Positions 1 to 64,000 of a stretch of DNA of 64,000 bases are shown here, in pieces. This stretch comes from Heterodontus francisci (lineage: Eukaryota). Each line of letters starts with the position of its first letter. Positions within the stretch are counted from its first letter, which is position 1. Made by a program: the position numbers and the translations under genes. The stretch covers positions 110,213,350 to 110,277,349 of the forward strand of contig NC_090379.1 in assembly GCF_036365525.1 (NCBI RefSeq). Direction: 5' to 3'. The notes under the pieces were generated by a model. That model was not told the origin of the DNA. It saw nothing but the letters and a program-made list of their open reading frames with translations, and ran no database searches.

Positions 1-425
1 CCTTCCATTGCCTCTATTCTATCTGCATCTACAACCTTTTTTCAGATTCCTTTTCCTTAATTATTCCAGCCTTGCCCTGTGCCTCTAAACATATATTACC
101 CTCTTTGTCCCTAATAGGCCCCAATCCACATCTTAGTATTCGCTTACTATTTACATGTTGGTAGACGATTTGTGGGTTTCCTTTTATGTTAACTGCCATT
201 CTACTTTCATATTCTCTTTTTGCCAGTATTATTTACCTTGTCACCTTCCCTCTCAACTTATTCGACTTGGCCTGGTTCTCTACCTGAAGAATTCACCTGA
301 CTTGCATCATACATCTTTTTTTGTTTCATCATAATCTCGAACTCCCACGTCATCGAAGGAGCCCTGTTTTTGCTTCCGCTACCTTCTGCCCTTGTTGGAA
401 ATGGACCTCACCTGTACCTGAAGCA
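1..425 (-). mobile_element. Decayed CR1-clade LINE ORF2 fragment
   Basis: Minus strand reads NIKGNPQIVYQHVNSKR, resembling the CR1 KxNPKxFYxY linker; stops present. Confidence 0.55.
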
Positions 426-480
426 TCTCTTCCTTAAATATATTACATTTTTAAAATATTTTTTATTTTTTGAGGACTTG

Positions 481-1391
481 TGTTACAACTACAAATATTC
501 TATGGATGTATTTTTTTTAACCAAGTTCACTTGAGATGTTGTTTGAAAACCACCTGTGCTGGAACCCACCTGTGATTTGGGCATAGGAAACATCAGAACC
601 CTTTGGGACTCGAGGAAAAATGGTTACAGAGAAGACACATGTCAAGGTTTATGGAGGTCAGGAGGTCGACTCTCTGTTTGGGGTTTGGACATTGTTTTCA
701 GTTTAGTTGGAGTGTGAACTGTTTGAAGACAGTTTGTGCTTTCCTGCCAAGGAAAAGGAAACCACCCAGCTCACCTCCTCATCTAACTCTTGAAGAAATC
801 CTGCAAAAATCCAGTGTGGGAGAATTAAAATCCCTGGTGCTCTATAGCTCCTGAGAACCTGAGAAAAATCCAGATATTCAAGTGTGCGCTGGCAGAAAAA
901 CCCTGATTCCACATTTCTCCTGGAAAAATTATTAGAATAATTCTCAACATCTCCAGAACGGACTGCCTCTGAAATGCTTCCTGTGACCATCAGTCCAAAA
1001 AAGGGGCAACTGACTTCCTTGCATATCTGCTTTCTTTTGGTCAAGAATTTGGTCAAAGTGGTCTTTTTGCCACAGACCTCTGCAGCGAGAATTTCTGCAT
1101 GTTTCCAGTGTGTGTGTGTGTGTGTGTGTGTGTGAGTGTAATTGAGGAATTTACAAAGGGAACTTTCATATTTCAATCTGTGTGTTAATGCTTTGCTTCA
1201 TTCCAAATTAAAACATGTTTTATGGCATTTTTTTAATGAAAGAAATCTGGTTGGTGTACTTTAATCTGGGATTAAAAAAAAGGAGTGTGTGATTGGCTGT
1301 ACCGGTAACTGGGTAAATATTTGGATATATGTTGTGACCTGTGCAGAAGTGGAACTGGAACAGTACTCCTCCCACCTCAATCAAAAAAACA
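481..1391 (+). mobile_element. Putative solo LTR splitting a CR1 remnant
   Basis: Begins TGTTACAAC, ends ...AACA, has an internal (TG)n, non-coding, CR1 sequence on both sides. Confidence 0.4.
1108..1134. repeat. (TG)n microsatellite
   Basis: Direct read. Confidence 0.95.
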
Positions 1392-1790
1392 ATAACTCAT
1401 TGTTCTGCTGCAGTTTTGCCTGGCAGTCTTTGATTCCATTTTATGCTGGCTAGATGCCTTCTCATCGCAATGAAATTAGCTCTCTTCCAATCTAGACATT
1501 CTACCTATGAAATTCCTTGCTTTTCTGCATTACAACTCTAAACCGTAACTCTAAACGATGATCACTGTTACCCAAGTGCTCCCTCACCGACACTTGGTCC
1601 ACTTGGCCCACCTCATTTCCCAGCACCAGGCCCAACAATGCCTCCTTTCTAGTGGAGCTAAGAAGCTACTGATCAAGGAAGTTCTCCTGAACACAATCCA
1701 GAAACTCCTCCCCTCCTTTCCCTTTACTCTAAAATTATCCCAATCGATATTTGGGTAATTGCATATATCACCATTATTAATATCTATTAT
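1392..1790 (-). mobile_element. CR1 endonuclease-domain remnant
   Basis: Minus strand QENFLDQ*..STRKEALLGLVLGNE...EHLGNSDH (APE-like SDH motif). Confidence 0.65.
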
Positions 1791-2846
1791 TCTATGGAAT
1801 GATCATCCATCATAAATTTATCAAAGCCTGACCATGCCTGGTACTTAATAGATCATCGTTTTACATTTTATGCATAAAGCTTAATAGAAGCTCCAAACCT
1901 TCCTCAATGTCCAACTGACAGGCCTTTAGCTCACAAGCCACTTGACACCAGATCGTGCTTTTGTCAGTCGGGGCAGTGCCAAGTTGATACCTTGTTTTTT
2001 CTTCAGTATGGACCTAACCCATGTCAACATATCTACTTCGTTTTTCTATTGGTCATTACATTCAGATTCAGAGAGCATCAGTGGGAAATCATACTGACAC
2101 TTTACATTTGGTTTCAGCCATTCATTTCAAGAGTGATTCAGCTGACAACCTTCCCTCTGAATAAAAACTCTTAGTTTCCAATGAACACCTTTAGAGAATC
2201 ATCCTCTTCCATCACGTTAAATAGATCCAAGTCAACAGTGAAGATTGAAACTAGATGTAAACAATTTTTCTTGATGCCCTGTTTATTCATAGGATACAGA
2301 ATTACACAACTCTACCTCTGTACACCAACAGCACTTGTATCAAGCAGGCTCTCTTGATATTTACTTTAAATCCTTAATTGAACAATGCCTGTCAGCTCTT
2401 TACCTTTAACAACATAATTAACCAAGAACACGCCAGAGGAGATGAGGTTAGTGATGATCTGGGAAACAAAGTAGATGCAGTGATCTGCTGCAGAATGTTG
2501 TGGAGAGTGAACAGATGAAGAAGCACTGCAACCAGAGTCAGTGATAGAAAGGTAGCTCTGCTTCTAGGTGATCTGCTTTAATCATTTAAATAATTTAACA
2601 ATTGCAGTGAATGGATATTTGACTGCATTCTTCAGCTGCTCTCTGAATTTAGTCTGGGTCACATAAATACAGGTGTTGGTGCAGGTGCTCAAAATCTGCA
2701 GCATGTAGCCAGATTGTTCAGTGATATATACAGGATCATGGGGACGTGTGTAATATAAAATGTCAGCAATTCGACAATAAAGAAAATGTAGAACATTTGT
2801 CATCCATAACAATATAAAACTTTCAGATATAGTGAACATTAAAATG

Positions 2847-3839
2847 TTATAAAATTATACAGATGATTTGGAGTTGGGGACCACGTGTAGGGTGTCAAAG
2901 TTTGCAGATGACACTAAGATGAGTGGCAGGGCAAAGTGTGCAGGTGACTGTGAAACTTTGCAGAGGAACATAGATACATTGAGTGAGTGGGCAAAGGTCT
3001 GGCAGATGGAATACAATGTTAATAAATGTGAAGTCATTCATTTTGGTAGGAATAACAGTAAAAAGGATTATTACTTGAATGGTAAAAAGTTGCAGCAAGC
3101 TGCTATGCAGAGGGACCTGGGTGTCCTTGTGCATGAATCGCAGAAGGTTGGTCTGCAGGTACAGCAAGTAATTAGGAAGGCAAATGGAATTTTGTCCTTC
3201 ATTGCTAAAGGGATTGAGTTTAAAAGCAGAGAGGTTATGTTGCAGCTGTATAAGGTACTGGTGAGGCCGCACCTGGAGTACTGTGTGCAGTTTTGGTCTC
3301 CTTACTTGAGAAAGGATGTACTGGCACTGGAGAGGGTGCAGAGGAGGTTCACTAGGTTGATTCCGGAGTTGAGGGGGTTGGCTTATGAGGAGATACTGAG
3401 TAGATTGGGATTATATTCATTGGAATTCAGAAGAATGAGGGGTGATCTTATAAAAACATATAAAATTATGAAGGGAATAGATAAGATACAAGTAGAGAGG
3501 CTGTTTCCACTGGCAGGTGAAGCTAGGACAAGAGGGCATAGCCTCAAGATTAGAGTGAGCAGATTTAGGACTGAATTAAGAAGGAACTTCTTCACCCAGA
3601 GGGTTGTTAATCTATGGAATTCCTTGCCCAGTGAAGTAGTTGACGCTTCTTCAGTAAACGTTTTTAAAGCTAAGGTAGATATCTTTTTGAACAATAAAGG
3701 AAATAAGGGATACGGTGAGAATGCGGGTAAGTGGATCTGAGTCCATGAAAAGATCAGCCATGATCTTATTGAATGGCGGAGCAGGCTCGAGGGGCCAGAC
3801 GGCCTACTCCTGCTCCTAGTTCTTATGATCTTATGATCT
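2847..3839 (+). mobile_element. 5'-truncated CR1/HER1-like LINE inserted in GPCR exon 2
   Basis: RT C-terminus (KFADDTK, LVRPHLEYCVQFWSP, RRMRGDLI, FTQRVVNLWNSLP), 3' UTR and terminal CTTATGAT repeats; absent from paralogs B and C. Confidence 0.95.
2868..3740 (+). CDS. Uninterrupted partial CR1 ORF2 reverse transcriptase (C-terminal 290 aa)
   Basis: ORF track; FADD catalytic motif; no stops. Confidence 0.75.
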   Translation: MELGTTCRVSKFADDTKMSGRAKCAGDCETLQRNIDTLSEWAKVWQMEYNVNKCEVIHFGRNNSKKDYYLNGKKLQQAAMQRDLGVLVHESQKVGLQVQQVIRKANGILSFIAKGIEFKSREVMLQLYKVLVRPHLEYCVQFWSPYLRKDVLALERVQRRFTRLIPELRGLAYEEILSRLGLYSLEFRRMRGDLIKTYKIMKGIDKIQVERLFPLAGEARTRGHSLKIRVSRFRTELRRNFFTQRVVNLWNSLPSEVVDASSVNVFKAKVDIFLNNKGNKGYGENAGKWI

Positions 3840-4519
3840 TCTCTGGGTCAGTGTGATTCTCACTCTTTCTGTGATCCAGTAGTTTCCTGCGGACTCTGTT
3901 GCCCACTAAAATGTGTCTGACAGTCAGTGCATTGAGCAGTAAAATCAGAAGGAATGGAAGGAAAGGGGTTAAAATCATACTGAGGCTTTGAAATGCTACC
4001 CAGGCAGCTTCGGTGTAAAAGCTCAGCGATTCAATTGCCCCCTAGGATACATTGTCAATTATATATTCAGGTTCATATATAAAGTACCAAGGAATATTTT
4101 TGAAGCAGAACAGCACACTCACTGTCGTTGCAATTACAGTCACAGTTTTCTCTGTGCAATATTTTGCTTTCATTTTCTGGCAACAAATTGCAACAAATCG
4201 ATCAAAGGTGAAAGCAACAGTGAACCAGACAGAAATATCTGTGGCTGCAGAAAGCAGGACATGTATGAGAGAACATGCAGGTGTGGTGTCCAGGTAAGTA
4301 CCTGGGAAATGAAAATGAATAAGTGTAAACAATATCACATCAGTGAAAACGACCAGTAGATCTGCCATTGCCATGGCCACCAGGTAGTGGGTGATACATT
4401 TGGAGAGTCCGCACTTTCCTGGTGACAGGATCAGAATGGCCACTGAGTTAACTGAAATAAATGGAACAAAACACAAGATAATTATAGTTGCCATCTCAGA
4501 AAGCATGAAAATTTCATAG

Positions 4520-5690
4520 GAACTGAAGGACTTTAGAAGAGGAGTTGGCCATTCAGCCCATCGAACTTGTTATACCATTCAATTGGATTATGGCTGATCC
4601 ATACCTTAACTTTATTTATCTGCCTCGGTTCCATAAACTTCAATACTCTTGCTATGCATATACTGCCTGCTATGTTTCCTGCATGACAGCAGTGACTATG
4701 CTTCAAAAATTCTCTATTGGCTGTGAAGCGCTTTGTGATATCTAGCTGTTGTGAAAGCTCATATATAAATGCAAGTCATTTACTTCCTTTTTCTTTCTAA
4801 CAACAATCTCATTTTTGAAATTTTGAATGGACCTAGCCATAACAGCTTTTTTGGGGAGAGAGTTCAAGATTTCCACTATTCTTTGTTTGAGATATTGCTT
4901 CCTGAAAGCCGAGCTCCAATTTTAAGGTTATGTCTCCTTCTTCTGGACTCCCCCAACAGAGGGAACGGTTTCTCTCCATCTACCTTATCAAATCCTTTAA
5001 TTATCAGAGGCAATTCAACTGTTGACACTTACTCTTCCATATTCAAGGGAATACAAGCTGGGTCGATGCAACCTGTGCTCATAATTTAATCCTTTCTGCA
5101 TCGATACCAGTATTGTGAAACTGCGCCTCACCTCCTCCAAGACGAATATATCCTTCCTGAGGTGAGGAGCCCAGAACAGAATGCAGTTACTTTAAATGGG
5201 GTCTAACCAGAGTCTCTACAGCTGTAGCCTAACTTCCACGCCTTTGTATTCCAGCCAACCTTGAAAAAAAGGATAACATTCCATTCGACACTTCAATGAT
5301 TTTTTTAAATATATGTATCAACGAGCTTTGAATGATTTCTGTATTTGAACGCAAAAGCTCTCATGTCTCATCCACAGTTCCTAACTTGTCCTGATTTAGA
5401 AAAACTTTGATCTATCCTTCTTCGGTCCAAATTAGATGACCTCACAATTTCCTGTGCTCATTTCCATCTGCCACAGTTTTGCTCACTCACTTAATTAACT
5501 GATGTCCCTTTGCAACTTTCAGCTCCCATCTAACTTTCTGTCATCAGCAACTTAGATACGTGACTCTCTGTTCCATCATCCAAGTTATTAATTGATACAT
5601 TGAAGAACTGAGACTCCCTTATGTATGACATTAGTTACTGTCTCAAAAAATTCAATGAGGTTAGACATGATTGTCCATTTACAAATCTAG
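4520..5690 (-). mobile_element. Old CR1 3' remnant in the GPCR intron, homologous in the introns of B and C
   Basis: Reverse complement of CR1 3' UTR and RT C-terminus; same position in all paralog introns. Confidence 0.7.
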
Positions 5691-6977
5691 TTACAGATAG
5701 GGATCCCAGTGAGCAAAGGAGTTACATATAATAATCTGAGAGGCAAAAAATTCCCGCTATTGATAACATGGAAAAGGCAAATATAGCTAGGGATTTAAGA
5801 GAGCATAGGACTTATGGACTTGGATCCCAAAAGCAATACATGTTTGTGAAAAATGTAATGGAATTGAAAAAAGAGACTTGCTTTTAGTAGCACCGTTCAT
5901 GGCCTCGCCCTTCCCCCACCATCTCCCGCGTCCCACCCCCCCGCCCCGCCCAAAGTGATTTACATCCAACGAAGTGCATTTTCCTTTGAAATGTAGTCAC
6001 TGTTATAATGTAGGAAATGCAGCAGCCAATTTGCACACAGCAAACCCCCATAAACATCAATGTGATAATAACAATGAATGCTTCACCATATAGATCATTT
6101 GTAAATTTTTCATTATTTTGTTCCGGAGATATTGTTTTGGAAATTGGTAAAGAAAGGATAGCATGAATCCGAGCAAGTAGCAGACAGGAAGAATCAGGGA
6201 AAGAGAAAACGAGGGCACAATGTTTAGTGAAGAAGATGAATTTCAGAATTAAATCAGATTTTGCTGTTGTAACAGAGTTGAAAGTGTGTGAGCAGAGCAG
6301 GAAGATGAGGAGATGGAAGAAAAGCTGATGGTTGATGAACTTGGGTTTCAAAATTGGACAGTTCCTGACAGTTGAAGAGACACAACCCTGGTGGTCCAGT
6401 TATTTATAGGATAGGGACAGTCTACCTGCTCAAAATATTTCTTCCATAGTATTGAGTGGAATATATCTGGTTAAAAGTCTTTGGTATGGTGTAATTTGCT
6501 GCACCAAGCCTATTTCCTCTTGTCACCATTTATGGTCACACTTTCACACCGACATTTAGTATTGGATCTTCTGATGTAAACATTCTGAATGACATTTCCC
6601 TATGTAATCAGTTACATTTTACGGTTTGTTGATGAAGCAATTGAATGACTCAAAATGGTTTTTGAACAATGTCTGGAATTTATTCTAATAACTGAAATTT
6701 GTAAACACTAAAATATGGTTTTGAACAGAATTTGAAAATTCAAAAAGGATACATTTCAAAATAATATAATTAAATTTACATTGCAAAAGGTATTTGTTTA
6801 CATTAAATTGTTAAGTAGCTTACCAAGAACTCCAACAACTGCAAGAAATGGATAGTAAATGTCTTCTATCTGGTGGAATATTGTTGGTTCACGCATTTTC
6901 TGTGAGATGTGATAGCTTTTGTCGATGCTGGAGGCAATAGCTCTGCCTAATTGCACAATGCATCCAGAGGAACCTTG

Positions 6978-7022
6978 TATTTATACAGAAGGGAAATCTC
7001 TAGTGACATGCCTGTTGCATCA
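6978..7022 (-). promoter_or_regulatory. Paralog A promoter: TATAAATA (6978-6985), kB-like GGGAAATCTC (6991-7000), C/EBP-ATF TGATGCAAC (7014-7022)
   Basis: Motifs ~80-125 nt upstream of the ATG; conserved with identical spacing in B and C. Confidence 0.65.
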
Positions 7023-7603
7023 TCATTACTATTAATTACAATTAATTGAACAAACAAGTAGAATCAATCATGTGAAAACTTATATACGCATCATGGAATA
7101 AAATGTATTTAACTAGAGCTTACACAGACTTACAGTAAGATATTCCATTGAAAATATAATTGCATGTGAGCCTCCCAGAGGAAAATTATTGATCTATTAA
7201 GCATAGGTAGTTTCATCGATGGTATTGAAATTTTCTGTGGACCGTACCCTCTCAAATCAATATAAAATGTCTGTAATATTTGGACAATTTGTAATGTATT
7301 TTCTTGTGTATTTGATACCAAAAGAGTTGAAAAAAATAATTTCTCTGCTTTGCAAATCAAGGAACTTCAGTATTAAAAAAATTAAACTTCTTGAAAACCA
7401 GATTTACTATTACAATAAGTAATCATAAAGGGCTTATAAATTATAGATGGTGCTACCTGTGAACACTTGTGTGTTGGAACAACAACCTGTATTTCTAAAC
7501 CACCTGTAACATAGAACAATGTCCCAACGTGCCTTACAGAGACATAATGAAGATGGCACTGAGCAAAAGAATGAGAGATGAGGAAGGATGACCAAAGCTT
7601 CAC

Positions 7604-7902
7604 CATTTCAAAAACAGGGGGCATAGATTTAAGGTAAGGGGCAGGAGATTTAGAGGGGATTTGAGGATTTTTTCTTTTCCCAGAGGGTGGTTGGAATCTG
7701 GAACACACTGCCTGAAGGGGTGGTAGAGGCAGGAACTCTCACAATATTTAAGAAGTATTTAGATGAGCACTTGAAACGCGATAACATACAAGGCTACGGG
7801 CCAAGTGTTGGAAAATGGGATTAGATTAGATAGGCGCTTGATGGCCATGACGGACATGATGGACAGAAGGGCCTGTTTCTGTGCTGTATAATATTGACTC
7901 GA
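7604..7902 (+). mobile_element. Short CR1/HER1 3' fragment
   Basis: GGCATAGATTTAAGGTAAGGGG...GGGCCTGTTTCTGTGCTGTA tail; empty site visible at the homologous position near 62120. Confidence 0.75.
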
Positions 7903-8489
7903 TGAAAGAGATGGGTTTTAAAGAGGGTCAATGCCTTTGTCACTTACAGATTCAGCCAGGTTACCATCATCCACATTCTACGAACTTCAGCTTATCTGAA
8001 AATCTACAGTCCAACTGTAAGCCCATACTAGTCCTTTGCACTAAATATCCCTGTCCCTGTTGACCCACATTGGTCTCTGTTCCTTCCAAGAATGAAATTT
8101 AAAATGATCACCCATGTTTAAATTCCTTTGCAGCATCACCTGTCCCTATTGCTGTAACTCCACACCTTCTACCCCAGCCCAGAATTGTGTTTTTCTCTGA
8201 CTCTGGTCTTTTGTGCACCTCTCCCTCCATCTGACCCACTTTCATGACCAAGCCTTCACACTCTGGAATTCCCTCCCTTATCCCCTCTGCCTCTTTATCT
8301 CCCTCTCCTTTTTCAGTCCCCCCATAAAACCCACCTCTTTGACCGAGTTTTTGGTCGCCCTTCTTAATATCTCTTTTAATCCAATGCCTTTGTTTGCATG
8401 ATTATTCCCCTGAAAAGCTATTTGTGATGTTTTTCTATGTTAAAGGTGCCATGTAAATGCAAGTTGCTGCAGTTGTTCTATTAGTGTCC

Positions 8490-8900
8490 GCCTTGTCTCA
8501 CTAGTGGCACTGATGTTTCTCAGTCTTCATGGTGTTAAGTTGAAGTCCCACTTCAGGACTGAAGTAAAAAACTCATTGATGATAATTCGGTGTAGTACTG
8601 AAGGAGTGCTGCATTGCCGGTGGTGCTGTCTTTCAGTTAAGACGAGAGACTGAGACCGAGTCAGTCTTCCCAGATATACATAGAAGAGACCAGGGCATTT
8701 TTTTCAAAAAGAACAGGGCCGGTAAAAGAAAGCACTTGCATTTATGCAATGGTTTTCACGACCTCAGGACATTCCAAAGTAATTTTCATTGAATTAGGTT
8801 ACTTTTCTCTAAGTTCTCCTGGTTTCCTGGACATTATTTATCACTCAACCAACAACATGGAAAACTGATTATCTGGCATCATTAATTTGATGGTGAGCTT
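8490..8900. mobile_element. Decayed DeuSINE-like SINE fragments
   Basis: GTGTAGTACTGAAGGAGTGCTGCATTG...GGTGCTGTCTTTCAG resembles the Deu core as recalled. Confidence 0.4.
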
Positions 8901-9916
8901 GTCTCTTGGCCAATTAAGGGGGCATCCCTGTGAAAATCATATTGACTGCCCTTCACTTCCATCTCCCCCCAACCCCGGGACTGGTTTGGCACCTGGAAAC
9001 ACTCCTGACATCGTCACGGCCACCCCGCCGCTCGGCAACAGGACCTCCACTTCAGTATGTAAACTATGTGGGAAATGCATGGAAAGGTAATGTAATTGAT
9101 TTTTGTGAAACGTTCACTTACCTTTCCAGGCAAAGAACAGCCCCAACTCAAACGTAAAATTCCTTTTTTACAGGAGAGACAAGCATTCCTTCCTGGGAGA
9201 GTTCATTTCCTTGTCTGCAAACCCAAATCTCCAACATCAACTGGCTTTTAGCTGCTCCTGTGGTCTTCTTCACTGCAAAATTGAAACTGACATCTTGTTA
9301 ACAGAAGTCATAAGACTGTCATAAATTCTTCCTGTTGCTTTGATACAAGTTTACAGCCTGCACCTCAAACACAAAATGTCAACATTCAAGGCTCACTATT
9401 GACAGAATGTCCTTTTTTTTCAGTTAGAGGCACACAGACCTCTTAGTGTAAAAAACAAAATTCTTAGGACAACGTCGATGCTGACCTTTTGAGAAAGGCA
9501 GCTGCCGATATATGAGAAGTGTTCAACCACTTCTAAAGTCTTCCCTTCAATATCAATAGCTGGAGCTTTAAATTCTTGTCTAGGGAAGGGCTGGTGTCTT
9601 GCTCATGTTTAGTTGAGAGATCAAACATTTGTATGCAGAGCTCGAGGTTGGCTTGAATGTCACTTGCAATGTGGGCCACAACTGTGCAGTCATCGACATA
9701 TTGTAAATAGTGGATATGCTGGAGGGTCAACTTAATCTTGGTTGTCAGTTGTTGAGCTTCTCATCAAGTCGAAACTGTGTCGTCACCCCTTGTGCAAGTT
9801 AGCCATAAATTAGTTCCATGAAGAGAGTAGGCACAATCGCACAACCTTGCTTGACGCCCGTCCAGGTACGAATGGGCTCAGCCTGCAAATCATTGCAAAG
9901 TTTGCTGTCATACCAT

Positions 9917-10268
9917 TGGCGCAGTGGTTAGCACCGCAGCCTCACAGCTCCAGGGACCCGGGTTCGATTCTGGGTACTGCCTGTGCGGAGTTTGCAAGTT
10001 CTCCCTGTGTCTGCGTGGGTTTCCTCCGGGTGCTCCGGTTTCCTCCCACATGCCAAAGACTTGCAGGTTGATAGGTTAATTGGCCATTATAAATTGCCCC
10101 TAGTATGGGTAGATGGTAGGGAAATATATAGGGACAGGTGGGATGTGATAGGAATATGGGATTAGTGTAGGATTAGTATAAATGGGTGGTTGATGGTCGG
10201 CACAGACTCGGTGGGCCGAAGGGCCTGTTTCAGTGCTGTATCTCTAAAACTAAAACTAAAAACTAAAC
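9917..10268 (+). mobile_element. tRNA-derived HE1-like V-SINE
   Basis: A box TGGCGCAGTGG, B box GGTTCGATTC, V-domain GGTTTCCTCCGGGTGCTCCGGTTTCCTCCCAC, LINE-like tail with (CTAAAA)n. Confidence 0.9.
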
Positions 10269-10321
10269 GATGATGCAGAAGTCATGCAAGTCTCTGGAAA
10301 ACTTTCCAAAGGGCTTTGCAA

Positions 10322-10633
10322 TTTTTTTTTATTTAGAGATACAGCACTGAAACAGGCCCTTCAGCCCACCGAGTCTGTGCCGCCCAACAACCACCCATTT
10401 ATACTAACCCTACAGTAATCCCATATTCCCTACCACCTACCTACACTAGGGGCAATTTACAATGACCAATTTACCTATCACCTGCAAGTCTTTGGCTGTG
10501 GGAGGAAACCGGAGCACCCGGCGAAAACCCACGTGGTCACAGGGAGAACTTGCAAACTCCGTACAGGCAGGATCCAAAATTGGATCCAGGTCGCTAGAGC
10601 TGTGAGGCTGTGGTGCTAACCACTGTGCCGCCC
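10322..10633 (-). mobile_element. HE1-like V-SINE, inverted relative to its neighbour
   Basis: Reverse complement of the same family. Confidence 0.9.
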
Positions 10634-13438
10634 CAGGGCTTTGAGATTGATAGAATCAAATGCACTGACAGATCAATAAAGGTCACGTAGAGCTCTTTGC
10701 AATGCTCCACACATTTTTCTTGAATTTGTTGAGCGACCCGGATAATGTCTGCGGTCCCCCTGGATGGTCAGAAATCACATTGGGTCTTTGTAAGGATGTC
10801 ATCGCAGACAGATAAGAGGCAGTTCAGGAGGATTCATGTGAGACATGCCTCTATAATGCCCACAAATCGATTTTTCACCCCTCTTAAAAAGTGACACAAT
10901 GATGGCACTATGAAAGTCGGAACGCAGTATCTCTTCTTCCCAGATTTTTGTCAAAAGGTCTGAGAGTTTGAGCAAGATTTCATGACCAACAGCTTTATAG
11001 ATCTCTGAAGGAATGTTGTCCTGACCACACACTTTGTTATTTTTCATCTGTTATATAGCCTTTAGTAACTCAGCAAATGTTGGCAGCATATATAAATTTG
11101 ATCCTCAAGCTGTTGAGGGATTATTTTAGTGGTTTGTCCAATTCTGTAGCCTTCCGATTGAGAAGGTTTGGGCAGTGCTCCTTCCAACGGTCTTGGATGG
11201 TTGCATCACCTTTGAGAAGAGTATTGCCATCTTCAGCTTGGATGGGGGGATGGACCATTTGTTTTTGGTCTGTAGATGGTCTTGGTGGCTGGAAGAAGCT
11301 GCACATTGTCGTATCTATCTGCGTAACACTGGATTTCATTGGCCTTCTCGACCCACCACTTATTCTTGATGTCATACGTCATTCTCTGAGCTTATGATTT
11401 GATTAGTAAATATTCTTCTCGTTTCTGTTGAGATCTAGGCTGATTTTGACATATAAAGAAGGCTTAGCATTTCTGATTGAGAAGTTTGTATATTTCTTTT
11501 TCTTCCTTGTAAGTCTGTGGTCTGTCCAGCAGTCATTTGCACCCCGCACGGCTCAGGTCAGAATGGTATCCTTCCTATCCTGGCTCAAATAATGACAGAG
11601 TCCAGGAGGTGCCAATGCTTGGATCAGCGATGTTGTCTTGCATTTATCTTTCTGCTGAAAGAGTGTGTTTGTGATGGTGAGCCCATGGTCAGTGCACTTG
11701 GCGAGGAGGAGGAGCCTTTTGATTTTCCCATTCCTACTTTCGCATTGGTGCCCTTCCAGATGGAGTAATTATGTCCAACTCTGGCACTAAAGTCTCCCCG
11801 TCTTGTTTTGAGACTGCTGCCAGAATAGAATCCAGATCTGCTTAAAAGAGCTCCTTGGTTTCGTCAGTAGAATCGAGAGTGGGAGCATAAACACTGATGA
11901 TTGTGGCTTACTGGTTGACACTAAGCTGAAGCCGTAGGCTCATGAGTGATTTATTAATGACAACTGGATGTTCCAAAAGTATATCTGTGATTCTATTTTT
12001 GATGTCAAACCTAACTCCCTGGATACGAATATCCTCCTCTGGTTTCCCTTTGCAGAAGAAAGTGTATCCTCCTCCTTCTTCTCTAAGCTGGCCTACTGCA
12101 GGGTTTCAATGACAACAGCAACATCGATGTTATATCTCATAAGCTCCCGAGAAATTATGGCAGTTCTCCTTTCAGGACATTAACTGTTTTGATTGTTAAT
12201 ACAGTCGTGCATGTTCCAGATACAGAAATACATGCGTTTTTTTGCTTGTGTGTCTTTTTGGCCACAAGGATCATGGTCCCACTGTGTGTGGTTCCCTGGT
12301 CAGGACAGTTTGGGACAGCCTATGTTTGTGGCATCTTTTCCAGCCCCTTTCTCAAGTGAGGTGAGCAGAGGGGATCCTCTGGATTGCTCAGTCATGGATC
12401 CTGCTGCTGAGGAGTTACTTCTATCCCAAATCCAAGAGCTCAGTGACCATCAGGCATCCACCACCTACTTGCAGATTTGTGACCAGAGACATCCAGGTTC
12501 ACAGCCCTGTGCCCGATGCCACTTGTCCATCGCCAGATGGCTTTTTGGTGTTCCTGGCAGAGGACTGTGTGTGTCATCTTTTAAAGTGAGGTACTCTGTG
12601 CACAGTTGACAATTGCGCAGTCTTGACGGGTTTACATTCTTTACCCAATGGCATGGCAAGCCATGATGACTGGAGAGTATCAGTCCCACTGCAGCCTTCA
12701 TCTGCCTCCACAGCCATTGATGTGAACACATGCCTCATTCATCTGCATGTTCCACCATTGAGGTCTTGAAACGCATGTTGTTATTGAGGTTCACAAATCT
12801 AGATACGCCCATATCAATGTAGCAGAGTCACCTCACTCAGGTTTTAGCTGGTACAGTCTTGGTGGAAAGACAATCAGTGAGCAGAGCCACTATCAATCCA
12901 CCTTCCTGGGAAGTGACAACCAATCCCAGTGGAAAGCCCAAGAAAAAGAAATATGGAATGCAGATACAGCAAGCAATTAGGAAATCAACTGGCATATTGG
13001 ATTTTATTTAAGGGGACTGGAGTATATGAATAAAGACTTCAAAAGGAAATTGGATGGCCATTTGAAGGAAATAGACTTGCAGGGCTATGGCAATTAAACG
13101 GGGGAGCGGGAATGAGTGACCTTCTCTGTCGTGAGCCAGCATGGACTCAATGGGCCAAATAGTCTCCTGCTGTGCTTTAAAAGACTCTATGACACTACGT
13201 CTTGTGACAATTGTACAAGGCTTTGGTGAGACCACACCTGGAATACTTAAGGAAGGATATACTTGCCTTGGAGGCAGTACAGCCAATGTCCACTGGATTG
13301 GTCCCTGGGATGAGAGGGTTATCCTGTAATGAGAGGCTGAGTAAATTGGGTCCATATTGCCTGGACTTTAGAAGAATGAGTGGTGATCTCATTGAAACAT
13401 ATATATTCTGAAGGGGCTTGGCAGGTAGTCAGAGAGGT

Positions 13439-16400
13439 CTCTTTTACCTTATTCACATTCATTGCTTTCTATTTCCCTCCTGGTGTTTGATAAAGTGTCT
13501 ACCAAAACTCGTTTTCACAGCCACATCTCCTTCCTCAGTGACTGTCTCTGGCTGCAACTTATTCCATGTGGATTCCAACTGAAGTTTCATCCTTCATGTT
13601 TTGAATCCACCCAGGATTACAGGTATCTCTGAGAAATACAATATTCCTCGGACTGCTGTTCTTGCTGCATCCTGAGATCCATACTCAGTGCCTTGCACCG
13701 CCACATGTACACATTGGACTTCTCTCTCCAGCAGCACCACCTCACCTTATCTCAAAGTTGTTCTGCTCCACAGTTTCTTTCCATCCTTCGACTTATCTGA
13801 CACATTCACAGAAAACTTTTTTCTTCCTTTCAGGTGTTAAGGAACACAAACTCCAGCAGCTGATGGGGACTAGTGCCCCTCCAGATCTTCCTTCCCCTTC
13901 ACTTCCCTCTGACCCCATCGCTTCTGATCTGACCCCTTGCCGTAAATTCAATATACCTTCTGACCTTCCCCTTGCTGATGCTGACCGTTCAGTACTCAGC
14001 AAAGGACTCAGTTTTATCCCCTGTCGCCCTCACCTCAATGAATTTCGCGCTCGGCATGACGTTGAGCTCTGCTTCCATCGCCTTCACCTCTGGGCTTACT
14101 TCTTTGACCAGGAGTCCTCCCCCCAACCAGCAGACCCATTCACTGGCCGCCAGCATTCTCCCTCCACCTGGACCCCTCCCTCTGGCCTCTTACCCACTCT
14201 TGATCTTTTCGCTGAAAACTGTTGGTGAGACATCGGCCATCTCAGTTTCTCTGCTCCCCTCACTCCCTCGAACCTGTCCCCCTCTGAACTTGCTGCACAC
14301 CGTTCTCTTAGGTCAAACCCCGAAATTGTGATCAAAACTGCAGACAAGGGTGGTTCTGTTGCTGTCTGGCGGACCGACTTCTACCTTGTGGAGGCTGAGC
14401 GTCAACTCTTAGACACTTCTTCCTACCTCCCCCTGGATCAAGACCCTACCACCGAACATCAAGCTACTATCCACAGGAATTCCACAGACATCATCTCCTC
14501 TAGAGATCTTCCCTGTACAGCTTCCAACCTCATAGTCCCACAAACCCGGACAGCCCACTTCTATCTCCTTCCTAAAATCCACAAACCGGACTGTCCTGGC
14601 AGACCCATCGTTTCAGCCTGTTCCTGCCCCACTGAACTTATTTCTTTCTATCTTGACTCTATCTTTTCTCCCCTGGTCCAGTCTCTTCCCACCTACATCC
14701 ATGACTATTCTGACGCCCTACGTCATTTTGACAATTTCCAGTTTCCTGGCCCCAACCGCCTCCTCTTCACTATGGTCTCAGGGCTCTCCACTTCTTCCTT
14801 GAACAGAGGCCCAACCAGTCCCCATCCACCACCACCCTCCTCCGCCTGGTTGAACTTGTTCTCACATTGAATAACTTCTTCTTTAACTCCACTCACTTCA
14901 TTCAAGTAAAAGGATTTGCTTTGGGTACCCGCATGGGTCCTATTAATGCCTGTCTTTTTTTGGGATATGTTGAACATTCCTTGTTCAGTCCTACTCAGGG
15001 CCCCTCCGCCAACTCTTTTTCCGGTACATTGATGATTGCATTGGTCCTGTTGCCTGCTCCTGCCACGAACTGGAAAACTTTATCAACTTTGATTCCAATT
15101 TCCACCCTTCTCTCACCTTTACATGGTCAATCTCCGACACTTCCCTTCCCTCATCGACTTCTCTGTCTCCATCTCCGGGGATAGGCTCTCTATTAATATT
15201 CATTATAAGCCCACCGACTCCCACAGCTACCTAGACTACACTCTTCACACCCTGCCTCCTGTAAGGACTTCATTCCTTTCTCCCAGTTTCTCCATCTCCG
15301 ACGCATCTGCTCTGGTGATGCAACTTTCCACAACAGCGTTTCTGATATGTCCTCCTTTTACCTCAGCCGAGGATTCCACCCCACTATGGCTGACAGGGCC
15401 CTCAACTGTGACCTGCCCATTTCCTACACTTCTGCCCTCACCCCTTCCCCTCCCTCCCAGAACCATGACAGGGTTCCCCTTGTCCTCACTTTCCACCCCA
15501 CCAGCCTCCATATCCATATCATCCTCTGCCATTTCCGCCATGTCCAGTGTGATGTCACTACTAAGCGCAACTTCCCCTTCCCTGTCAGCATTCCGAAGGG
15601 ATTGTTCCCTCTGTGACATCCTGGTCCACTCCTCCATTACCCCCAACACCTTGTCTCCTTCCCATGGCACCTTCCCATGCAATCGCAGGAGGTGTAATAC
15701 CTGCCCTTTTGCCCCCTGTCTTCTCACTATCCAAGGCCCCAAACACTTCTTTCAGTTGAAGCAGCGATTTACTTGTACTTCTTTCAAATTAGTATACTGT
15801 ATTCGCTGCTCACAATGCGGTCTCCTCTACATTGGGGACACCAATTGCTGATTGGGTGACTGCTTTGTGGAACACCTTCGCTCAGTCCAAAAACATGACC
15901 CCGAGCTTCCTGCCGCTTGCCATTTCAACACACTCCCCTGCTCTCATGCCCACATCTCTGTCCTGGACTTGCGGCAGTGTTCCAGTGAACATCAACGCAA
16001 GCTCGAGGAACAGCATCGCATTTACCGATTAGGTGCGCTACAGCCTGCCGGACTGAACATTGAGTTCAATAATTTCAGAGCATGACTGGCCCCTTTTTTT
16101 TTTAGTTTTCTCTTTTCTTCTTTATTATTTTGATTTTATTTTAGTTTGTTCAATCATTCACTTTTTACCATGTGCCTGACCACTGTTTGTTTTCATGTTT
16201 GTGCTTTTGCCAGGGCTGTTCATTATTCTGTCTTTTAACACCCTCTCTGCACTAACACATTCTCTTTCACGACACAATTAACACACCCTTTGCCTTTGCT
16301 CCATGACCTTCTGGTCAGTTATTCACTGTGACCATCTGTCATATCAACAACTTCCCTTTTGTTATATTTTGCCACACCCCCACTTTATTTGCTTAAACCC

Positions 16401-16550
16401 TATTACATTTCTAACCTTTGGCAGTTCTGATGAAAGATCACTGACCTGAAATGTTAACATTCTCCACAGATGCTGCCAGACCTGCTGAGTATTTCCAGCA
16501 ATTTTTGTTTTTATTTCAGATTTCCAGCATCTGCAGTATTTTGTTTTTAT
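13439..16550 (+). mobile_element. Penelope-like retroelement (RT + GIY-YIG), frameshifted, nested in a CR1 fragment
   Basis: IKTADKGG, FYLLPKIHKP, GTRMGP, RYIDDC, HYKPTDSH, VYCIRCSQCGLLYIGDT; 15-bp flanking repeat GGTAG(T/A)CAGAGAGGT at 13424-13438 and 16551-16565. Confidence 0.92.
16423..16458 (+). ncRNA. Degenerate minimal type I hammerhead ribozyme motif in the PLE 3' region
   Basis: AGTT-CTGATGA-A-AGATCA-C-TGACCT-GAAA-TGTT-AAC: both core boxes, helix II with one mismatch, short helix I. Confidence 0.55.
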
Positions 16551-16825
16551 GGTAGACAGAGAGGTTGTTTCCCTTGGCTGGGGAATCTAGAACATGGGAG
16601 AACAGTCTCAGGATAAGGATCATTTAGGATTGAGATAAGAAGAAATTGCCTCAATCAACGGATTGTGAATCTTTGGAATTCTCCTCCCTTGAGGGTTGTG
16701 GATGCTCCAACATTGAGTATATTTAAGACTGAGATAGACAGATGTTTGTTCTCCCAGGTATTCAAGGGATATGAGGAGCTGAGAGGGGGTGGGGGTGGGG
16801 GGGTAAGTAGAGTTGAAGCCAAAGC

Positions 16826-17750
16826 TGTTACTGACAGGTGATAAGAGGTGTGGGTAGTTCTGACGGTTCATCTTCCAACTGACCACAGCAAGTGCTTGTG
16901 TTACTAGGGTTTTAACGCCTTTGTGTTTTATTTGTCAAATAATCAGACAGAAACAGGTTTTCCTGTGGGTTCAAAACAAAAAAGTAACTATTTATTGAAC
17001 AATATTCATTCGCCAAATTGTTGCTAGCGCCCCCACCGATGCATTCTCTCTCTCTCTCACACACCCATACACAAACACAAAAAAGATAGGAAAAGGGGTA
17101 AGTGGTTTGAAGTGAGGGAAGTGTTCAGGGTTCATGGTAAAATTGTTGAATTTTCTTGGAGGTCAATTTCTCTTTTAAAGTTGTGGGCCTGGGTTGTTTC
17201 TAGATTTTTCTGATGGTTGAGATTTCAGTCTGGAGATGGTGGTCACTCGCAGTTCCCTACTGCAGCAAGTTGAAGGATAGAATTCATAGCAGGGCTCCTT
17301 CTTTGGCTTTTGATGGGTGTCACAGCTCCTGGCTGGACAAGCTTTTATGATGTTCTTCTGATTATCTTCTTCTCTCTCCAGAGAGCTACTTTTTAAGATA
17401 AAAGTCTCTCACATGTTGCCTCTGTTGGGAGTCACAGATCCCCCTCCCTATGTTGAATAACAATGGCCAGGATGTGATGACTTCACACATTCCTTGTTTC
17501 AGAAGAATATATTCAATTCAAAAATGTCTCTTGGTGGCTTTACGATGGGTGTAATTGACACCTCTTAGCTTGGAATGTATCCTTTTGCCCTTAACAGACA
17601 ATAAGACAGTTTGAAAATACAGGCAGGTTGTTTGATCTTCAGTGGCCATTTTGCAGGACATTGACAACTTTTTAAATGAAAAAGTAAATGTTTCGAACTC
17701 TTCAGTTTGGGTTCTGTATTTTCATCATTGCACTTCTTGTGACCGTGACA
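16826..17750 (-). mobile_element. Solo LTR (~925 bp) in a CR1 3' UTR
   Basis: TGT...ACA termini; related to the LTR-like sequences at 52980-54004 and 63084-63270; CR1 tail resumes after it. Confidence 0.65.
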
Positions 17751-17854
17751 AAACTGAACCATGATCATATTAAAAAGTGGAGCATTCGATGGGCAATATT
17801 GCCTACCCCTACTCCTATTTCTTTTGTCCTTCTGTTCTTGTGAAAGGTCGACAC

Positions 17855-18202
17855 AAAGAACAAAGAACAGTACAGCACAGGAACAGGCCATTCGGCCCTC
17901 CAAGCCTGCGCCGATCTTGATGCCTGCCGAAACTAACACCTTCTGTACTTCCGGGGCCCATATCCCTCTATTCCCTTCCTATTCATATGTTTGTCAAGAT
18001 GTCTCTTAAACGCCGCTATCGTATCTGCTTCCACCACCTCCCCTGGCAGCAACTTCCAGGCACTCACCACCCTCTGTGTAAAAAGCTTGCCTCGCACATC
18101 CCCTCTAAACTTTGCCCCTCGCACCTTAAACCTATGTCCCCTAGTAACTGACTCTTCCACCCTGGGAAAAAGCTTCTGTCCATGTCGCTCATAACTTTGT
18201 AA
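17855..18202 (-). mobile_element. CR1/HER1 3' fragment
   Basis: TRGHRFKVRGAKFRGDVRGKLFTQRVVSAW plus 3' tail. Confidence 0.85.
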
Positions 18203-18719
18203 ACCCTGAAACCCTGAAACGTTAAGTCTGTTTCTCTTTCCACAAATGCTGCCTGATCTGTTGCCAAGATTTTCTGATTTTATTATGGAAGATTATACTT
18301 CAGGCATCAGCAGTGTTTTCATCTACTTCCTTTAAATCCTGGGATGAAAACTGCCTAGTCCTAAGGATTTGTCAGTCTTTAGTGCCATTATTTTCTTCAT
18401 GACTGTTAATTTGCTTGCATTAATTTTGGTGAATCCCCATCCTTGATTCAATATTAGTTTCCTTCAGATGTCCTGCACGCTAACCTCTTCCTCTGTTGTA
18501 AATACTGATGCAAAGAAATTATTTAACCTATCTGTCATTTCTATATTTTCATTTATAATTTCATCATCATCAATTTTAAGATAAGGAGTCCACATTTCTC
18601 TTAACCACTCTCTTTTTCCAAATATAAATTTAAAACATTTTTGTGTTGATTTTGATATTCTTTGCAAGTTTCTTTTCCTACTCCCTTTTTGTAACTCTTA
18701 CTGATTGTTGTGTCCCTTC

Positions 18720-19930
18720 CAAATACTGAATGGGGATAGGAGGGGGCAGATGTATTTGGTGGTGGCAGCAAGCGTGTGCTGGCAGAAATTGCAGAGAATG
18801 ATCTGTTCAACGTGGAGGCTGGTGGGGAAACCTATCATGGTTCTGGAGGATTGAGGACAGAAGTGTGTGAAATGGGATGAAAATTGTAAAGGGCCTTAAT
18901 ATCCTTGGTGAATACAAATCCTCGGTGGAAGAAATCGAAAGGCTTAAGGTGTGGAAGTGGTATCATCAGAACTGAGGTGATGGACACAGAGGAACTGCTA
19001 GCATAGTTAAGGAAGTGGATTGGGAGCATGGAAATCAAGGTAGCTGTGGGAGTCAGTGATTTTGTTTCAATCTTGCATGGGATCTAGGCATCACTGGCAA
19101 GGCCAGCATTTGTTGCCCATCCCGAATTGTTCTTAACAACTGGGTGACTTGCCGAGCCATTTCAGAGGACTGTAAAAAGTCAACCACATTGCTGTGGGTC
19201 TGGAATCACATGTAGGCCAGATCAGGTAAGGACAGCAGATGTCCTTCACTACAGGACATTTGTGAACCAGATGTGGATTTACAACATTCGATGATAGTTT
19301 CATGGCATCATTAATGATACTAGTTTTCAATTCTATTAGTTAATCGAATTCCATGAATTAATCGAATTTAAATTCCACCAGTTGCCATGGTGGAATTTGA
19401 ATCTATGTCACCGGGGAATTATCCTGGGCCTCTGGATTCCTCATCCAGTGACATTACCACTATGCCACTGTCTCCCCGCATAGATATTGTCTGACGGCCT
19501 ATTACCTGAAATGAAGATAGAGAAGTTGCGGAAGGGAAGAGAAGAGTTGGTGATGGAGCTGGTTAAAGTGAGGCGTGGGTTCAAATTTTAATGCAAAGCT
19601 AATGAAACTGAAAAGTGTTAAATTGATGGAGAGATTCTGGTGAGACACAGATATAGGTTGGATGAGATTGGGCAGGGAGTGATAAACTATTCTCAAGATA
19701 GGAAGAAATAAGTTCGAGGTGACAAGAACAGGCTCATCCGATAGGTCTACCAGAGCAGCCCTGTTTGTGAACCTTGGAAAGGAAGGCAGGATGAGCAGAG
19801 TTGGGAGCTTTGAGCCCAGAGGCCAAAGTTGGAAAATCTCCAGAACAGATGAGGTCACTGATCGTCTGAGAATCAAAGTAGTTGCTGTGATCTGTTGCAG
19901 ACTTGTGTGGAGTGTAAACATGTGAAGAAG
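18720..19930 (-). mobile_element. Old Penelope-like remnant 3' of GPCR B, interrupted by another repeat at ~19070-19480
   Basis: Minus strand KVHKQGCSGRPIG*ACSCHLELISSYLE, matching the PLE RT at 14570-14660. Confidence 0.7.
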
Positions 19931-19970
19931 CCCTGTAACCAGAATCAGTGATAGAAAGGTAGCTCTGATT

Positions 19971-20890
19971 TTAGGTGATCTGCTTTAATTGTTTAACCAA
20001 TTTAACAATTGCAGTGAATGGATATTTGACTGCATTCTTCAGCTGCTCTCTGAATTTAGTCTGAGTCACTGCATAAATACAGGTGTTGGTGCAGGTGCTC
20101 AAAAGCTGCAGCATGTAGCCAGATTGTTCAGTGATGTATGCAGGATCATGGGGACCTGTGTAATAAGAAATGTCAGCAATTCGCCAATAAAGGAAATATA
20201 GAACAGTTGTCATCCATAACAGTATAAAACTGCTAGATATAGTGAAGAGTAAAATGATGGATTTCCTTCGGTTCTCCATCTCTGGGTCAGTGTGACTCTC
20301 ACTCTTGCTGTGATCCAGTAGTTTCCTGCGGACTCTGCTGGCCACTAAAATGTGTCTGACAGTCAGAGCATTGAGCAGTAAAATCAGAACGAATGGAAGG
20401 AAAGGGGTTAAAATAGTACTGAGGATTTGAAATGTTACCCAGGCAGCTTCGGTGTAAAAGCTCAGTGATTCAATTGTCCCCCAGGGTACATTGTCAATTA
20501 TATATTTAGGTTCATATATAAAGTACCAAGGAATATTTTTCAAACAGAACAACACACTCATTGTCATTACAATCGCAGCCACAGTTTCCTCTGTACAATA
20601 TCTATTTTTCAGATTCTGGCAACAAATAGCAACAAATCGATCAAAGGTGAAAGCAACGGTAAACCAGACAGAAATGTCTGTGGCTGCAGAAAGCAGGACA
20701 AGTACGAGAGAACGTCCAGGAGTGGTGTCCAGGTAAGTACCTGGGAAATGAAAATGAACAAATCCAAACAGTATCACATCAGTGAAGATGACCAGTAGAT
20801 CTGCCACTGCCATGGCCACCAGGTAGTGAGTGATACATTTGGAGAGTCCGCACTTTCCTCGTGACAGGATCAGAATGGCCACTGAGTTAA
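19971..20890 (-). CDS. GPR139-like: GPR139-like GPCR paralog B exon 2, duplicated copy lacking its native exon 1
   Basis: Open frame TM1(part)-TM7, DRF, NTCIY; TTCCAG acceptor at 20891; intron cut by the duplication junction at 22715. Confidence 0.8.
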
Positions 20891-22718
20891 CTGGAATAAG
20901 TGGAACAAAAAACAAGAGAATTTCATATAACCATCTCAGAGAACATGGGAATGTCATAGGAACATTAGACTTGGCCATTCAGCCCATCAAACTTGTTCTG
21001 CCATTCAATTAGATCATGACTGATCTGTACCTTAACGTCAATTAACTGCCTCGGTTCTGTAACCTGCAATACCCTCGTCTAACAAGAGTCTATCAGTCTC
21101 ATTTTTGAAAATTGGAATTGTCCAAGCTTTAACAGCATTTTGGGGGGCGAGTTCCTGATTTCCACGACCCCGTTTGTTGGAAAGTCCTTCCTGATATCAC
21201 CCCTGAATAGCCTCGCACTAATTTCAAGGTTACGTCCCCTTCTTCTGGACTCCCCCACGAGAAGAATTAGCTTCCATTTACCCAATCGAATCCTTTACAA
21301 AATTAAACATTTCACTTAGTTGACTCCTTAATCTTTGATATTCAAGGGAATACAAGCCTAGTCTTTGCAACCTGTGCTTATAATTTAAACCTTTCAGCAC
21401 AGCTATCAGTCTTATGATTCTGCGTTTCACCACATCCAATGCCAATATATCCTTCCTGAGGTGAGGAACCCAGAACTGAATACAGTTACTCCAAATGGGG
21501 TCTATCCAGAGCTCTGTACAGCTGTAATTTAACTTCTATCCCTTTGTATTCCAGCCAACCTAGAAATAAAGGATAGCATTCCATTAGGCATTTTATTTTG
21601 TTTTTCTATGTGTCCCCAAGCTTTTATTGATTGCTATGTTTGGACACCAAGTTTCTCTTCTGATCCACAGTTCTGAACTTGTCCCCATTTGAAACACTTT
21701 CAGCTATCTTTCTGAGGTTTGAGTTGAATGACCTCACACGTTGTCATGCTAAACTCCATCTGCCATAGTTTTGCTCTCTCACTCAAGCAATTAATCTCGT
21801 TTTAAAACATTCTGCTCCCATCTAACTTTGTATTGTCAGCAAACTTGCATATGCAATTCTCTATTCCATCATCAAACTTATTAATCGATGCAGTGAAAAT
21901 CTGAGACTCCCTAATGCACCATGTTAGTTACCTCCGCAAAAAGCTCAACCAGGTTAGATATGACTTTCCATTTACAAATCTAGTTCCAGAAAGGGATCCC
22001 AGAGAGCAAGGGAGTTACACATAGTGATCTGAGAGGCAGGAAATTACAGCTCGTGATACCGGAGAGCAAGGCAATTACTGCTAGGGATTGAAGAGAGCAT
22101 GGGATTTATGTATCACGATTCCAAAGACAGCGGTACACTCAGAAGAATTGTGTGGTTATTAAAAAAAGGACACTTGCATTTCTATAGCTCCATTCACAAC
22201 CTCAGGGCATCACAAAGTGCTTTAAAGCCAATGAAGTACTTTTTCTTTGAGGTGTAGTCGCTGTTATAATGTAGGAAACGCAACAGCCATTTTTCACACA
22301 GCAAGCGCCCATCATCAGCAATGTGATAATGACCAGGAATGCTTCGCAATATCAAGGCAATTGAAGCATTTATAGCTTGGTCAGCATCTTGTTCTGGAGA
22401 TGCATTTCAAAAATCAATAATTATTTTGGAACATAGTAAAGAAATGGTGGTGTGAATCTTAACAAATATCATAGTGCAAGGATCAGGGAAAGAACAGACT
22501 TGGATAACTGAAGAAGGTGAACTTCAGAATTAATTCAGATTTGCTGTTGTCACAGAGTTGAAAATGTGTGAGGGGAGCCAGAAGATGAGACGATGGAACA
22601 AGGGATGATGGTTGATAAACACTGGTTTTAAAATTAGACAAGTCCTGACAGCAGAAGAGGCACCACCCTGGTTGTTCAGTTATTTATAGGATAGGGCCAT
22701 TCCACCTGCTCAAAAGCC

Positions 22719-25617
22719 ACCCAGGCAGCTTCGGTGTAAAAGCTCAGCGATTCAATTGCCCCCTAGGATACATTGTCAATTATATATTCAGGTTCATATA
22801 TAAAGTACCAAGGAATATTTTTGAAGCAGAACAGCACACTCACTGTCGTTGCAATTACAGTCACAGTTTTCTCTGTGCAATATTTTGCTTTCATTTTCTG
22901 GCAACAAATTGCAACAAATCGATCAAAGGTGAAAGCAACAGTGAACCAGACAGAAATATCTGTGGCTGCAGAAAGCAGGACATGTATGAGAGAACATGCA
23001 GGTGTGGTGTCCAGGTAAGTACCTGGGAAATGAAAATGAATAAGTGTAAACAATATCACATCAGTGAAAACGACCAGTAGATCTGCCATTGCCATGGCCA
23101 CCAGGTAGTGGGTGATACATTTGGAGAGTCCGCACTTTCCTGGTGACAGGATCAGAATGGCCACTGAGTTAACTGAAATAAATGGAACAAAACACAAGAT
23201 AATTATAGTTGCCATCTCAGAAAGCATGAAAATTTCATAGGAACTGAAGGACTTTAGAAGAGGAGTTGGCCATTCAGCCCATCGAACTTGTTATACCATT
23301 CAATTGGATTATGGCTGATCCATACCTTAACTTTATTTATCTGCCTCGGTTCCATAAACTTCAATACTCTTGCTATGCATATACTGCCTGCTATGTTTCC
23401 TGCATGACAGCAGTGACTATGCTTCAAAAATTCTCTATTGGCTGTGAAGCGCTTTGTGATATCTAGCTGTTGTGAAAGCTCATATATAAATGCAAGTCAT
23501 TTACTTCCTTTTTCTTTCTAACAACAATCTCATTTTTGAAATTTTGAATGGACCTAGCCATAACAGCTTTTTTGGGGAGAGAGTTCAAGATTTCCACTAT
23601 TCTTTGTTTGAGATATTGCTTCCTGAAAGCCGAGCTCCAATTTTAAGGTTATGTCTCCTTCTTCTGGACTCCCCCAACAGAGGGAACGGTTTCTCTCCAT
23701 CTACCTTATCAAATCCTTTAATTATCAGAGGCAATTCAACTGTTGACACTTACTCTTCCATATTCAAGGGAATACAAGCTGGGTCGATGCAACCTGTGCT
23801 CATAATTTAATCCTTTCTGCATCGATACCAGTATTGTGAAACTGCGCCTCACCTCCTCCAAGACGAATATATCCTTCCTGAGGTGAGGAGCCCAGAACAG
23901 AATGCAGTTACTTTAAATGGGGTCTAACCAGAGTCTCTACAGCTGTAGCCTAACTTCCACGCCTTTGTATTCCAGCCAACCTTGAAAAAAAGGATAACAT
24001 TCCATTCGACACTTCAATGATTTTTTTAAATATATGTATCAACGAGCTTTGAATGATTTCTGTATTTGAACGCAAAAGCTCTCATGTCTCATCCACAGTT
24101 CCTAACTTGTCCTGATTTAGAAAAACTTTGATCTATCCTTCTTCGGTCCAAATTAGATGACCTCACAATTTCCTGTGCTCATTTCCATCTGCCACAGTTT
24201 TGCTCACTCACTTAATTAACTGATGTCCCTTTGCAACTTTCAGCTCCCATCTAACTTTCTGTCATCAGCAACTTAGATACGTGACTCTCTGTTCCATCAT
24301 CCAAGTTATTAATTGATACATTGAAGAACTGAGACTCCCTTATGTATGACATTAGTTACTGTCTCAAAAAATTCAATGAGGTTAGACATGATTGTCCATT
24401 TACAAATCTAGTTACAGATAGGGATCCCAGTGAGCAAAGGAGTTACATATAATAATCTGAGAGGCAAAAAATTCCCGCTATTGATAACATGGAAAAGGCA
24501 AATATAGCTAGGGATTTAAGAGAGCATAGGACTTATGGACTTGGATCCCAAAAGCAATACATGTTTGTGAAAAATGTAATGGAATTGAAAAAAGAGACTT
24601 GCTTTTAGTAGCACCGTTCATGGCCTCGCCCTTCCCCCACCATCTCCCGCGTCCCACCCCCCCGCCCCGCCCAAAGTGATTTACATCCAACGAAGTGCAT
24701 TTTCCTTTGAAATGTAGTCACTGTTATAATGTAGGAAATGCAGCAGCCAATTTGCACACAGCAAACCCCCATAAACATCAATGTGATAATAACAATGAAT
24801 GCTTCACCATATAGATCATTTGTAAATTTTTCATTATTTTGTTCCGGAGATATTGTTTTGGAAATTGGTAAAGAAAGGATAGCATGAATCCGAGCAAGTA
24901 GCAGACAGGAAGAATCAGGGAAAGAGAAAACGAGGGCACAATGTTTAGTGAAGAAGATGAATTTCAGAATTAAATCAGATTTTGCTGTTGTAACAGAGTT
25001 GAAAGTGTGTGAGCAGAGCAGGAAGATGAGGAGATGGAAGAAAAGCTGATGGTTGATGAACTTGGGTTTCAAAATTGGACAGTTCCTGACAGTTGAAGAG
25101 ACACAACCCTGGTGGTCCAGTTATTTATAGGATAGGGACAGTCTACCTGCTCAAAATATTTCTTCCATAGTATTGAGTGGAATATATCTGGTTAAAAGTC
25201 TTTGGTATGCTGTAATTTGCTGCACCAAGCCTATTTCCTCTTGTCACCATTTATGGTCACACTTTCACACCGACATTTAGTATTGGATCTTCTGATGTAA
25301 ACATTCTGAATGACATTTCCCTATGTAATCAGTTACATTTTACGGTTTGTTGATGAAGCAATTGAATGACTCAAAATGGTTTTTGAACAATGTCTGGAAT
25401 TTATTCTAATAACTGAAATTTGTAAACACTAAAATATGGTTTTGAACAGAATTTGAAAATTCAAAAAGGATACATTTCAAAATAATATAATTAAATTTAC
25501 ATTGCAAAAGGTATTTGTTTACATTAAATTGTTAAGTAGCTTACCAAGAACTCCAACAACTGCAAGAAATGGATAGTAAATGTCTTCTATCTGGTGGAAT
25601 ATTGTTGGTTCACGCAT
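22719..25617 (-). pseudogene. GPR139-like: Truncated duplicate of paralog A (exon 1 25545-25617 intact; exon 2 22719-23172 cut, TAG at 22763-22765)
   Basis: Same 154-aa ORF as 4042-4506; ends at the junction. Confidence 0.88.
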
Positions 25618-25698
25618 TTTCTGTGAGATGTGATAGCTTTTGTCGATGCTGGAGGCAATAGCTCTGCCTAATTGCACAATGCATCCAGAGGAACCTTG

Positions 25699-25743
25699 TA
25701 TTTATACAGAAGGGAAATCTCTAGTGACATGCCTGTTGCATCA
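25699..25743 (-). promoter_or_regulatory. Duplicate of the paralog A promoter module
   Basis: Same sequence as 6978-7022. Confidence 0.65.
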
Positions 25744-28637
25744 TCATTACTATTAATTACAATTAATTGAACAAACAAGTGGAATCAATCATGTGAAAAC
25801 TTATATACGCATCATGGAATAAAATGTATTTAACTAGAGCTTACACAGACTTACAGTAAGATATTCCATTGAAAATATAATTGCATGTGAGCCTCCCAGA
25901 GGAAAATTATTGATCTATTAAGCATAGGTAGTTTCATCGATGGTATTGAAATTTTCTGTGGACCGTACCCTCTCAAATCAATATAAAATGTCTGTAATAT
26001 TTGGACAATTTGTAATGTATTTTCTTGTGTATTTGATACCAAAAGAGTTGAAAAAAATAATTTCTCTGCTTTGCAAATCAAGGAACTTCAGTATTAAAAA
26101 AATTAAACTTCTTGAAAACCAGATTTACTATTACAATAAGTAATCATAAAGGGCTTATAAATTATAGATGGTGCTACCTGTGAACACTTGTGTGTTGGAA
26201 CAACAACCTGTATTTCTAAACCACCTGTAACATAGAACAATGTCCCAACGTGCCTTACAGAGACATAATGAAGATGGCACTGAGCAAAAGAATGAGAGAT
26301 GAGGAAGGATGACCAAAGCTTCACCATTTCAAAAACAGGGGGCATAGATTTAAGGTAAGGGGCAGGAGATTTAGAGGGGATTTGAGGATTTTTTCTTTTC
26401 CCAGAGGGTGGTTGGAATCTGGAACACACTGCCTGAAGGGGTGGTAGAGGCAGGAACTCTCACAATATTTAAGAAGTATTTAGATGAGCACTTGAAACGC
26501 GATAACATACAAGGCTACGGGCCAAGTGTTGGAAAATGGGATTAGATTAGATAGGCGCTTGATGGCCATGACGGACATGATGGGCAGAAGGGCCTGTTTC
26601 TGTGCTGTATAATATTGACTCGATGAAAGAGATGGGTTTTAAAGAGGGTCAATGCCTTTGTCACTTACAGATTCAGCCAGGTTACCATCATCCACATTCT
26701 ACGAACTTCAGCTTATCTGAAAATCTACAGTCCAACTGTAAGCCCATACTAGTCCTTTGCACTAAATATCCCTGTCCCTGTTGACCCACATTGGTCTCTG
26801 TTCCTTCCAAGAATGAAATTTAAAATGATCACCCATGTTTAAATTCCTTTGCAGCATCACCTGTCCCTATTGCTGTAACTCCACACCTTCTACCCCAGCC
26901 CAGAATTGTGTTTTTCTCTGACTCTGGTCTTTTGTGCACCTCTCCCTCCATCTGACCCACTTTCATGACCAAGCCTTCACACTCTGGAATTCCCTCCCTT
27001 ATCCCCTCTGCCTCTTTATCTCCCTCTCCTTTTTCAGTCCCCCCATAAAACCCACCTCTTTGACCGAGTTTTTGGTCGCCCTTCTTAATATCTCTTTTAA
27101 TCCAATGCCTTTGTTTGCATGATTATTCCCCTGAAAAGCTATTTGTGATGTTTTTCTATGTTAAAGGTGCCATGTAAATGCAAGTTGCTGCAGTTGTTCT
27201 ATTAGTGTCCGCCTTGTCTCACTAGTGGCACTGATGTTTCTCAGTCTTCATGGTGTTAAGTTGAAGTCCCACTTCAGGACTGAAGTAAAAAACTCATTGA
27301 TGATAATTCGGTGTAGTATTGAAGGAGTGCTGCATTGCCGGTGGTGCTGTCTTTCAGTTAAGACGAGAGACTGAGACCGAGTCAGTCTTCCCAGATGTAC
27401 ATAGAAGAGACCAGGGCATTTTTTTCAAAAAGAACAGGGCCGGTAAAAGAAAGCACTTGCATTTATGCAATGGTTTTCACGACCTCAGGACATTCCAAAG
27501 TAATTTTCATTGAATTAGGTTACTTTTCTCTAAGTTCTCCTGGTTTCCTGGACATTATTTATCACTCAACCAACAACATGGAAAACTGATTATCTGGCAT
27601 CATTAATTTGATGGTGAGCTTGTCTCTTGGCCAATTAAGGGGGCATCCCTGTGAAAATCATATTGACTGCCCTTCACTTCCATCTCCCCCCAACCCCGGG
27701 ACTGGTTTGGCACCTGGAAACACTCCTGACATCGTCACGGCCACCCCGCCGCTCGGCAACAGGACCTCCACTTCAGTATGTAAACTATGTGGGAAATGCA
27801 TGGAAAGGTAATGTAATTGATTTTTGTGAAACGTTCACTTACCTTTCCAGGCAAAGAACAGCCCCAACTCAAACGTAAAATTCCTTTTTTACAGGAGAGA
27901 CAAGCATTCCTTCCTGGGAGAGTTCATTTCCTTGTCTGCAAACCCAAATCTCCAACATCAACTGGCTTTTAGCTGCTCCTGTGGTCTTCTTCACTGCAAA
28001 ATTGAAACTGACATCTTGTTAACAGAAGTCATAAGACTGTCATAAATTCTTCCTGTTGCTTTGATACAAGTTTACAGCCTGCACCTCAAACACAAAATGT
28101 CAACATTCAAGGCTCACTATTGACAGAATGTCCTTTTTTTTCAGTTAGAGGCACACAGACCTCTTAGTGTAAAAAACAAAATTCTTAGGACAACGTCGAT
28201 GCTGACCTTTTGAGAAAGGCAGCTGCCGATATATGAGAAGTGTTCAACCACTTCTAAAGTCTTCCCTTCAATATCAATAGCTGGAGCTTTAAATTCTTGT
28301 CTAGGGAAGGGCTGGTGTCTTGCTCATGTTTAGTTGAGAGATCAAACATTTGTATGCAGAGCTCGAGGTTGGCTTGAATGTCACTTGCAATGTGGGCCAC
28401 AACTGTGCAGTCATCGACATATTGTAAATAGTGGATATGCTGGAGGGTCAACTTAATCTTGGTTGTCAGTTGTTGAGCTTCTCATCAAGTCGAAACTGTG
28501 TCGTCACCCCTTGTGCAAGTTAGCCATAAATTAGTTCCATGAAGAGAGTAGGCACAATCGCACAACCTTGCTTGACGCCCGTCCAGGTACGAATGGGCTC
28601 AGCCTGCAAATCATTGCAAAGTTTGCTGTCATACCAT

Positions 28638-28989
28638 TGGCGCAGTGGTTAGCACCGCAGCCTCACAGCTCCAGGGACCCGGGTTCGATTCTGGGTACTG
28701 CCTGTGCGGAGTTTGCAAGTTCTCCCTGTGTCTGCGTGGGTTTCCTCCGGGTGCTCCGGTTTCCTCCCACATGCCAAAGACTTGCAGGTTGATAGGTTAA
28801 TTGGCCATTATAAATTGCCCCTAGTATGGGTAGATGGTAGGGAAATATATAGGGACAGGTGGGATGTGATAGGAATATGGGATTAGTGTAGGATTAGTAT
28901 AAATGGGTGGTTGATGGTCGGCACAGACTCGGTGGGCCGAAGGGCCTGTTTCAGTGCTGTATCTCTAAAACTAAAACTAAAAACTAAAC
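28638..28989 (+). mobile_element. HE1-like V-SINE, duplicate
   Basis: Copy of 9917-10268. Confidence 0.9.
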
Positions 28990-29042
28990 GATGATGCAGA
29001 AGTCATGCAAGTCTCTGGAAAACTTTCCAAAGGGCTTTGCAA

Positions 29043-29354
29043 TTTTTTTTTATTTAGAGATACAGCACTGAAACAGGCCCTTCAGCCCACCGAGTCTGTG
29101 CCGCCCAACAACCACCCATTTATACTAACCCTACAGTAATCCCATATTCCCTACCACCTACCTACACTAGGGGCAATTTACAATGACCAATTTACCTATC
29201 ACCTGCAAGTCTTTGGCTGTGGGAGGAAACCGGAGCACCCGGCGAAAACCCACGTGGTCACAGGGAGAACTTGCAAACTCCGTACAGGCAGGATCCAAAA
29301 TTGGATCCAGGTCGCTAGAGCTGTGAGGCTGTGGTGCTAACCACTGTGCCGCCC
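29043..29354 (-). mobile_element. HE1-like V-SINE, duplicate
   Basis: Copy of 10322-10633. Confidence 0.9.
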
Positions 29355-32159
29355 CAGGGCTTTGAGATTGATAGAATCAAATGCACTGACAGATCAATAA
29401 AGGTCACGTAGAGCTCTTTGCAATGCTCCACACATTTTTCTTGAATTTGTTGAGCGACCCGGATAATGTCTGCGGTCCCCCTGGATGGTCAGAAATCACA
29501 TTGGGTCTTTGTAAGGATGTCATCGCAGACAGATAAGAGGCAGTTCAGGAGGATTCATGTGAGACATGCCTCTATAATGCCCACAAATCGATTTTTCACC
29601 CCTCTTAAAAAGTGACACAATGATGGCACTATGAAAGTCGGAACGCAGTATCTCTTCTTCCCAGATTTTTGTCAAAAGGTCTGAGAGTTTGAGCAAGATT
29701 TCATGACCAACAGCTTTATAGATCTCTGAAGGAATGTTGTCCTGACCACACACTTTGTTATTTTTCATCTGTTATATAGCCTTTAGTAACTCAGCAAATG
29801 TTGGCAGCATATATAAATTTGATCCTCAAGCTGTTGAGGGATTATTTTAGTGGTTTGTCCAATTCTGTAGCCTTCCGATTGAGAAGGTTTGGGCAGTGCT
29901 CCTTCCAACGGTCTTGGATGGTTGCATCACCTTTGAGAAGAGTATTGCCATCTTCAGCTTGGATGGGGGGATGGACCATTTGTTTTTGGTCTGTAGATGG
30001 TCTTGGTGGCTGGAAGAAGCTGCACATTGTCGTATCTATCTGCGTAACACTGGATTTCATTGGCCTTCTCGACCCACCACTTATTCTTGATGTCATACGT
30101 CATTCTCTGAGCTTATGATTTGATTAGTAAATATTCTTCTCGTTTCTGTTGAGATCTAGGCTGATTTTGACATATAAAGAAGGCTTAGCATTTCTGATTG
30201 AGAAGTTTGTATATTTCTTTTTCTTCCTTGTAAGTCTGTGGTCTGTCCAGCAGTCATTTGCACCCCGCACGGCTCAGGTCAGAATGGTATCCTTCCTATC
30301 CTGGCTCAAATAATGACAGAGTCCAGGAGGTGCCAATGCTTGGATCAGCGATGTTGTCTTGCATTTATCTTTCTGCTGAAAGAGTGTGTTTGTGATGGTG
30401 AGCCCATGGTCAGTGCACTTGGCGAGGAGGAGGAGCCTTTTGATTTTCCCATTCCTACTTTCGCATTGGTGCCCTTCCAGATGGAGTAATTATGTCCAAC
30501 TCTGGCACTAAAGTCTCCCCGTCTTGTTTTGAGACTGCTGCCAGAATAGAATCCAGATCTGCTTAAAAGAGCTCCTTGGTTTCGTCAGTAGAATCGAGAG
30601 TGGGAGCATAAACACTGATGATTGTGGCTTACTGGTTGACACTAAGCTGAAGCCGTAGGCTCATGAGTGATTTATTAATGACAACTGGATGTTCCAAAAG
30701 TATATCTGTGATTCTATTTTTGATGTCAAACCTAACTCCCTGGATACGAATATCCTCCTCTGGTTTCCCTTTGCAGAAGAAAGTGTATCCTCCTCCTTCT
30801 TCTCTAAGCTGGCCTACTGCAGGGTTTCAATGACAACAGCAACATCGATGTTATATCTCATAAGCTCCCGAGAAATTATGGCAGTTCTCCTTTCAGGACA
30901 TTAACTGTTTTGATTGTTAATACAGTCGTGCATGTTCCAGATACAGAAATACATGCGTTTTTTTGCTTGTGTGTCTTTTTGGCCACAAGGATCATGGTCC
31001 CACTGTGTGTGGTTCCCTGGTCAGGACAGTTTGGGACAGCCTATGTTTGTGGCATCTTTTCCAGCCCCTTTCTCAAGTGAGGTGAGCAGAGGGGATCCTC
31101 TGGATTGCTCAGTCATGGATCCTGCTGCTGAGGAGTTACTTCTATCCCAAATCCAAGAGCTCAGTGACCATCAGGCATCCACCACCTACTTGCAGATTTG
31201 TGACCAGAGACATCCAGGTTCACAGCCCTGTGCCCGATGCCACTTGTCCATCGCCAGATGGCTTTTTGGTGTTCCTGGCAGAGGACTGTGTGTGTCATCT
31301 TTTAAAGTGAGGTACTCTGTGCACAGTTGACAATTGCGCAGTCTTGACGGGTTTACATTCTTTACCCAATGGCATGGCAAGCCATGATGACTGGAGAGTA
31401 TCAGTCCCACTGCAGCCTTCATCTGCCTCCACAGCCATTGATGTGAACACATGCCTCATTCATCTGCATGTTCCACCATTGAGGTCTTGAAACGCATGTT
31501 GTTATTGAGGTTCACAAATCTAGATACGCCCATATCAATGTAGCAGAGTCACCTCACTCAGGTTTTAGCTGGTACAGTCTTGGTGGAAAGACAATCAGTG
31601 AGCAGAGCCACTATCAATCCACCTTCCTGGGAAGTGACAACCAATCCCAGTGGAAAGCCCAAGAAAAAGAAATATGGAATGCAGATACAGCAAGCAATTA
31701 GGAAATCAACTGGCATATTGGATTTTATTTAAGGGGACTGGAGTATATGAATAAAGACTTCAAAAGGAAATTGGATGGCCATTTGAAGGAAATAGACTTG
31801 CAGGGCTATGGCAATTAAACGGGGGAGCGGGAATGAGTGACCTTCTCTGTCGTGAGCCAGCATGGACTCAATGGGCCAAATAGTCTCCTGCTGTGCTTTA
31901 AAAGACTCTATGACACTACGTCTTGTGACAATTGTACAAGGCTTTGGTGAGACCACACCTGGAATACTGAAGGAAGGATATACTTGCCTTGGAGGCAGTA
32001 CAGCCAATGTCCACTGGATTGGTCCCTGGGATGAGAGGGTTATCCTGTAATGAGAGGCTGAGTAAATTGGGTCCAAATTGCCTGGACTTTAGAAGAATGA
32101 GTGGTGATCTCATTGAAACATATATATTCTGAAGGGGCTTGGCAGGTAGTCAGAGAGGT

Positions 32160-35100
32160 CTCTTTTACCTTGTTCACATTCATTGCTTTCTATTTCCCTC
32201 CTGGTGTTTGATAAAGTGTCTACCAAAACTCGTTTTCACAGCCACATCTCCTTCCTCAGTGACTGTCTCTGGCTGCAACTTATTCCATGTGGATTCCAAC
32301 TGAAGTTTCATCCTTCATGTTTTGAATCCACCCAGGATTACAGGTATCTCTGAGAAATACAATATTCCTCGGACTGCTGTTCTTGCTGCATCCTGAGATC
32401 CATACTCAGTGCCTTGCACCGCCACATGTACACATTGGACTTCTCTCTCCAGCAGCACCACCTCACCTTATCTCAAAGTTGTTCTGCTCCACAGTTTCTT
32501 TCCATCCTTCGACTTATCTGACACATTCACAGAAAACTTTTTTCTTCCTTTCAGGTGTTAAGGAACACAAACTCCAGCAGCTGATGGGGACTAGTGCCCC
32601 TCCAGATCTTCCTTCCCCTTCACTTCCCTCTGACCCCATCGCTTCTGATCTGACCCCTTGCCGTAAATTCAATATACCTTCTGACCTTCCCCTTGCTGAT
32701 GCTGACCGTTCAGTACTCAGCAAAGGACTCAGTTTTATCCCCTGTCGCCCTCACCTCAATGAATTTCGCGCTCGGCATGACGTTGAGCTCTGCTTCCATC
32801 GCCTTCACCTCTGGGCTTACTTCTTTGACCAGGAGTCCTCCCCCCAACCAGCAGACCCATTCACTGGCCGCCAACATTCTCCCTCCACCTGGACCCCTCC
32901 CTCTGGCCTCTTACCCACTCTTGATCTTTTCGCTGAAAACTGTTGGTGAGACATCGGCCATCTCAGTTTCTCTGCTCCCCTCACTCCCTCGAACCTGTCC
33001 CCCTCTGAACTTGCTGCACACCGTTCTCTTAGGTCAAACCCCGAAATTGTGATCAAAACTGCAGACAAGGGTGGTTCTGTTGCTGTCTGGCGGACCGACT
33101 TCTACCTTGTGGAGGCTGAGCGTCAACTCTTAGACACTTCTTCCTACCTCCCCCTGGATCAAGACCCTACCACCGAACATCAAGCTACTATCCACAGGAA
33201 TTCCACAGACATCATCTCCTCTAGAGATCTTCCCTGTACAGCTTCCAACCTCATAGTCCCACAGACCCGGACAGCCCACTTCTATCTCCTTCCTAAAATC
33301 CACAAACCGGACTGTCCTGGCAGACCCATCGTTTCAGCCTGTTCCTGCCCCACTGAACTTATTTCTTTCTATCTTGACTCTATCTTTTCTCCCCTGGTCC
33401 AGTCTCTTCCCACCTACATCCATGACTATTCTGACGCCCTACGTCATTTTGACAATTTCCAGTTTCCTGGCCCCAACCGCCTCCTCTTCACTATGGTCTC
33501 AGGGCTCTCCACTTCTTCCTTGAACAGAGGCCCAACCAGTCCCCATCCACCACCACCCTCCTCCGCCTGGTTGAACTTGTTCTCACATTGAATAACTTCT
33601 TCTTTAACTCCACTCACTTCATTCAAGTAAAAGGATTTGCTTTGGGTACCCGCATGGGTCCTATTAATGCCTGTCTTTTTTTGGGATATGTTGAACATTC
33701 CTTGTTCAGTCCTACTCAGGGCCCCTCCGTCAACTCTTTTTCCGGTACATTGATGATTGCATTGGTCCTGTTGCCTGCTCCTGCCACGAACTGGAAAACT
33801 TTATCAACTTTGATTCCAATTTCCACCCTTCTCTCACCTTTACATGGTCAATCTCCGACACTTCCCTTCCCTCATCGACTTCTCTGTCTCCATCTCCGGG
33901 GATAGGCTCTCTATTAATATTCATTATAAGCCCACCGACTCCCACAGCTACCTAGACTACACTCTTCACACCCTGCCTCCTGTAAGGACTTCATTCCTTT
34001 CTCCCAGTTTCTCCATCTCCGACGCATCTGCTCTGGTGATGCAACTTTCCACAACAGCGTTTCTGATATGTCCTCCTTTTACCTCAGCCGAGGATTCCAC
34101 CCCACTATGGCTGACAGGGCCCTCAACTGTGACCTGCCCATTTCCTACACTTCTGCCCTCACCCCGTCCCCTCCCTCCCAGAAACATGACAGGGTTCCCC
34201 TTGTCCTCACTTTCCACCCCACCAGCCTCCATATCCATATCATCCTCTGCCATTTCCGCCATGTCCAGCGTGATGTCACTACTAAGCGCAACTTCCCCTT
34301 CCCTGTCAGCATTCCGAAGGGATTGTTCCCTCTGTGACATCCTGGTCCACTCCTCCATTACCCCCAACACCTTGTCTCCTTCCCATGGCACCTTCCCATG
34401 CAATCGCAGGAGGTGTAATACCTGCCCTTTTGCCCCCTGTCTTCTCACTATCCAAGGCCCCAAACACTTCTTTCAGTTGAAGCAGCGATTTACTTGTACT
34501 TCTTTCAAATTAGTCTACTGTATTCGCTGCTCACAATGCGGTCTCCTCTACATTGGGGACACCAATTGCTGATTGGGTGACTGCTTTGTGGAACACCTTC
34601 GCTCAGTCCAAAAACATGACCCCGAGCTTCCTGCCGCTTGCCATTTCAACACACTCCCCTGCTCTCATGCCCACATCTCTGTCCTGGACTTGCGGCAGTG
34701 TTCCAGTGAACATCAACGCAAGCTCGAGGAACAGCATCGCATTTACCGATTAGGTGCGCTACAGCCTGCCGGACTGAACATTGAGTTCAATAATTTCAGA
34801 GCATGACTGGCCCCTTTTTTTTTTAGTTTTCTCTTTTCTTCTTTATTATTTTGATTTTATTTTAGTTTGTTCAATCATTCACTTTTTACCATGTGCCTGA
34901 CCACTGTTTGTTTTCATGATTGTGCTTTTGCCAGGGCTGTTCATTATTCTGTCTTTTAACACCCTCTCTGCACTAACACATTCTCTTTCACGACACAATT
35001 AACACACCCTTTGCCTTTGCTCCATGACCTTCTGGTCAGTTATTCACTGTGACCATCTGTCATATCAACAACTTCCCTTTTGTTATATTTTGCCACACCC

Positions 35101-35272
35101 CCACTTTATTTGCTTAAACCCTATTACATTTCTAACCTTTGGCAGTTCTGATGAAAGATCACTGACCTGAAATGTTAACATTCTCCACAGATGCTGCCAG
35201 ACCTGCTGAGTATTTCCAGCAATTTTTGTTTTTATTTCAGATTTCCAGCATCTGCAGTATTCTGTTTTTTAT
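32160..35272 (+). mobile_element. Penelope-like retroelement, duplicate
   Basis: Copy of 13439-16550. Confidence 0.92.
35144..35179 (+). ncRNA. Minimal hammerhead-like motif, duplicate
   Basis: Copy of 16423-16458. Confidence 0.55.
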
Positions 35273-35547
35273 GGTAGACAGAGAGGTTGTTTCCCTTGGC
35301 TGGGGAATCTAGAACATGGGAGAACAGTCTCAGGATAAGGATCATTTAGGATTGAGATAAGAAGAAATTGCCTCAATCAACGGATTGTGAATCTTTGGAA
35401 TTCTCCTCCCTTGAGGGTTGTGGATGCTCCAACATTGAGTATATTTAAGACTGAGATAGACAGATGTTTGTTCTCCCAGGTATTCAAGGGATATGAGGAG
35501 CTGAGAGGGGGTGGGGGTGGGGGGGTAAGTAGAATTGAAGCCAAAGC

Positions 35548-36472
35548 TGTTACTGACAGGTGATAAGAGGTGTGGGTAGTTCTGACGGTTCATCTTCCAA
35601 CTGACCACAGCAAGTGCTTGTGTTACTAGGGTTTTAACGCCTTTGTGTTTTATTTGTCAAATAATCAGACAGAAACAGGTTTTCCTGTGGGTTCAAAACA
35701 AAAAAGTAACTATTTATTGAACAATATTCATTCGCCAAATTGTTGCTAGCGCCCCCACCGATGCATTCTCTCTCTCTCTCACACACCCATACACAAACAC
35801 AAAAAAGATAGGAAAAGGGGTAAGTGGTTTGAAGTGAGGGAAGTGTTCAGGGTTCATGGTAAAATTGTTGAATTTTCTTGGAGGTCAATTTCTCTTTTAA
35901 AGTTGTGGGCCTGGGTTGTTTCTAGATTTTTCTGATGGTTGAGATTTCAGTCTGGAGATGGTGGTCACTCGCAGTTCCCTACTGCAGCAAGTTGAAGGAT
36001 AGAATTCATAGCAGGGCTCCTTCTTTGGCTTTTGATGGGTGTCACAGCTCCTGGCTGGACAAGCTTTTATGATGTTCTTCTGATTATCTTCTTCTCTCTC
36101 CAGAGAGCTACTTTTTAAGATAAAAGTCTCTCACATGTTGCCTCTGTTGGGAGTCACAGATCCCCCTCCCTATGGTGAATAACAATGGCCAGGATGTGAT
36201 GACTTCACACATTCCTTGTTTCAGAAGAATATATTCAATTCAAAAATGTCTCTTGGTGGCTTTATGATGGGTGTAATTGACACCTCTTAGCTTGGAATGT
36301 ATCCTTTTGCCCTTAACAGACAATAAGACAGTTTGAAAATACAGGCAGGTTGTTTGATCTTCAGTGGCCATTTTGCAGGACATTGACAACTTTTTAAATG
36401 AAAAAGTAAATGTTTCGAACTCTTCAGTTTGGGTTCTGTATTTTCATCATTGCACTTCTTGTGACCGTGACA
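35548..36472 (-). mobile_element. Solo LTR, duplicate
   Basis: Copy of 16826-17750. Confidence 0.65.
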
Positions 36473-36576
36473 AAACTGAACCATGATCATATTAAAAAGT
36501 GGAGCATTCGATGGGCAATATTGCCTACCCCTACTCCTATTTCTTTTGTCCTTCTGTTCTTGTGAAAGGTCGACAC

Positions 36577-36924
36577 AAAGAACAAAAAACAGTACAGCAC
36601 AGGAACAGGCCATTCGGCCCTCCAAGCCTGCGCCGATCTTGATGCCTGCCGAAACTAACACCTTCTGTACTTCCGGGGCCCATATCCCTCTATTCCCTTC
36701 CTATTCATATGTTTGTCAAGATGTCTCTTAAACGCCGCTATCGTATCTGCTTCCACCACCTCCCCTGGCAGCAACTTCCAGGCACTCACCACCCTCTGTG
36801 TAAAAAGCTTGCCTCGCACATCCCCTCTAAACTTTGCCCCTCGCACCTTAAACCTATGTCCCCTAGTAACTGACTCTTCCACCCTGGGAAAAAGCTTCTG
36901 TCCATGTCGCTCATAACTTTGTAA
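36577..36924 (-). mobile_element. CR1/HER1 3' fragment, duplicate
   Basis: Copy of 17855-18202. Confidence 0.85.
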
Positions 36925-38692
36925 ACCCTGAAACCCTGAAACGTTAAGTCTGTTTCTCTTTCCACAAATGCTGCCTGATCTGTTGCCAAGATTTTCTGAT
37001 TTTATTATGGAAGATTATACTTCAGGCATCAGCAGTGTTTTCATCTACTTCCTTTAAATCCTGGGATGAAAACTGTCTAGTCCTAAGGATTTGTCAGTCT
37101 TTAGTGCCATTATTTTCTTCATGACTGTTAATTTGCTTGCATTAATTTTGGTGAATCCCCATCCTTGATTCAATATTAGTTTCCTTCAGATGTCCTGCAC
37201 GCTAACCTCTTCCTCTGTTGTAAATACTGATGCAAAGAAATTATTTAACCTATCTGTCATTTCCATATTTTCATTTATAATTTCATCATCATCAATTTTA
37301 AGATAAGGAGTCCACATTTCTCTTAACCACTCTCTTTTTCCAAATATAAATTTAAAACATTTTTGTGTTGATTTTGATATTCTTTGCAAGTTTCTTTTCC
37401 TACTCCCTTTTTGTAACTCTTACTGATTGTTGTGTCCCTTCCAAATACTGAATGGGGATAGGAGGGGGCAGATGTATTTGGTGGTGGCAGCAAGCGTGTG
37501 CTGGCAGAAATTGCAGAGAATGATCTGTTCAACGTGGAGGCTGGTGGGGAAACCTATCATGGTTCTGGAGGATTGAGGACAGAAGTGTGTGAAATGGAAT
37601 GAAAATTGTAAAGGGCCTTAATATCCTTGGTGAATACAAATCCTCGGTGGAAGAAATCGAAAGGCTTAAGGTGTGGAAGTGGTATCATCAGAACTGAGGT
37701 GATGGACACAGAGGAACTGCTAGCATAGTTAAGGAAGTGGATTGGGAGCATGGAAATCAAGGTAGCTGTGGGAGTCAGTGATTTTGTTTCAATCTTGCAT
37801 GGGATCTAGGCATCACTGGCAAGGCCAGCATTTGTTGCCCATCCCGAATTGTTCTTAACAACTGGGTGACTTGCCGAGCCATTTCAGAGGACTGTAAAAA
37901 GTCAACCACATTGCTGTGGGTCTGGAATCACATGTAGGCCAGATCAGGTAAGGACAGCAGATGTCCTTCACTACAGGACATTTGTGAACCAGATGTGGAT
38001 TTACAACATTCGATGATAGTTTCATGGCATCATTAATGATACTAGTTTTCGATTCTATTAGTTAATCGAATTCCATGAATTAATCGAATTTAAATTCCAC
38101 CAGTTGCCATGGTGGAATTTGAATCTATGTCACCGGGGAATTATCCTGGGCCTCTGGATTCCTCATCCAGTGACATTACCACTATGCCACTGTCTCCCCG
38201 CATAGATATTGTCTGACGGCCTATTACCTGAAATGAAGATAGAGAAGTTGCGGAAGGGAAGAGAAGAGTTGGTGATGGAGCTGGTTAAAGTGAGGCGTGG
38301 GTTCAAATTTTAATGCAAAGCTAATGAAACTGAAAAGTGTTAAATTGATGGAGAGATTCTGGTGAGACACAGATATAGGTTGGATGAGATTGGGCAGGGA
38401 GTGATAAACTATTCTCAAGATAGGAAGAAATAAGTTCGAGGTGACAAGAACAGGCTCATCCGATAGGTCTACCAGAGCAGCCCTGTTTGTGAACCTTGGA
38501 AAGGAAGGCAGGATGAGCAGAGTTGGGAGCTTTGAGCCCAGAGGCCAAAGTTGGAAAATCTCCAGAACAGATGAGGTCACTGATCGTCTGAGAATCAAAG
38601 TAGTTGCTGTGATCTGTTGCAGACTTGTGTGGAGTGTAAACATGTGAAGAAGCCCTGTAACCAGAATCAGTGATAGAAAGGTAGCTCTGATT

Positions 38693-39612
38693 TTAGGTGA
38701 TCTGCTTTAATTGTTTAACCAATTTAACAATTGCAGTGAATGGATATTTGACTGCATTCTTCAGCTGCTCTCTGAATTTAGTCTGGGTCACTGCATAAAT
38801 ACAGGTGTTGGTGCAGGTGCTCAAAAGCTGCAGCATGTAGCCAGATTGTTCAGTGATGTATGCAGGATCATGGGGACCTGTGTAATAATAAATGTCAGCA
38901 ATTCGCCAATAAAGGAAATATAGAACAGTTGTCATCCATAACAGTATAAAACTGCTAGATATAGTGAAGAGTAAAATGATGGATTTCCTTCGGTTCTCCA
39001 TCTCTGGGTCAGTGTGACTCTCACTCTTGCTGTGATCCAGTAGTTTCCTGCGGACTCTGCTGGCCACTAAAATGTGTCTGACAGTCAGAGCATTGAGCAG
39101 TAAAATCAGAACGAATGGAAGGAAAGGGGTTAAAATAGTACTGAGGATTTGAAATGTTACCCAGGCAGCTTCGGTGTAAAAGCTCAGTGATTCAATTGTC
39201 CCCCAGGGTACATTGTCAATTATATATTTAGGTTCATATATAAAGTACCAAGGAATATTTTTCAAACAGAACAACACACTCATTGTCATTACAATCGCAG
39301 CCACAGTTTCCTCTGTACAATATCTATTTTTCAGATTCTGGCAACAAATAGCAACAAATCGATCAAAGGTGAAAGCAACGGTAAACCAGACAGAAATGTC
39401 TGTGGCTGCAGAAAGCAGGACAAGTACGAGAGAACGTCCAGGAGTGGTGTCCAGGTAAGTACCTGGGAAATGAAAATGAACAAATCCAAACAGTATCACA
39501 TCAGTGAAGATGACCAGTAGATCTGCCACTGCCATGGCCACCAGGTAGTGAGTGATACATTTGGAGAGTCCGCACTTTCCTCGTGACAGGATCAGAATGG
39601 CCACTGAGTTAA
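38693..39612 (-). CDS. GPR139-like: GPR139-like GPCR paralog B, exon 2 (spliced product 330 aa)
   Basis: Open frame; LVAMAVADLLV (TM2), SVWFTVAFTFDRF (TM3), PFLPF (TM5), NTCIY (TM7); CAG acceptor at 39613-39615. Confidence 0.92.
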
Positions 39613-41809
39613 CTGGAATAAGTGGAACAAAAAACAAGAGAATTTCATATAACCATCTCAGAGAACATGGGAATGTCATAGGAACATTAGACTTGGCCAT
39701 TCAGCCCATCAAACTTGTTCTGCCATTCAATTAGATCATGACCGATCTGTACCTTAACGTCAATTAACTGCCTCGGTTCTGTAACCTGCAATACCCTCGT
39801 CTAACAAGAGTCTATCAGTCTCATTTTTGAAAATTGGAATTGTCCAAGCTTTAACAGCATTTTGGGGGGCGAGTTCCTGATTTCCACGACCCCGTTTGTT
39901 GGAAAGTCCTTCCTGATATCACCCCTGAATAGCCTCGCACTAATTTCAAGGTTACGTCCCCTTCTTCTGGACTCCCCCACGAGAAGAATTAGCTTCCATT
40001 TACCCAATCGAATCCTTTACAAAATTAAACATTTCACTTAGTTGACTCCTTAATCTTTGATATTCAAGGGAATACAAGCCTAGTCTTTGCAACCTGTGCT
40101 TATAATTTAAACCTTTCAGCACAGCTATCAGTCTTATGATTCTGCGTTTCACCACATCCAATGCCAATATATCCTTCCTGAGGTGAGGAACCCAGAACTG
40201 AATAGTTACTCCAAATGGGGTCTATCCAGAGCTCTGTACAGCTGTAATTTAACTTCTATCCCTTTGTATTCCAGCCAACCTAGAAATAAAGGATAGCATT
40301 CCATTAGGCATTTTATTTTGTTTTTCTATGTGTCCCCAAGCTTTTATTGATTGCTATGTTTGGACACCAAGTTTCTCTTCTGATCCACAGTTCTGAACTT
40401 GTCCCCATTTGAAATACTTTCAGCTATCTTTCTGAGGTTTGAGTTGAATGACCTCACACATTGTCATGCTAAACTCCATCTGCCATAGTTTTGCTCTCTC
40501 ACTCAAGCAATTAATCTCGTTTTAAAACATTCTGCTCCCATCTAACTTTGTATTGTCAGCAAACTTGCATATGCAATTCTCTATACCATCATCAAACTTA
40601 TTAATCGATGCAGTGAAAATCTGAGACTCCCTAATGCACCATGTTAGTTACCTCCGCAAAAAGCTCAACCAGGTTAGATATGACTTTCCATTTACAAATC
40701 TAGTTCCAGAAAGGGATCCCAGAGAGCAAGGGAGTTACACATAGTGATCTGAGAGGCAGGAAATTACAGCTCGTGATACCGGAGAGCAAGGCAATTACTG
40801 CTAGGGATTGAAGAGAGCATGGGATTTATGTATCACGATTCCAAAGACAGCGGTACACTCAGAAGAATTGTGTGGTTATTAAAAAAAGGACACTTGCATT
40901 TCTATAGCTCCATTCACAACCTCAGGGCATCACAAAGTGCTTTAAAGCCAATTAAGTACTTTTTCTTTGAGGTGTAGTCGCTGTTATAATGTAGGAAACG
41001 CAACAGCCATTTTTCACACAGCAAGCGCCCATCATCAGCAATGTGATAATGACCAGGAATGCTTCGCAATATCAAGGCAATTGAAGCATTTATAGCTTGG
41101 TCAGCATCTTGTTCTGGAGATGCATTTCAAAAATCAATAATTATTTTGGAACATAGTAAAGAAATGGTGGTGTGAATCTTAACAAATATCATAGTGCAAG
41201 GATCAGGGAAAGAACAGACTTGGATAACTGAAGAAGGTGAACTTCAGAATTAATTCAGATTTGCTGTTGTCACAGAGTTGAAAGTGTGTGAGGGGAGCCA
41301 GAAGATGAGACGATGGAACAAGGGATGATGGTTGATAAACACTGGTTTTAAAATTAGACAAGTCCTGACAGCAGAAGAGGCACCACCCTGGTTGTTCAGT
41401 TATTTATAGGATAGGGCCATTCCACCTGCTCAAAATATGACCCCAGTAAGAGTCAAGGGTAATATATCTACTTAAACATCCTGGTTCTGACACCACCTGC
41501 TGTTCACAAACTTATCATTTCTGGACACACTTCATGCCAACATTTAGTCCTGGATCTTCGAATGTAAACATTTATAATGCCATTTCCCTATGTAAACAGT
41601 TACCTTTTATGGCATGTTCCTGAATCAATCGAATCATTTAAAATACTAATTTAAAAATGTCTGGCATTTATCCCAATAACTGAAATCTGCAATCAGCAAA
41701 ATAGGGTTTTAAACAGAATTCTAAAAATTGAAAAAGAGATTTAGAAATAATATGGTTAAATTTACATTTCAAAAGATATTTTCTTACATTAAATGGTCAC
41801 TTGGCTTAC

Positions 41810-41882
41810 CAATAACTCCAACAACTGCAAGAATAGGATAGTAAATGTCTTCTATTTGATGCAATATTGTTGATTCACGCAT
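41810..41882 (-). CDS. GPR139-like: Paralog B exon 1 (MRESTILHQIEDIYYPILAVVGVI, 73 nt)
   Basis: ATG at 41882; G|GTAAGC donor; phase 1 joins exon 2 in frame. Confidence 0.9.
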
Positions 41883-41963
41883 TTTCTGTGCGATGTGATA
41901 GTTTCTGTTGGTGCCAGAGATAATAACTCTGTCTGATTACATGAAACATTCAGAGGAGCCATG

Positions 41964-42008
41964 TTTTTATACAGGAGGGAAATTTCCAGTGAGATGTCAG
42001 TTACATCA
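41964..42008 (-). promoter_or_regulatory. Paralog B promoter: TATAAAAA (41964-41971), GGGAAATTTCC (41977-41987), TGATGTAAC (42000-42008)
   Basis: Same spacing as in A and C; kB-like site is palindromic here. Confidence 0.65.
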
Positions 42009-42893
42009 TCATTAATATTAATTACAGTTCATTGAACAAACAATTGGAGACAATTATGTGAAATCTCACATGCTTATCACGGAATAAAAAATAATTAATT
42101 GGAGCTGGCACTGCCTTAAATGATGCTATTCCATAGAAAATATAATTGAATATGACCCTGATAGAGGGGTATTTTTTATCTGTGGCATTGAAATTTTCTA
42201 TGGACCATGTCCTTTCAGTTCAGTATTAAATGTCAGTATTTTTTAGACATTAGTATTGTTTTTTGACACAGAAAAAGTTAGCAAAACGTATTTCTGTGCT
42301 TTGCAAATCGAGGAGCTTAGGTATTAAAATATACACTTCTTGCAAACCTCATTTTCTACTTTGCAATCAGTAATCTTAAAGGACCTATACATTATAGATG
42401 GTGATACCTGTGGACACCTGTCTGTTGGAACAACAACTTGTATTTATACACCACCTATAACATAGAACGATTTCCCAAAAGCCTGACATAATCCGAAAAA
42501 AGATGGTGCTGAGCAAACGAATGAGAGATGAGGAGGGGTGACCATAGATTCATAAAATAGATGAGTTTAAAAGCCAGTCCATGCTGTTGTCACTTTCAGG
42601 TTTAATTATTCCGATACTTTCCCAGCTCGGCTCCTATTCTGCACATTCTAATAACTTCAGCTCATTGGAAAACTTCAGCCCATGTCGCTACACGCACCAA
42701 GTCCCTCACACTTATCAGTCCTATCCCTGTTGCCCTACATTTTCTTCTTGTGCTCCCATGGCTTCTAGCTCTCTGATGCCTCAAATTTAAAATGATCACC
42801 CCCATGTCTATACCCTTGCAGCTTCCCTTGTTCCTATCTTTGTAACCTCCTACCTTCCACCTCATCCCAGAAGTGTTTGTTTCTCTGATCTCT

Positions 42894-45800
42894 TATGCCC
42901 GCAGCTGCCCCCCTCACCCTCCCCCTGCGCCCGCCCGGTGAGTGCAGTGGCACATTCATCTCTGTCCTGCCTGTGTATCACTCCATGCCCTCAGTCTATC
43001 TTCTCAAGCCTACTCCATCACATCGCTCCTCACAGTCAGTTACCTCGCAGGTGCACTCATCCTCACTTTCTGTGCATTTCCTCACATGCCCATCTATCCA
43101 TTTACCACTGCCACTCACCCTTACTCTATGCAAATTCATGCCTCTCCCTCATAGTCACCCTTAACAAATGCACCCCATCCATCAGATGAGCACATGTCAT
43201 TACACTCACTCATAGGTCTCTTCTTTTCCTCCTTGCAGGAGAAGAGAGCACAGAATACCAAGAAGAGGGAAAAATGAGTGGGGATCCTTCGCAGATCATG
43301 CAGTGCACAACTGCGGAGGAGGAGGTGTGGAAATAAGTGGATTTGCAATGCCCCTGACTTTTGGAGATGGGCAGACAGGGAGCTCTCAGCTACCTGGTCA
43401 CACTCATATATCGTACAGCACTCAGTCATTTCCATTTGTTTTCAAGGGTTGGTGAAATATGATCATTTTCATCATGAAAACTTGCAACATTCTGACCTTG
43501 CCAGGATTAATTCATTTATTCTCACTCCCACAGGGCCTTTACATGTGCAGCAGAAGACCTGAGTACTTCTCAGGAGGCATAATCATGGAACACATTCACA
43601 CCGCACACCAATTCAGGTACTCACTCTTCAGTGGGAACAGTAAGAGCGATCGTTCAGTTTTCACCTGGAGTCTCACTACACATTTGAGTAAGAGCAGATG
43701 ATGGAGTCAGTGTAGTGTCCGTGTTGGAGGGTGCAGACTTTTCCAAGCTCTGCTTACCTGGACACTGATGCTGTTCGCCTTGGGCCATTGACAAAGAGGA
43801 GAATCATTGAGCATCAGCAAACAACGTTTGATGCACGAATGTGTCTTCGAAATCTACTCACCATTATTGCAGAGAGATGAGAGGAGTCCACCTCAAGAAT
43901 GAAGGTTGTAATGTGGCAGGCCACTGAGATGATTTCTTCTTCCATGGATAGAGTGACCAGCTCCATGGACTGTTATACAAGTGGTGGGCATGAACTGAAG
44001 ATTCGCACGTACTCCTCTTAATAGGAACAGACTGAAACTGTTGTGGCTGGGTTTAGAGGTGCATGCTTGTAATATGTATCTCTGTAAATAAAAACGTACA
44101 GTGTGTCTTAAGATTCGGCTCCCGTTCTATCCTTTACTGCCTGATTTTCTGGAGTAGAATATAGTAGCAGAGGATGGTTGCCGAAAAGTGAATGTTGGAA
44201 AGTATGAAAACATCTTTTTTCAGACATGAAACTCAAATCCTGATGGCCATTGAGGAAAATGGCAGAAAGCAAGTGCACGCACATGAGTATTCCTGGGTGA
44301 CAACTATGTCATGTTAAGTTTATCTATGTTTTCTAGAGTGTCAATCATCAGCCTTCATTGTTTGTAAATCACATTCCAACATGCCTTAATTGCCACTCTT
44401 AGAATTCCATAAGTCTTACAGCATTAGCAATGTGACCACTGACATCATTATCATGGCAATACGTATGAGGTTTTATTAGAAAAATGATGTCCCATGGGCA
44501 CTAGTGCACATTGTTGCTGGCATTCACTGAGGAGAGACAGATAGTATGGAGGTGGGAGACTACATGTATGATGGTGAGTATATTGGGCAGTCATATTACA
44601 TTGATTTCAGAGTCATTGAAAACTCATCATTATAAGGTTGTCCCTTGCCTCCCTTGTGCGTTGCTGACCATATCTGGCCTCCTTCACTGTGCGCTGATCT
44701 TCTGTTGCTACTTGGTCTTGTCTGTCCTCTGGATCCTCTTTGTCAGAGGATGTATAATGCTCACCCATGTCTTCCTCTTGCAAGTCCTTCTTCCTCTGTA
44801 GTGCAATATTATGTGGAGCGCAACAGACCACCACGATACACGCAACCCTTTCTGAGGGATACTGCAGGGATTGACCAGATCTATCGAGGCATTTGAACCT
44901 CATCTTCAGCAGACTACTGGGCTGCTCGATAGCCGTACGAATCTGTGGCAAGAATTGTAAAGCTCCTCTGCATCTTTACAAGGGTTTCTAACTGGCGTCA
45001 GAAGTCATATCTTCAAGGGCTAAACCTTATCCCTGAGAATCCACCCCTGAAGGTGAGCAGGGAGAGTGAAAGGTTGTGGTGCTGGAACTGGCCAAGTATA
45101 TAGATGTCATGGCAGCTTCTCAGAAATTGAGCACATACTTGTACAAGTGCTTTGGGGTTCGCAAACCAGTTGCACATTGATTGAATGAATCCCCTTCCTG
45201 TTGATGAAGGGAGATAGTTGGTTAATTGGGAGCCTTGATGGTGACACGTGTACAATCAATTACACCTAGTGAGAATTCCCGTTATGATGCCAAATCCGAT
45301 GGCCCTCTTGGCCTGACTCTCAGGTTCAGTCTGGTAGTGGACATATGCACCAGCCCTCTTGAACAGGCCATTGGTCACTTACTTGATGCAGCAGTGGGCT
45401 GCTGCCTGTGAGACCCCACACATGTCCCCAGTGGATCCCTGGAATGATCACAATGCCACAGGCCTAGGGTGATCGCCAGATTCCATTGGTCACAATTTGT
45501 CATTCAGAAGGCCACATAGGTCCATGATATGCTCTCTGGACAGCTGCAGTGTTCGCTGACAATTTTGTTTCAACATCTGCAGGTAGGTTAACTGGGTCTT
45601 GTGGACTCGCTGGTGTACTTGGGCTCTGCTCTGCCTTACCCGCTGCTGCTGTTCATCTCGGAGCTTCTTCCTGAACTACAGCTGCCTCTTGGGCCTGCCT
45701 CTAGTGGAGGTGTCTCAACATGGCTATTCCCCAGGGGAATTCAGCTTCCTTCCAAAGCAAAAATAAAACTCTCTGGCCAAAGTTTTGTCAATCTTTGCTT

Positions 45801-46321
45801 TGCAGGATGCCTGCGGTGTCTCTATAGGTTGGATTAATGTTAGTCGGACAAATTTTCCAAATGTGTGAGCCTTCACAATAATACCAACATCATTTAAGCA
45901 GCCCACTGTTGATGGAATCTCTCTACAGGACAGCCTGTGGCTGCCCCTACACCCAGGCAGGCAGGGAGGGCCTCTAGCCTGCCTGGAGCGGTGGGCTCAC
46001 CCTGGCCTGTCATTGTGAGGCCGTCTCCAGTCCCCTGTGGAAACCTGGAAACCAGCTGGAAAATTCCAGTCGATCTCCTTTAATTGACCTTATGAGACTC
46101 TTAATGAGCTGTAATGACTACCTGTCGTGTGTAGGTGGATAGCCCTGCCGACCCCCCCCCCCCAACCCAACCACCTCCCCCACCCCCACCCCACAATCCT
46201 GCCTCAGCAAAAATGGCCTGGAGGCCAGATGAAGTTGGGGACCCAGCACACTGGCCTGTGGGGCTTATGTACTCCCACCCACCTCCATTCCTGGCCCCAG
46301 TGAGAGGTCAAATTTCAACCC
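42894..46321 (-). mobile_element. Decayed PIF/Harbinger transposon (HARBI1-like transposase ~44560-45600 on minus)
   Basis: RTAIEQ..LLKMRFKCLDRSGQSLQYPSERVACIVVVCCAPHNIA; right end AAATTTCAACCC; left boundary uncertain. Confidence 0.75.
43971..44290 (+). mobile_element. Short LTR plus tRNA-iMet primer-binding site (5' end of an LTR retrotransposon)
   Basis: TGTTATAC start, AATAAA, then TAGTAGCAGAGGATGGTT at 44162-44179 (17/18 to TGGTAGCAGAGGATGGTT). Confidence 0.7.
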
Positions 46322-46599
46322 TTGGAGTCTGCAAATGGATACAGACAGGTTAAGTGAGTGAGAAAGACAAGTGGCAGATGAAATTTAATGAATAAAAGTG
46401 TGAAGTGATTCATTTTGATAGGAAGAACAAGGAGAAGCAATATAAATTAAAGGGTACAATTCTAAACGGGGTATATGTTCACAAATCATTGAAGGTTGGA
46501 GGGCAAGGTGAGAAAGTGGATAATAAAGGATGTGGGATCCTGGGCATTATAAATAGGAGCATGGAGTACAAAAACAAGGAATTTATGATGGACCTATAT

Positions 46600-48090
46600 A
46601 AAATTTTCCTGCATCTCCTCCAATCATTGCATCCCTCTATTTTCTAGATCCCTCTGGAATATATGTCCCTCGAGGACCCACTCTGGGCAATTGACCTTTG
46701 GGTGTAATAGCTCTGTTATGTGTGTAATGATCACTCAACATTACCACTATTCAGCCCTTGATCTACCACATTCTGCTCCGTAGGACCATCATCTCACATG
46801 AGCAGTTGAGGTACAAGGTGCCTTGTTTATTTGTATCAGCTGCACGAAGTCTAGGTTTTTGTAATTCATTCTGATTAATTGTGAGGAATGAACATTAACA
46901 GGCTGATTGCAATGTTTGATAAATACTGACTTACCATCTAGACCTACCATCTTACCAAGTTCTTTTCATTACCTATGACCCTCTTGTTTATGGTCGACAA
47001 AATCTCCTGAATTGAAATCTGTCTCAGGTGATGTAATAGGATGCTTCAGTGCTTCATGAATTATCCGGGTACTGCCTGTGTGGAGTTTGCAAGTTCTCCC
47101 TGTGTCTGCGTGGGTTTTCTCCGGGTGCTCCGGTTTCCTCCCACAAGCCAAAAGACTTGCAGGTTGATAGGTAAATTGGCCATTATAAAATTGTCACGAG
47201 TATAGGTGGGTGGTAAGGAAATATAGGGACAGGTGGGGATGTTTGGTAGGAACATGGGATTAGTGTAGGATTAGTATAAATGGGTGGTTGATGTTCGGCA
47301 CAGACTCGGTGGGCCGAAGGGCCTGTTTCAGTGCTATATCTCTAATCTAATCTAATCTCTCATACCTCTATCTTGATAGAAGCCTACCTCACTGCATTCA
47401 AATATGCAGAAAAAGTTAATTAATTGTAGTATCTTCTAAAGCAGGAGGACTATCACACAGCACAGAAGACAATCTGGGATTTCGCCTACAGACTAATTGA
47501 TAAGGAAATATTCTTCATCTATCTGGAGATAAAATTAGCCTGAGGCACCCATACCAAAGCAGTTCTCAATTTGCATTCTGGTTTTTCAGTTTAAATTTTG
47601 TGCTGCACCAACTCGATTAGCACATGATTCCTTTCACAAAGACCATTGCTAAAAAGTCTCTCAGCTGTGGTATTCAAGACCATGATATTCCTATCTTAAC
47701 ACATATCTCTGAACTCATCATTGGCAAATTCCCCTCCATTACCAGTCAGAAACTTTGCTGGTGTCACAGATCTAGTCTGCATAATTATGTTTATAATAAC
47801 CCTTTTGTTCCATGTTGTATTATTGTAGAAAGACTAAATCTGGTAGCCAGGTCTATAAAATGTAGAATGAAAATATTTCAGCCTTTGTCCCATACCTTCA
47901 GATCCATGGCAACTACCTTATTAAAGTCACGTACTGATGAAAGGCTTACAATAGGTTGTGATGGACAATACTCTTTACAGATTTCACAATTCTCACTGAT
48001 CTCATCCGTTCACCTCATACATTCCTCATCAACTACACCTGCATTCTTCAGCAGGAGTTGTAAGCATTGACAGGTCGGGAGAACAAATTC
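46600..48090 (-). mobile_element. LTR-retrotransposon integrase remnant, Copia-like
   Basis: Minus strand FNKVVAMDLKVWD..FILHFIDLATRFS, GDGGEFANDEF, FSNGLCERNH (DDE core). Confidence 0.7.
47064..47357 (+). mobile_element. 5'-truncated HE1-like V-SINE
   Basis: V-domain and (TCTAA)n tail. Confidence 0.9.
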
Positions 48091-48109
48091 ATAGAATCAT
48101 AGAGTCATA

Positions 48110-50420
48110 GGGATGAATTTTGGCAGCCCGTCGTTGCTCCCGGCAGCGGCACTGAAAGCGGGTGCTGTCACCGCATGTCATGTGTGCGGCCGAGTGACCC
48201 CGATCACGCAACAACTAATTAAAATAAGCGTGGCACAGGGCCATCCCATTGCAGAATAGCGGAAAACCACAAGGCGCCACGGGTGGCATCACATGACCAG
48301 AGCACATTTGCTGGCGCTATCTTTAAAGTGCTGCCATCCCAGTTGGTACTGCTGCCGTTCGCAGATGCAGTGAACCTGGAGCGCTGCTGTATCCCACTGC
48401 TGAGGCTGTAACTCCTGGACCCCCCTCTACCATTGCTTCTGCTGTAATTCCTAGACCTCCCTCTACCACTGCTGCTGCTGTTGTGACTCCTGGACCCCCT
48501 TCCACCACTTTTGCGACTCCTGCACCTCCCTGCTCCCCTTCGCCAGGACTGCAAACTGACCGGACAGAACTGGAGCCAAGTGGGATCATGTCCGAGACTA
48601 CACTTCAAGTGACCCGAGGGTTAGTGATCCATCCCTAGAAATTCTCCTCCAGGCGGCAAGGGGAAGGTGGGAAGTTCTCTTTCCAAGTGATGGAAAGGAG
48701 AGATCCTCCTGCCTGATCAGGCAAGCCTGGATGGAGATCGCAGGGGAGTTCAACAGCCATGGAGTCACCTCCTGGAACTGGGACAATGTCACAAGAACGT
48801 CAATGACCTCCTTCATTCTCTAAAGTTGCGTGCTGTATACCCATCTCCTCTTTGGAGTTTGTATGTGACTACGTGCAAGCGAGCGCTACATGGGGAAAGA
48901 GTGACCACTTAGGCAGTGGCAAGTGTGTGAGGCATCATCACATCCTGTAAGATGCATGGCTGCATCTTAGCAACAGACCGTCATCTTACACAGCTCAAAC
49001 CCATTATGTCTGCTGAGAGTGGGCATGGGGATCAGCCATTTAGGAGACTCCATCAGGGGATGAGAGGCTACCACTGGCATAAGTGTTTTGCTGCTCTTCG
49101 TGCGAAGTATAACTGTGTCCCTTTATCCACTTGCAGGAGAAAAGGGCCCAAACCACCAGCGAGACATCAAGGACTGGCAGTGGAATTCCTGATGCACGTC
49201 CTCTGATGTCTGAAGAGAAGTCTGTGGGGCTCACAGGGGCCCAGGGTGGCTGTGCAATCACGGACGGTGAGATTAATATGTCCACATAAGAGAGTGAGGA
49301 GACATTGTGTTCATGTTTCTTTCAACACACTTCTGAAGATCCACATCATGCATGGTTGGCATGAGGAGATCTGAACAACCTAACCTACAAATGTTTGTGT
49401 TCTTTCATGTAGGTCATGGCACATTGGAGGCAAACACGGCCGCTGAGACAAGGGGCCTGCTGTCGACCTCTGAGGAAGAGGTGGAACACTCACAGGATGC
49501 ACCATCACATCATTCCCCTGCACCTCCACCAGATACTCTCATGTTGATGGGTATGCACTTGGGCTTGGATTCGGGGTCACAAGCTGGTAAGAGAAACACA
49601 TAAGTGCCCGAGCAGCTGACGGAGACTGCGACAGTCGAGGCCACTGATAGTCAGAGGACTGTGGGAGGCCTGGTCCATGCTGAGCCCCAGGATGATGATG
49701 AGCCTCTAGTGTCTGCAGCACAGAACACGCTGGATTTGCAGAGAGAGAGAGGTAAGGGAACATCTGGCAGAGCTGCCAGAGGCCATGTTTAGTCATGCAT
49801 GGATGATAGAGGAATCCATCTATCCCATGAGTGATGCCATGTCTCAGGCGTGTGAGTGCATGCCTTCCTCCATTGAAATGTTGGCAAGCCTCAAGGAGAG
49901 CCAGATTCCACAGATGTGCGCAGACCTGCAAACCATCACCTTGGCCATGAGTTCAACACAGCAGTGGCAAGGCGAGAGAAGGATGAGGTGCCTGGAGTCT
50001 TCTACTGGTACTTATCCTTCTATGGTCAGCAGGGAGATTCAAGTGAGCCTTCAAAGGGAGGAGGAGTGGGTGACCTCCACAGCTTGGGGCTCCCCTCAGG
50101 GGGCTCTAAGTGTGGACAGCAGTCCTCAGCCCCTGCACCAGTGAGCCCAGCTCCAGCAGCCACGATGCCTGAGGAGACCCTCTTCAGGAATCCCTCAGCC
50201 AGTCGGGGTCCTCCAGGCCTCAGGCAGCCAGAGGACGACTGCCAAAGCCATCCCAGGGCAACAGGTGACCTGATCAGCAGTCTGCCTCCACCTCAGTTGC
50301 CTGTGCAGGGGTTGCACAGCCTAGAAGCACACGAAAGCGCATAAAGAAGAGCATCTGGAGCTTCACGGATGTATTATTTGTGGCCTTTGCATTGGTTCCT
50401 GCAATTGGTGCAATAAATGG
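48110..50420 (+). mobile_element. Harbinger-type element carrying a decayed Myb/SANT-like accessory ORF
   Basis: Starts GGGATGAATTTT; LEILLQAARGRWEVLFP...RQAWMEIAGEF..W near 48635-48800. Confidence 0.6.
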
Positions 50421-50519
50421 ATGTCAGATTCATTGTTGTAAATAGCTCATGCTTTCATTGCTGAATTGCAAGATACCCTTGCTCCCTCAATGGGCTGTCA
50501 TTGTAGGTACAGGCCACAT

Positions 50520-51430
50520 TTGGCCAGCGTGTCAGATATGCCAGAGTTCATTGTGAAGCTCGCTGCTTGACACTTGAGTGACAAATAGCGAGCAGTATGA
50601 TTATTTGATGCACGCCAAGAGCGTCAACCAAGTCCACATGAAAATCCACTCCATCCATGAGAAGTTCCGCCAAATCTTTGGTCAAGATAGCTACAGATCT
50701 CTTTGTTTAAGGCAATACTTTTCTGTTGATTACCAACTCCACCACGTTCTCCATCATCCATCACATCAAGCACATTAATTGCTGACACTATCAGTTTCCA
50801 TTTATTTGGTCCCGTGGAGGAGATAGTGTTGGAGATAATGGCTATGCCTCTCACAGTCCTCCGACAGTCAGTGGGCTTGGATGTTGCATCCTATATCAGC
50901 TGCTTGAGTGCGTATGTGGTGCTTTCACCAACCTGTGGCCCTGAACCTAAGTTCGAGCACAAACCCACCAACCTGAAAGTATGACAGAGCCCCGCAATAA
51001 AACATCAAATCATTCGAAGATATGTGTAAGAAATGAGCTGTTAACCATGTTACATCTTCAATGCATTACCCTAGGTCGAATGGCCTAGCAGGAAGAATGG
51101 GACATACCATCAAGTCATTGATTGTGAACTATCAAGAGTCTAAACAAGATCTCCACGTAGTCAGGTTCCACTTAAGGGCAACACCAATTGGCACATGATT
51201 ACCATCACCTGTGAAAATTCTTTTTGGAAGGCAAGTCAAAACAAATCTTCCAAGTCATCATTTTATGAAATCTCCATCAATCCAGAATCAACTGTTGGTG
51301 AAACAAGAAAAGATGAAAGCTGCAGACGATAAGCATGCGAGGCATGGAGCTACCTCCGGTACAAATTGGGCAGGAGGCCAGAGTGATCTTCTGGTTCTCT
51401 GTGGAAGTGTCCAAAATGTGCAACAAACCA
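50520..51430 (+). mobile_element. Gypsy-like integrase remnant
   Basis: WSKIATDL, HYPRSNGLAGRMGHTIK, LFGRQVKTNLP. Confidence 0.75.
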
Positions 51431-51587
51431 AAGTCATATGACGTAACCACCCCATTGGGCCATTGGACATTGGGACCAGCTCTGGGGGAGATGGGGCGTT
51501 TGCAGGCTGGACATGTTCCATGTAAACAGAGATGGGACCAATGTCCTCGCAGAACGTTTTGCTAGTGCTCTTGTGGATAGTTTAAAC

Positions 51588-51900
51588 CAGGCGTGTCCAA
51601 CCATTTCATGTAAGGGGCAGCATTATAATTTTTGTCATACATAACGGGCATGTGAGCAAATTTTGGAAAGATAAGGTACTATTAATCGAAACCACAAAAG
51701 ATATGCATTTTTGTCAACAAACTTCAAATGAGGAGATTGATTTATTAACTTACTTTCTCGTCACTGTGTTGAACACTGATTTAGTGACATATCTGGCATT
51801 GTTTTTGCTTGCAGAAGTAGAAAAGGTTTGCCCTAATGCTTGATGTAGTGATGTGGAGTATTCCAGATAGATGTCCATCTGTCAGTAATGATCTTAATCC
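51588..51900 (-). mobile_element. hAT (Charlie/SPIN-like) terminal fragment
   Basis: TIR-like CAGGCGTGTCCAAC; minus strand RSLLTDGHLSGILHITTSSIRANL...QKQCQICH*. Confidence 0.6.
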
Positions 51901-52610
51901 CTCTCTCTGACACTCTTCCCTCTCTGTCCCCCTTTCTCACTGACCCTCTCTCTCTCTCTCTCTATCCCGTTCTCTCTCTGTCCCCGTCTCTCTCTCCCTA
52001 TGTCCCCTTTCCCTCTGACCCTCTCTCTCTCTGCCCCCTATCTCTTTCTATCCCCCCTTTCTCTCTCTGCCCCCCCCCTCTCTCTCACTCTGTCCCACTC
52101 TCTCTCTCTCTCTTTGTCCCCTCTCAGTCTCTCTCTCTCTCTCTCTCTGTTCCCCTCCCTCCCTCTCTCTCTCTCTCTGACCCCTCTCTCTCTCTCTGAC
52201 CCCATTTCTCACTTTCTCTCTCCCATCTCTGTCTCTGTCACCTTCTCTCTCTGTCCCTTTCACTCTCTGAGCCCCCCTCTCTTTCTGACCCCACCTTTCC
52301 CTGCCCACCTTTGTCTCTGCCACCATCTCTGTGCCCCTGCCTCTCTGTCCTTTTCTCTCACGCTGCCCTTCCCCTCTCTCTCTCTGCCCCCTCTCTCACT
52401 GTCTCTTTCTGTGTCCCCTTCTCTCTGTCCCCTCTCTCATCCCCTCTGTCTCTCTTTCTCTGTCCCCCACTGTCTCTATCTCCTGCGTTCTCTGACCCCC
52501 ACGCTCTCTGACCCTTGCGTGGTCTCTGACTCTCATGCACCCTTTCACCCTCGTGCGCCCGCTGTGTCACTCCCCCCTCCCCCATCCCCCAAACCCTCTG
52601 TGTCATCCCC
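51900..52610. repeat. CT-rich polypyrimidine low-complexity tract
   Basis: ~700 bp of (CT)n and TGTCCCC/TGACCC units. Confidence 0.9.
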
Positions 52611-52979
52611 TGCTCCTGGGGCCTGGTTAACCCAGCACCCTGTTCCCAGGTCCCGGGGCACCAGTAGAGGTGACAGTAAAGATGCCAGAGGCCCTCTGAG
52701 TTGGGTGTACCGAGTCTCCAGCTGCCTCTGGAACAGACCACGAGGCATCCAATGCTGAGAAGCACACTCGTTCAGGCGTCCTTTTCATGTGCTAAAAGCC
52801 TCAGAACTGGTGCTGCCATGACCTCACTCAGCTCTACCAGTTGATTTGACGTTCTATTTGTGACCTTGGACCATGCTGCTCCATTCAACTTATTGGGTTG
52901 TCACTCACCAAAGAACATGTGTTCAGTTGCAAGATGGGCCCAAACACCCAACGTACAGGTAAGGTAACTTAGACTAACT

Positions 52980-54004
52980 TGTGATAATGGAAATGTTGTT
53001 GAAGTACTTTGGAGGGGTTTTGGAGATGAGTTCCTGGATTTGGTAGGAAGTGTTGCTGCATCCTCACAGAAAGGGCAGAGTATATGGTAACTTGTCCACG
53101 CAAAGGCTGCAAAAAGTATGGACAAAATCTGAAGCGTTACAAAAACTGACATTGTCTTTCAAAAACAAATGGAGCTTTCTTGCAATAAGTGAACAATGCT
53201 TCAAAATGGCCACCAAAGGACAAAGTACTTGGTCTCTGTATATTCAAACTCTTTGACAAGGACAAAGGAAAATCTTCAAAGAGAAGAGATGTCAATTGCA
53301 CCCATTCTACCCCCATCCTAAAATATTCCAGAATTGAATGGGTTCTTCTGAAACAAAGAAAGTGTGAAATAACTATGCCGTGGGCCATTGTGCAATCACC
53401 ATGGGGGAGAGTCCAAAGTGTCTCCCACCCAGAGGTGAGAGGTAACACAGCTTTCCCTTAAAAAAGCTGCAGGAGAGAGAGTCTAGAGAGAGACATCCAA
53501 TAAGCAGCATTCAGCAGCTCATTTCCAGGCACATGCCCTATTGTAGAATTTTGCATCTACAATATACAGCAGTACACTAGAAGTGATCCAGTGACTTCAA
53601 CCGAACTTTCAACCAAGAGAGAAATTTACAATCATTTCAGGCCTGCAACTAACGAGAACATGATTTCCAAGAAAATTCAACAGGTTGACTGTGACTTCCC
53701 CGAAACCTACCCGCATTTACCCCTTTTTTACTCTCTATCTGTCTCTTCTTGTGTGTGTGTGTGTGTGTGTGCACGAGCATGATCAAATGCATGAGTGGAT
53801 GCAAATGCGGCAATTTTGGAACCAGGTGCATTGATCAATAGCCAATTGATTTTTTGTTCTTAAACCTACAAGAAAACCTGTTGCTGTCTGTTTATTTGAC
53901 AAATATAACAGCAAGGGATTAAATCCCAATGACAAAACACTTGCTGCAATCAGGTAGGAGTTGAACAGCGGAAACCACCTAAATCCCACCACGTGGCTGT
54001 AGCA
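52980..54004 (+). mobile_element. Putative solo LTR with internal (TG)n at ~53750-53771
   Basis: 3' part is a reverse-complement relative of 16826-17000 and 63084-63260; TG...CA ends; start approximate. Confidence 0.55.
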
Positions 54005-56230
54005 AGGTCAATAATTTGCCTTTAATTCCATGAGCTACAACTGAAGCTAACAGACTCTCATGAGGGGATTTATTACATGCCTTCTTGAAGTTCATAAAAA
54101 TAATACACATGGACATTCCCCTGTCCACTACTTTAGTCACCACTTCAGAAAATTCAATCACATTCATCAGGCATGAGCTACTGTTTATAAATCCAGGCTG
54201 GCTGTCTCTGATCAGCTTAAAATTTTCAAGATGTTCAGTCACCCTTTTCTTAATTATCGATTCTAGCAATTTCCCAACAACAGCTGTGAGGCTAACTGAT
54301 CTAACGTTCCTTGGTTTCCCTCATTCACCTTTATTAAATAGTGCAGTGACATGCACAATTTTCCAAGCTAAGGGTTCCTGAATTGAGAGAATTTTGGAAC
54401 ATTATAGTTTGAGAATCTGCAATGTTCCCACCTACTTCTTTGAAATCCCTGGATCAAAATGATATTGACCTGGGTATTTGTCACTCTTTAGTGGCATTAA
54501 TTTCCCCATTAATGTTACCTTGCTTATGTCATGCCAAGTTTGTTGAATGACAATTTTCTTTCATTCACTGACTGGACATCTGAATTTATATTTTTGAAGA
54601 CATTTTTAAAGAGATAAAAGAAAAGATGACTTTGCTGGCAGCTTAAGACAACCACTTTGCAATATTGTATCCTACATTGCAAGGCCTGTGAGGAAGGAGA
54701 TGAAACGTCTGCTCATTTCCCAGCAAGAGCCAAGTCTCAGGAAGTTAAGGGAACTATCTTTACTTTTCAGCAAGGAAAGAAACACTGCTAACATGGTTGA
54801 ATCACTGGCTGACTGTCATGTGACAATCCCCTCCCCGTCTGTTGTTTTAATCTTGCATTTCTCTGCAGCCAAAAGGAGAAGCTTCTGGACTCTGACACGT
54901 GCAGACCCAAGCGGCGGGAGTTAGGGTTAGGGTTAGGGTCCCTCTTTCTCTCCCTCTCCATTTCAGCTTTTAAGCTTCAAACTCTAACTGTTGCATACTC
55001 CGGCTACAATCAGAAACCCCATTGGAGGAAAGCATCCACATCGCGGTCTCAATGAGACCCATCAAACCAGTCAGCTACCTCTTCAAAACTAAAAGACATA
55101 GGACCACTGAATTCAGCTAGAAGCCATCAAACTGTATGCCCCTTTGTTTTCTATAGACTCTAACTCAACCAATCTACCTTTCCTCACTCTGCAAACTTTG
55201 TGTGTGGCGTGTGTGTGTAACCTCCAGAGTGTGTGTGTGAGTGAAAGTTGACTCGTTGTTTATTATTTTGGTTTAGGTACAATAATGTTAACCTCTTTTT
55301 TTTTTGTTAAACTCTATAAAACCTGTCTGACTGGTTCTTGTTATAAGCATAGCAAGTAAGTAATCAAACACCTACTGAATTGGCCAGTACATCCAATTTT
55401 TAAAAAAAGAATTAAACCTGTTGTGGTCAAACAAGAATAGGGAAAAGGGGAAAGCCCTTTGACCCCTCCTCACTTGAGTTAAATTAATTCTGTTGAGTTG
55501 CTGTCCCTAATTCAGTAATAGATTCCCTGGGATGTCTGGCATGCTGACCTCTTGTGAATACTGGCACAAAGTAATTATTCAACATGTCCACCATTACTTT
55601 TATTGACAACGTCACTGTAATCAATTTTCAAAGGGACCACATCACTTCGACCACCCTCTTTTTCCTGATATAATTTTCAGGGTGTTCAGTAACTCTATTC
55701 TTAATTATAAACTCCAGTAATTTATTGAAAATGATGTTAGGCTGACGGACCTATAAATCCCTGGTTTCCTCTCCCACATTTCTTAAATAGCAGAGTGTAG
55801 TGCAATTTTTCAATAAAAAGGAACATTTCCTGAACTGTGAGAACTTTTGAAGATCATAATCGGGCATCAGCAAATTCTTTCAAAACCCTGGGATGAAAAC
55901 CATCCGATCCTGCAAATTTGTTGCTCTTTAGTAACATTGTTTTTTTTTCATTCTTGTTAATTTACTTAGATTAATTTTGGTGAGTCACCATCCCTGATTC
56001 AATATTAATTTGTTGGGATGTCCAGAAGGCTATCCTCTTCCTCTACAGTGAATACTGATGCAAAGTAATTATTTAAACATGCCTACCGTTTCCTTACTTT
56101 CATTTATAATTTAAACATTATCAGTTTTTAAGGGGTCCATGTTGCTCTTAATCATTCTCTTTTTCTGATTTAAATTTAAAAGATATTTTTGTATTGATTT
56201 TGAGATCCCTTGCAAGTTTCTTTTCGTCCT
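54005..56230 (-). mobile_element. Decayed CR1 RT region, interrupted by an LTR-like insert (~54530-55480)
   Basis: LESIIK..HLENFKLIRDSQPGF...SCLMN..EF...MNFKKA..K.PH. Confidence 0.7.
54921..54938 (+). repeat. (TTAGGG)3 interstitial telomere-like repeat
   Basis: Direct read. Confidence 0.85.
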
Positions 56231-56461
56231 CCTGTTTCATACTCTGTGTTAAATTGAGGGGATGGGTGGAATTTTGAAACAAAGCTGATGAAAATGGAAA
56301 ATGGAAAATTGACGAAGGGTCAGATAGTCGCGGACGTAGGTTGGAGACATAGATCTCCAGAGGAAATGAGGTCAGTGATGGTCTGGGAAATAAAATAGTC
56401 ACGGTGATCTGTTGCAAAATTGAATGCAGAATAAATAGGTGAAGGAGCATTGTAACCAGAG

Positions 56462-57399
56462 TCAATGATTGAAAGGTAGCTCTGCTTTTAGGTGATCTGC
56501 TTTAATTAATTTAACAATAACAGTGAATGGATATTTGACTGCATTCTTCAGCTGCTCTCTGAATTTAGTCTGGGTCACTACATAAATACAGGTGTTGGTG
56601 CAGGTGCTCAAAAGCTGCAGCATGTAGCCAGATTGTTCAGCGATATATGCAGGATCATGGGGACCTGTATAATAAGAAATTCTAGTAATTCGCCCATAAA
56701 GGAAAAATGCAACATTTGTCATCCATAACAGTATAAAACTGCCAGATATAGTGAACATTAAAATGATGGATTTCCTTCGGTTCTCCATCTCTGGGTCAGT
56801 GTGATTCTCACTCTTGCTGTTATCCAGTAGTTTCCTGCGGACTCTGCTGGCCACTAAAATGTGTCTGACAGTCAGAGCATTGAACAGTAAAATCAGAACG
56901 AATGGAAGGAAAGGGGTTAAAATAATACTGAGGCTGTGAAATGCTACCCAGGCAGTTTTGGTGTAAAAACTCACGGATAGAGTGGAGCCCCAGGGTACAT
57001 TGTCAATTATAAATTCAGGTTCATATACGAAATACCAAGGAATATTTTTCAAACAGAACAGCACACTCACTGTCGTTATAACCACATTCACAGTTTTCTC
57101 TGTGCAATATTTTGTTTTCAGCTTGTGGCAACAAATTGCAACAAATCGATTAAAGGTGAAATTGACCGTGAACCAGACAGAAATGTCTGTGGCTGCGTAA
57201 AGCAGGACATGTAAGAGAGAAACTGCAGGAGTGGTGTCCAGGTAAGTACCCGGGAAATGAAATGGAATAACTGTAAGCAATAATACATCAGTGAAAACAA
57301 CCAGTAGATCTGCCACTGCCATGGCCACCAGGTAGTGGGTGATACATTTGGAGAGTCCGCACTTTCCTCGTGACAGGATCAGAATGGCCACTGAGTTAA
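56462..57399 (-). CDS. GPR139-like: GPR139-like GPCR paralog C, exon 2 (spliced product 336 aa)
   Basis: Open frame with 7TM pattern; NRF in place of DRF; CAG acceptor at 57400-57402. Confidence 0.92.
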
Positions 57400-57683
57400 C
57401 TGGAATAAATAGAGAAAACAAGAGAATTATAGATAGACATCTCAGACAACATAGGAATTACATAGGAACATGGGGACTTCAGATGAGCTGTTGGCCATTA
57501 AACCCATCAAACTTGGCTTGCCATTCAATTACATCATGGTTGATCTGTATTTTAATTTCTTACATGCCTCGATTCTGTAACCCTTGCCTAACAACAATTT
57601 ATCAATGTCATTTTTGAAATTTTAAATGGATCTAGTTTTAACAGCATTTTGGGAGAGAGATTTCCTGATTTGTACCACTCTTT

Positions 57684-58535
57684 CGGGGAGTTTAATGCTC
57701 TCCCCCTCAGCGACATTGGAGGTGATGAAGAATATACCCAGGCAGGATGTTGGCGGGAATGGATCCCCGTCACTTTCCCACCTCCACCGAAATTAAGTCT
57801 GGAGTGGGAAGGCGTGTAGTTGGCCTTCCCGCTCCACAGCCAATTAGAAACATAGAAAAATAGGAGCAAGAGTAGGCCATTTGGCCCTTCGATCCTGCTC
57901 TGCCATTCAATACCATCATGGCTGATCATCCAAACTCAGTAAAACTTGTTCCTGCTTTCTCTCCGTATCCAATTCATGCCCAATTAAAGGCCTCATCCCA
58001 CCACCACTGTTATTAGCCCAGCAGCTGGTAGCCCCGTCACCGCACAGGAATCAGGCTAAGCAACCCCAAGTGCATTGCTTTCACGCTCTGGTGAGGGTGG
58101 TCCCTCGTTAAAAGGCACTTAGTACCTGAATGAGGGGACCAGCATTGGGAGGGGGCCTGCTGCGAGCCAACCCCTGCCCTTGCTCCACCTCTCAACATGC
58201 TCTCCCCATGACCTCCAGCCCTATGATACCCCTCCTGCCCCTACTTACCTGTGGCCTGGTTACAGCACCCTGGTGAGTCCCGTACCAGCAGCATCTACCA
58301 CCTCCATGTTGGCACTGCTCTGTTAAAAAGCTGCCGGCCTCTGATTGGCTGGCATCGCTCAGAGGGCGGGATGCCCATTGCCCGGATCCTTAATCACGGG
58401 GAAGGCCCACAGCTGTCCACTTAAGTGCTGAATTGGCATATAATATGGCAGGCCATCCCCAGCAGAGGTGATGCAGTGTTCTCCCCGGCGTTTTAGCTGC
58501 TGGTTGATGCCACCATCACCACAATAAATCCTAAC
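57684..58535. mobile_element. GC-rich non-autonomous DNA transposon (Harbinger-like) in the paralog C intron
   Basis: Interrupts the intronic CR1 remnant that is contiguous in A and B; degenerate GGG...AAATCCTAACC ends. Confidence 0.55.
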
Positions 58536-60175
58536 CTTTGTGTGAGGACGTGCTTCCTGACATCACCCTTAAACAGCCTAACTCTAATTATAAGTTTTTA
58601 TCTCCTTGTTCTGGACTCCCTACCAGAGGGAATAATTTCTCTCTATCACCCTATGAAATCCTTTAATCAACTTAAACATTTCAATTAGTTGACAATTACC
58701 CGTCCATATTCAAGGGAATACAAGCCCGAATCTATACAACCCTATGCTCATAACTTAACCCTTTCAGCACTGGTATCAGTCCCATGATTCTGAGCCTCAC
58801 CCCCTTCAAGGCCAATCTATCCTTCCTGAGGTGAGGAACTCAGAACTGAATGCGGTTACTCCAAATGGGTTCTAACCAGAGCTCTGTGCAGCTGTAACTG
58901 AACTTCCACACCTTTGTTTTCCAGCCAAACTTGAGATAAAGGATAACATTCCATTAGACATTCTTATGATTTTTTTGTTTGGGCCCATGAGCTTTAATGA
59001 TTTCTGTACTTGGACCCAAATTTCTTCTCATCCACAGTTCCTAACACGTCCCCATTAAGCTATATTTTGATCTATCTTTCTTAGGTCTGAAATGGATGAT
59101 CTCACACTTTCCCACATTAAACTCCATCTGCCACAGTTTTACTCTCTAAGTTGATCAATTCAAGTCCCTTTGCAACTTTCTGCTCCTATCTAACTGCATG
59201 TCATCAGCAAACTTAGATATGCTGCTCTCTATTCCATCATCCAAGTTATTAATCGATACAGTGAAAAGCTGGCATTCTCTTATGCATCATGTTAGTTACC
59301 TCCTCAGAAAGTTCAACTAGGTTCGATATGACAATCCATTGACAAGTCTAATTATAGATAGGGATCCCAGAGAGCAAGGGAATTACACACAGTGATCTTT
59401 GAGGCAGGAAGTGACATCTAGTGATACCAGGGAGCAAGGCAGCCAATTTGCCCACAGAAAGCTCCCACAAACAGAAATGTGATAATGAGGATGAATGTTT
59501 CACAATATCAAAGCAATTGAATCATTGATAACTGAGGTAGCATTTTGTTCTGGAGATATAGTTTGAAAATCAGTAATTATTTTGGAAACGATAGCATGAA
59601 TCCAAACAAATAGCAGAGAACAAGACTCATGGGAAGAACAGACATGGGCACAGTGTTTACTGAAGGTGAATTTCAGAATTAATTCAGATTTTGCTGTCGT
59701 AACAGAGTTGAGAGTATGTGAGAGGTGAAGGAAGATGAGCTGATGGAAGAATGGGCAGATGGTTGATGACCTCTGGTTTTAAAATTGGATAGATCCTGAC
59801 AGCTGAAGAGATAAAGCCCTGGTGGTTCAATTATTTATAGGATACGGCCAGTGTACCTGCTCAAAGTATATTCTCTGTAAGGTCGAGTGAAATATATCTA
59901 GTTAAAAGTCTTGGCACCATTTGTTACACACAAGCCTGTTTTCCTCTCAACACTATTTCTGGTCATGCTTTCACACCATCATTTAGTATCGTAACTTGTG
60001 AGGTAAACATTTATAATGACATTTCCCTATGTAAACAGTTACCTTTTATGGTTTATTGATGAAACCACTGGATTACTCAAACTGTTTTCTGAAAAAGTCT
60101 AACATTCATTCTAATAACAGAAATGTGTAATCACAAAAATAAGGTTTGAAACAGAGTTTTCAAAACCAATAATAT

Positions 60176-60529
60176 GGGCGGCACAGTGGCGCAGTGGTTA
60201 GCACCGCAGCCTCACAGCTCCAGGGACCCGGGTTCGATTCCGGGTACTGCCTGTGTGGAGTTTGCAAGTTCTCCCTGTGTCTGCGTGGGTTTTCTCCGGG
60301 TGCTCCGGTTTCCTCCCACAAGCCAAAAAACTTGCAGGTTGATAGGTAAATTGGCCATTATAAATTGTCACTAGTATAGGTAGGTGGTAGGGAAATATAG
60401 GAACAGGTTTGTTGGGAATATGGGATTAGCGTAGGAATAGTATAAAAAATGGGTGGTTGATGTTCGGCACAGACTCGGTGGGCCGAAGGGCCTGTTTCAG
60501 TGCTGTATATCTAATCTAATCTAAAATCT
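60176..60529 (+). mobile_element. Full-length HE1-like V-SINE with 8-bp TSD AATAATAT, in the paralog C intron
   Basis: GGGCGGCACAGTGGCGCAGTGG start, B box GGTTCGATTCC, (TCTAA)n tail; TSD at 60168-60175 and 60530-60537. Confidence 0.93.
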
Positions 60530-60610
60530 AATAATATACATTTCAAAATAACATGGTTAAATTTATGTACTCGAAGTTATTTGCTTCCATTAAATGTTTA
60601 ATTGGCTTAC

Positions 60611-60683
60611 CAAGAATTCCAATAACTGCAAGAACAGGATAGTAAATGTCTTCTATCTGATGGAGTATTGTTGGTTCACGCAT
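60611..60683 (-). CDS. GPR139-like: Paralog C exon 1 (MREPTILHQIEDIYYPVLAVIGIL, 73 nt)
   Basis: ATG at 60683; G|GTAAGC donor; phase matches exon 2. Confidence 0.9.
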
Positions 60684-60764
60684 TTTCAGTGAGACGTGTT
60701 GAGTTCTTTTGATGCTGGAGACAATAAATCTGTCTGATTGCATGAAGCATGCAGAGGAACCTCG

Positions 60765-60809
60765 TATTTATACAGGAGGGAAATCTCAACTGAGATGTTA
60801 GTTACATCA
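60765..60809 (-). promoter_or_regulatory. Paralog C promoter: TATAAATA (60765-60772), GGGAAATCTC (60778-60787), TGATGTAAC (60801-60809)
   Basis: Same spacing as in A and B. Confidence 0.65.
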
Positions 60810-62408
60810 TTATTAATATCATTTAGACCTCACTGAACAAACAAGTGGAGACATTGATATGAAAAGTTACATGTTCATCATAGAATAAAATATTATTAAC
60901 TGGAGCTTACATTGACTGAATGCAATATATTGCATAGAAAATATGACTGAATGTGACCCTGCTAGAGGAGTATTATTGATGCATTAAACATAGGTAGTTT
61001 CATCTATGGCATTGACATTTTCTATGGACCATGTCCTTTCAATTCAATATTGAATGTCAAGAATTTTTAGACATTTTTAGTGTATTTGCCTTGTGCATTT
61101 GACATTAATATTACCATTATTACAATAAATTGTCATAAAAGACCTATACATTGTAGATTGTGATACTTGTGGACACCGATGTGGTCTGGATCTTCTTCTC
61201 TTGCCACCAGGAGTGGTGGCATGTGAAAAGATTGGTGGCCCACATGTGCGGGCTGTGCACCACCATGGTGCTGTGATCTTCCTCGTGGCAGCCCAAGATA
61301 ATGAGCCAGTCGGGCCTTCCCACCCCCAATCACGATGAGGGAGTCGGCTCTCCGGCGCCCGCAATGGCATCAGCTGGCTGTGCTCAGGGGCTGCTGCCCT
61401 TTTTATAGGGCAGCCAGCCCTACCAGCTCATTTACATTTTAAAAGTCTACTTTCCCGTCCCCCCCCCCACAAAGTACCGCCGAGAAATCTATCACCCTTC
61501 CCCCTCTAACAGCAGTTAAATTCAACATTTGCCCTTGCAAAGCACTTACCAGCAACACTTGACCTTCCCCACAGACCCCCATCATGCTCCCGTAATCCAA
61601 TCAAAGTGCAGAGTTGTCCCCTTCCCACCCTCCCCTACACTTGTAATTTGCATTAGAGCCCATCCCCTCACTAAAAATTATAAGATCCCCCCTTCCCCAC
61701 CATGGTGCCTCATGCTTACCCTGGACGGGAAAGTGATGGCACGTGAGTCCCAGCCACTGCTCGAAAGAGCGTTGCCCAAAGGTAAGATCACTATTAATTT
61801 TATTTAAATCTCTTCATTTCATTAATTTTAATATGTTATTCTGGGTCCCATCTGCCAGCGGCATGGTGGCCACCATGGAGCCAGCACTCCCGGCGTGGGG
61901 TTCCGTGACGGGCCACTGCCGAAACAATCTTGCTGTCCGTCCCACTCCACCTCCCTGGCAAGGAGCCCGAAGTCAGGAGCTCAGTAAAATCATGGATTGT
62001 GTTGGACCAATAAATTGTATTTGTACACCACTTAAAACATTGAAGAATGCCCCACAAGTACATAAAGAAGATGGCGCTGAGCAAAGGAGTGAGCGATGAG
62101 TCGAAGTGATCAAAGCTTCATCAAAGAGATGGGTTTTAAAAAGGGCCCACCTCTTTGTCACTTCAAGATTCAATTATTCCAATGCTTCCCCAGCCAGGTT
62201 CCCATCCTCCACACACTACAAACTTCAGCTTAGTTGAAAATCTACAGCCCATATCCGAACCCACACCAAGTCCTTCACACCAACATTGACCTCTGGTCCT
62301 CCCATGACTCAAATTTAAAATGATCATCCCCCTGTTCAAATTCCTTTGCATCTTCACCTGCCCCCATCTCTGCAGCTACATATTTTCAACTCCAACCCAA
62401 AATTGTCC

Positions 62409-62749
62409 TTTTTATTTATTTAGGGATACAGCACTGAAACAGGCCCTTCGGCCCACCGAGTCTGGGCTGACCATCAACCACCCATTTTTACAAATCCTGT
62501 ATTAATCCCACATGCCTACCACATTCCTCAATTCTCCTACCACCTACCTACACTAGGGGCAATTTACAATGACCAATTTACTTATCAAACTGCAAGTCTT
62601 TGGCTGTGGGAAGAAACCAGAGCACCCAGCAGAAACCCACGCAGTCACAGGGAGAACTTGCAAACTCTGCACAGGCAGCACCCAGAATCGAACCCGGGTT
62701 GCTGGAGTTGTGAAGCTGCGGTGCTAACCACTGCGCCACGGTGCCGGCC
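62409..62749 (-). mobile_element. HE1-like V-SINE
   Basis: Reverse complement of the family with A and B boxes. Confidence 0.9.
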
Positions 62750-63270
62750 AGAGGGAAGTTTAAAATGGTTAACTACACTCTTCAGCAGTTCAGCTTTCTT
62801 TGCTTTTTGTTTGAAAGTGATTCCCATCTCTGCAGCTAAGCTTCTTAAATCTTCAATGTTAAATTTATTTAACTTCTTATGGGAAACTTTTCCCTGCTCT
62901 ATAAACTACTTCTCATTAAATGCAGCCGTCTGTTTTGTTTCTGGCACCATAGAGAAAAAAGCAGAAGAATACAAATAAAAGCCTGTTTGTTTACTTTTCC
63001 ACAATTTTGGAGGTCAGTTTTCCTCCTGTTCTCCAAATCTCTCATTTGTCTGGCGTTCAAATCCTGTCTTTGAGCTCCCAATTTGTTATAGCCACGTGGT
63101 GAGGGGATGTAGGTTGTTCCCACTGTTCAATGCCCACTTGACCACAGCAACTGCTTTTTGTTGCTCGGGTTTAATTCCTTTGTGTTTTATTTGCCAAAAA
63201 AATAGACAGTGACAGGTTTTCTTGTAGGGTTAAAACAGGAGATTAAATAACTATTGAGCAATATATCTTA
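62750..63270 (-). mobile_element. Partial LTR, tRNA-Pro-like PBS and gag-like start
   Basis: LTR end ...TATAACA at 63084, then TGGGAGCTC (63072-63080, near TGGGGGCTC); MGITFKQKAKKAELLK follows. Confidence 0.55.
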
Positions 63271-64000
63271 TCCTACCTTAGACACTTCTGTGGGAAACTG
63301 GGTTTCTTCAGTTCGATGTATCACCTGAACATTTCTCCCACTTGTCGTCTAGACAACTCTGCATCCATGATTTGGTTATATATAGCCTTCATCTTCTCCT
63401 GTTGTCCAAGAAGGTTCTAATGCACTGTTGAAAATTTGGACAAATTATGGCTTGGCACTGTTGTTCTCACTTGTCTCCCAAACGTCATTTCTGCTGATGA
63501 TGGTAAGCCCATTTCCAAAGGTGTCACTCTCAGATGTTGCATAATGATCTGGAAGTCTTGATTTGTCTCCCTGCACTTTATGATCAATTCTTTAACATTA
63601 TGGGCCATAATCTCAGCCAGACCATTTGATCTAGGGTAATGTGGCCTGGCAGTCACATGGTTTAAGTCCTATTTGGCGCACATATCTCTAAAGGGCTTGT
63701 CAAAATACTGTGGCCCGTTGCCTGATACGATCTCTTCTGGTTTTCGAAACAGAATGAATATAATACTCATTATGTTTGCAACGGACAAGCTCGAGATATC
63801 CTTCAACTACCGGATGATTGGGAACTTGGAGATGTAGTCCATAACTAAGATAAAATCATCACCATGAGCAGTGAAGAGATCGGTTGCAATCTTGGACCAA
63901 GATTGCGATGGAATGTCCTGAGTGTTTAAAGGGTCTCTGTGCTAACTCAGCTGGTGCCCCTGGCATGCCTCACACATCTTCACCACCTGCTCTATATTGC
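63271..64000 (-). mobile_element. Gypsy-like integrase remnant (runs off the window)
   Basis: WSKIATDLF, VMDYISKFP, GNGPQYF, HYPRSNGLAE, FGRQVRTTVP. Confidence 0.85.

Follow-up and report, generated by a model that had tools for sequence, protein, structure and literature searches.

The window, the whole 64,000-nucleotide stretch of Heterodontus francisci DNA that was analysed, contains five receptor units on the minus strand, all of which (5/5) were located where the sequence-only reading had placed them. Their common plan is an exon 1 of 73 nt followed, after a phase-1 intron, by an exon 2 of about 0.92 kb, and the motifs LWMT and NTCIY described by that reading were confirmed in them. Although all five units are real, they are not five paralogues, but three (A, B and C, with 82-84% protein identity) and an 18.7-kb duplicate. 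A1 is a pseudogene: its exon 1 (24 codons and one base, followed by a GT donor) lies at 6824-6896, and its exon 2 is divided into a 5' part (3840-4451, with a premature TAG at 4042-4044) and a 3' part encoding TM6-H8 (2582-2846, stop codon at 2582-2584) by a plus-strand LINE-type reverse-transcriptase fragment inside ICL3 (2847-3839, open frame 2853-3737), the RVT_1 match of which is weak (E=0.0011, below the Pfam cut-off). B1 consists of exon 2 with an intact frame (19971-20890) and lacks an exon 1 of its own; in a public gene model, it is joined to exon 1 of A2 (25545-25617). Only the 5' half of A2 exon 2 is present (22712-23172, cut at ~22712), and it shares the premature TAG of A1 (22763-22765 in A2). 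The intact units are B2 (exon 1, 41810-41882; exon 2, from the end of TM1 to the stop, 38693-39612) and C (exon 1, 60611-60683; exon 2, with an intact frame and DRF changed to NRF, 56462-57399).

Contig pieces covering B2 exon 2 were found in all three sequencing runs of one sample, which is guessed to be RNA and has no recorded tissue. Two pieces from run X1 were close to B2 exon 2 (2 differences in 189 nt and 6 in 160 nt), and the other exon-2 pieces listed were ~81-91% alike to B2 and represent paralogues. Several pieces stopped at the start of B2 exon 2, some unique intron bins were uncovered, and none of the joints listed, beyond which there are 29 more, bridged exon 1 and exon 2.

A1 with B1 and A2 with B2 form one block repeated in tandem (3991-22715 and 22712-41435), the copies being 99.8% identical with 35 mismatches. 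At the junction (22712-22717), the B intron runs straight into A exon 2, midway along that exon. An assembly artefact is conceivable, since a divergence of 0.2% falls in the allelic range; a real event is favoured, however, because the junction is gap-free and has a few bases of microhomology.

The units belong to a same-strand cluster of 44 loci, 37 of which have an intact exon 2, and the cluster itself is a small part of a much larger family, whose related receptor genes number several thousand in this genome. Exact motif matches numbered 5,103 for TM7 (control 2), 5,020 for TM3 (control 0) and 8,904 for exon 1 (control 0), and 27 of 29 sampled TM7 matches were family genes. The exon-1 matches are not gene counts because the two exons are often unpaired: exon 1 was absent within 10 kb upstream for 5 of the 20 loci fetched, and exon 2 was absent within ~9 kb for 13 of 20 exon-1 loci. 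Orphan exon-1 cassettes were found at 2/20 loci. Among 47 hand-picked family loci outside the cluster, exon 2 was unbroken in 32 and broken in 15, and 43 of 87 non-cluster matches, which may include duplicated haplotypes, were on contigs numbered 60 or higher. Subfamilies are only 50-60% identical, yet open frames and the promoter core are kept, and orthologues of the cluster are present in several sharks and rays. The proposal that the locus is a birth-and-death, diversifying ligand-sensing repertoire rather than a housekeeping orthologue is supported, with thousands of loci far beyond the window. No published description of the expansion was found in the literature searched, and GPR139 naming gave 0 matches in the supplement files searched of PMC10529500, PMC11589584 and PMC10116579.

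Differences between paralogues had been said to cluster in extracellular regions and to spare ICL3. The clustering is indeed beyond chance, and ICL3 carries only 2 of the 54 differences between B2 and C, but 11 differences in ICL2/TM4 (residues 116-135) had been overlooked. Among the 37 cluster genes, positively selected codons make up 28/119 in the extracellular half versus 14/177 in the intracellular half (Fisher p=0.0003). New copies come from the duplication of whole blocks in tandem, and paralogues swap segments by gene conversion, which was detected at p<0.0005; allowing for it removed most of the single-tree selection signal. The single-tree codon test (2dL ~203) was inflated by gene conversion and was discarded. 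Using one tree per segment, positive selection was found in ECL2-TM5top (p=0.0018) and TM6-ECL3 (p=0.00065), and four intracellular or membrane-core segments gave p>0.2; after correction, two of seven segments were significant, both extracellular. Positive selection therefore holds, with gene conversion allowed for, in ECL2-TM5 and TM6-ECL3 only. Pairwise dN relative to gene-wide dS was 1.05 for the extracellular versus 0.43 for the intracellular part. Local dN/dS exceeded 1 only in TM6-ECL3 (1.61), the value for ECL2 being just 0.62 because dS is high there too, and it was 0.96 for 30 pocket positions chosen beforehand. Purifying selection acts on the intracellular face as well as on TM7 and helix 8, for which dN/dS is 0.14-0.27.

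The receptors match PF00001 (7tm_1), the sole profile type at E<=0.01, and were modelled with a pLDDT of 92.7. Among PDB entries, GPR139 matches best in both sequence and fold, 7VUG being the top one by Foldseek E-value with a narrow margin, and family members are named "probable GPR139" in databases. Their description as GPR139/GPR142-like has to be narrowed to a sister relationship: the trees place the proteins outside the clade of GPR139 and GPR142, the placement that the sequence-only reading had itself named as evidence against its view. This genome has a single GPR139 orthologue on C24, which matches GPR139 of other elasmobranchs at 95-96% and the human protein at 88%, and a single GPR142 orthologue on C26 (93%). 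The family is monophyletic (support 95/97), and its sister is an amphibian and sturgeon gene (100/99) present as one copy per listed species. Both fall into a three-subtype clade beside GPR139/142 that also includes coelacanth and teleost genes (98/96). Grouping the family with GPR139 was rejected by the AU test (p=5e-47), and joining it with GPR139/142 to the exclusion of GPR210-type single genes gave p=0.023. As placed by these trees, the family is a cartilaginous-fish expansion of one subtype of the GPR139/142 sister clade, and its GPR139 database label is wrong. The sister clade is probably GPR210, a name given by tree position and taxon range only. Under GPR139/142, PMC6504862 (Rinne et al. 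2019) lists an orphan with three subtypes (GPR210A, GPR210B and a third without a name) from coelacanth, gar and teleosts; the word "shark" is absent from that paper. The other two subtypes have one gene each in this genome (C25 and C3).

GPR139 and GPR142, two class A orphan receptors, respond to L-Trp and L-Phe. The pocket residues for these ligands are given in PMC5430874 as F3x33, H5x43, W6x48 and N7x38. At the aligned positions the family has S/Y/N, S, W and Y, respectively, the TM5 alignment (H5x43) being less certain owing to indels; W6.48 is kept, as is the 7tm_1 fold, whereas F109, H187 and N271 are replaced, which leaves one of the four residues for Trp/Phe binding unchanged. Judging by this alignment, the L-Trp/L-Phe pocket is not kept in the family. 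The TM3-ECL2 disulphide has been lost in the cluster, where the positions of C3.25 and C45.50 are hypervariable; both cysteines are retained in most other family members, whereas the GPR139/GPR142 rows lack the pair. Loss of the bridge would have left both former cysteine positions of the cluster free to diversify.

A promoter core with a forkhead-like site, a homeodomain site, an element resembling an Lhx2/Ebf composite and a TATA box was found in divergent subfamilies and, save one, in all sampled genes having exon 1. In the window it lies on the minus strand at 6979-7056 (A1, with forkhead-like, homeodomain-like and degenerate O/E-like sites and TATA; 32.5 bits when left out, A1 having belonged to the training set of the promoter model), 25700-25777 (A2, by the promoter model), 41966-42042 (B2, 44.7 bits) and 60766-60843 (C, 29.9 bits). 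When each divergent promoter was left out in turn, 11/13 scored >=14 bits, and all eight held-out promoters of another subfamily scored 31-45 bits. In 4/13 divergent promoters, TAATTG/TAATGA was followed after 2 nt by an Ebf-like site, in one shared position ahead of TATA and against a background of 0.018 per promoter. Shared ancestry means that these promoters do not count as independent cases, and the thresholds were chosen after the alignment had been seen. The same homeodomain-Ebf spacing is present in the mouse Greek Island probe (PMC5608512). The composite-like element is degenerate in most of the remaining divergent promoters, the Ebf-like site itself is degenerate (TCAC-NN-GAGR), and the window promoters lack the adjacent homeodomain half. 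The promoter model matched 0/16 V2R upstream regions and 0/4 V1R loci, and the core was not found upstream of the GPR210-type gene on C25. A kB-like 10-mer adjoins the TATA box of B2, but this site is not conserved across subfamilies, and interpretation of the promoter as a kB element was abandoned for that reason.

From these features, a hypothesis that we favour with modest confidence is that the family represents an unrecognised chemosensory repertoire in cartilaginous fishes. Each receptor would have its own water-borne ligand, a small molecule or a peptide, bound in the extracellular pocket, and all would couple to one common G protein. Expression would be expected in chemosensory neurons scattered through the tissue, with olfactory ones the likeliest, and regulation would be of the Lhx2/Ebf type; such a repertoire would be parallel to shark V2Rs and much larger. 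A more specific proposal is put forward tentatively, with some doubt: the family may be a fifth main olfactory receptor family of cartilaginous fishes, of independent origin from a GPR210-type orphan, with several thousand intact genes in this shark. It would then be the largest GPCR repertoire known in any vertebrate, driven by Lhx2/Ebf in olfactory neurons that still lack an assigned receptor.

Birth-and-death clusters, extracellular positive selection and gene conversion would fit equally well with diversifying immune or barrier sensors of leukocytes, gill, skin or gut for microbial peptides or metabolites, similar to formyl-peptide or MRGPR receptors. Lymphocyte regulation would also be in keeping with forkhead and Ebf sites, which are active in B cells, a kB-like site lies by the B2 TATA box, and the promoter module is not common to V2R promoters. 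However, that kB-like site is unconserved, and sensory neurons are indicated by the conservation of the homeodomain sites and by the Lhx2/Ebf spacing; we regard an immune role as unlikely. Less likely again is mostly passive amplification, in which a handful of functional receptors were multiplied by segmental duplications, the genome being repeat-rich and 6 Gb in size, and the number of copies would be a product of drift and of redundancy in the assembly. The near-identical tandem blocks and identical copies, the orphan exon-1 cassettes, the broken third of the sampled loci and the half or so of the matches on high-numbered contigs are what it would predict, but open frames and promoter cores persist in distant subfamilies, TM7 and helix 8 are constrained, two extracellular segments are positively selected, and orthologues of the cluster occur in other sharks and rays.

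A cell-identity code, a gamete or neuronal recognition code, or a set of peptide-hormone receptors outside chemosensation appears improbable, since endogenous ligands would seldom drive positive selection across thousands of paralogues; kinship of the wider clade to invertebrate peptide receptors (PMC12208981 and atlas neighbours) and expression of catshark v2r genes in testis and rectal gland as well (PMC11979771) speak for it. That the family is a duplicated GPR139/GPR142 sensing L-Trp and L-Phe, as the database names and the best PDB match would have it, is very improbable and largely refuted on phylogeny: GPR139 and GPR142 have single-copy orthologues of their own, the grouping fails the AU test, and F3x33, H5x43 and N7x38 are not retained.

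Whatever their function, thousands of genes filed under "probable GPR139" overturn the "relative paucity" of GPCRs reported for sharks in PMC8455134. Sharks are famed for their sense of smell, yet PMC10116579 reports very few olfactory receptors in them, a view now directly testable using existing olfactory RNA-seq. In catshark, the V2R co-receptor marks 5.94 cells per mm lamella, described as a "moderate" frequency, and TRPC2 and Go mark all neurons; olfactory neurons without an assigned receptor may thus be left over beyond V2R.

Compared with GPR139/GPR142, which form the sister clade in all trees and are present as one copy each in this genome, the family numbers thousands and is 21-25% identical. 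With the GPR210 orphans it shares the three subtypes at the same tree position as in the PMC6504862 listing and, with the gene on C25, a phase-1 intron after TM1, but its own third subtype has expanded to thousands in cartilaginous fishes. By sequence the family falls outside OR, TAAR, V1R and V2R: it matches 7tm_1 only, and V1R and ANF_receptor genes (4 and 124 exon-wise matches, respectively, in the same genome) are separate loci. Its clustered birth-and-death and extracellular positive selection are nevertheless chemoreceptor-like. The vertebrate olfactory receptors (OR, TAAR, V1R/ORA, V2R/OlfC) likewise show clustered birth-and-death, mostly a short N-terminus, and a pocket that varies on the extracellular side while the intracellular face stays constant; their homeodomain and O/E-like promoter elements may have a counterpart in the promoter core of the family. 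The family differs from them by its independent origin beside peptide and amino-acid receptors and its two coding exons, and it would be larger than the elephant OR repertoire (1,948 in PMC11979771) if half of its motif matches are distinct genes.

The five minus-strand receptor units of the window (A1, B1, A2, B2 and C) are two-exon class A GPCR genes (PF00001). Exon 1 (73 nt, phase-1 GT donor) ends at 6824, 25545, 41810 and 60611, and exon 2 starts at 4451, 20890, 23172, 39612 and 57399, all on the minus strand; the intact units are B2 and C. In A1, ICL3 holds a reverse-transcriptase fragment, and a premature TAG is also present. Only 35 mismatches separate bases 3991-22715 from 22712-41435 (99.8% identity). 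At the junction of this duplication, A exon 2 is broken in its middle and fused to the B intron; this accounts for the lack of exon 1 in B1 as well as the truncation of A2. All five units noticed in the sequence-only reading are present but, because the tandem blocks are nearly identical, they represent three paralogues (82-84% identity) and a duplicate block rather than five separate genes. The public protein model P0001, 100% identical and labelled Heterodontus francisci, combines A2 exon 1 with B1 exon 2, a chimera that is a predicted splice form. Gene C (56462-57399) carries NRF in place of the DRF motif, a type of change that can increase basal activity of class A receptors. The duplicated block also contains the decayed remains of a retroelement whose frames are RT-like and cysteine-rich endonuclease-like (13600-15850 and 32320-34570, plus strand); by eye we take it to be Penelope-like. 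Frames resembling, by eye, Harbinger-type transposon fragments lie at 44616-44975 (minus) and 49710-50341 (plus), and SINE-like repeats of ~350 bp form an inverted pair at 9914-10629 and 28635-29350; other copies lie at 47064-47364, 60184-60533 and 62409-62750.

The window (contig C9, 110.21-110.28 Mb, of a 6.0-Gb genome) lies in a cluster of 44 exon-2 loci at 109.12-110.37 Mb, every one on the minus strand, 37 of which (36 of the 41 fetched, plus C) have no stop or frameshift over the first 296 codons. Exact patterns searched genome-wide gave 1,670 matches for the ICL3 motif, 5,103 for TM7, 5,020 for TM3 and 8,904 for the end of exon 1 including the donor, versus 0, 2, 0 and 0 for the reversed patterns. 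In a sample that is non-random and biased to intact motifs, since its loci were hand-picked from the first 100 places listed, 27 of 29 TM7 matches were family genes (exon 2 intact in 19 of the 27), and 13 of 20 ICL3-chosen loci on contig C21 were intact. Each motif overlooks members (that of TM7 occurs in 13/20 C21 loci and 29/68 distant representatives), and 43 of 87 non-cluster matches sit on contigs numbered 60 or above and may include duplicated haplotypes. Among 20 sampled exon-1 loci, exon 2 followed within ~9 kb in seven and a second exon 1 instead in two. On a cautious reading, the family would comprise at least ~2,500 loci, with 5,000-9,000 plausible, about two thirds of them intact; the same genome yielded 124 exon-wise ANF_receptor matches and four V1R matches. 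A protein search returned 2,782 clusters (90% identity); all of the best 120 bear shark or ray labels.

Sizeable stretches of some chromosomes appear to consist of this family. On the 90-Mb contig C21, ~70 exon-1 matches fall in the first 7.6 Mb and promoter matches extend to 35 Mb. Genome-wide, exon-1 matches outnumber exon-2 motif matches. At L142 and L143 (C21, 6.55 and 6.71 Mb), two promoter and exon-1 cassettes are spaced ~7.8 kb apart and no exon 2 intervenes; they may serve a single exon 2 as alternative first exons, as in A2/B1. One subfamily (L124-L127, L129 and L138-L140; C1, C7, C9 at 121 Mb and C21 at 1.0-1.7 Mb) has a longer exon 1, in which a repeated ~14-residue unit with N-x-T glycosylation-type sites extends the N-terminus, and exon 2 lies within 9 kb in only one of these eight loci.

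The family bears the database name GPR139 because, of the solved structures, GPR139 comes closest to it both in sequence and in fold. The genome, however, has one true GPR139 (C24, 88% to human) and one GPR142 (C26), and in three trees these receptors formed a clade with 100/100 support and the family outside it; the GPR139/142-like identity first proposed gives way to a place beside that clade, among probable GPR210-type genes. In the fullest tree the family was monophyletic (95/97), its sister (100/99) being an amphibian and sturgeon gene that occurs once per species among the 25 matches listed, from which amniotes and teleosts are absent. Two further subtypes, with one gene found each in this genome, lie on C25 (grouping with coelacanth and a teleost) and C3 (with anchovy), and form a clade with the family and its sister (98/96). 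In the other two trees a long-branched salamander gene was unresolved inside the family; it moved to the sister position once frog, caecilian and sturgeon sequences were added. AU tests rejected a grouping of the family with GPR139 (p = 5e-47) and one with GPR139/142 that left out the single-copy subtypes (p = 0.023). We take the clade of three subtypes to be the orphan GPR210 clade of Rinne et al. (PMC6504862), judging by position rather than accession; in the search listing, no other paper uses GPR210 to name a receptor.

We analysed selection in the cluster's 37 intact exon-2 sequences by codon likelihood, with code of our own. With a single tree, 2dL was ~203 for a class with omega >1, and the 42 sites at posterior >=0.95 were skewed to the extracellular half (28/119 vs 14/177, p = 0.0003). 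Recombination was significant (0/2,000 permutations) and dS spans 0.06 (ICL3, TM7, helix 8) to 0.23 (ECL2); the near-invariance of ICL3 noticed by eye is therefore real but in part a product of homogenisation by conversion. When seven segments were each given their own tree and rate, ECL2-TM5top (p = 0.0018) and TM6-ECL3 (p = 0.00065) survived correction, ECL1 was marginal (0.043) and the remaining four were not significant. Pairwise local dN/dS exceeded 1 in TM6-ECL3 only (1.61); it was 0.96 at 30 pre-chosen pocket positions and 0.27 for TM7/helix 8. Loci L027 and L029 are mosaics, mostly L012-like with an L028-like TM6-ECL3, which indicates that genes exchange the segment under the strongest selection.

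Positions 84 and 163, which by alignment we take to be the class A disulfide cysteines 3.25 and 45.50, were both still selected in the segment test. Among 31 family rows outside the cluster subfamily (protein alignment A1), Cys stands at 84 in 28 and at 163 in 29; in the cluster the counts are 1/37 and 0/37. In three other sharks and two rays, the aligned orthologues likewise have neither cysteine, and the loss is hence old.

Thirteen divergent promoters (mean identity 43%), drawn from 30 upstream regions reduced at 62% identity, share a core of ~90 bp. Its first element, GTTTGTTCA, lies ~70 bp before TATA and is followed by TGTAAyTAAT and by a semi-palindrome 11-13 bp before TATA; we label these elements forkhead-like, homeodomain and O/E-like. 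Leave-one-out scores reached at least 14 bits in 11/13, and eight held-out promoters of the long-N-terminus subfamily scored 31-45 bits, with reversed controls at or below 4.2. According to PMC5608512, the mouse Greek Island probe consists of TAATTG, two bases and an Ebf site. An exact homeodomain site at that spacing was found in 4/13 promoters vs 0.018 expected each (a spacer of 2 was best among 0-6, though a spacer of 0 also gave matches, in 3/13), and TAATTG stood there in 5/8 held-out promoters. Since the promoters share ancestry and thresholds were set after inspection, a Lhx2/Ebf-type composite is a lead, not proof. Window promoters have the forkhead-like site, upstream homeodomain site, O/E-like half and TATA, and lack the adjacent homeodomain half. 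A model scan did not find the core in 16 V2R upstream regions, at four V1R loci, or in the 20 kb that precede exon 2 in the C25 and C3 genes, of which only C25 has a located exon 1. A V2R cluster (L151-L159, L162, L164; C11, 108-116 Mb) has promoters with a TAAT site of their own, paired with a TCCC half-site and followed by a TATA-like box, at a spacing that by eye differs from that of the family.

Our literature search, with most subscription papers outside its reach, found no paper describing the expansion; the string 'GPR' is absent from the main text of a catshark sensory paper (PMC11979771), and the word 'receptor' from the zebra shark paper. Family genes are annotated singly in databases, under the wrong name. 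New points are where the family belongs (next to GPR210-type genes, with an orthologue in amphibians and sturgeon), how large it is in this genome, a selection test that allows for recombination, the lost disulfide and the core of the promoters. Earlier work describes GPCRs as relatively scarce in cartilaginous fishes (whale shark; PMC8455134) and reports very low OR, TAAR and V1R numbers (Syed et al.; PMC10116579).

Taken together, the data show that these genes duplicate, undergo conversion and decay, that their signalling face is under purifying selection, that two extracellular segments diversify, and that they have a promoter in common. Such receptors could form a combinatorial sensor set for water-borne molecules in chemosensory neurons, and we hold this role to be modestly probable. 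Diversified extracellular segments might also be read as immune or barrier sensing, which, with the Lhx2/Ebf-type lead in the promoters, seems unlikely. Passive amplification would leave near-identical blocks and decayed copies such as those of the window; with two segments under selection after correction, it is a distinctly poor candidate. A recognition or hormone role for this many diversified receptors is quite improbable. Trp/Phe sensing, which the nearness to the GPR139 structure brings to mind, we regard as very improbable indeed: activation by these amino acids needs four residues, according to PMC5430874, and our alignment shows that the family has only W6.48 of them.

Follow-up and report, generated by a model that had tools for sequence, protein, structure and literature searches.

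Introduction

The mammalian olfactory receptor, V1R and TAAR families have promoters with O/E and homeodomain motifs. Another type of promoter, carrying the C/EBP-ATF response element (CARE or AARE), is exemplified by ASNS, CHOP and TRIB3. CARE/AARE promoters are bound by ATF4-C/EBP heterodimers, and TGATGCAA is a documented ATF4-C/EBPbeta site (PMC7049960). The orphan class A GPCRs GPR139 and GPR142 are activated by L-Trp and L-Phe (PMC5430874, PMC12208981), and F3x33, H5x43, W6x48 and N7x38 are the residues needed for activation of GPR139 (PMC5430874). A set of 1,948 olfactory receptors is quoted for the elephant in PMC11979771, and PMC8455134 describes cartilaginous fishes as relatively poor in GPCRs.

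The present analysis concerns a 64,000-nucleotide stretch of the Heterodontus francisci genome, hereafter the window (G000:C9:110213350-110277349 of the 6.0-Gb genome), and the receptor family to which its genes belong. This family is not mentioned in the accessible sections of PMC11979771, nor in those of PMC12208981, and a literature search, with most subscription papers outside its reach, found no description of the receptors or of their promoter. In NCBI annotation the genes bear the name of GPR139, and specialists may know them.

Results and Discussion

The first-pass annotation had described a C/EBP-ATF-type site, a kB-like word and a TATA box at four stretches of the window, and the motifs, their order and their spacing are indeed present there: the minus strand at 6978-7022, 25699-25743, 41964-42008 and 60765-60809 reads TGATG(C/T)AAC, 13 nt, GA(G/A)ATTTCCC, 5 nt and TATAAA. 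The kB-like word GGGAAAT(C/T)TC occurs in the window at these four places only (6991, 25712, 41977, 60778). At all four promoters the distance from the TATA box to the ATG is 89 nt, and the ATG belongs to a coding exon of 73 nt whose 3' boundary reads G|GTAAGC. Since the TATA box is positioned 89 nt before the ATG of an exon of this length with a GT donor, the motif stretches are predicted to be the correctly oriented proximal promoter of two-exon, minus-strand rhodopsin-class GPCR genes. The 7tm_1 domain was detected in genes B2 (53.9 bits) and C (48.3 bits; cut-off 30.5), and by their sequence the window genes are class A (rhodopsin) GPCRs. Coordinates are collected in Table 1.

Table 1. Features of the window (strand as in the reference; a full stop marks a feature without strand)
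Feature	Position	Strand	Comment
LINE-like retroelement fragment inside exon 2 of A	2847..3839	+	no Pfam match
Exon 2 of gene A, 5' part	3840..4451	-	in-frame stop after 135 codons: pseudogene
Tandem duplication, 18.7 kb	3991..41435	.	3991-22715 = 22712-41435; 99.8%, 35 mismatches, 2 gaps
Coding exon 1, gene A	6824..6896	-	24 codons + 1 nt, GT donor
TATA box, promoter A	6980..6985	-	predicted TSS ~30 nt downstream
kB-like GGGAAATCTC, promoter A	6991..7000	+	conservation no higher than own spacers
C/EBP-ATF-type site TGATGCAAC, promoter A	7014..7022	-	constrained within cluster
Forkhead-type site TGTTTGTTCA, promoter A	7047..7056	-	1.0 changes/column; 0/432 background windows as low
Exon 2 of B1	19971..20890	-	frame intact; without own promoter or exon 1
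Truncated exon 2 of A2	22712..23172	-	stop shared with A
Coding exon 1 of A2	25545..25617	-	sequence
Promoter A2, duplicate of A	25701..25777	-	TATA 25701-25706, kB-like 25712-25721, bZIP site 25735-25743, forkhead 25768-25777
Exon 2 of intact gene B2	38693..39612	-	305 codons, 7tm_1; 100% identical to P0001
Coding exon 1 of B2	41810..41882	-	sequence
Promoter B2	41966..42042	-	TATA 41966-41971, kB-like 41977-41986, TGATGTAAC 42000-42008, forkhead 42033-42042
Exon 2 of intact gene C	56462..57399	-	311 codons, 7tm_1
Coding exon 1 of C	60611..60683	-	sequence
Promoter C	60767..60843	-	TATA 60767-60772, kB-like 60778-60787, TGATGTAAC 60801-60809, forkhead 60834-60843

The module had been placed, with fixed spacing, in front of every receptor paralog. 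This holds for the four window promoters; it does not extend to B1, which has no promoter, the window having five exon-2 copies and four promoters, or to most of the surrounding cluster, where the full module is present in 9 of 41 promoters. Only B2 and C are whole genes, A being a pseudogene and A2 a truncated copy. Genome-wide, the exact module gave 8 matches in 6.0 Gb (control, 0), all of them within the window's cluster. The four copies are not independent either, as A and A2 belong to one duplication; the two units being 99.8% identical, there are three independent promoters and not four. The flanks of these three are 73–79% identical over kilobases, and a fixed spacing is what descent would predict for them. 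At the junction of the duplication (22712-22715) the intron of B is joined to the middle of exon 2 of A, and this non-homologous junction favours a real and recent duplication event, while the 0.2% divergence of the units could also reflect two haplotypes joined in the assembly.

The same duplication places the intact promoter and exon 1 of A2 upstream of the promoterless but intact exon 2 of B1 (19971-25777), with only the broken exon-2 fragment of A2 between them. Skipping of that fragment would yield a chimeric intact receptor composed of A2 exon 1 and B1 exon 2.

The promoters of the cluster, a tandem array of ~40 genes at G000:C9:109.1-110.4 Mb, were aligned (n = 41; 40 scored matches from 829 first-look candidates, and L043) and parsimony changes per column were determined. 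The values were 0.33 for the TATA box, 1.0 for a forkhead-type word located at -71 from TATA, 1.56 for the bZIP site and 2.5 for the kB-like word, compared with 2.0–2.5 for the spacers, 3.5 for the background and 1.56 for exon 1. Background windows equally conserved numbered 0/452 for TATA, 0/432 for the forkhead word, 2/437 for the bZIP site and 77/432 for the kB-like word. Among the 14 changes in the bZIP site, 5 fall on its degenerate C/T position. Exact forms were retained in 36/41 promoters for TATAAA, 27/41 for TGATG(C/T)AAC and 13/41 for the original kB form; the looser consensus TGATGnAA is found in 4/4 window promoters and 31/41 cluster promoters, the site being missing from 10/41. 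After removal of near-duplicates (28 promoters left), column identity was 0.97 for TATA, 0.92 for forkhead, 0.87 for bZIP, 0.81 for kB and 0.80–0.88 for the spacers. Comparison of the motifs with their neighbouring bases thus separates the claimed trio: the TATA box and the bZIP site stand above their flanks and the kB word changes at the spacer rate. The claimed TATA box belongs to a real TATA promoter. Selection appears to act on the TATA box, on a bZIP site of C/EBP type that begins 37 nt upstream of it and, at 71 nt upstream, on a forkhead-type site.

The forkhead-type word, TGTTTGTTCA, is the most conserved upstream element and had been overlooked in the first-pass annotation. The forkhead and C/EBP classes of factor are putative and named after their consensus motifs. 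A myeloid Myb-C/EBP reading of the sequence TAACTG was dropped, its G being among the most variable columns. A promoter was looked for and not found in L041, L042, L044 and L045; L060 and L064 gave no exon 1, and at E<0.01 none was obtained for 13/20 of the loci L096–L115.

The kB-like word had been read as an NF-kB site of inflammation-inducible promoters. The likeness to the IL-8 and SAA promoters lies in a C/EBP-type site, a kB-like word and a TATA box within 45 nt; the difference is that the kB-like word here is unconstrained and mostly fails the strict consensus. With GGGRNWYYCC as that consensus, matches were obtained in 0/41 cluster promoters, 0/20 promoters of the largest subfamily and 1/40 divergent promoters (both sets are described below), and the original kB form was absent from all 40 divergent and all 20 largest-subfamily promoters. 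An array of amino-acid-sensing GPCRs inducible through NF-kB together with ATF4 or C/EBP, in the manner of IL-8 and SAA, would draw on GGGAAATTTCC in promoter B2, on the cluster promoters that keep the kB form, on some C5-cluster promoters reading GGGAGATTCC, which fits the consensus with its TTCC imposed by the search pattern, and on a weak similarity of the receptors to GPR139. We regard such an array as improbable, since the kB position evolves at the spacer rate in both test sets and amino-acid sensing is not supported, on the grounds given below. The kB-like word appears to be a form taken by chance in a spacer of moderate conservation, and the trio as first described is mostly paralog inheritance with this word as its one non-conserved member.

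The analysis was extended to divergent promoters, collected with a pattern of TATAAATTAAA and the exon-1 donor only (170 matches; control, 0), from which 40 were hand-picked out of the first 100 listed, near-duplicates being left out. The exon-1 peptide of the family is encoded in 40/40 of these loci, one of them having a stop in frame behind the ATG, and exon 2 lies inside the fetched 6 kb in 7/40. TG[CT]AA[CT] is present in 35/40, and 31 of these sites start exactly 35 nt before TATA. The rate for TTGCAAC was 2.29 changes per column, compared with 5.2–5.8 for the spacers and 5.56 for the kB position. As the commonest forms of the proximal bZIP site are ATGTTGCAAC (12/40) and AAGTTGCAAC (9/40), the divergent promoters hold the C/EBP half, TTGCAAC at a fixed distance from TATA, and hold neither the ATF half nor the kB word. 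A distal word, TGTC(G/A)TAAT, precedes the forkhead site in 22/40.

In the largest subfamily (n = 20; 18 from 20 distant protein matches and 2 chosen with the forkhead pattern), no promoter retains the proximal bZIP site (0/20). The distal site reads TGATGnAA in 15/20, and TGATG(T/C)AAT there changes at a flank-like rate (0.89, against 0.88–1.23) with no excess constraint; the forkhead word is nearly invariant (0.20). The window's clade is the reverse, with the proximal site kept and the distal site lost (0/41). The forkhead core was present in 35/41, 19/20 and 22/40 promoters of the cluster, largest-subfamily and divergent samples. Since the subfamilies sampled differ at 35–45% of fourfold sites and the window's clade contains skate and ray proteins (tree support 100/99), the promoter layout appears to predate the shark-ray split.

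Genome-wide searches gave 2,337 matches for forkhead-N60-63-TATA (control, 27), 2,048 for distal TGATG(C/T)AAT-forkhead (control, 0) and 183 for TTGCAAC-N28-30-TATAAATTAAA (control, 1). A pattern with the letters TGWTGYAAC and TTCC imposed (87 matches; control, 6) was not used for judging conservation, the set anchored on TATA and exon 1 being used instead. Upstream-window controls in the divergent and three-subfamily comparisons ignore shared descent, and the rate tests carry the argument: shark DNA evolves slowly and the whole core promoter is alignable, therefore presence counts alone are weak and relative rates are what is compared.

With DNA that evolves so slowly, it may also be that only the TATA box matters, the other words persisting by inheritance. 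The likeness of the flanks of the three window promoters, a fourfold-site divergence of 8% within the cluster and the fairly conserved spacers near TATA, noted above, are what pure inheritance would produce. However, in two independent sets the adjacent spacers are outpaced by none of these words: forkhead and C/EBP evolve 1.3 to 2.5 times more slowly than they do, and TTGCAAC keeps its distance to TATA; pure inheritance has accordingly only a slight chance of being the whole explanation. At the level of sequence there is a real forkhead, C/EBP and TATA code, common to thousands of genes for orphan receptors.

The bZIP-type site fits the CARE and C/EBP consensus and is a candidate element of this kind. 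Promoters A and A2 contain an exact copy of TGATGCAA, and B2 and C carry TGATGTAA. The site differs from CARE/AARE in that conservation in the divergent sample is limited to the C/EBP half and in that a forkhead word accompanies it at a fixed distance. The assignment to C/EBP-ATF stands in part: within the cluster the whole site, including the ATF half, is constrained above its flanks and one of its forms is documented, whereas the divergent set holds TGCAA only, and TGATGnAA, the ATF-type form, is found near -45 in 7/40 divergent promoters. The conserved GCAAC could belong to a factor class other than C/EBP; an RFX half-site would be one such candidate, the preceding T fitting it poorly.

A stress-inducible repertoire, with the bZIP site acting as a true ATF4-C/EBP (CARE) element in amino-acid starvation or the integrated stress response and without NF-kB, would agree with the occurrence of TGATGnAA at three registers in three lineages (proximal, distal and near -45, with the counts above). 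Both lineages left with one bZIP site read TGATG(C/T)AA there, and TGATGCAA is an ATF4-C/EBPbeta site (PMC7049960). Set against this, the 5' half is variable in the divergent promoters, as its two commonest forms show, one or two changes suffice to turn a neighbouring word of ancestral type into each TGATG form, and the distal site is free of excess constraint. ATF4-type inducibility of the receptor promoters is possible, and as the main explanation we consider it unlikely, if less so than the two readings weighed before it. In a subgroup of loci (L116, L137, L141, L144, L149 and L153; G000:C21, C22, C24 and C26), TGATG(C/A/G)AA overlaps directly with a following GTTGCAAC, so that ATF4-type and C/EBP-type sites are fused.

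The protein 100% identical to B2 is labelled 'probable G-protein coupled receptor 139 [Heterodontus francisci]', and of 2,782 matches the 120 listed all have shark, skate or ray names. Orthologues of the window's clade exist in whale shark, zebra shark, catshark, sawshark, skates and stingray. Further points of likeness to GPR139 are that it is the best solved-structure match of the receptors (E 5e-10) and that W6.48 is kept in 67/67 members. In contrast, the family is only 25% identical to the genome's own GPR139, with thousands of loci against one match: the true GPR139 is a single pattern match, on G000:C24 (L156), and is 25% identical to B. In trees the family lies on a long branch separate from GPR139. 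F3x33, H5x43, W6x48 and N7x38 are kept in 0, 0, 22 and 0 of the 22 members of the window's clade and in 6, 26, 45 and 0 of the 45 other members; F3x33, H5x43 and N7x38 occur together in 0/67. Identity as GPR139 orthologues was rejected on the separate gene, the low identity and the loss of ligand residues. The amino-acid sensing proposed earlier rests on the 'GPR139' label and is not supported by this evidence. The name 'probable GPR139', assigned automatically to thousands of shark proteins, is misleading.

Bony-vertebrate relatives were compared using ten distant representatives out of 150 listed. Among these ten, salamander, coelacanth and two teleost proteins lie nearer to the family than to the shark's GPR139, and a quick tree with long branches places the two salamander proteins as the sister group of the cartilaginous-fish clade (SH-aLRT 96), followed by the coelacanth and teleosts, all apart from GPR139. 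Because these relatives are nearer to the family than to GPR139, the receptor lineage appears to be gnathostome-wide, with a huge expansion in elasmobranchs. The cluster would be one old clade within a family that numbers thousands of orphan class A GPCRs with two exons, a family related to GPR139 and distinct from it.

Several of these relatives, P0230, P0272 and P0275 from salamanders, P0235 from the coelacanth and P0241 and P0253 from teleosts, carry a GPR139 label, are not GPR139 and are related to the shark family. A salamander protein keeps F3.33, W6.48 and N7.39, residues that offer a handle on the ancestral ligand. The stingray family member P0175 is labelled 'vasopressin V2 receptor-like' and other members 'GPR15-like' or 'GPR39-like', the family being scattered over several automatic names.

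One 26-nt exon-2 word gave 3,519 exact matches in the genome (control, 0); since this word misses the window's own cluster, 3,519 is a lower bound on loci, which uncollapsed haplotypes could inflate. Exon 2 was intact in 27/37 loci hand-sampled from the first 100 listed matches and nearby clusters, and in 20/20 cluster genes picked from the top matches. For 67 sequences, with one ratio fitted to each site class in place of a site model, dN/dS was 0.60 overall, 0.40 for intracellular positions, 0.53 for non-pocket TM positions and 0.78 for the pocket, as defined by a general list of positions; within the window's own clade it was 0.53. A ratio above 1 was not shown in any class, the highest being 1.25 for the largest-subfamily pocket (p 0.27), with all others <1. 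Family-wide, pocket entropy was 1.60 compared with 0.82 at other TM positions, and 0/10,000 permutations were as high; inside the window's clade pocket variability was not significantly raised (p 0.11). The size of the family, with at least 3,519 loci, a mostly intact sample and a variable pocket, matters more than the original motif trio.

Family clusters many megabases long are found on G000:C21, C40, C28 and C39 and at C5:200-206 Mb and C17:90-92 Mb; the first 7.4 Mb of C21 contain ~50 matches of forkhead-TATA.

Tandem clusters, birth and death, compact genes and a variable pocket are shared with olfactory receptors, V1R and TAAR, as is one short promoter grammar common to thousands of genes. 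Unlike those families, the present one derives from another receptor lineage and uses forkhead, C/EBP and TATA in place of O/E and homeodomain motifs. On balance we think it probable that the window's motifs are part of a forkhead, C/EBP and TATA proximal promoter, inherited by duplication in the cluster and cell-type-specific, which serves a giant repertoire of orphan receptors with diversified ligands. From the sequence and its observed conservation we infer a forkhead factor, named by its consensus, that would open the promoter in one cell type, and a C/EBP-containing dimer that, bound beside TBP, would drive transcription. Given the observed family size and pocket variability, many paralogs with diversified pockets, expressed together in that presumed cell type, would constitute a ligand-detecting repertoire for putative ligands of many kinds. 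The common promoter words are a direct handle on the site of expression, a cell type with forkhead and C/EBP, and also offer a ready reporter test.

A broader picture is put forward tentatively, and we would sooner expect parts of it to fall than the whole to stand. Cartilaginous fishes may carry an unrecognised repertoire of class A GPCRs, up to ~2,500 of them intact in this genome by the rough product of 27/37 and at least 3,519 loci, descended from a GPR139-related gnathostome gene that survives in salamanders, the coelacanth and teleosts. It would be governed by one forkhead, C/EBP(-ATF4) and TATA code in which the ATF4-type site arose three times, and could act as a stress-tunable chemical surveillance of a sensory, gut or immune kind. 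If true, the receptor repertoire would be larger than the elephant's olfactory receptor set.

Assembled contigs from three runs of one sample, taken by guess to be RNA, were compared with 38400-42600 at 82% likeness. Paralog-like contigs cover exon 2, the exon-1 bin is covered in 2/3 runs and the promoter bins are without cover; such contigs, available in assembled form only, cannot map TSS, strand, tissue or level, and were given no weight in the argument.

Mobile elements are also present in the window. The LINE-like fragment inside exon 2 of A is presumably of CR1 type, judged by its motif. A 712-nt self-inverted MITE-like element is found at 9918-10629 and 28639-29350, with related pieces at 47064-47364, 60175-60531 and 62409-62750; one related copy sits ~80 nt past exon 1 of gene C, within its intron. 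At 13605-15851 and 32326-34572 lie broken frames of retroelements in which a LYIG-type motif is found at the C-terminus; the piece tested gave no Pfam match, and these frames are putatively Penelope/GIY-YIG-like. A frame at 44613-44975 carries a putative Harbinger-transposase-like motif.

Follow-up and report, generated by a model that had tools for sequence, protein, structure and literature searches.

A cluster of 'GPR139-like' receptors in the horn shark (Heterodontus francisci) raises the question of what is produced when a duplication sets the promoter and first exon of a pseudogene ahead of the intact second exon of its neighbor. The window analysed (the whole stretch of DNA, 64,000 nt, with zero N) carries a tandem duplication of an 18.7-kb unit (blastn; copy 1, 3991..22715; copy 2, 22712..41435; neither assigned a strand), and its copies align over 18,726 columns at 99.797% identity, with 35 mismatches and 2 gap openings. 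The genes concerned lie on the minus strand: pseudogene A in its original form (2567..6896; exon 1, 6896-6824; exon 2 from 4451), the original intact gene B (38693..41882; exon 1, 41882-41810; exon 2 from 39612; product of 330 aa, RefSeq XP_067894304.1), and the intact paralog C (56462..60683; exon 1, 60683-60611; exon 2 from 57399; product of 336 aa, P0015). Read 5' to 3' in the transcript, the duplicated order is the promoter and exon 1 of A, a TAG-bearing stub of A exon 2, and a copy of B exon 2; these duplicated parts are called A' and B'. The breakpoints fall in two different same-strand genes and set the upstream portion of one ahead of the downstream portion of the other, which is the defining arrangement of a chimeric gene formed by tandem duplication.

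The junction itself (22712..22722, minus strand) consists of A exon-2 sequence, 3 bases (22718-22716), and B-intron sequence. The first of these bases differs from both A and C, the trio does not continue the B intron, and the join is out of register with the A/B homology. Differences between the copies (22 transitions, 11 transversions) form a pattern that looks biological; they are clustered, with 5 of 33 within the first 9 kb (p = 1.5e-4), a distribution compatible with conversion between real copies and with allelic mosaics alike. Because the window has no N, the junction is out of register with altered bases, and the differences look biological, the duplication is probably real, an out-of-register tandem event in a birth-and-death receptor cluster. 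Judged from the junction, end-joining or template switching probably fused a break in A exon 2 to the B intron.

Pseudogene A was inactivated prior to the duplication, as the TAG common to both copies indicates. Beyond the TAG, the original copy has an antisense retroelement insertion (approximately 2847-3839), with about 20 nt lost, and a 3-nt deletion further downstream; the element gives a weak RVT_1 match (E = 0.0011) below Pfam's cut-off, and two element open reading frames elsewhere in the window (32950-34569) had no Pfam match. In the protein tree (28 rows; 5 rows lacking the anchor motif left out; 10 of 24 inner branches open), A is without an intact close twin among the rows included. 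The coding exon 1 of A' (25545..25617, minus strand; 73 nt, phase 1, donor TTG/GTAAGC) is identical to that of the original (6896-6824) and is preceded by a TATA box, TATAAATA (25699..25706, minus strand), about 80 nt upstream of the ATG, which the three-way promoter alignment found identical in C and altered by one change in B. Over 250 columns upstream of the ATG, the same alignment gave 26 branch-specific changes in A, 24 in B, and 27 in C. With its TATA box retained and no excess of change relative to B and C, the A promoter looks undecayed. Beyond exon 1 lie the A' intron (23173..25544, minus strand; 2,372 nt) and the exon-2 stub (22719..23172, minus strand), which retains about 454 nt of native exon behind the proximal acceptor at 23172 and carries the TAG at 22765-22763, a site that encodes W161 in all 35 other aligned family members. 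The stub also holds two latent donors, one following 23023 that keeps the frame (380 aa) and one following 22844 that does not (140 aa); donors were scored with a human frequency table that ranks them only roughly.

B' exon 2 (19971..20890, minus strand) lies behind the distal acceptor at 20890 and is open to its stop. It differs from B exon 2 by 2 substitutions, one nonsynonymous (20167, Y266S) and one synonymous (20064, where B' has A; T300); the base proposed by the initial annotation to tell the copies apart, G at 20167 and T at 38889, is present as such in the assembly. Under neutrality, the B' frame would stay open with a probability of approximately 0.91 to 0.93, so an open frame is expected by chance and selection is not needed to explain it. 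The B' intron remnant contains two AATAAA hexamers (21592..21628, minus strand; starts at 21628 and 21597), a possible 3' end for a truncated transcript; the motif is not enriched (2 seen, 1.3 expected in shuffles), and its counterpart in the intron of the normal B gene (40348, 40317) is not used.

Both the anatomy of the locus and its reading frames agree with what the initial annotation had described: exon 1 of A' (25617-25545, phase 1, GTAAGC donor) lies upstream of B' exon 2, splicing from 25545 to 23172 is predicted to give a 160-aa product that ends at the TAG, and splicing from 25545 to 20890, across a chimeric intron of 4,654 nt, is predicted to give an in-frame 330-aa seven-transmembrane (7TM) protein with the N-terminus that the annotation had given. 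That the skip keeps the frame is expected and unsurprising, since the paralogs A and B share this phase-1 intron. The breakpoint left the dead acceptor between the two exons, so the chimera requires exon skipping; its open frame of 330 aa is available solely when the acceptor at 23172 is skipped. The 330-aa product matches Pfam 7tm_1 (PF00001) with E = 2e-14 over profile positions 2-260 of 260, a full domain of a class A G-protein-coupled receptor (GPCR), and is letter for letter the RefSeq entry XP_067894303.1 ('probable G-protein coupled receptor 139'), a predicted (XP_) model. Five of its 330 residues depart from those of intact B, each of the five occurring in other family members (of 35 rows: P4 in 18, F7 in 11, F17 in 4, L24 in 13, S266 in 3), and its exon-1 peptide is identical to that of the intact paralog P0014. 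The 160-aa product is identical to that encoded by the original A. It had been called a 4TM product, which is reasonable by homology, since a fourth segment (127-145) in the hydropathy scan of the 330-aa protein reaches 1.62, barely over the cut-off of 1.6; within the 160-aa product itself, only 3 segments pass that threshold.

Acceptors were ranked with a simple pyrimidine score, a crude measure, over 126 YAG sites, among which the distal acceptor came first (22.0) and the proximal second (21.5). At the two acceptors, pyrimidines fill 21 and 23 of 27 positions, with AG-free zones of 42 and 43 nt. The two exon-2 copies behind them are identical over their initial 30 nt, and the A and B paralogs are about 87% alike. 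Of two equal acceptors, the nearer is usually preferred.

An inverted pair of old repeat copies flanks the proximal acceptor on both sides and may form a stem. The upstream arm (23369..23497, minus strand), a repeat copy antisense to the transcript, lies in the A' intron, with 197 nt between it and the proximal acceptor, and the downstream arm (22172..22305, minus strand), a sense copy, lies in the B' intron remnant (134 nt, 68.7% identity, blastn E = 1.7e-9; chosen as the best of 27 inverted pairs). The predicted duplex has a z score of −8.5, with 0 of 100 shuffles equally stable, compared with 0.2 for a same-sense control. The minimum free energy fold of a 2.65-kb segment contains the stem (104 pairs) and gives 0 pairs to a weaker pairing within the A intron; 77 stem pairs have a probability above 0.9, and forbidding the stem costs 22.9 kcal/mol, all as an equilibrium prediction. 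Its helices are 2 to 10 bp long, and it would enclose the dead acceptor and the stub in a loop of about 1.06 kb. A comparable bracket was looked for at the B, B', and C acceptors and not found. Inverted repeat matches do bracket the acceptor of the original A, so such brackets are not rare in this DNA.

We favor, with a probability of about 0.55, the reading that the locus is a neutral by-product of a real duplication, its output mostly truncated and the 330-aa chimera at most a minor isoform. The proximal acceptor is a native one that matches the distal acceptor closely in strength, and B' exon 2 is preceded by two AATAAA hexamers, so that most of the output is likely to be truncated. Firing of the A' promoter would then mostly lead to splicing of exon 1 to the nearer, native acceptor at 23172, and the resulting RNA would end at the AATAAA pair, continue unspliced through B' exon 2, or be spliced from one of the stub's latent donors; by most of these paths the product would be the same 160-aa stub as that of pseudogene A or another defective one. 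Against the truncated-output view stand the predicted stem around the proximal acceptor, the RefSeq model of the skip product, the lack of enrichment and the disuse in B of the AATAAA pair, and the crudeness of the splice scores.

The reverse outcome, in which the arms pair, the proximal acceptor is looped out, and exon 1 joins 20890 to express a B-like receptor under the A promoter, is unlikely. The predicted stability of the duplex and its advantage over competing folds point toward it, as do the absence of a detected bracket around the B, B', and C acceptors and an A promoter without excess decay. The stem lies upstream of both AATAAA hexamers and so could form first. There is also precedent: in PMC10901737, TBXT exon 6 is skipped via an inverted pair (228/297 identity; separation 1,448 bp), and inverted pairs other than Alu can cause skipping too. 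Against it, the shark stem is weaker than that of TBXT, and the arms, as the best of 27 pairs and old repeat copies, could be complementary without selection. Transcription reaches the proximal acceptor about 870 nt ahead of the second arm, and the original A acceptor is bracketed as well. For Alu pairs, PMC13019027 reports a correlation between skipping and the stability of the stem that was confined to exons whose acceptors are weak; the looped acceptor here is native and second of 126 on our crude score, which puts it in the class without a significant stem effect. Distinctly doubtful, by comparison, is the fuller proposal that a single duplication both placed the pseudogene's working promoter and exon 1 before the neighboring exon and by accident completed the stem, with full receptor made at a useful level under the control of the dead gene. 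Very improbable is a silent A' promoter that leaves B' an orphan exon, or, in a variant, B' read from a start within the intron via the in-frame ATG at 20978. A was dead before the duplication (shared TAG), so its promoter was free to decay, and a 335-aa single-exon open reading frame does begin at that ATG; yet A' has kept its TATA box, exon 1, and donor undamaged, without excess change, and B has the same 335-aa frame despite its normal exon 1, which makes the frame a by-product of the pyrimidine tract.

A regulated switch between a 4TM decoy and a full receptor, as the initial annotation had suggested, is scarcely credible and found no support. In its favor, truncated GPCRs can be dominant negatives, and two near-equal acceptors do compete for a single donor. 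The 3' variable exons of Drosophila PGRP-LC are controlled by competing RNA pairings (PMC6191721, in part). The putative decoy is not new: the stub is older than the duplication and identically encoded by A. Neither a sign of selection nor a conserved regulatory element was seen at this young locus. Literature searches for 4TM decoys and for duplicated-acceptor experiments returned no directly fitting paper. It is also rather unlikely, if less so than the switch, that the tandem copies are two allelic haplotypes placed end to end by the assembly, or a variant on one haplotype, which would make the junction false or private. A divergence of 0.2% between copies is within the range of allelic difference. 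Four of 12 listed sequencing runs contain the stretch, all DNA, from one sample and one study, and possibly the source of the assembly; the read check covered 22601-42600 in runs X1, X3, X8, and X9, 4 of the 12 (X1 and X3 from one sample). No contig spanning 22712-22722 was among the 8 longest pieces listed per run, from repeat-swamped sets of 146,230 and 148,676 contigs. Unique contigs inside the duplicated span had depths of 21 to 31 in X1 and X3, without a clean single-copy baseline, and X1 bins adjoining the right breakpoint and further out (46.8 and 80.4) each combine several contigs, which leaves them without use as a baseline too. X8 had a depth of about 0 to 1.5 in low-repeat bins, and X9 (RAD) almost no reads at informative sites. 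The alleles recur in another sample, with both present at 32076 in X8 (2 T of 3 reads). On the other side, there is no gap, and the junction lies in nonhomologous sequence with altered bases, which a haplotype merge would rarely invent. At 37646, X1 and X3 show a third allele (G>A), G being the base in each of the two assembled copies; this excludes the reading of two copies as two haplotypes if the X1/X3 sample is the assembled animal.

On the favored reading, the locus is probably a birth-and-death by-product of a known kind. Tandem duplications can shuffle regulatory sequence and yield chimeric genes (Rogers, Shao and Thornton 2017, PMC5460883, in part), and the cases in that text likewise have breakpoints in two neighboring genes, the 5' end and promoter of one coming to lie ahead of the other's 3' portion; in the shark, the 5' donor is a pseudogene, the partners are close paralogs, a dead acceptor lies between them, and the chimera is predicted from DNA alone. 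With inverted-repeat loop-out (TBXT AluY/AluSx1, PMC10901737; PMC13019027; PMC13019944; each in part), the locus shares inverted copies that flank an acceptor and exon within about 1 to 1.5 kb, their pairing being predicted. Unlike that of TBXT, the shark pair was created by the duplication junction rather than by a new insertion, is shorter and less alike (134 nt, 69%), and would loop out a broken terminal-exon stub without a native donor. PGRP-LC, as far as the excerpt of PMC6191721 goes, also has one upstream exon, tandem downstream acceptors, and competing RNA pairings, but its cassettes are all functional and its pairings conserved, whereas the shark locus has a stop-bearing stub and pairing between old repeat copies.

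The initial annotation had described promoter and exon recycling from a dead gene. The potential for a chimera is real and the A promoter appears undecayed, but the product would be nearly a second B; with only 5 residues between them, any gain would lie in regulation alone. Should the skip occur, the locus would be a compact natural case of a receptor cluster reusing a dead gene's promoter, with a testable RNA-structure cause; literature searches found no such events in this lineage. Should it not occur, the locus would serve as a warning, since XP_067894303.1 would be an automatic model that links exons from two genes over a dead acceptor and makes the intact receptors of this family look more numerous than they are. 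Gene turnover is routine in this cluster: among 23 RefSeq models on the same contig, there are 9 pairs above 93% identity, and 7 of the 23 lack the canonical exon-1 N-terminus, some perhaps through annotation errors. A literature search found no paper describing this receptor expansion, and no 'GPR1..' mention was found in the available portions of PMC8455134 and PMC11979771.

By sequence comparison, the receptors are a separate expanded family. Identity as a GPR139 orthologue was considered and rejected. Human GPR139 (PDB 7vug, 9m42), a class A 7TM receptor, is the nearest solved structure by sequence, but its match reaches only E = 1.4e-11 (47 bits), whereas the best 120 of 2,781 database matches are all from cartilaginous fishes, at 56 to 100% identity and at least 384 bits.

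Class A receptor genes of two exons each form a cluster on the minus strand of the window, embedded among many repeats, with the transcription order C (intact paralog, 336 aa), B (intact paralog, 330 aa), A' exon 1, the A exon-2 stub, B' exon 2 and the original pseudogene A, where A' and B' are duplicated copies of parts of A and B. Self-comparison aligned a tandem duplication (3991-22715 with 22712-41435; 99.797% identity over 18,726 columns), the copies differing by 35 mismatches and 2 gap openings. At the junction, A exon 2 runs into the B intron at a point some 370 nt below B's donor, which leaves B' without exon 1. The initial annotation had proposed that the duplication set exon 1 of a dead gene before an intact exon 2; the duplication, the exon-1 loss in B' and the position of A' exon 1 upstream of B' exon 2 were all confirmed in the assembly. 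Splicing of A' exon 1 (25617-25545) to the proximal acceptor (23172) would again give 160 aa, and to the distal acceptor (20890) a 330-aa chimera, whose intact frame is no surprise given the phase-1 intron common to the paralogs; the distinguishing bases were also as described (G at 20167, T at 38889). In anatomy the locus is a putative chimeric gene of the tandem-duplication kind described in PMC5460883.

The duplication is very probably real. An assembly artefact or one-haplotype variant is unlikely: the 0.2% difference also fits an allelic level, contig depth within the duplicated span was 21 to 31 against a single-copy baseline that is not clean, and none of the 8 pieces listed per run spanned the junction; however, the window is without any N, the junction is out of register with bases altered at a site where A and C agree, and the copy differences comprise 22 transitions and 11 transversions. 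In contigs of X1 and X3 (DNA read runs from one sample), copy-1 alleles appeared at 8 listed sites (one in X3 only), and position 37646, at which the two assembled copies do not differ, showed a third allele. Copy differences were uneven: the first 9 kb (3991-13000) held 5 of the 33 substitutions and the remainder (13000-22715) 28 (p 1.5e-4), from either conversion between copies or an allelic mosaic.

The chimera matches RefSeq XP_067894303.1, a predicted model, letter for letter, and differs from B (XP_067894304.1) at 5 of 330 residues (S4P, L7F, I17F, I24L, Y266S), all five of which occur in other family members; the intact paralog P0014 has exactly the same exon-1 peptide. Original A already encodes the same 160-aa product, and its TAG is older than the duplication; thus no new decoy arose, and a gain, if there is one, would lie in regulation. 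Two substitutions fall in B' exon 2; given that about 3.4% of changes create a stop, the computed probability that its frame survives in the absence of selection is 0.91-0.93.

We consider the locus most likely (probability about 0.55) a neutral by-product with a truncated main RNA. A crude score placed the two acceptors first (distal, 22.0) and second (proximal, 21.5) among 126 candidates, and the proximal one is native and retains about 454 nt of its own exon; of two equal acceptors, the nearer is usually preferred. RNA could also end at an AATAAA pair (21628 and 21597) before reaching B' exon 2, although two such hexamers do not exceed chance (1.3 expected), and latent donors in the stub are predicted to yield defective products (140 and 380 aa). 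Judged from the sequence, receptor would be made only by a clean skip of the proximal acceptor. The stop of the main truncated form lies in the last exon, where junction-dependent decay would not apply. A silent A' promoter, leaving B' an orphan exon, is quite improbable: TATA box, donor and exon 1 are all retained in A, the 250 alignment columns preceding the ATG show 26 branch-specific changes in A, 24 in B and 27 in C, and in coding sequence the branch to A is not a long one (over 228 codons, 7 synonymous and 13 non-synonymous changes, versus 8/22 and 11/26 for the other two), from which we infer that inactivation looks recent and that the promoter may work.

A meaningful chimera produced by looping-out is doubtful. 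Its candidate stem, which the initial annotation did not mention, pairs an antisense repeat copy in the A intron (23369-23497, minus strand) with a sense copy in the B' intron (22172-22305, minus strand), matching over 134 nt at 68.7% (E 1.7e-9; duplex z -8.5 versus 100 shuffles), and is predicted to loop out the dead acceptor and stub. In the predicted fold of a 2.65-kb segment it replaces weaker pairing internal to the A intron, and the most stable fold lacking it is 22.9 kcal/mol less favourable; none of the B, B' and C acceptors was found to have a comparable bracket. However, its helices are only 2-10 bp, it is the best of 27 inverted pairs found, and the original A acceptor is also bracketed, by other inverted matches. 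TBXT exon 6 is skipped through an inverted pair (228/297 identical, 1,448 bp apart; excerpt of PMC10901737), and this locus possibly works alike, but it lacks the weak acceptor to which an excerpt of a genome-wide Alu study (PMC13019027) confines the correlation of stem stability with skipping. From the initial annotation, the potential for a chimera stands in anatomy and frames, whereas a regulated decoy switch is hardly credible.

The top protein match (100% identical) is a horn shark (Heterodontus francisci) protein named 'probable G-protein coupled receptor 139'. The closest solved structure, human GPR139, matches only at E 1.4e-11, so the name applies only loosely to what is an expanded family; the product is a class A receptor, not a GPR139 orthologue. 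At E 0.001 or better 2781 proteins match, the best 120 of 2781 all from sharks, skates and rays; in cartilaginous fishes the family is very large, and GPR139 is only a distant relative of it. Our literature search found no published description of this expansion, and a paucity of GPCRs in cartilaginous fishes is stated in an extract of PMC8455134; the size of the family is probably of more interest than the chimera locus. Turnover is common, with 9 pairs above 93% identity among 23 same-contig RefSeq models, 7 of which lack the canonical exon-1 N-terminus (some perhaps annotation errors). Near-identical same-contig sets of family proteins (P0011/P0123/P0124/P0125, P0013/P0126 and P0005/P0007; 96-99%) indicate further recent duplications, and three of their models lack a normal exon 1 and begin directly with exon 2.

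B (38693-38715) and B' (19971-19993) extend 6 codons beyond A's stop, where many paralogs end (324 aa), and C carries a 12-residue extension. An intronic in-frame ATG opens a 335-aa single-exon frame (19974-20978; 38696-39700) whose pyrimidine-tract codons resemble the first membrane helix; the frame through the acceptor is likewise open in A' and C. A young-looking retroelement 3' end (2847-3839; 295-aa open frame, 8-bp repeat tail), presumably CR1-like, is inserted antisense into A exon 2, from which about 20 nt are missing; the left breakpoint of the duplication is only about 150 nt away. A decayed element, whose frames look reverse-transcriptase-like and nuclease-like, is present in both copies (13605-15848; 32326-34569); we take it to be Penelope-like, and a Pfam search of its frames gave no match. 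A long CT-rich simple repeat (51898-52530) separates B and C.
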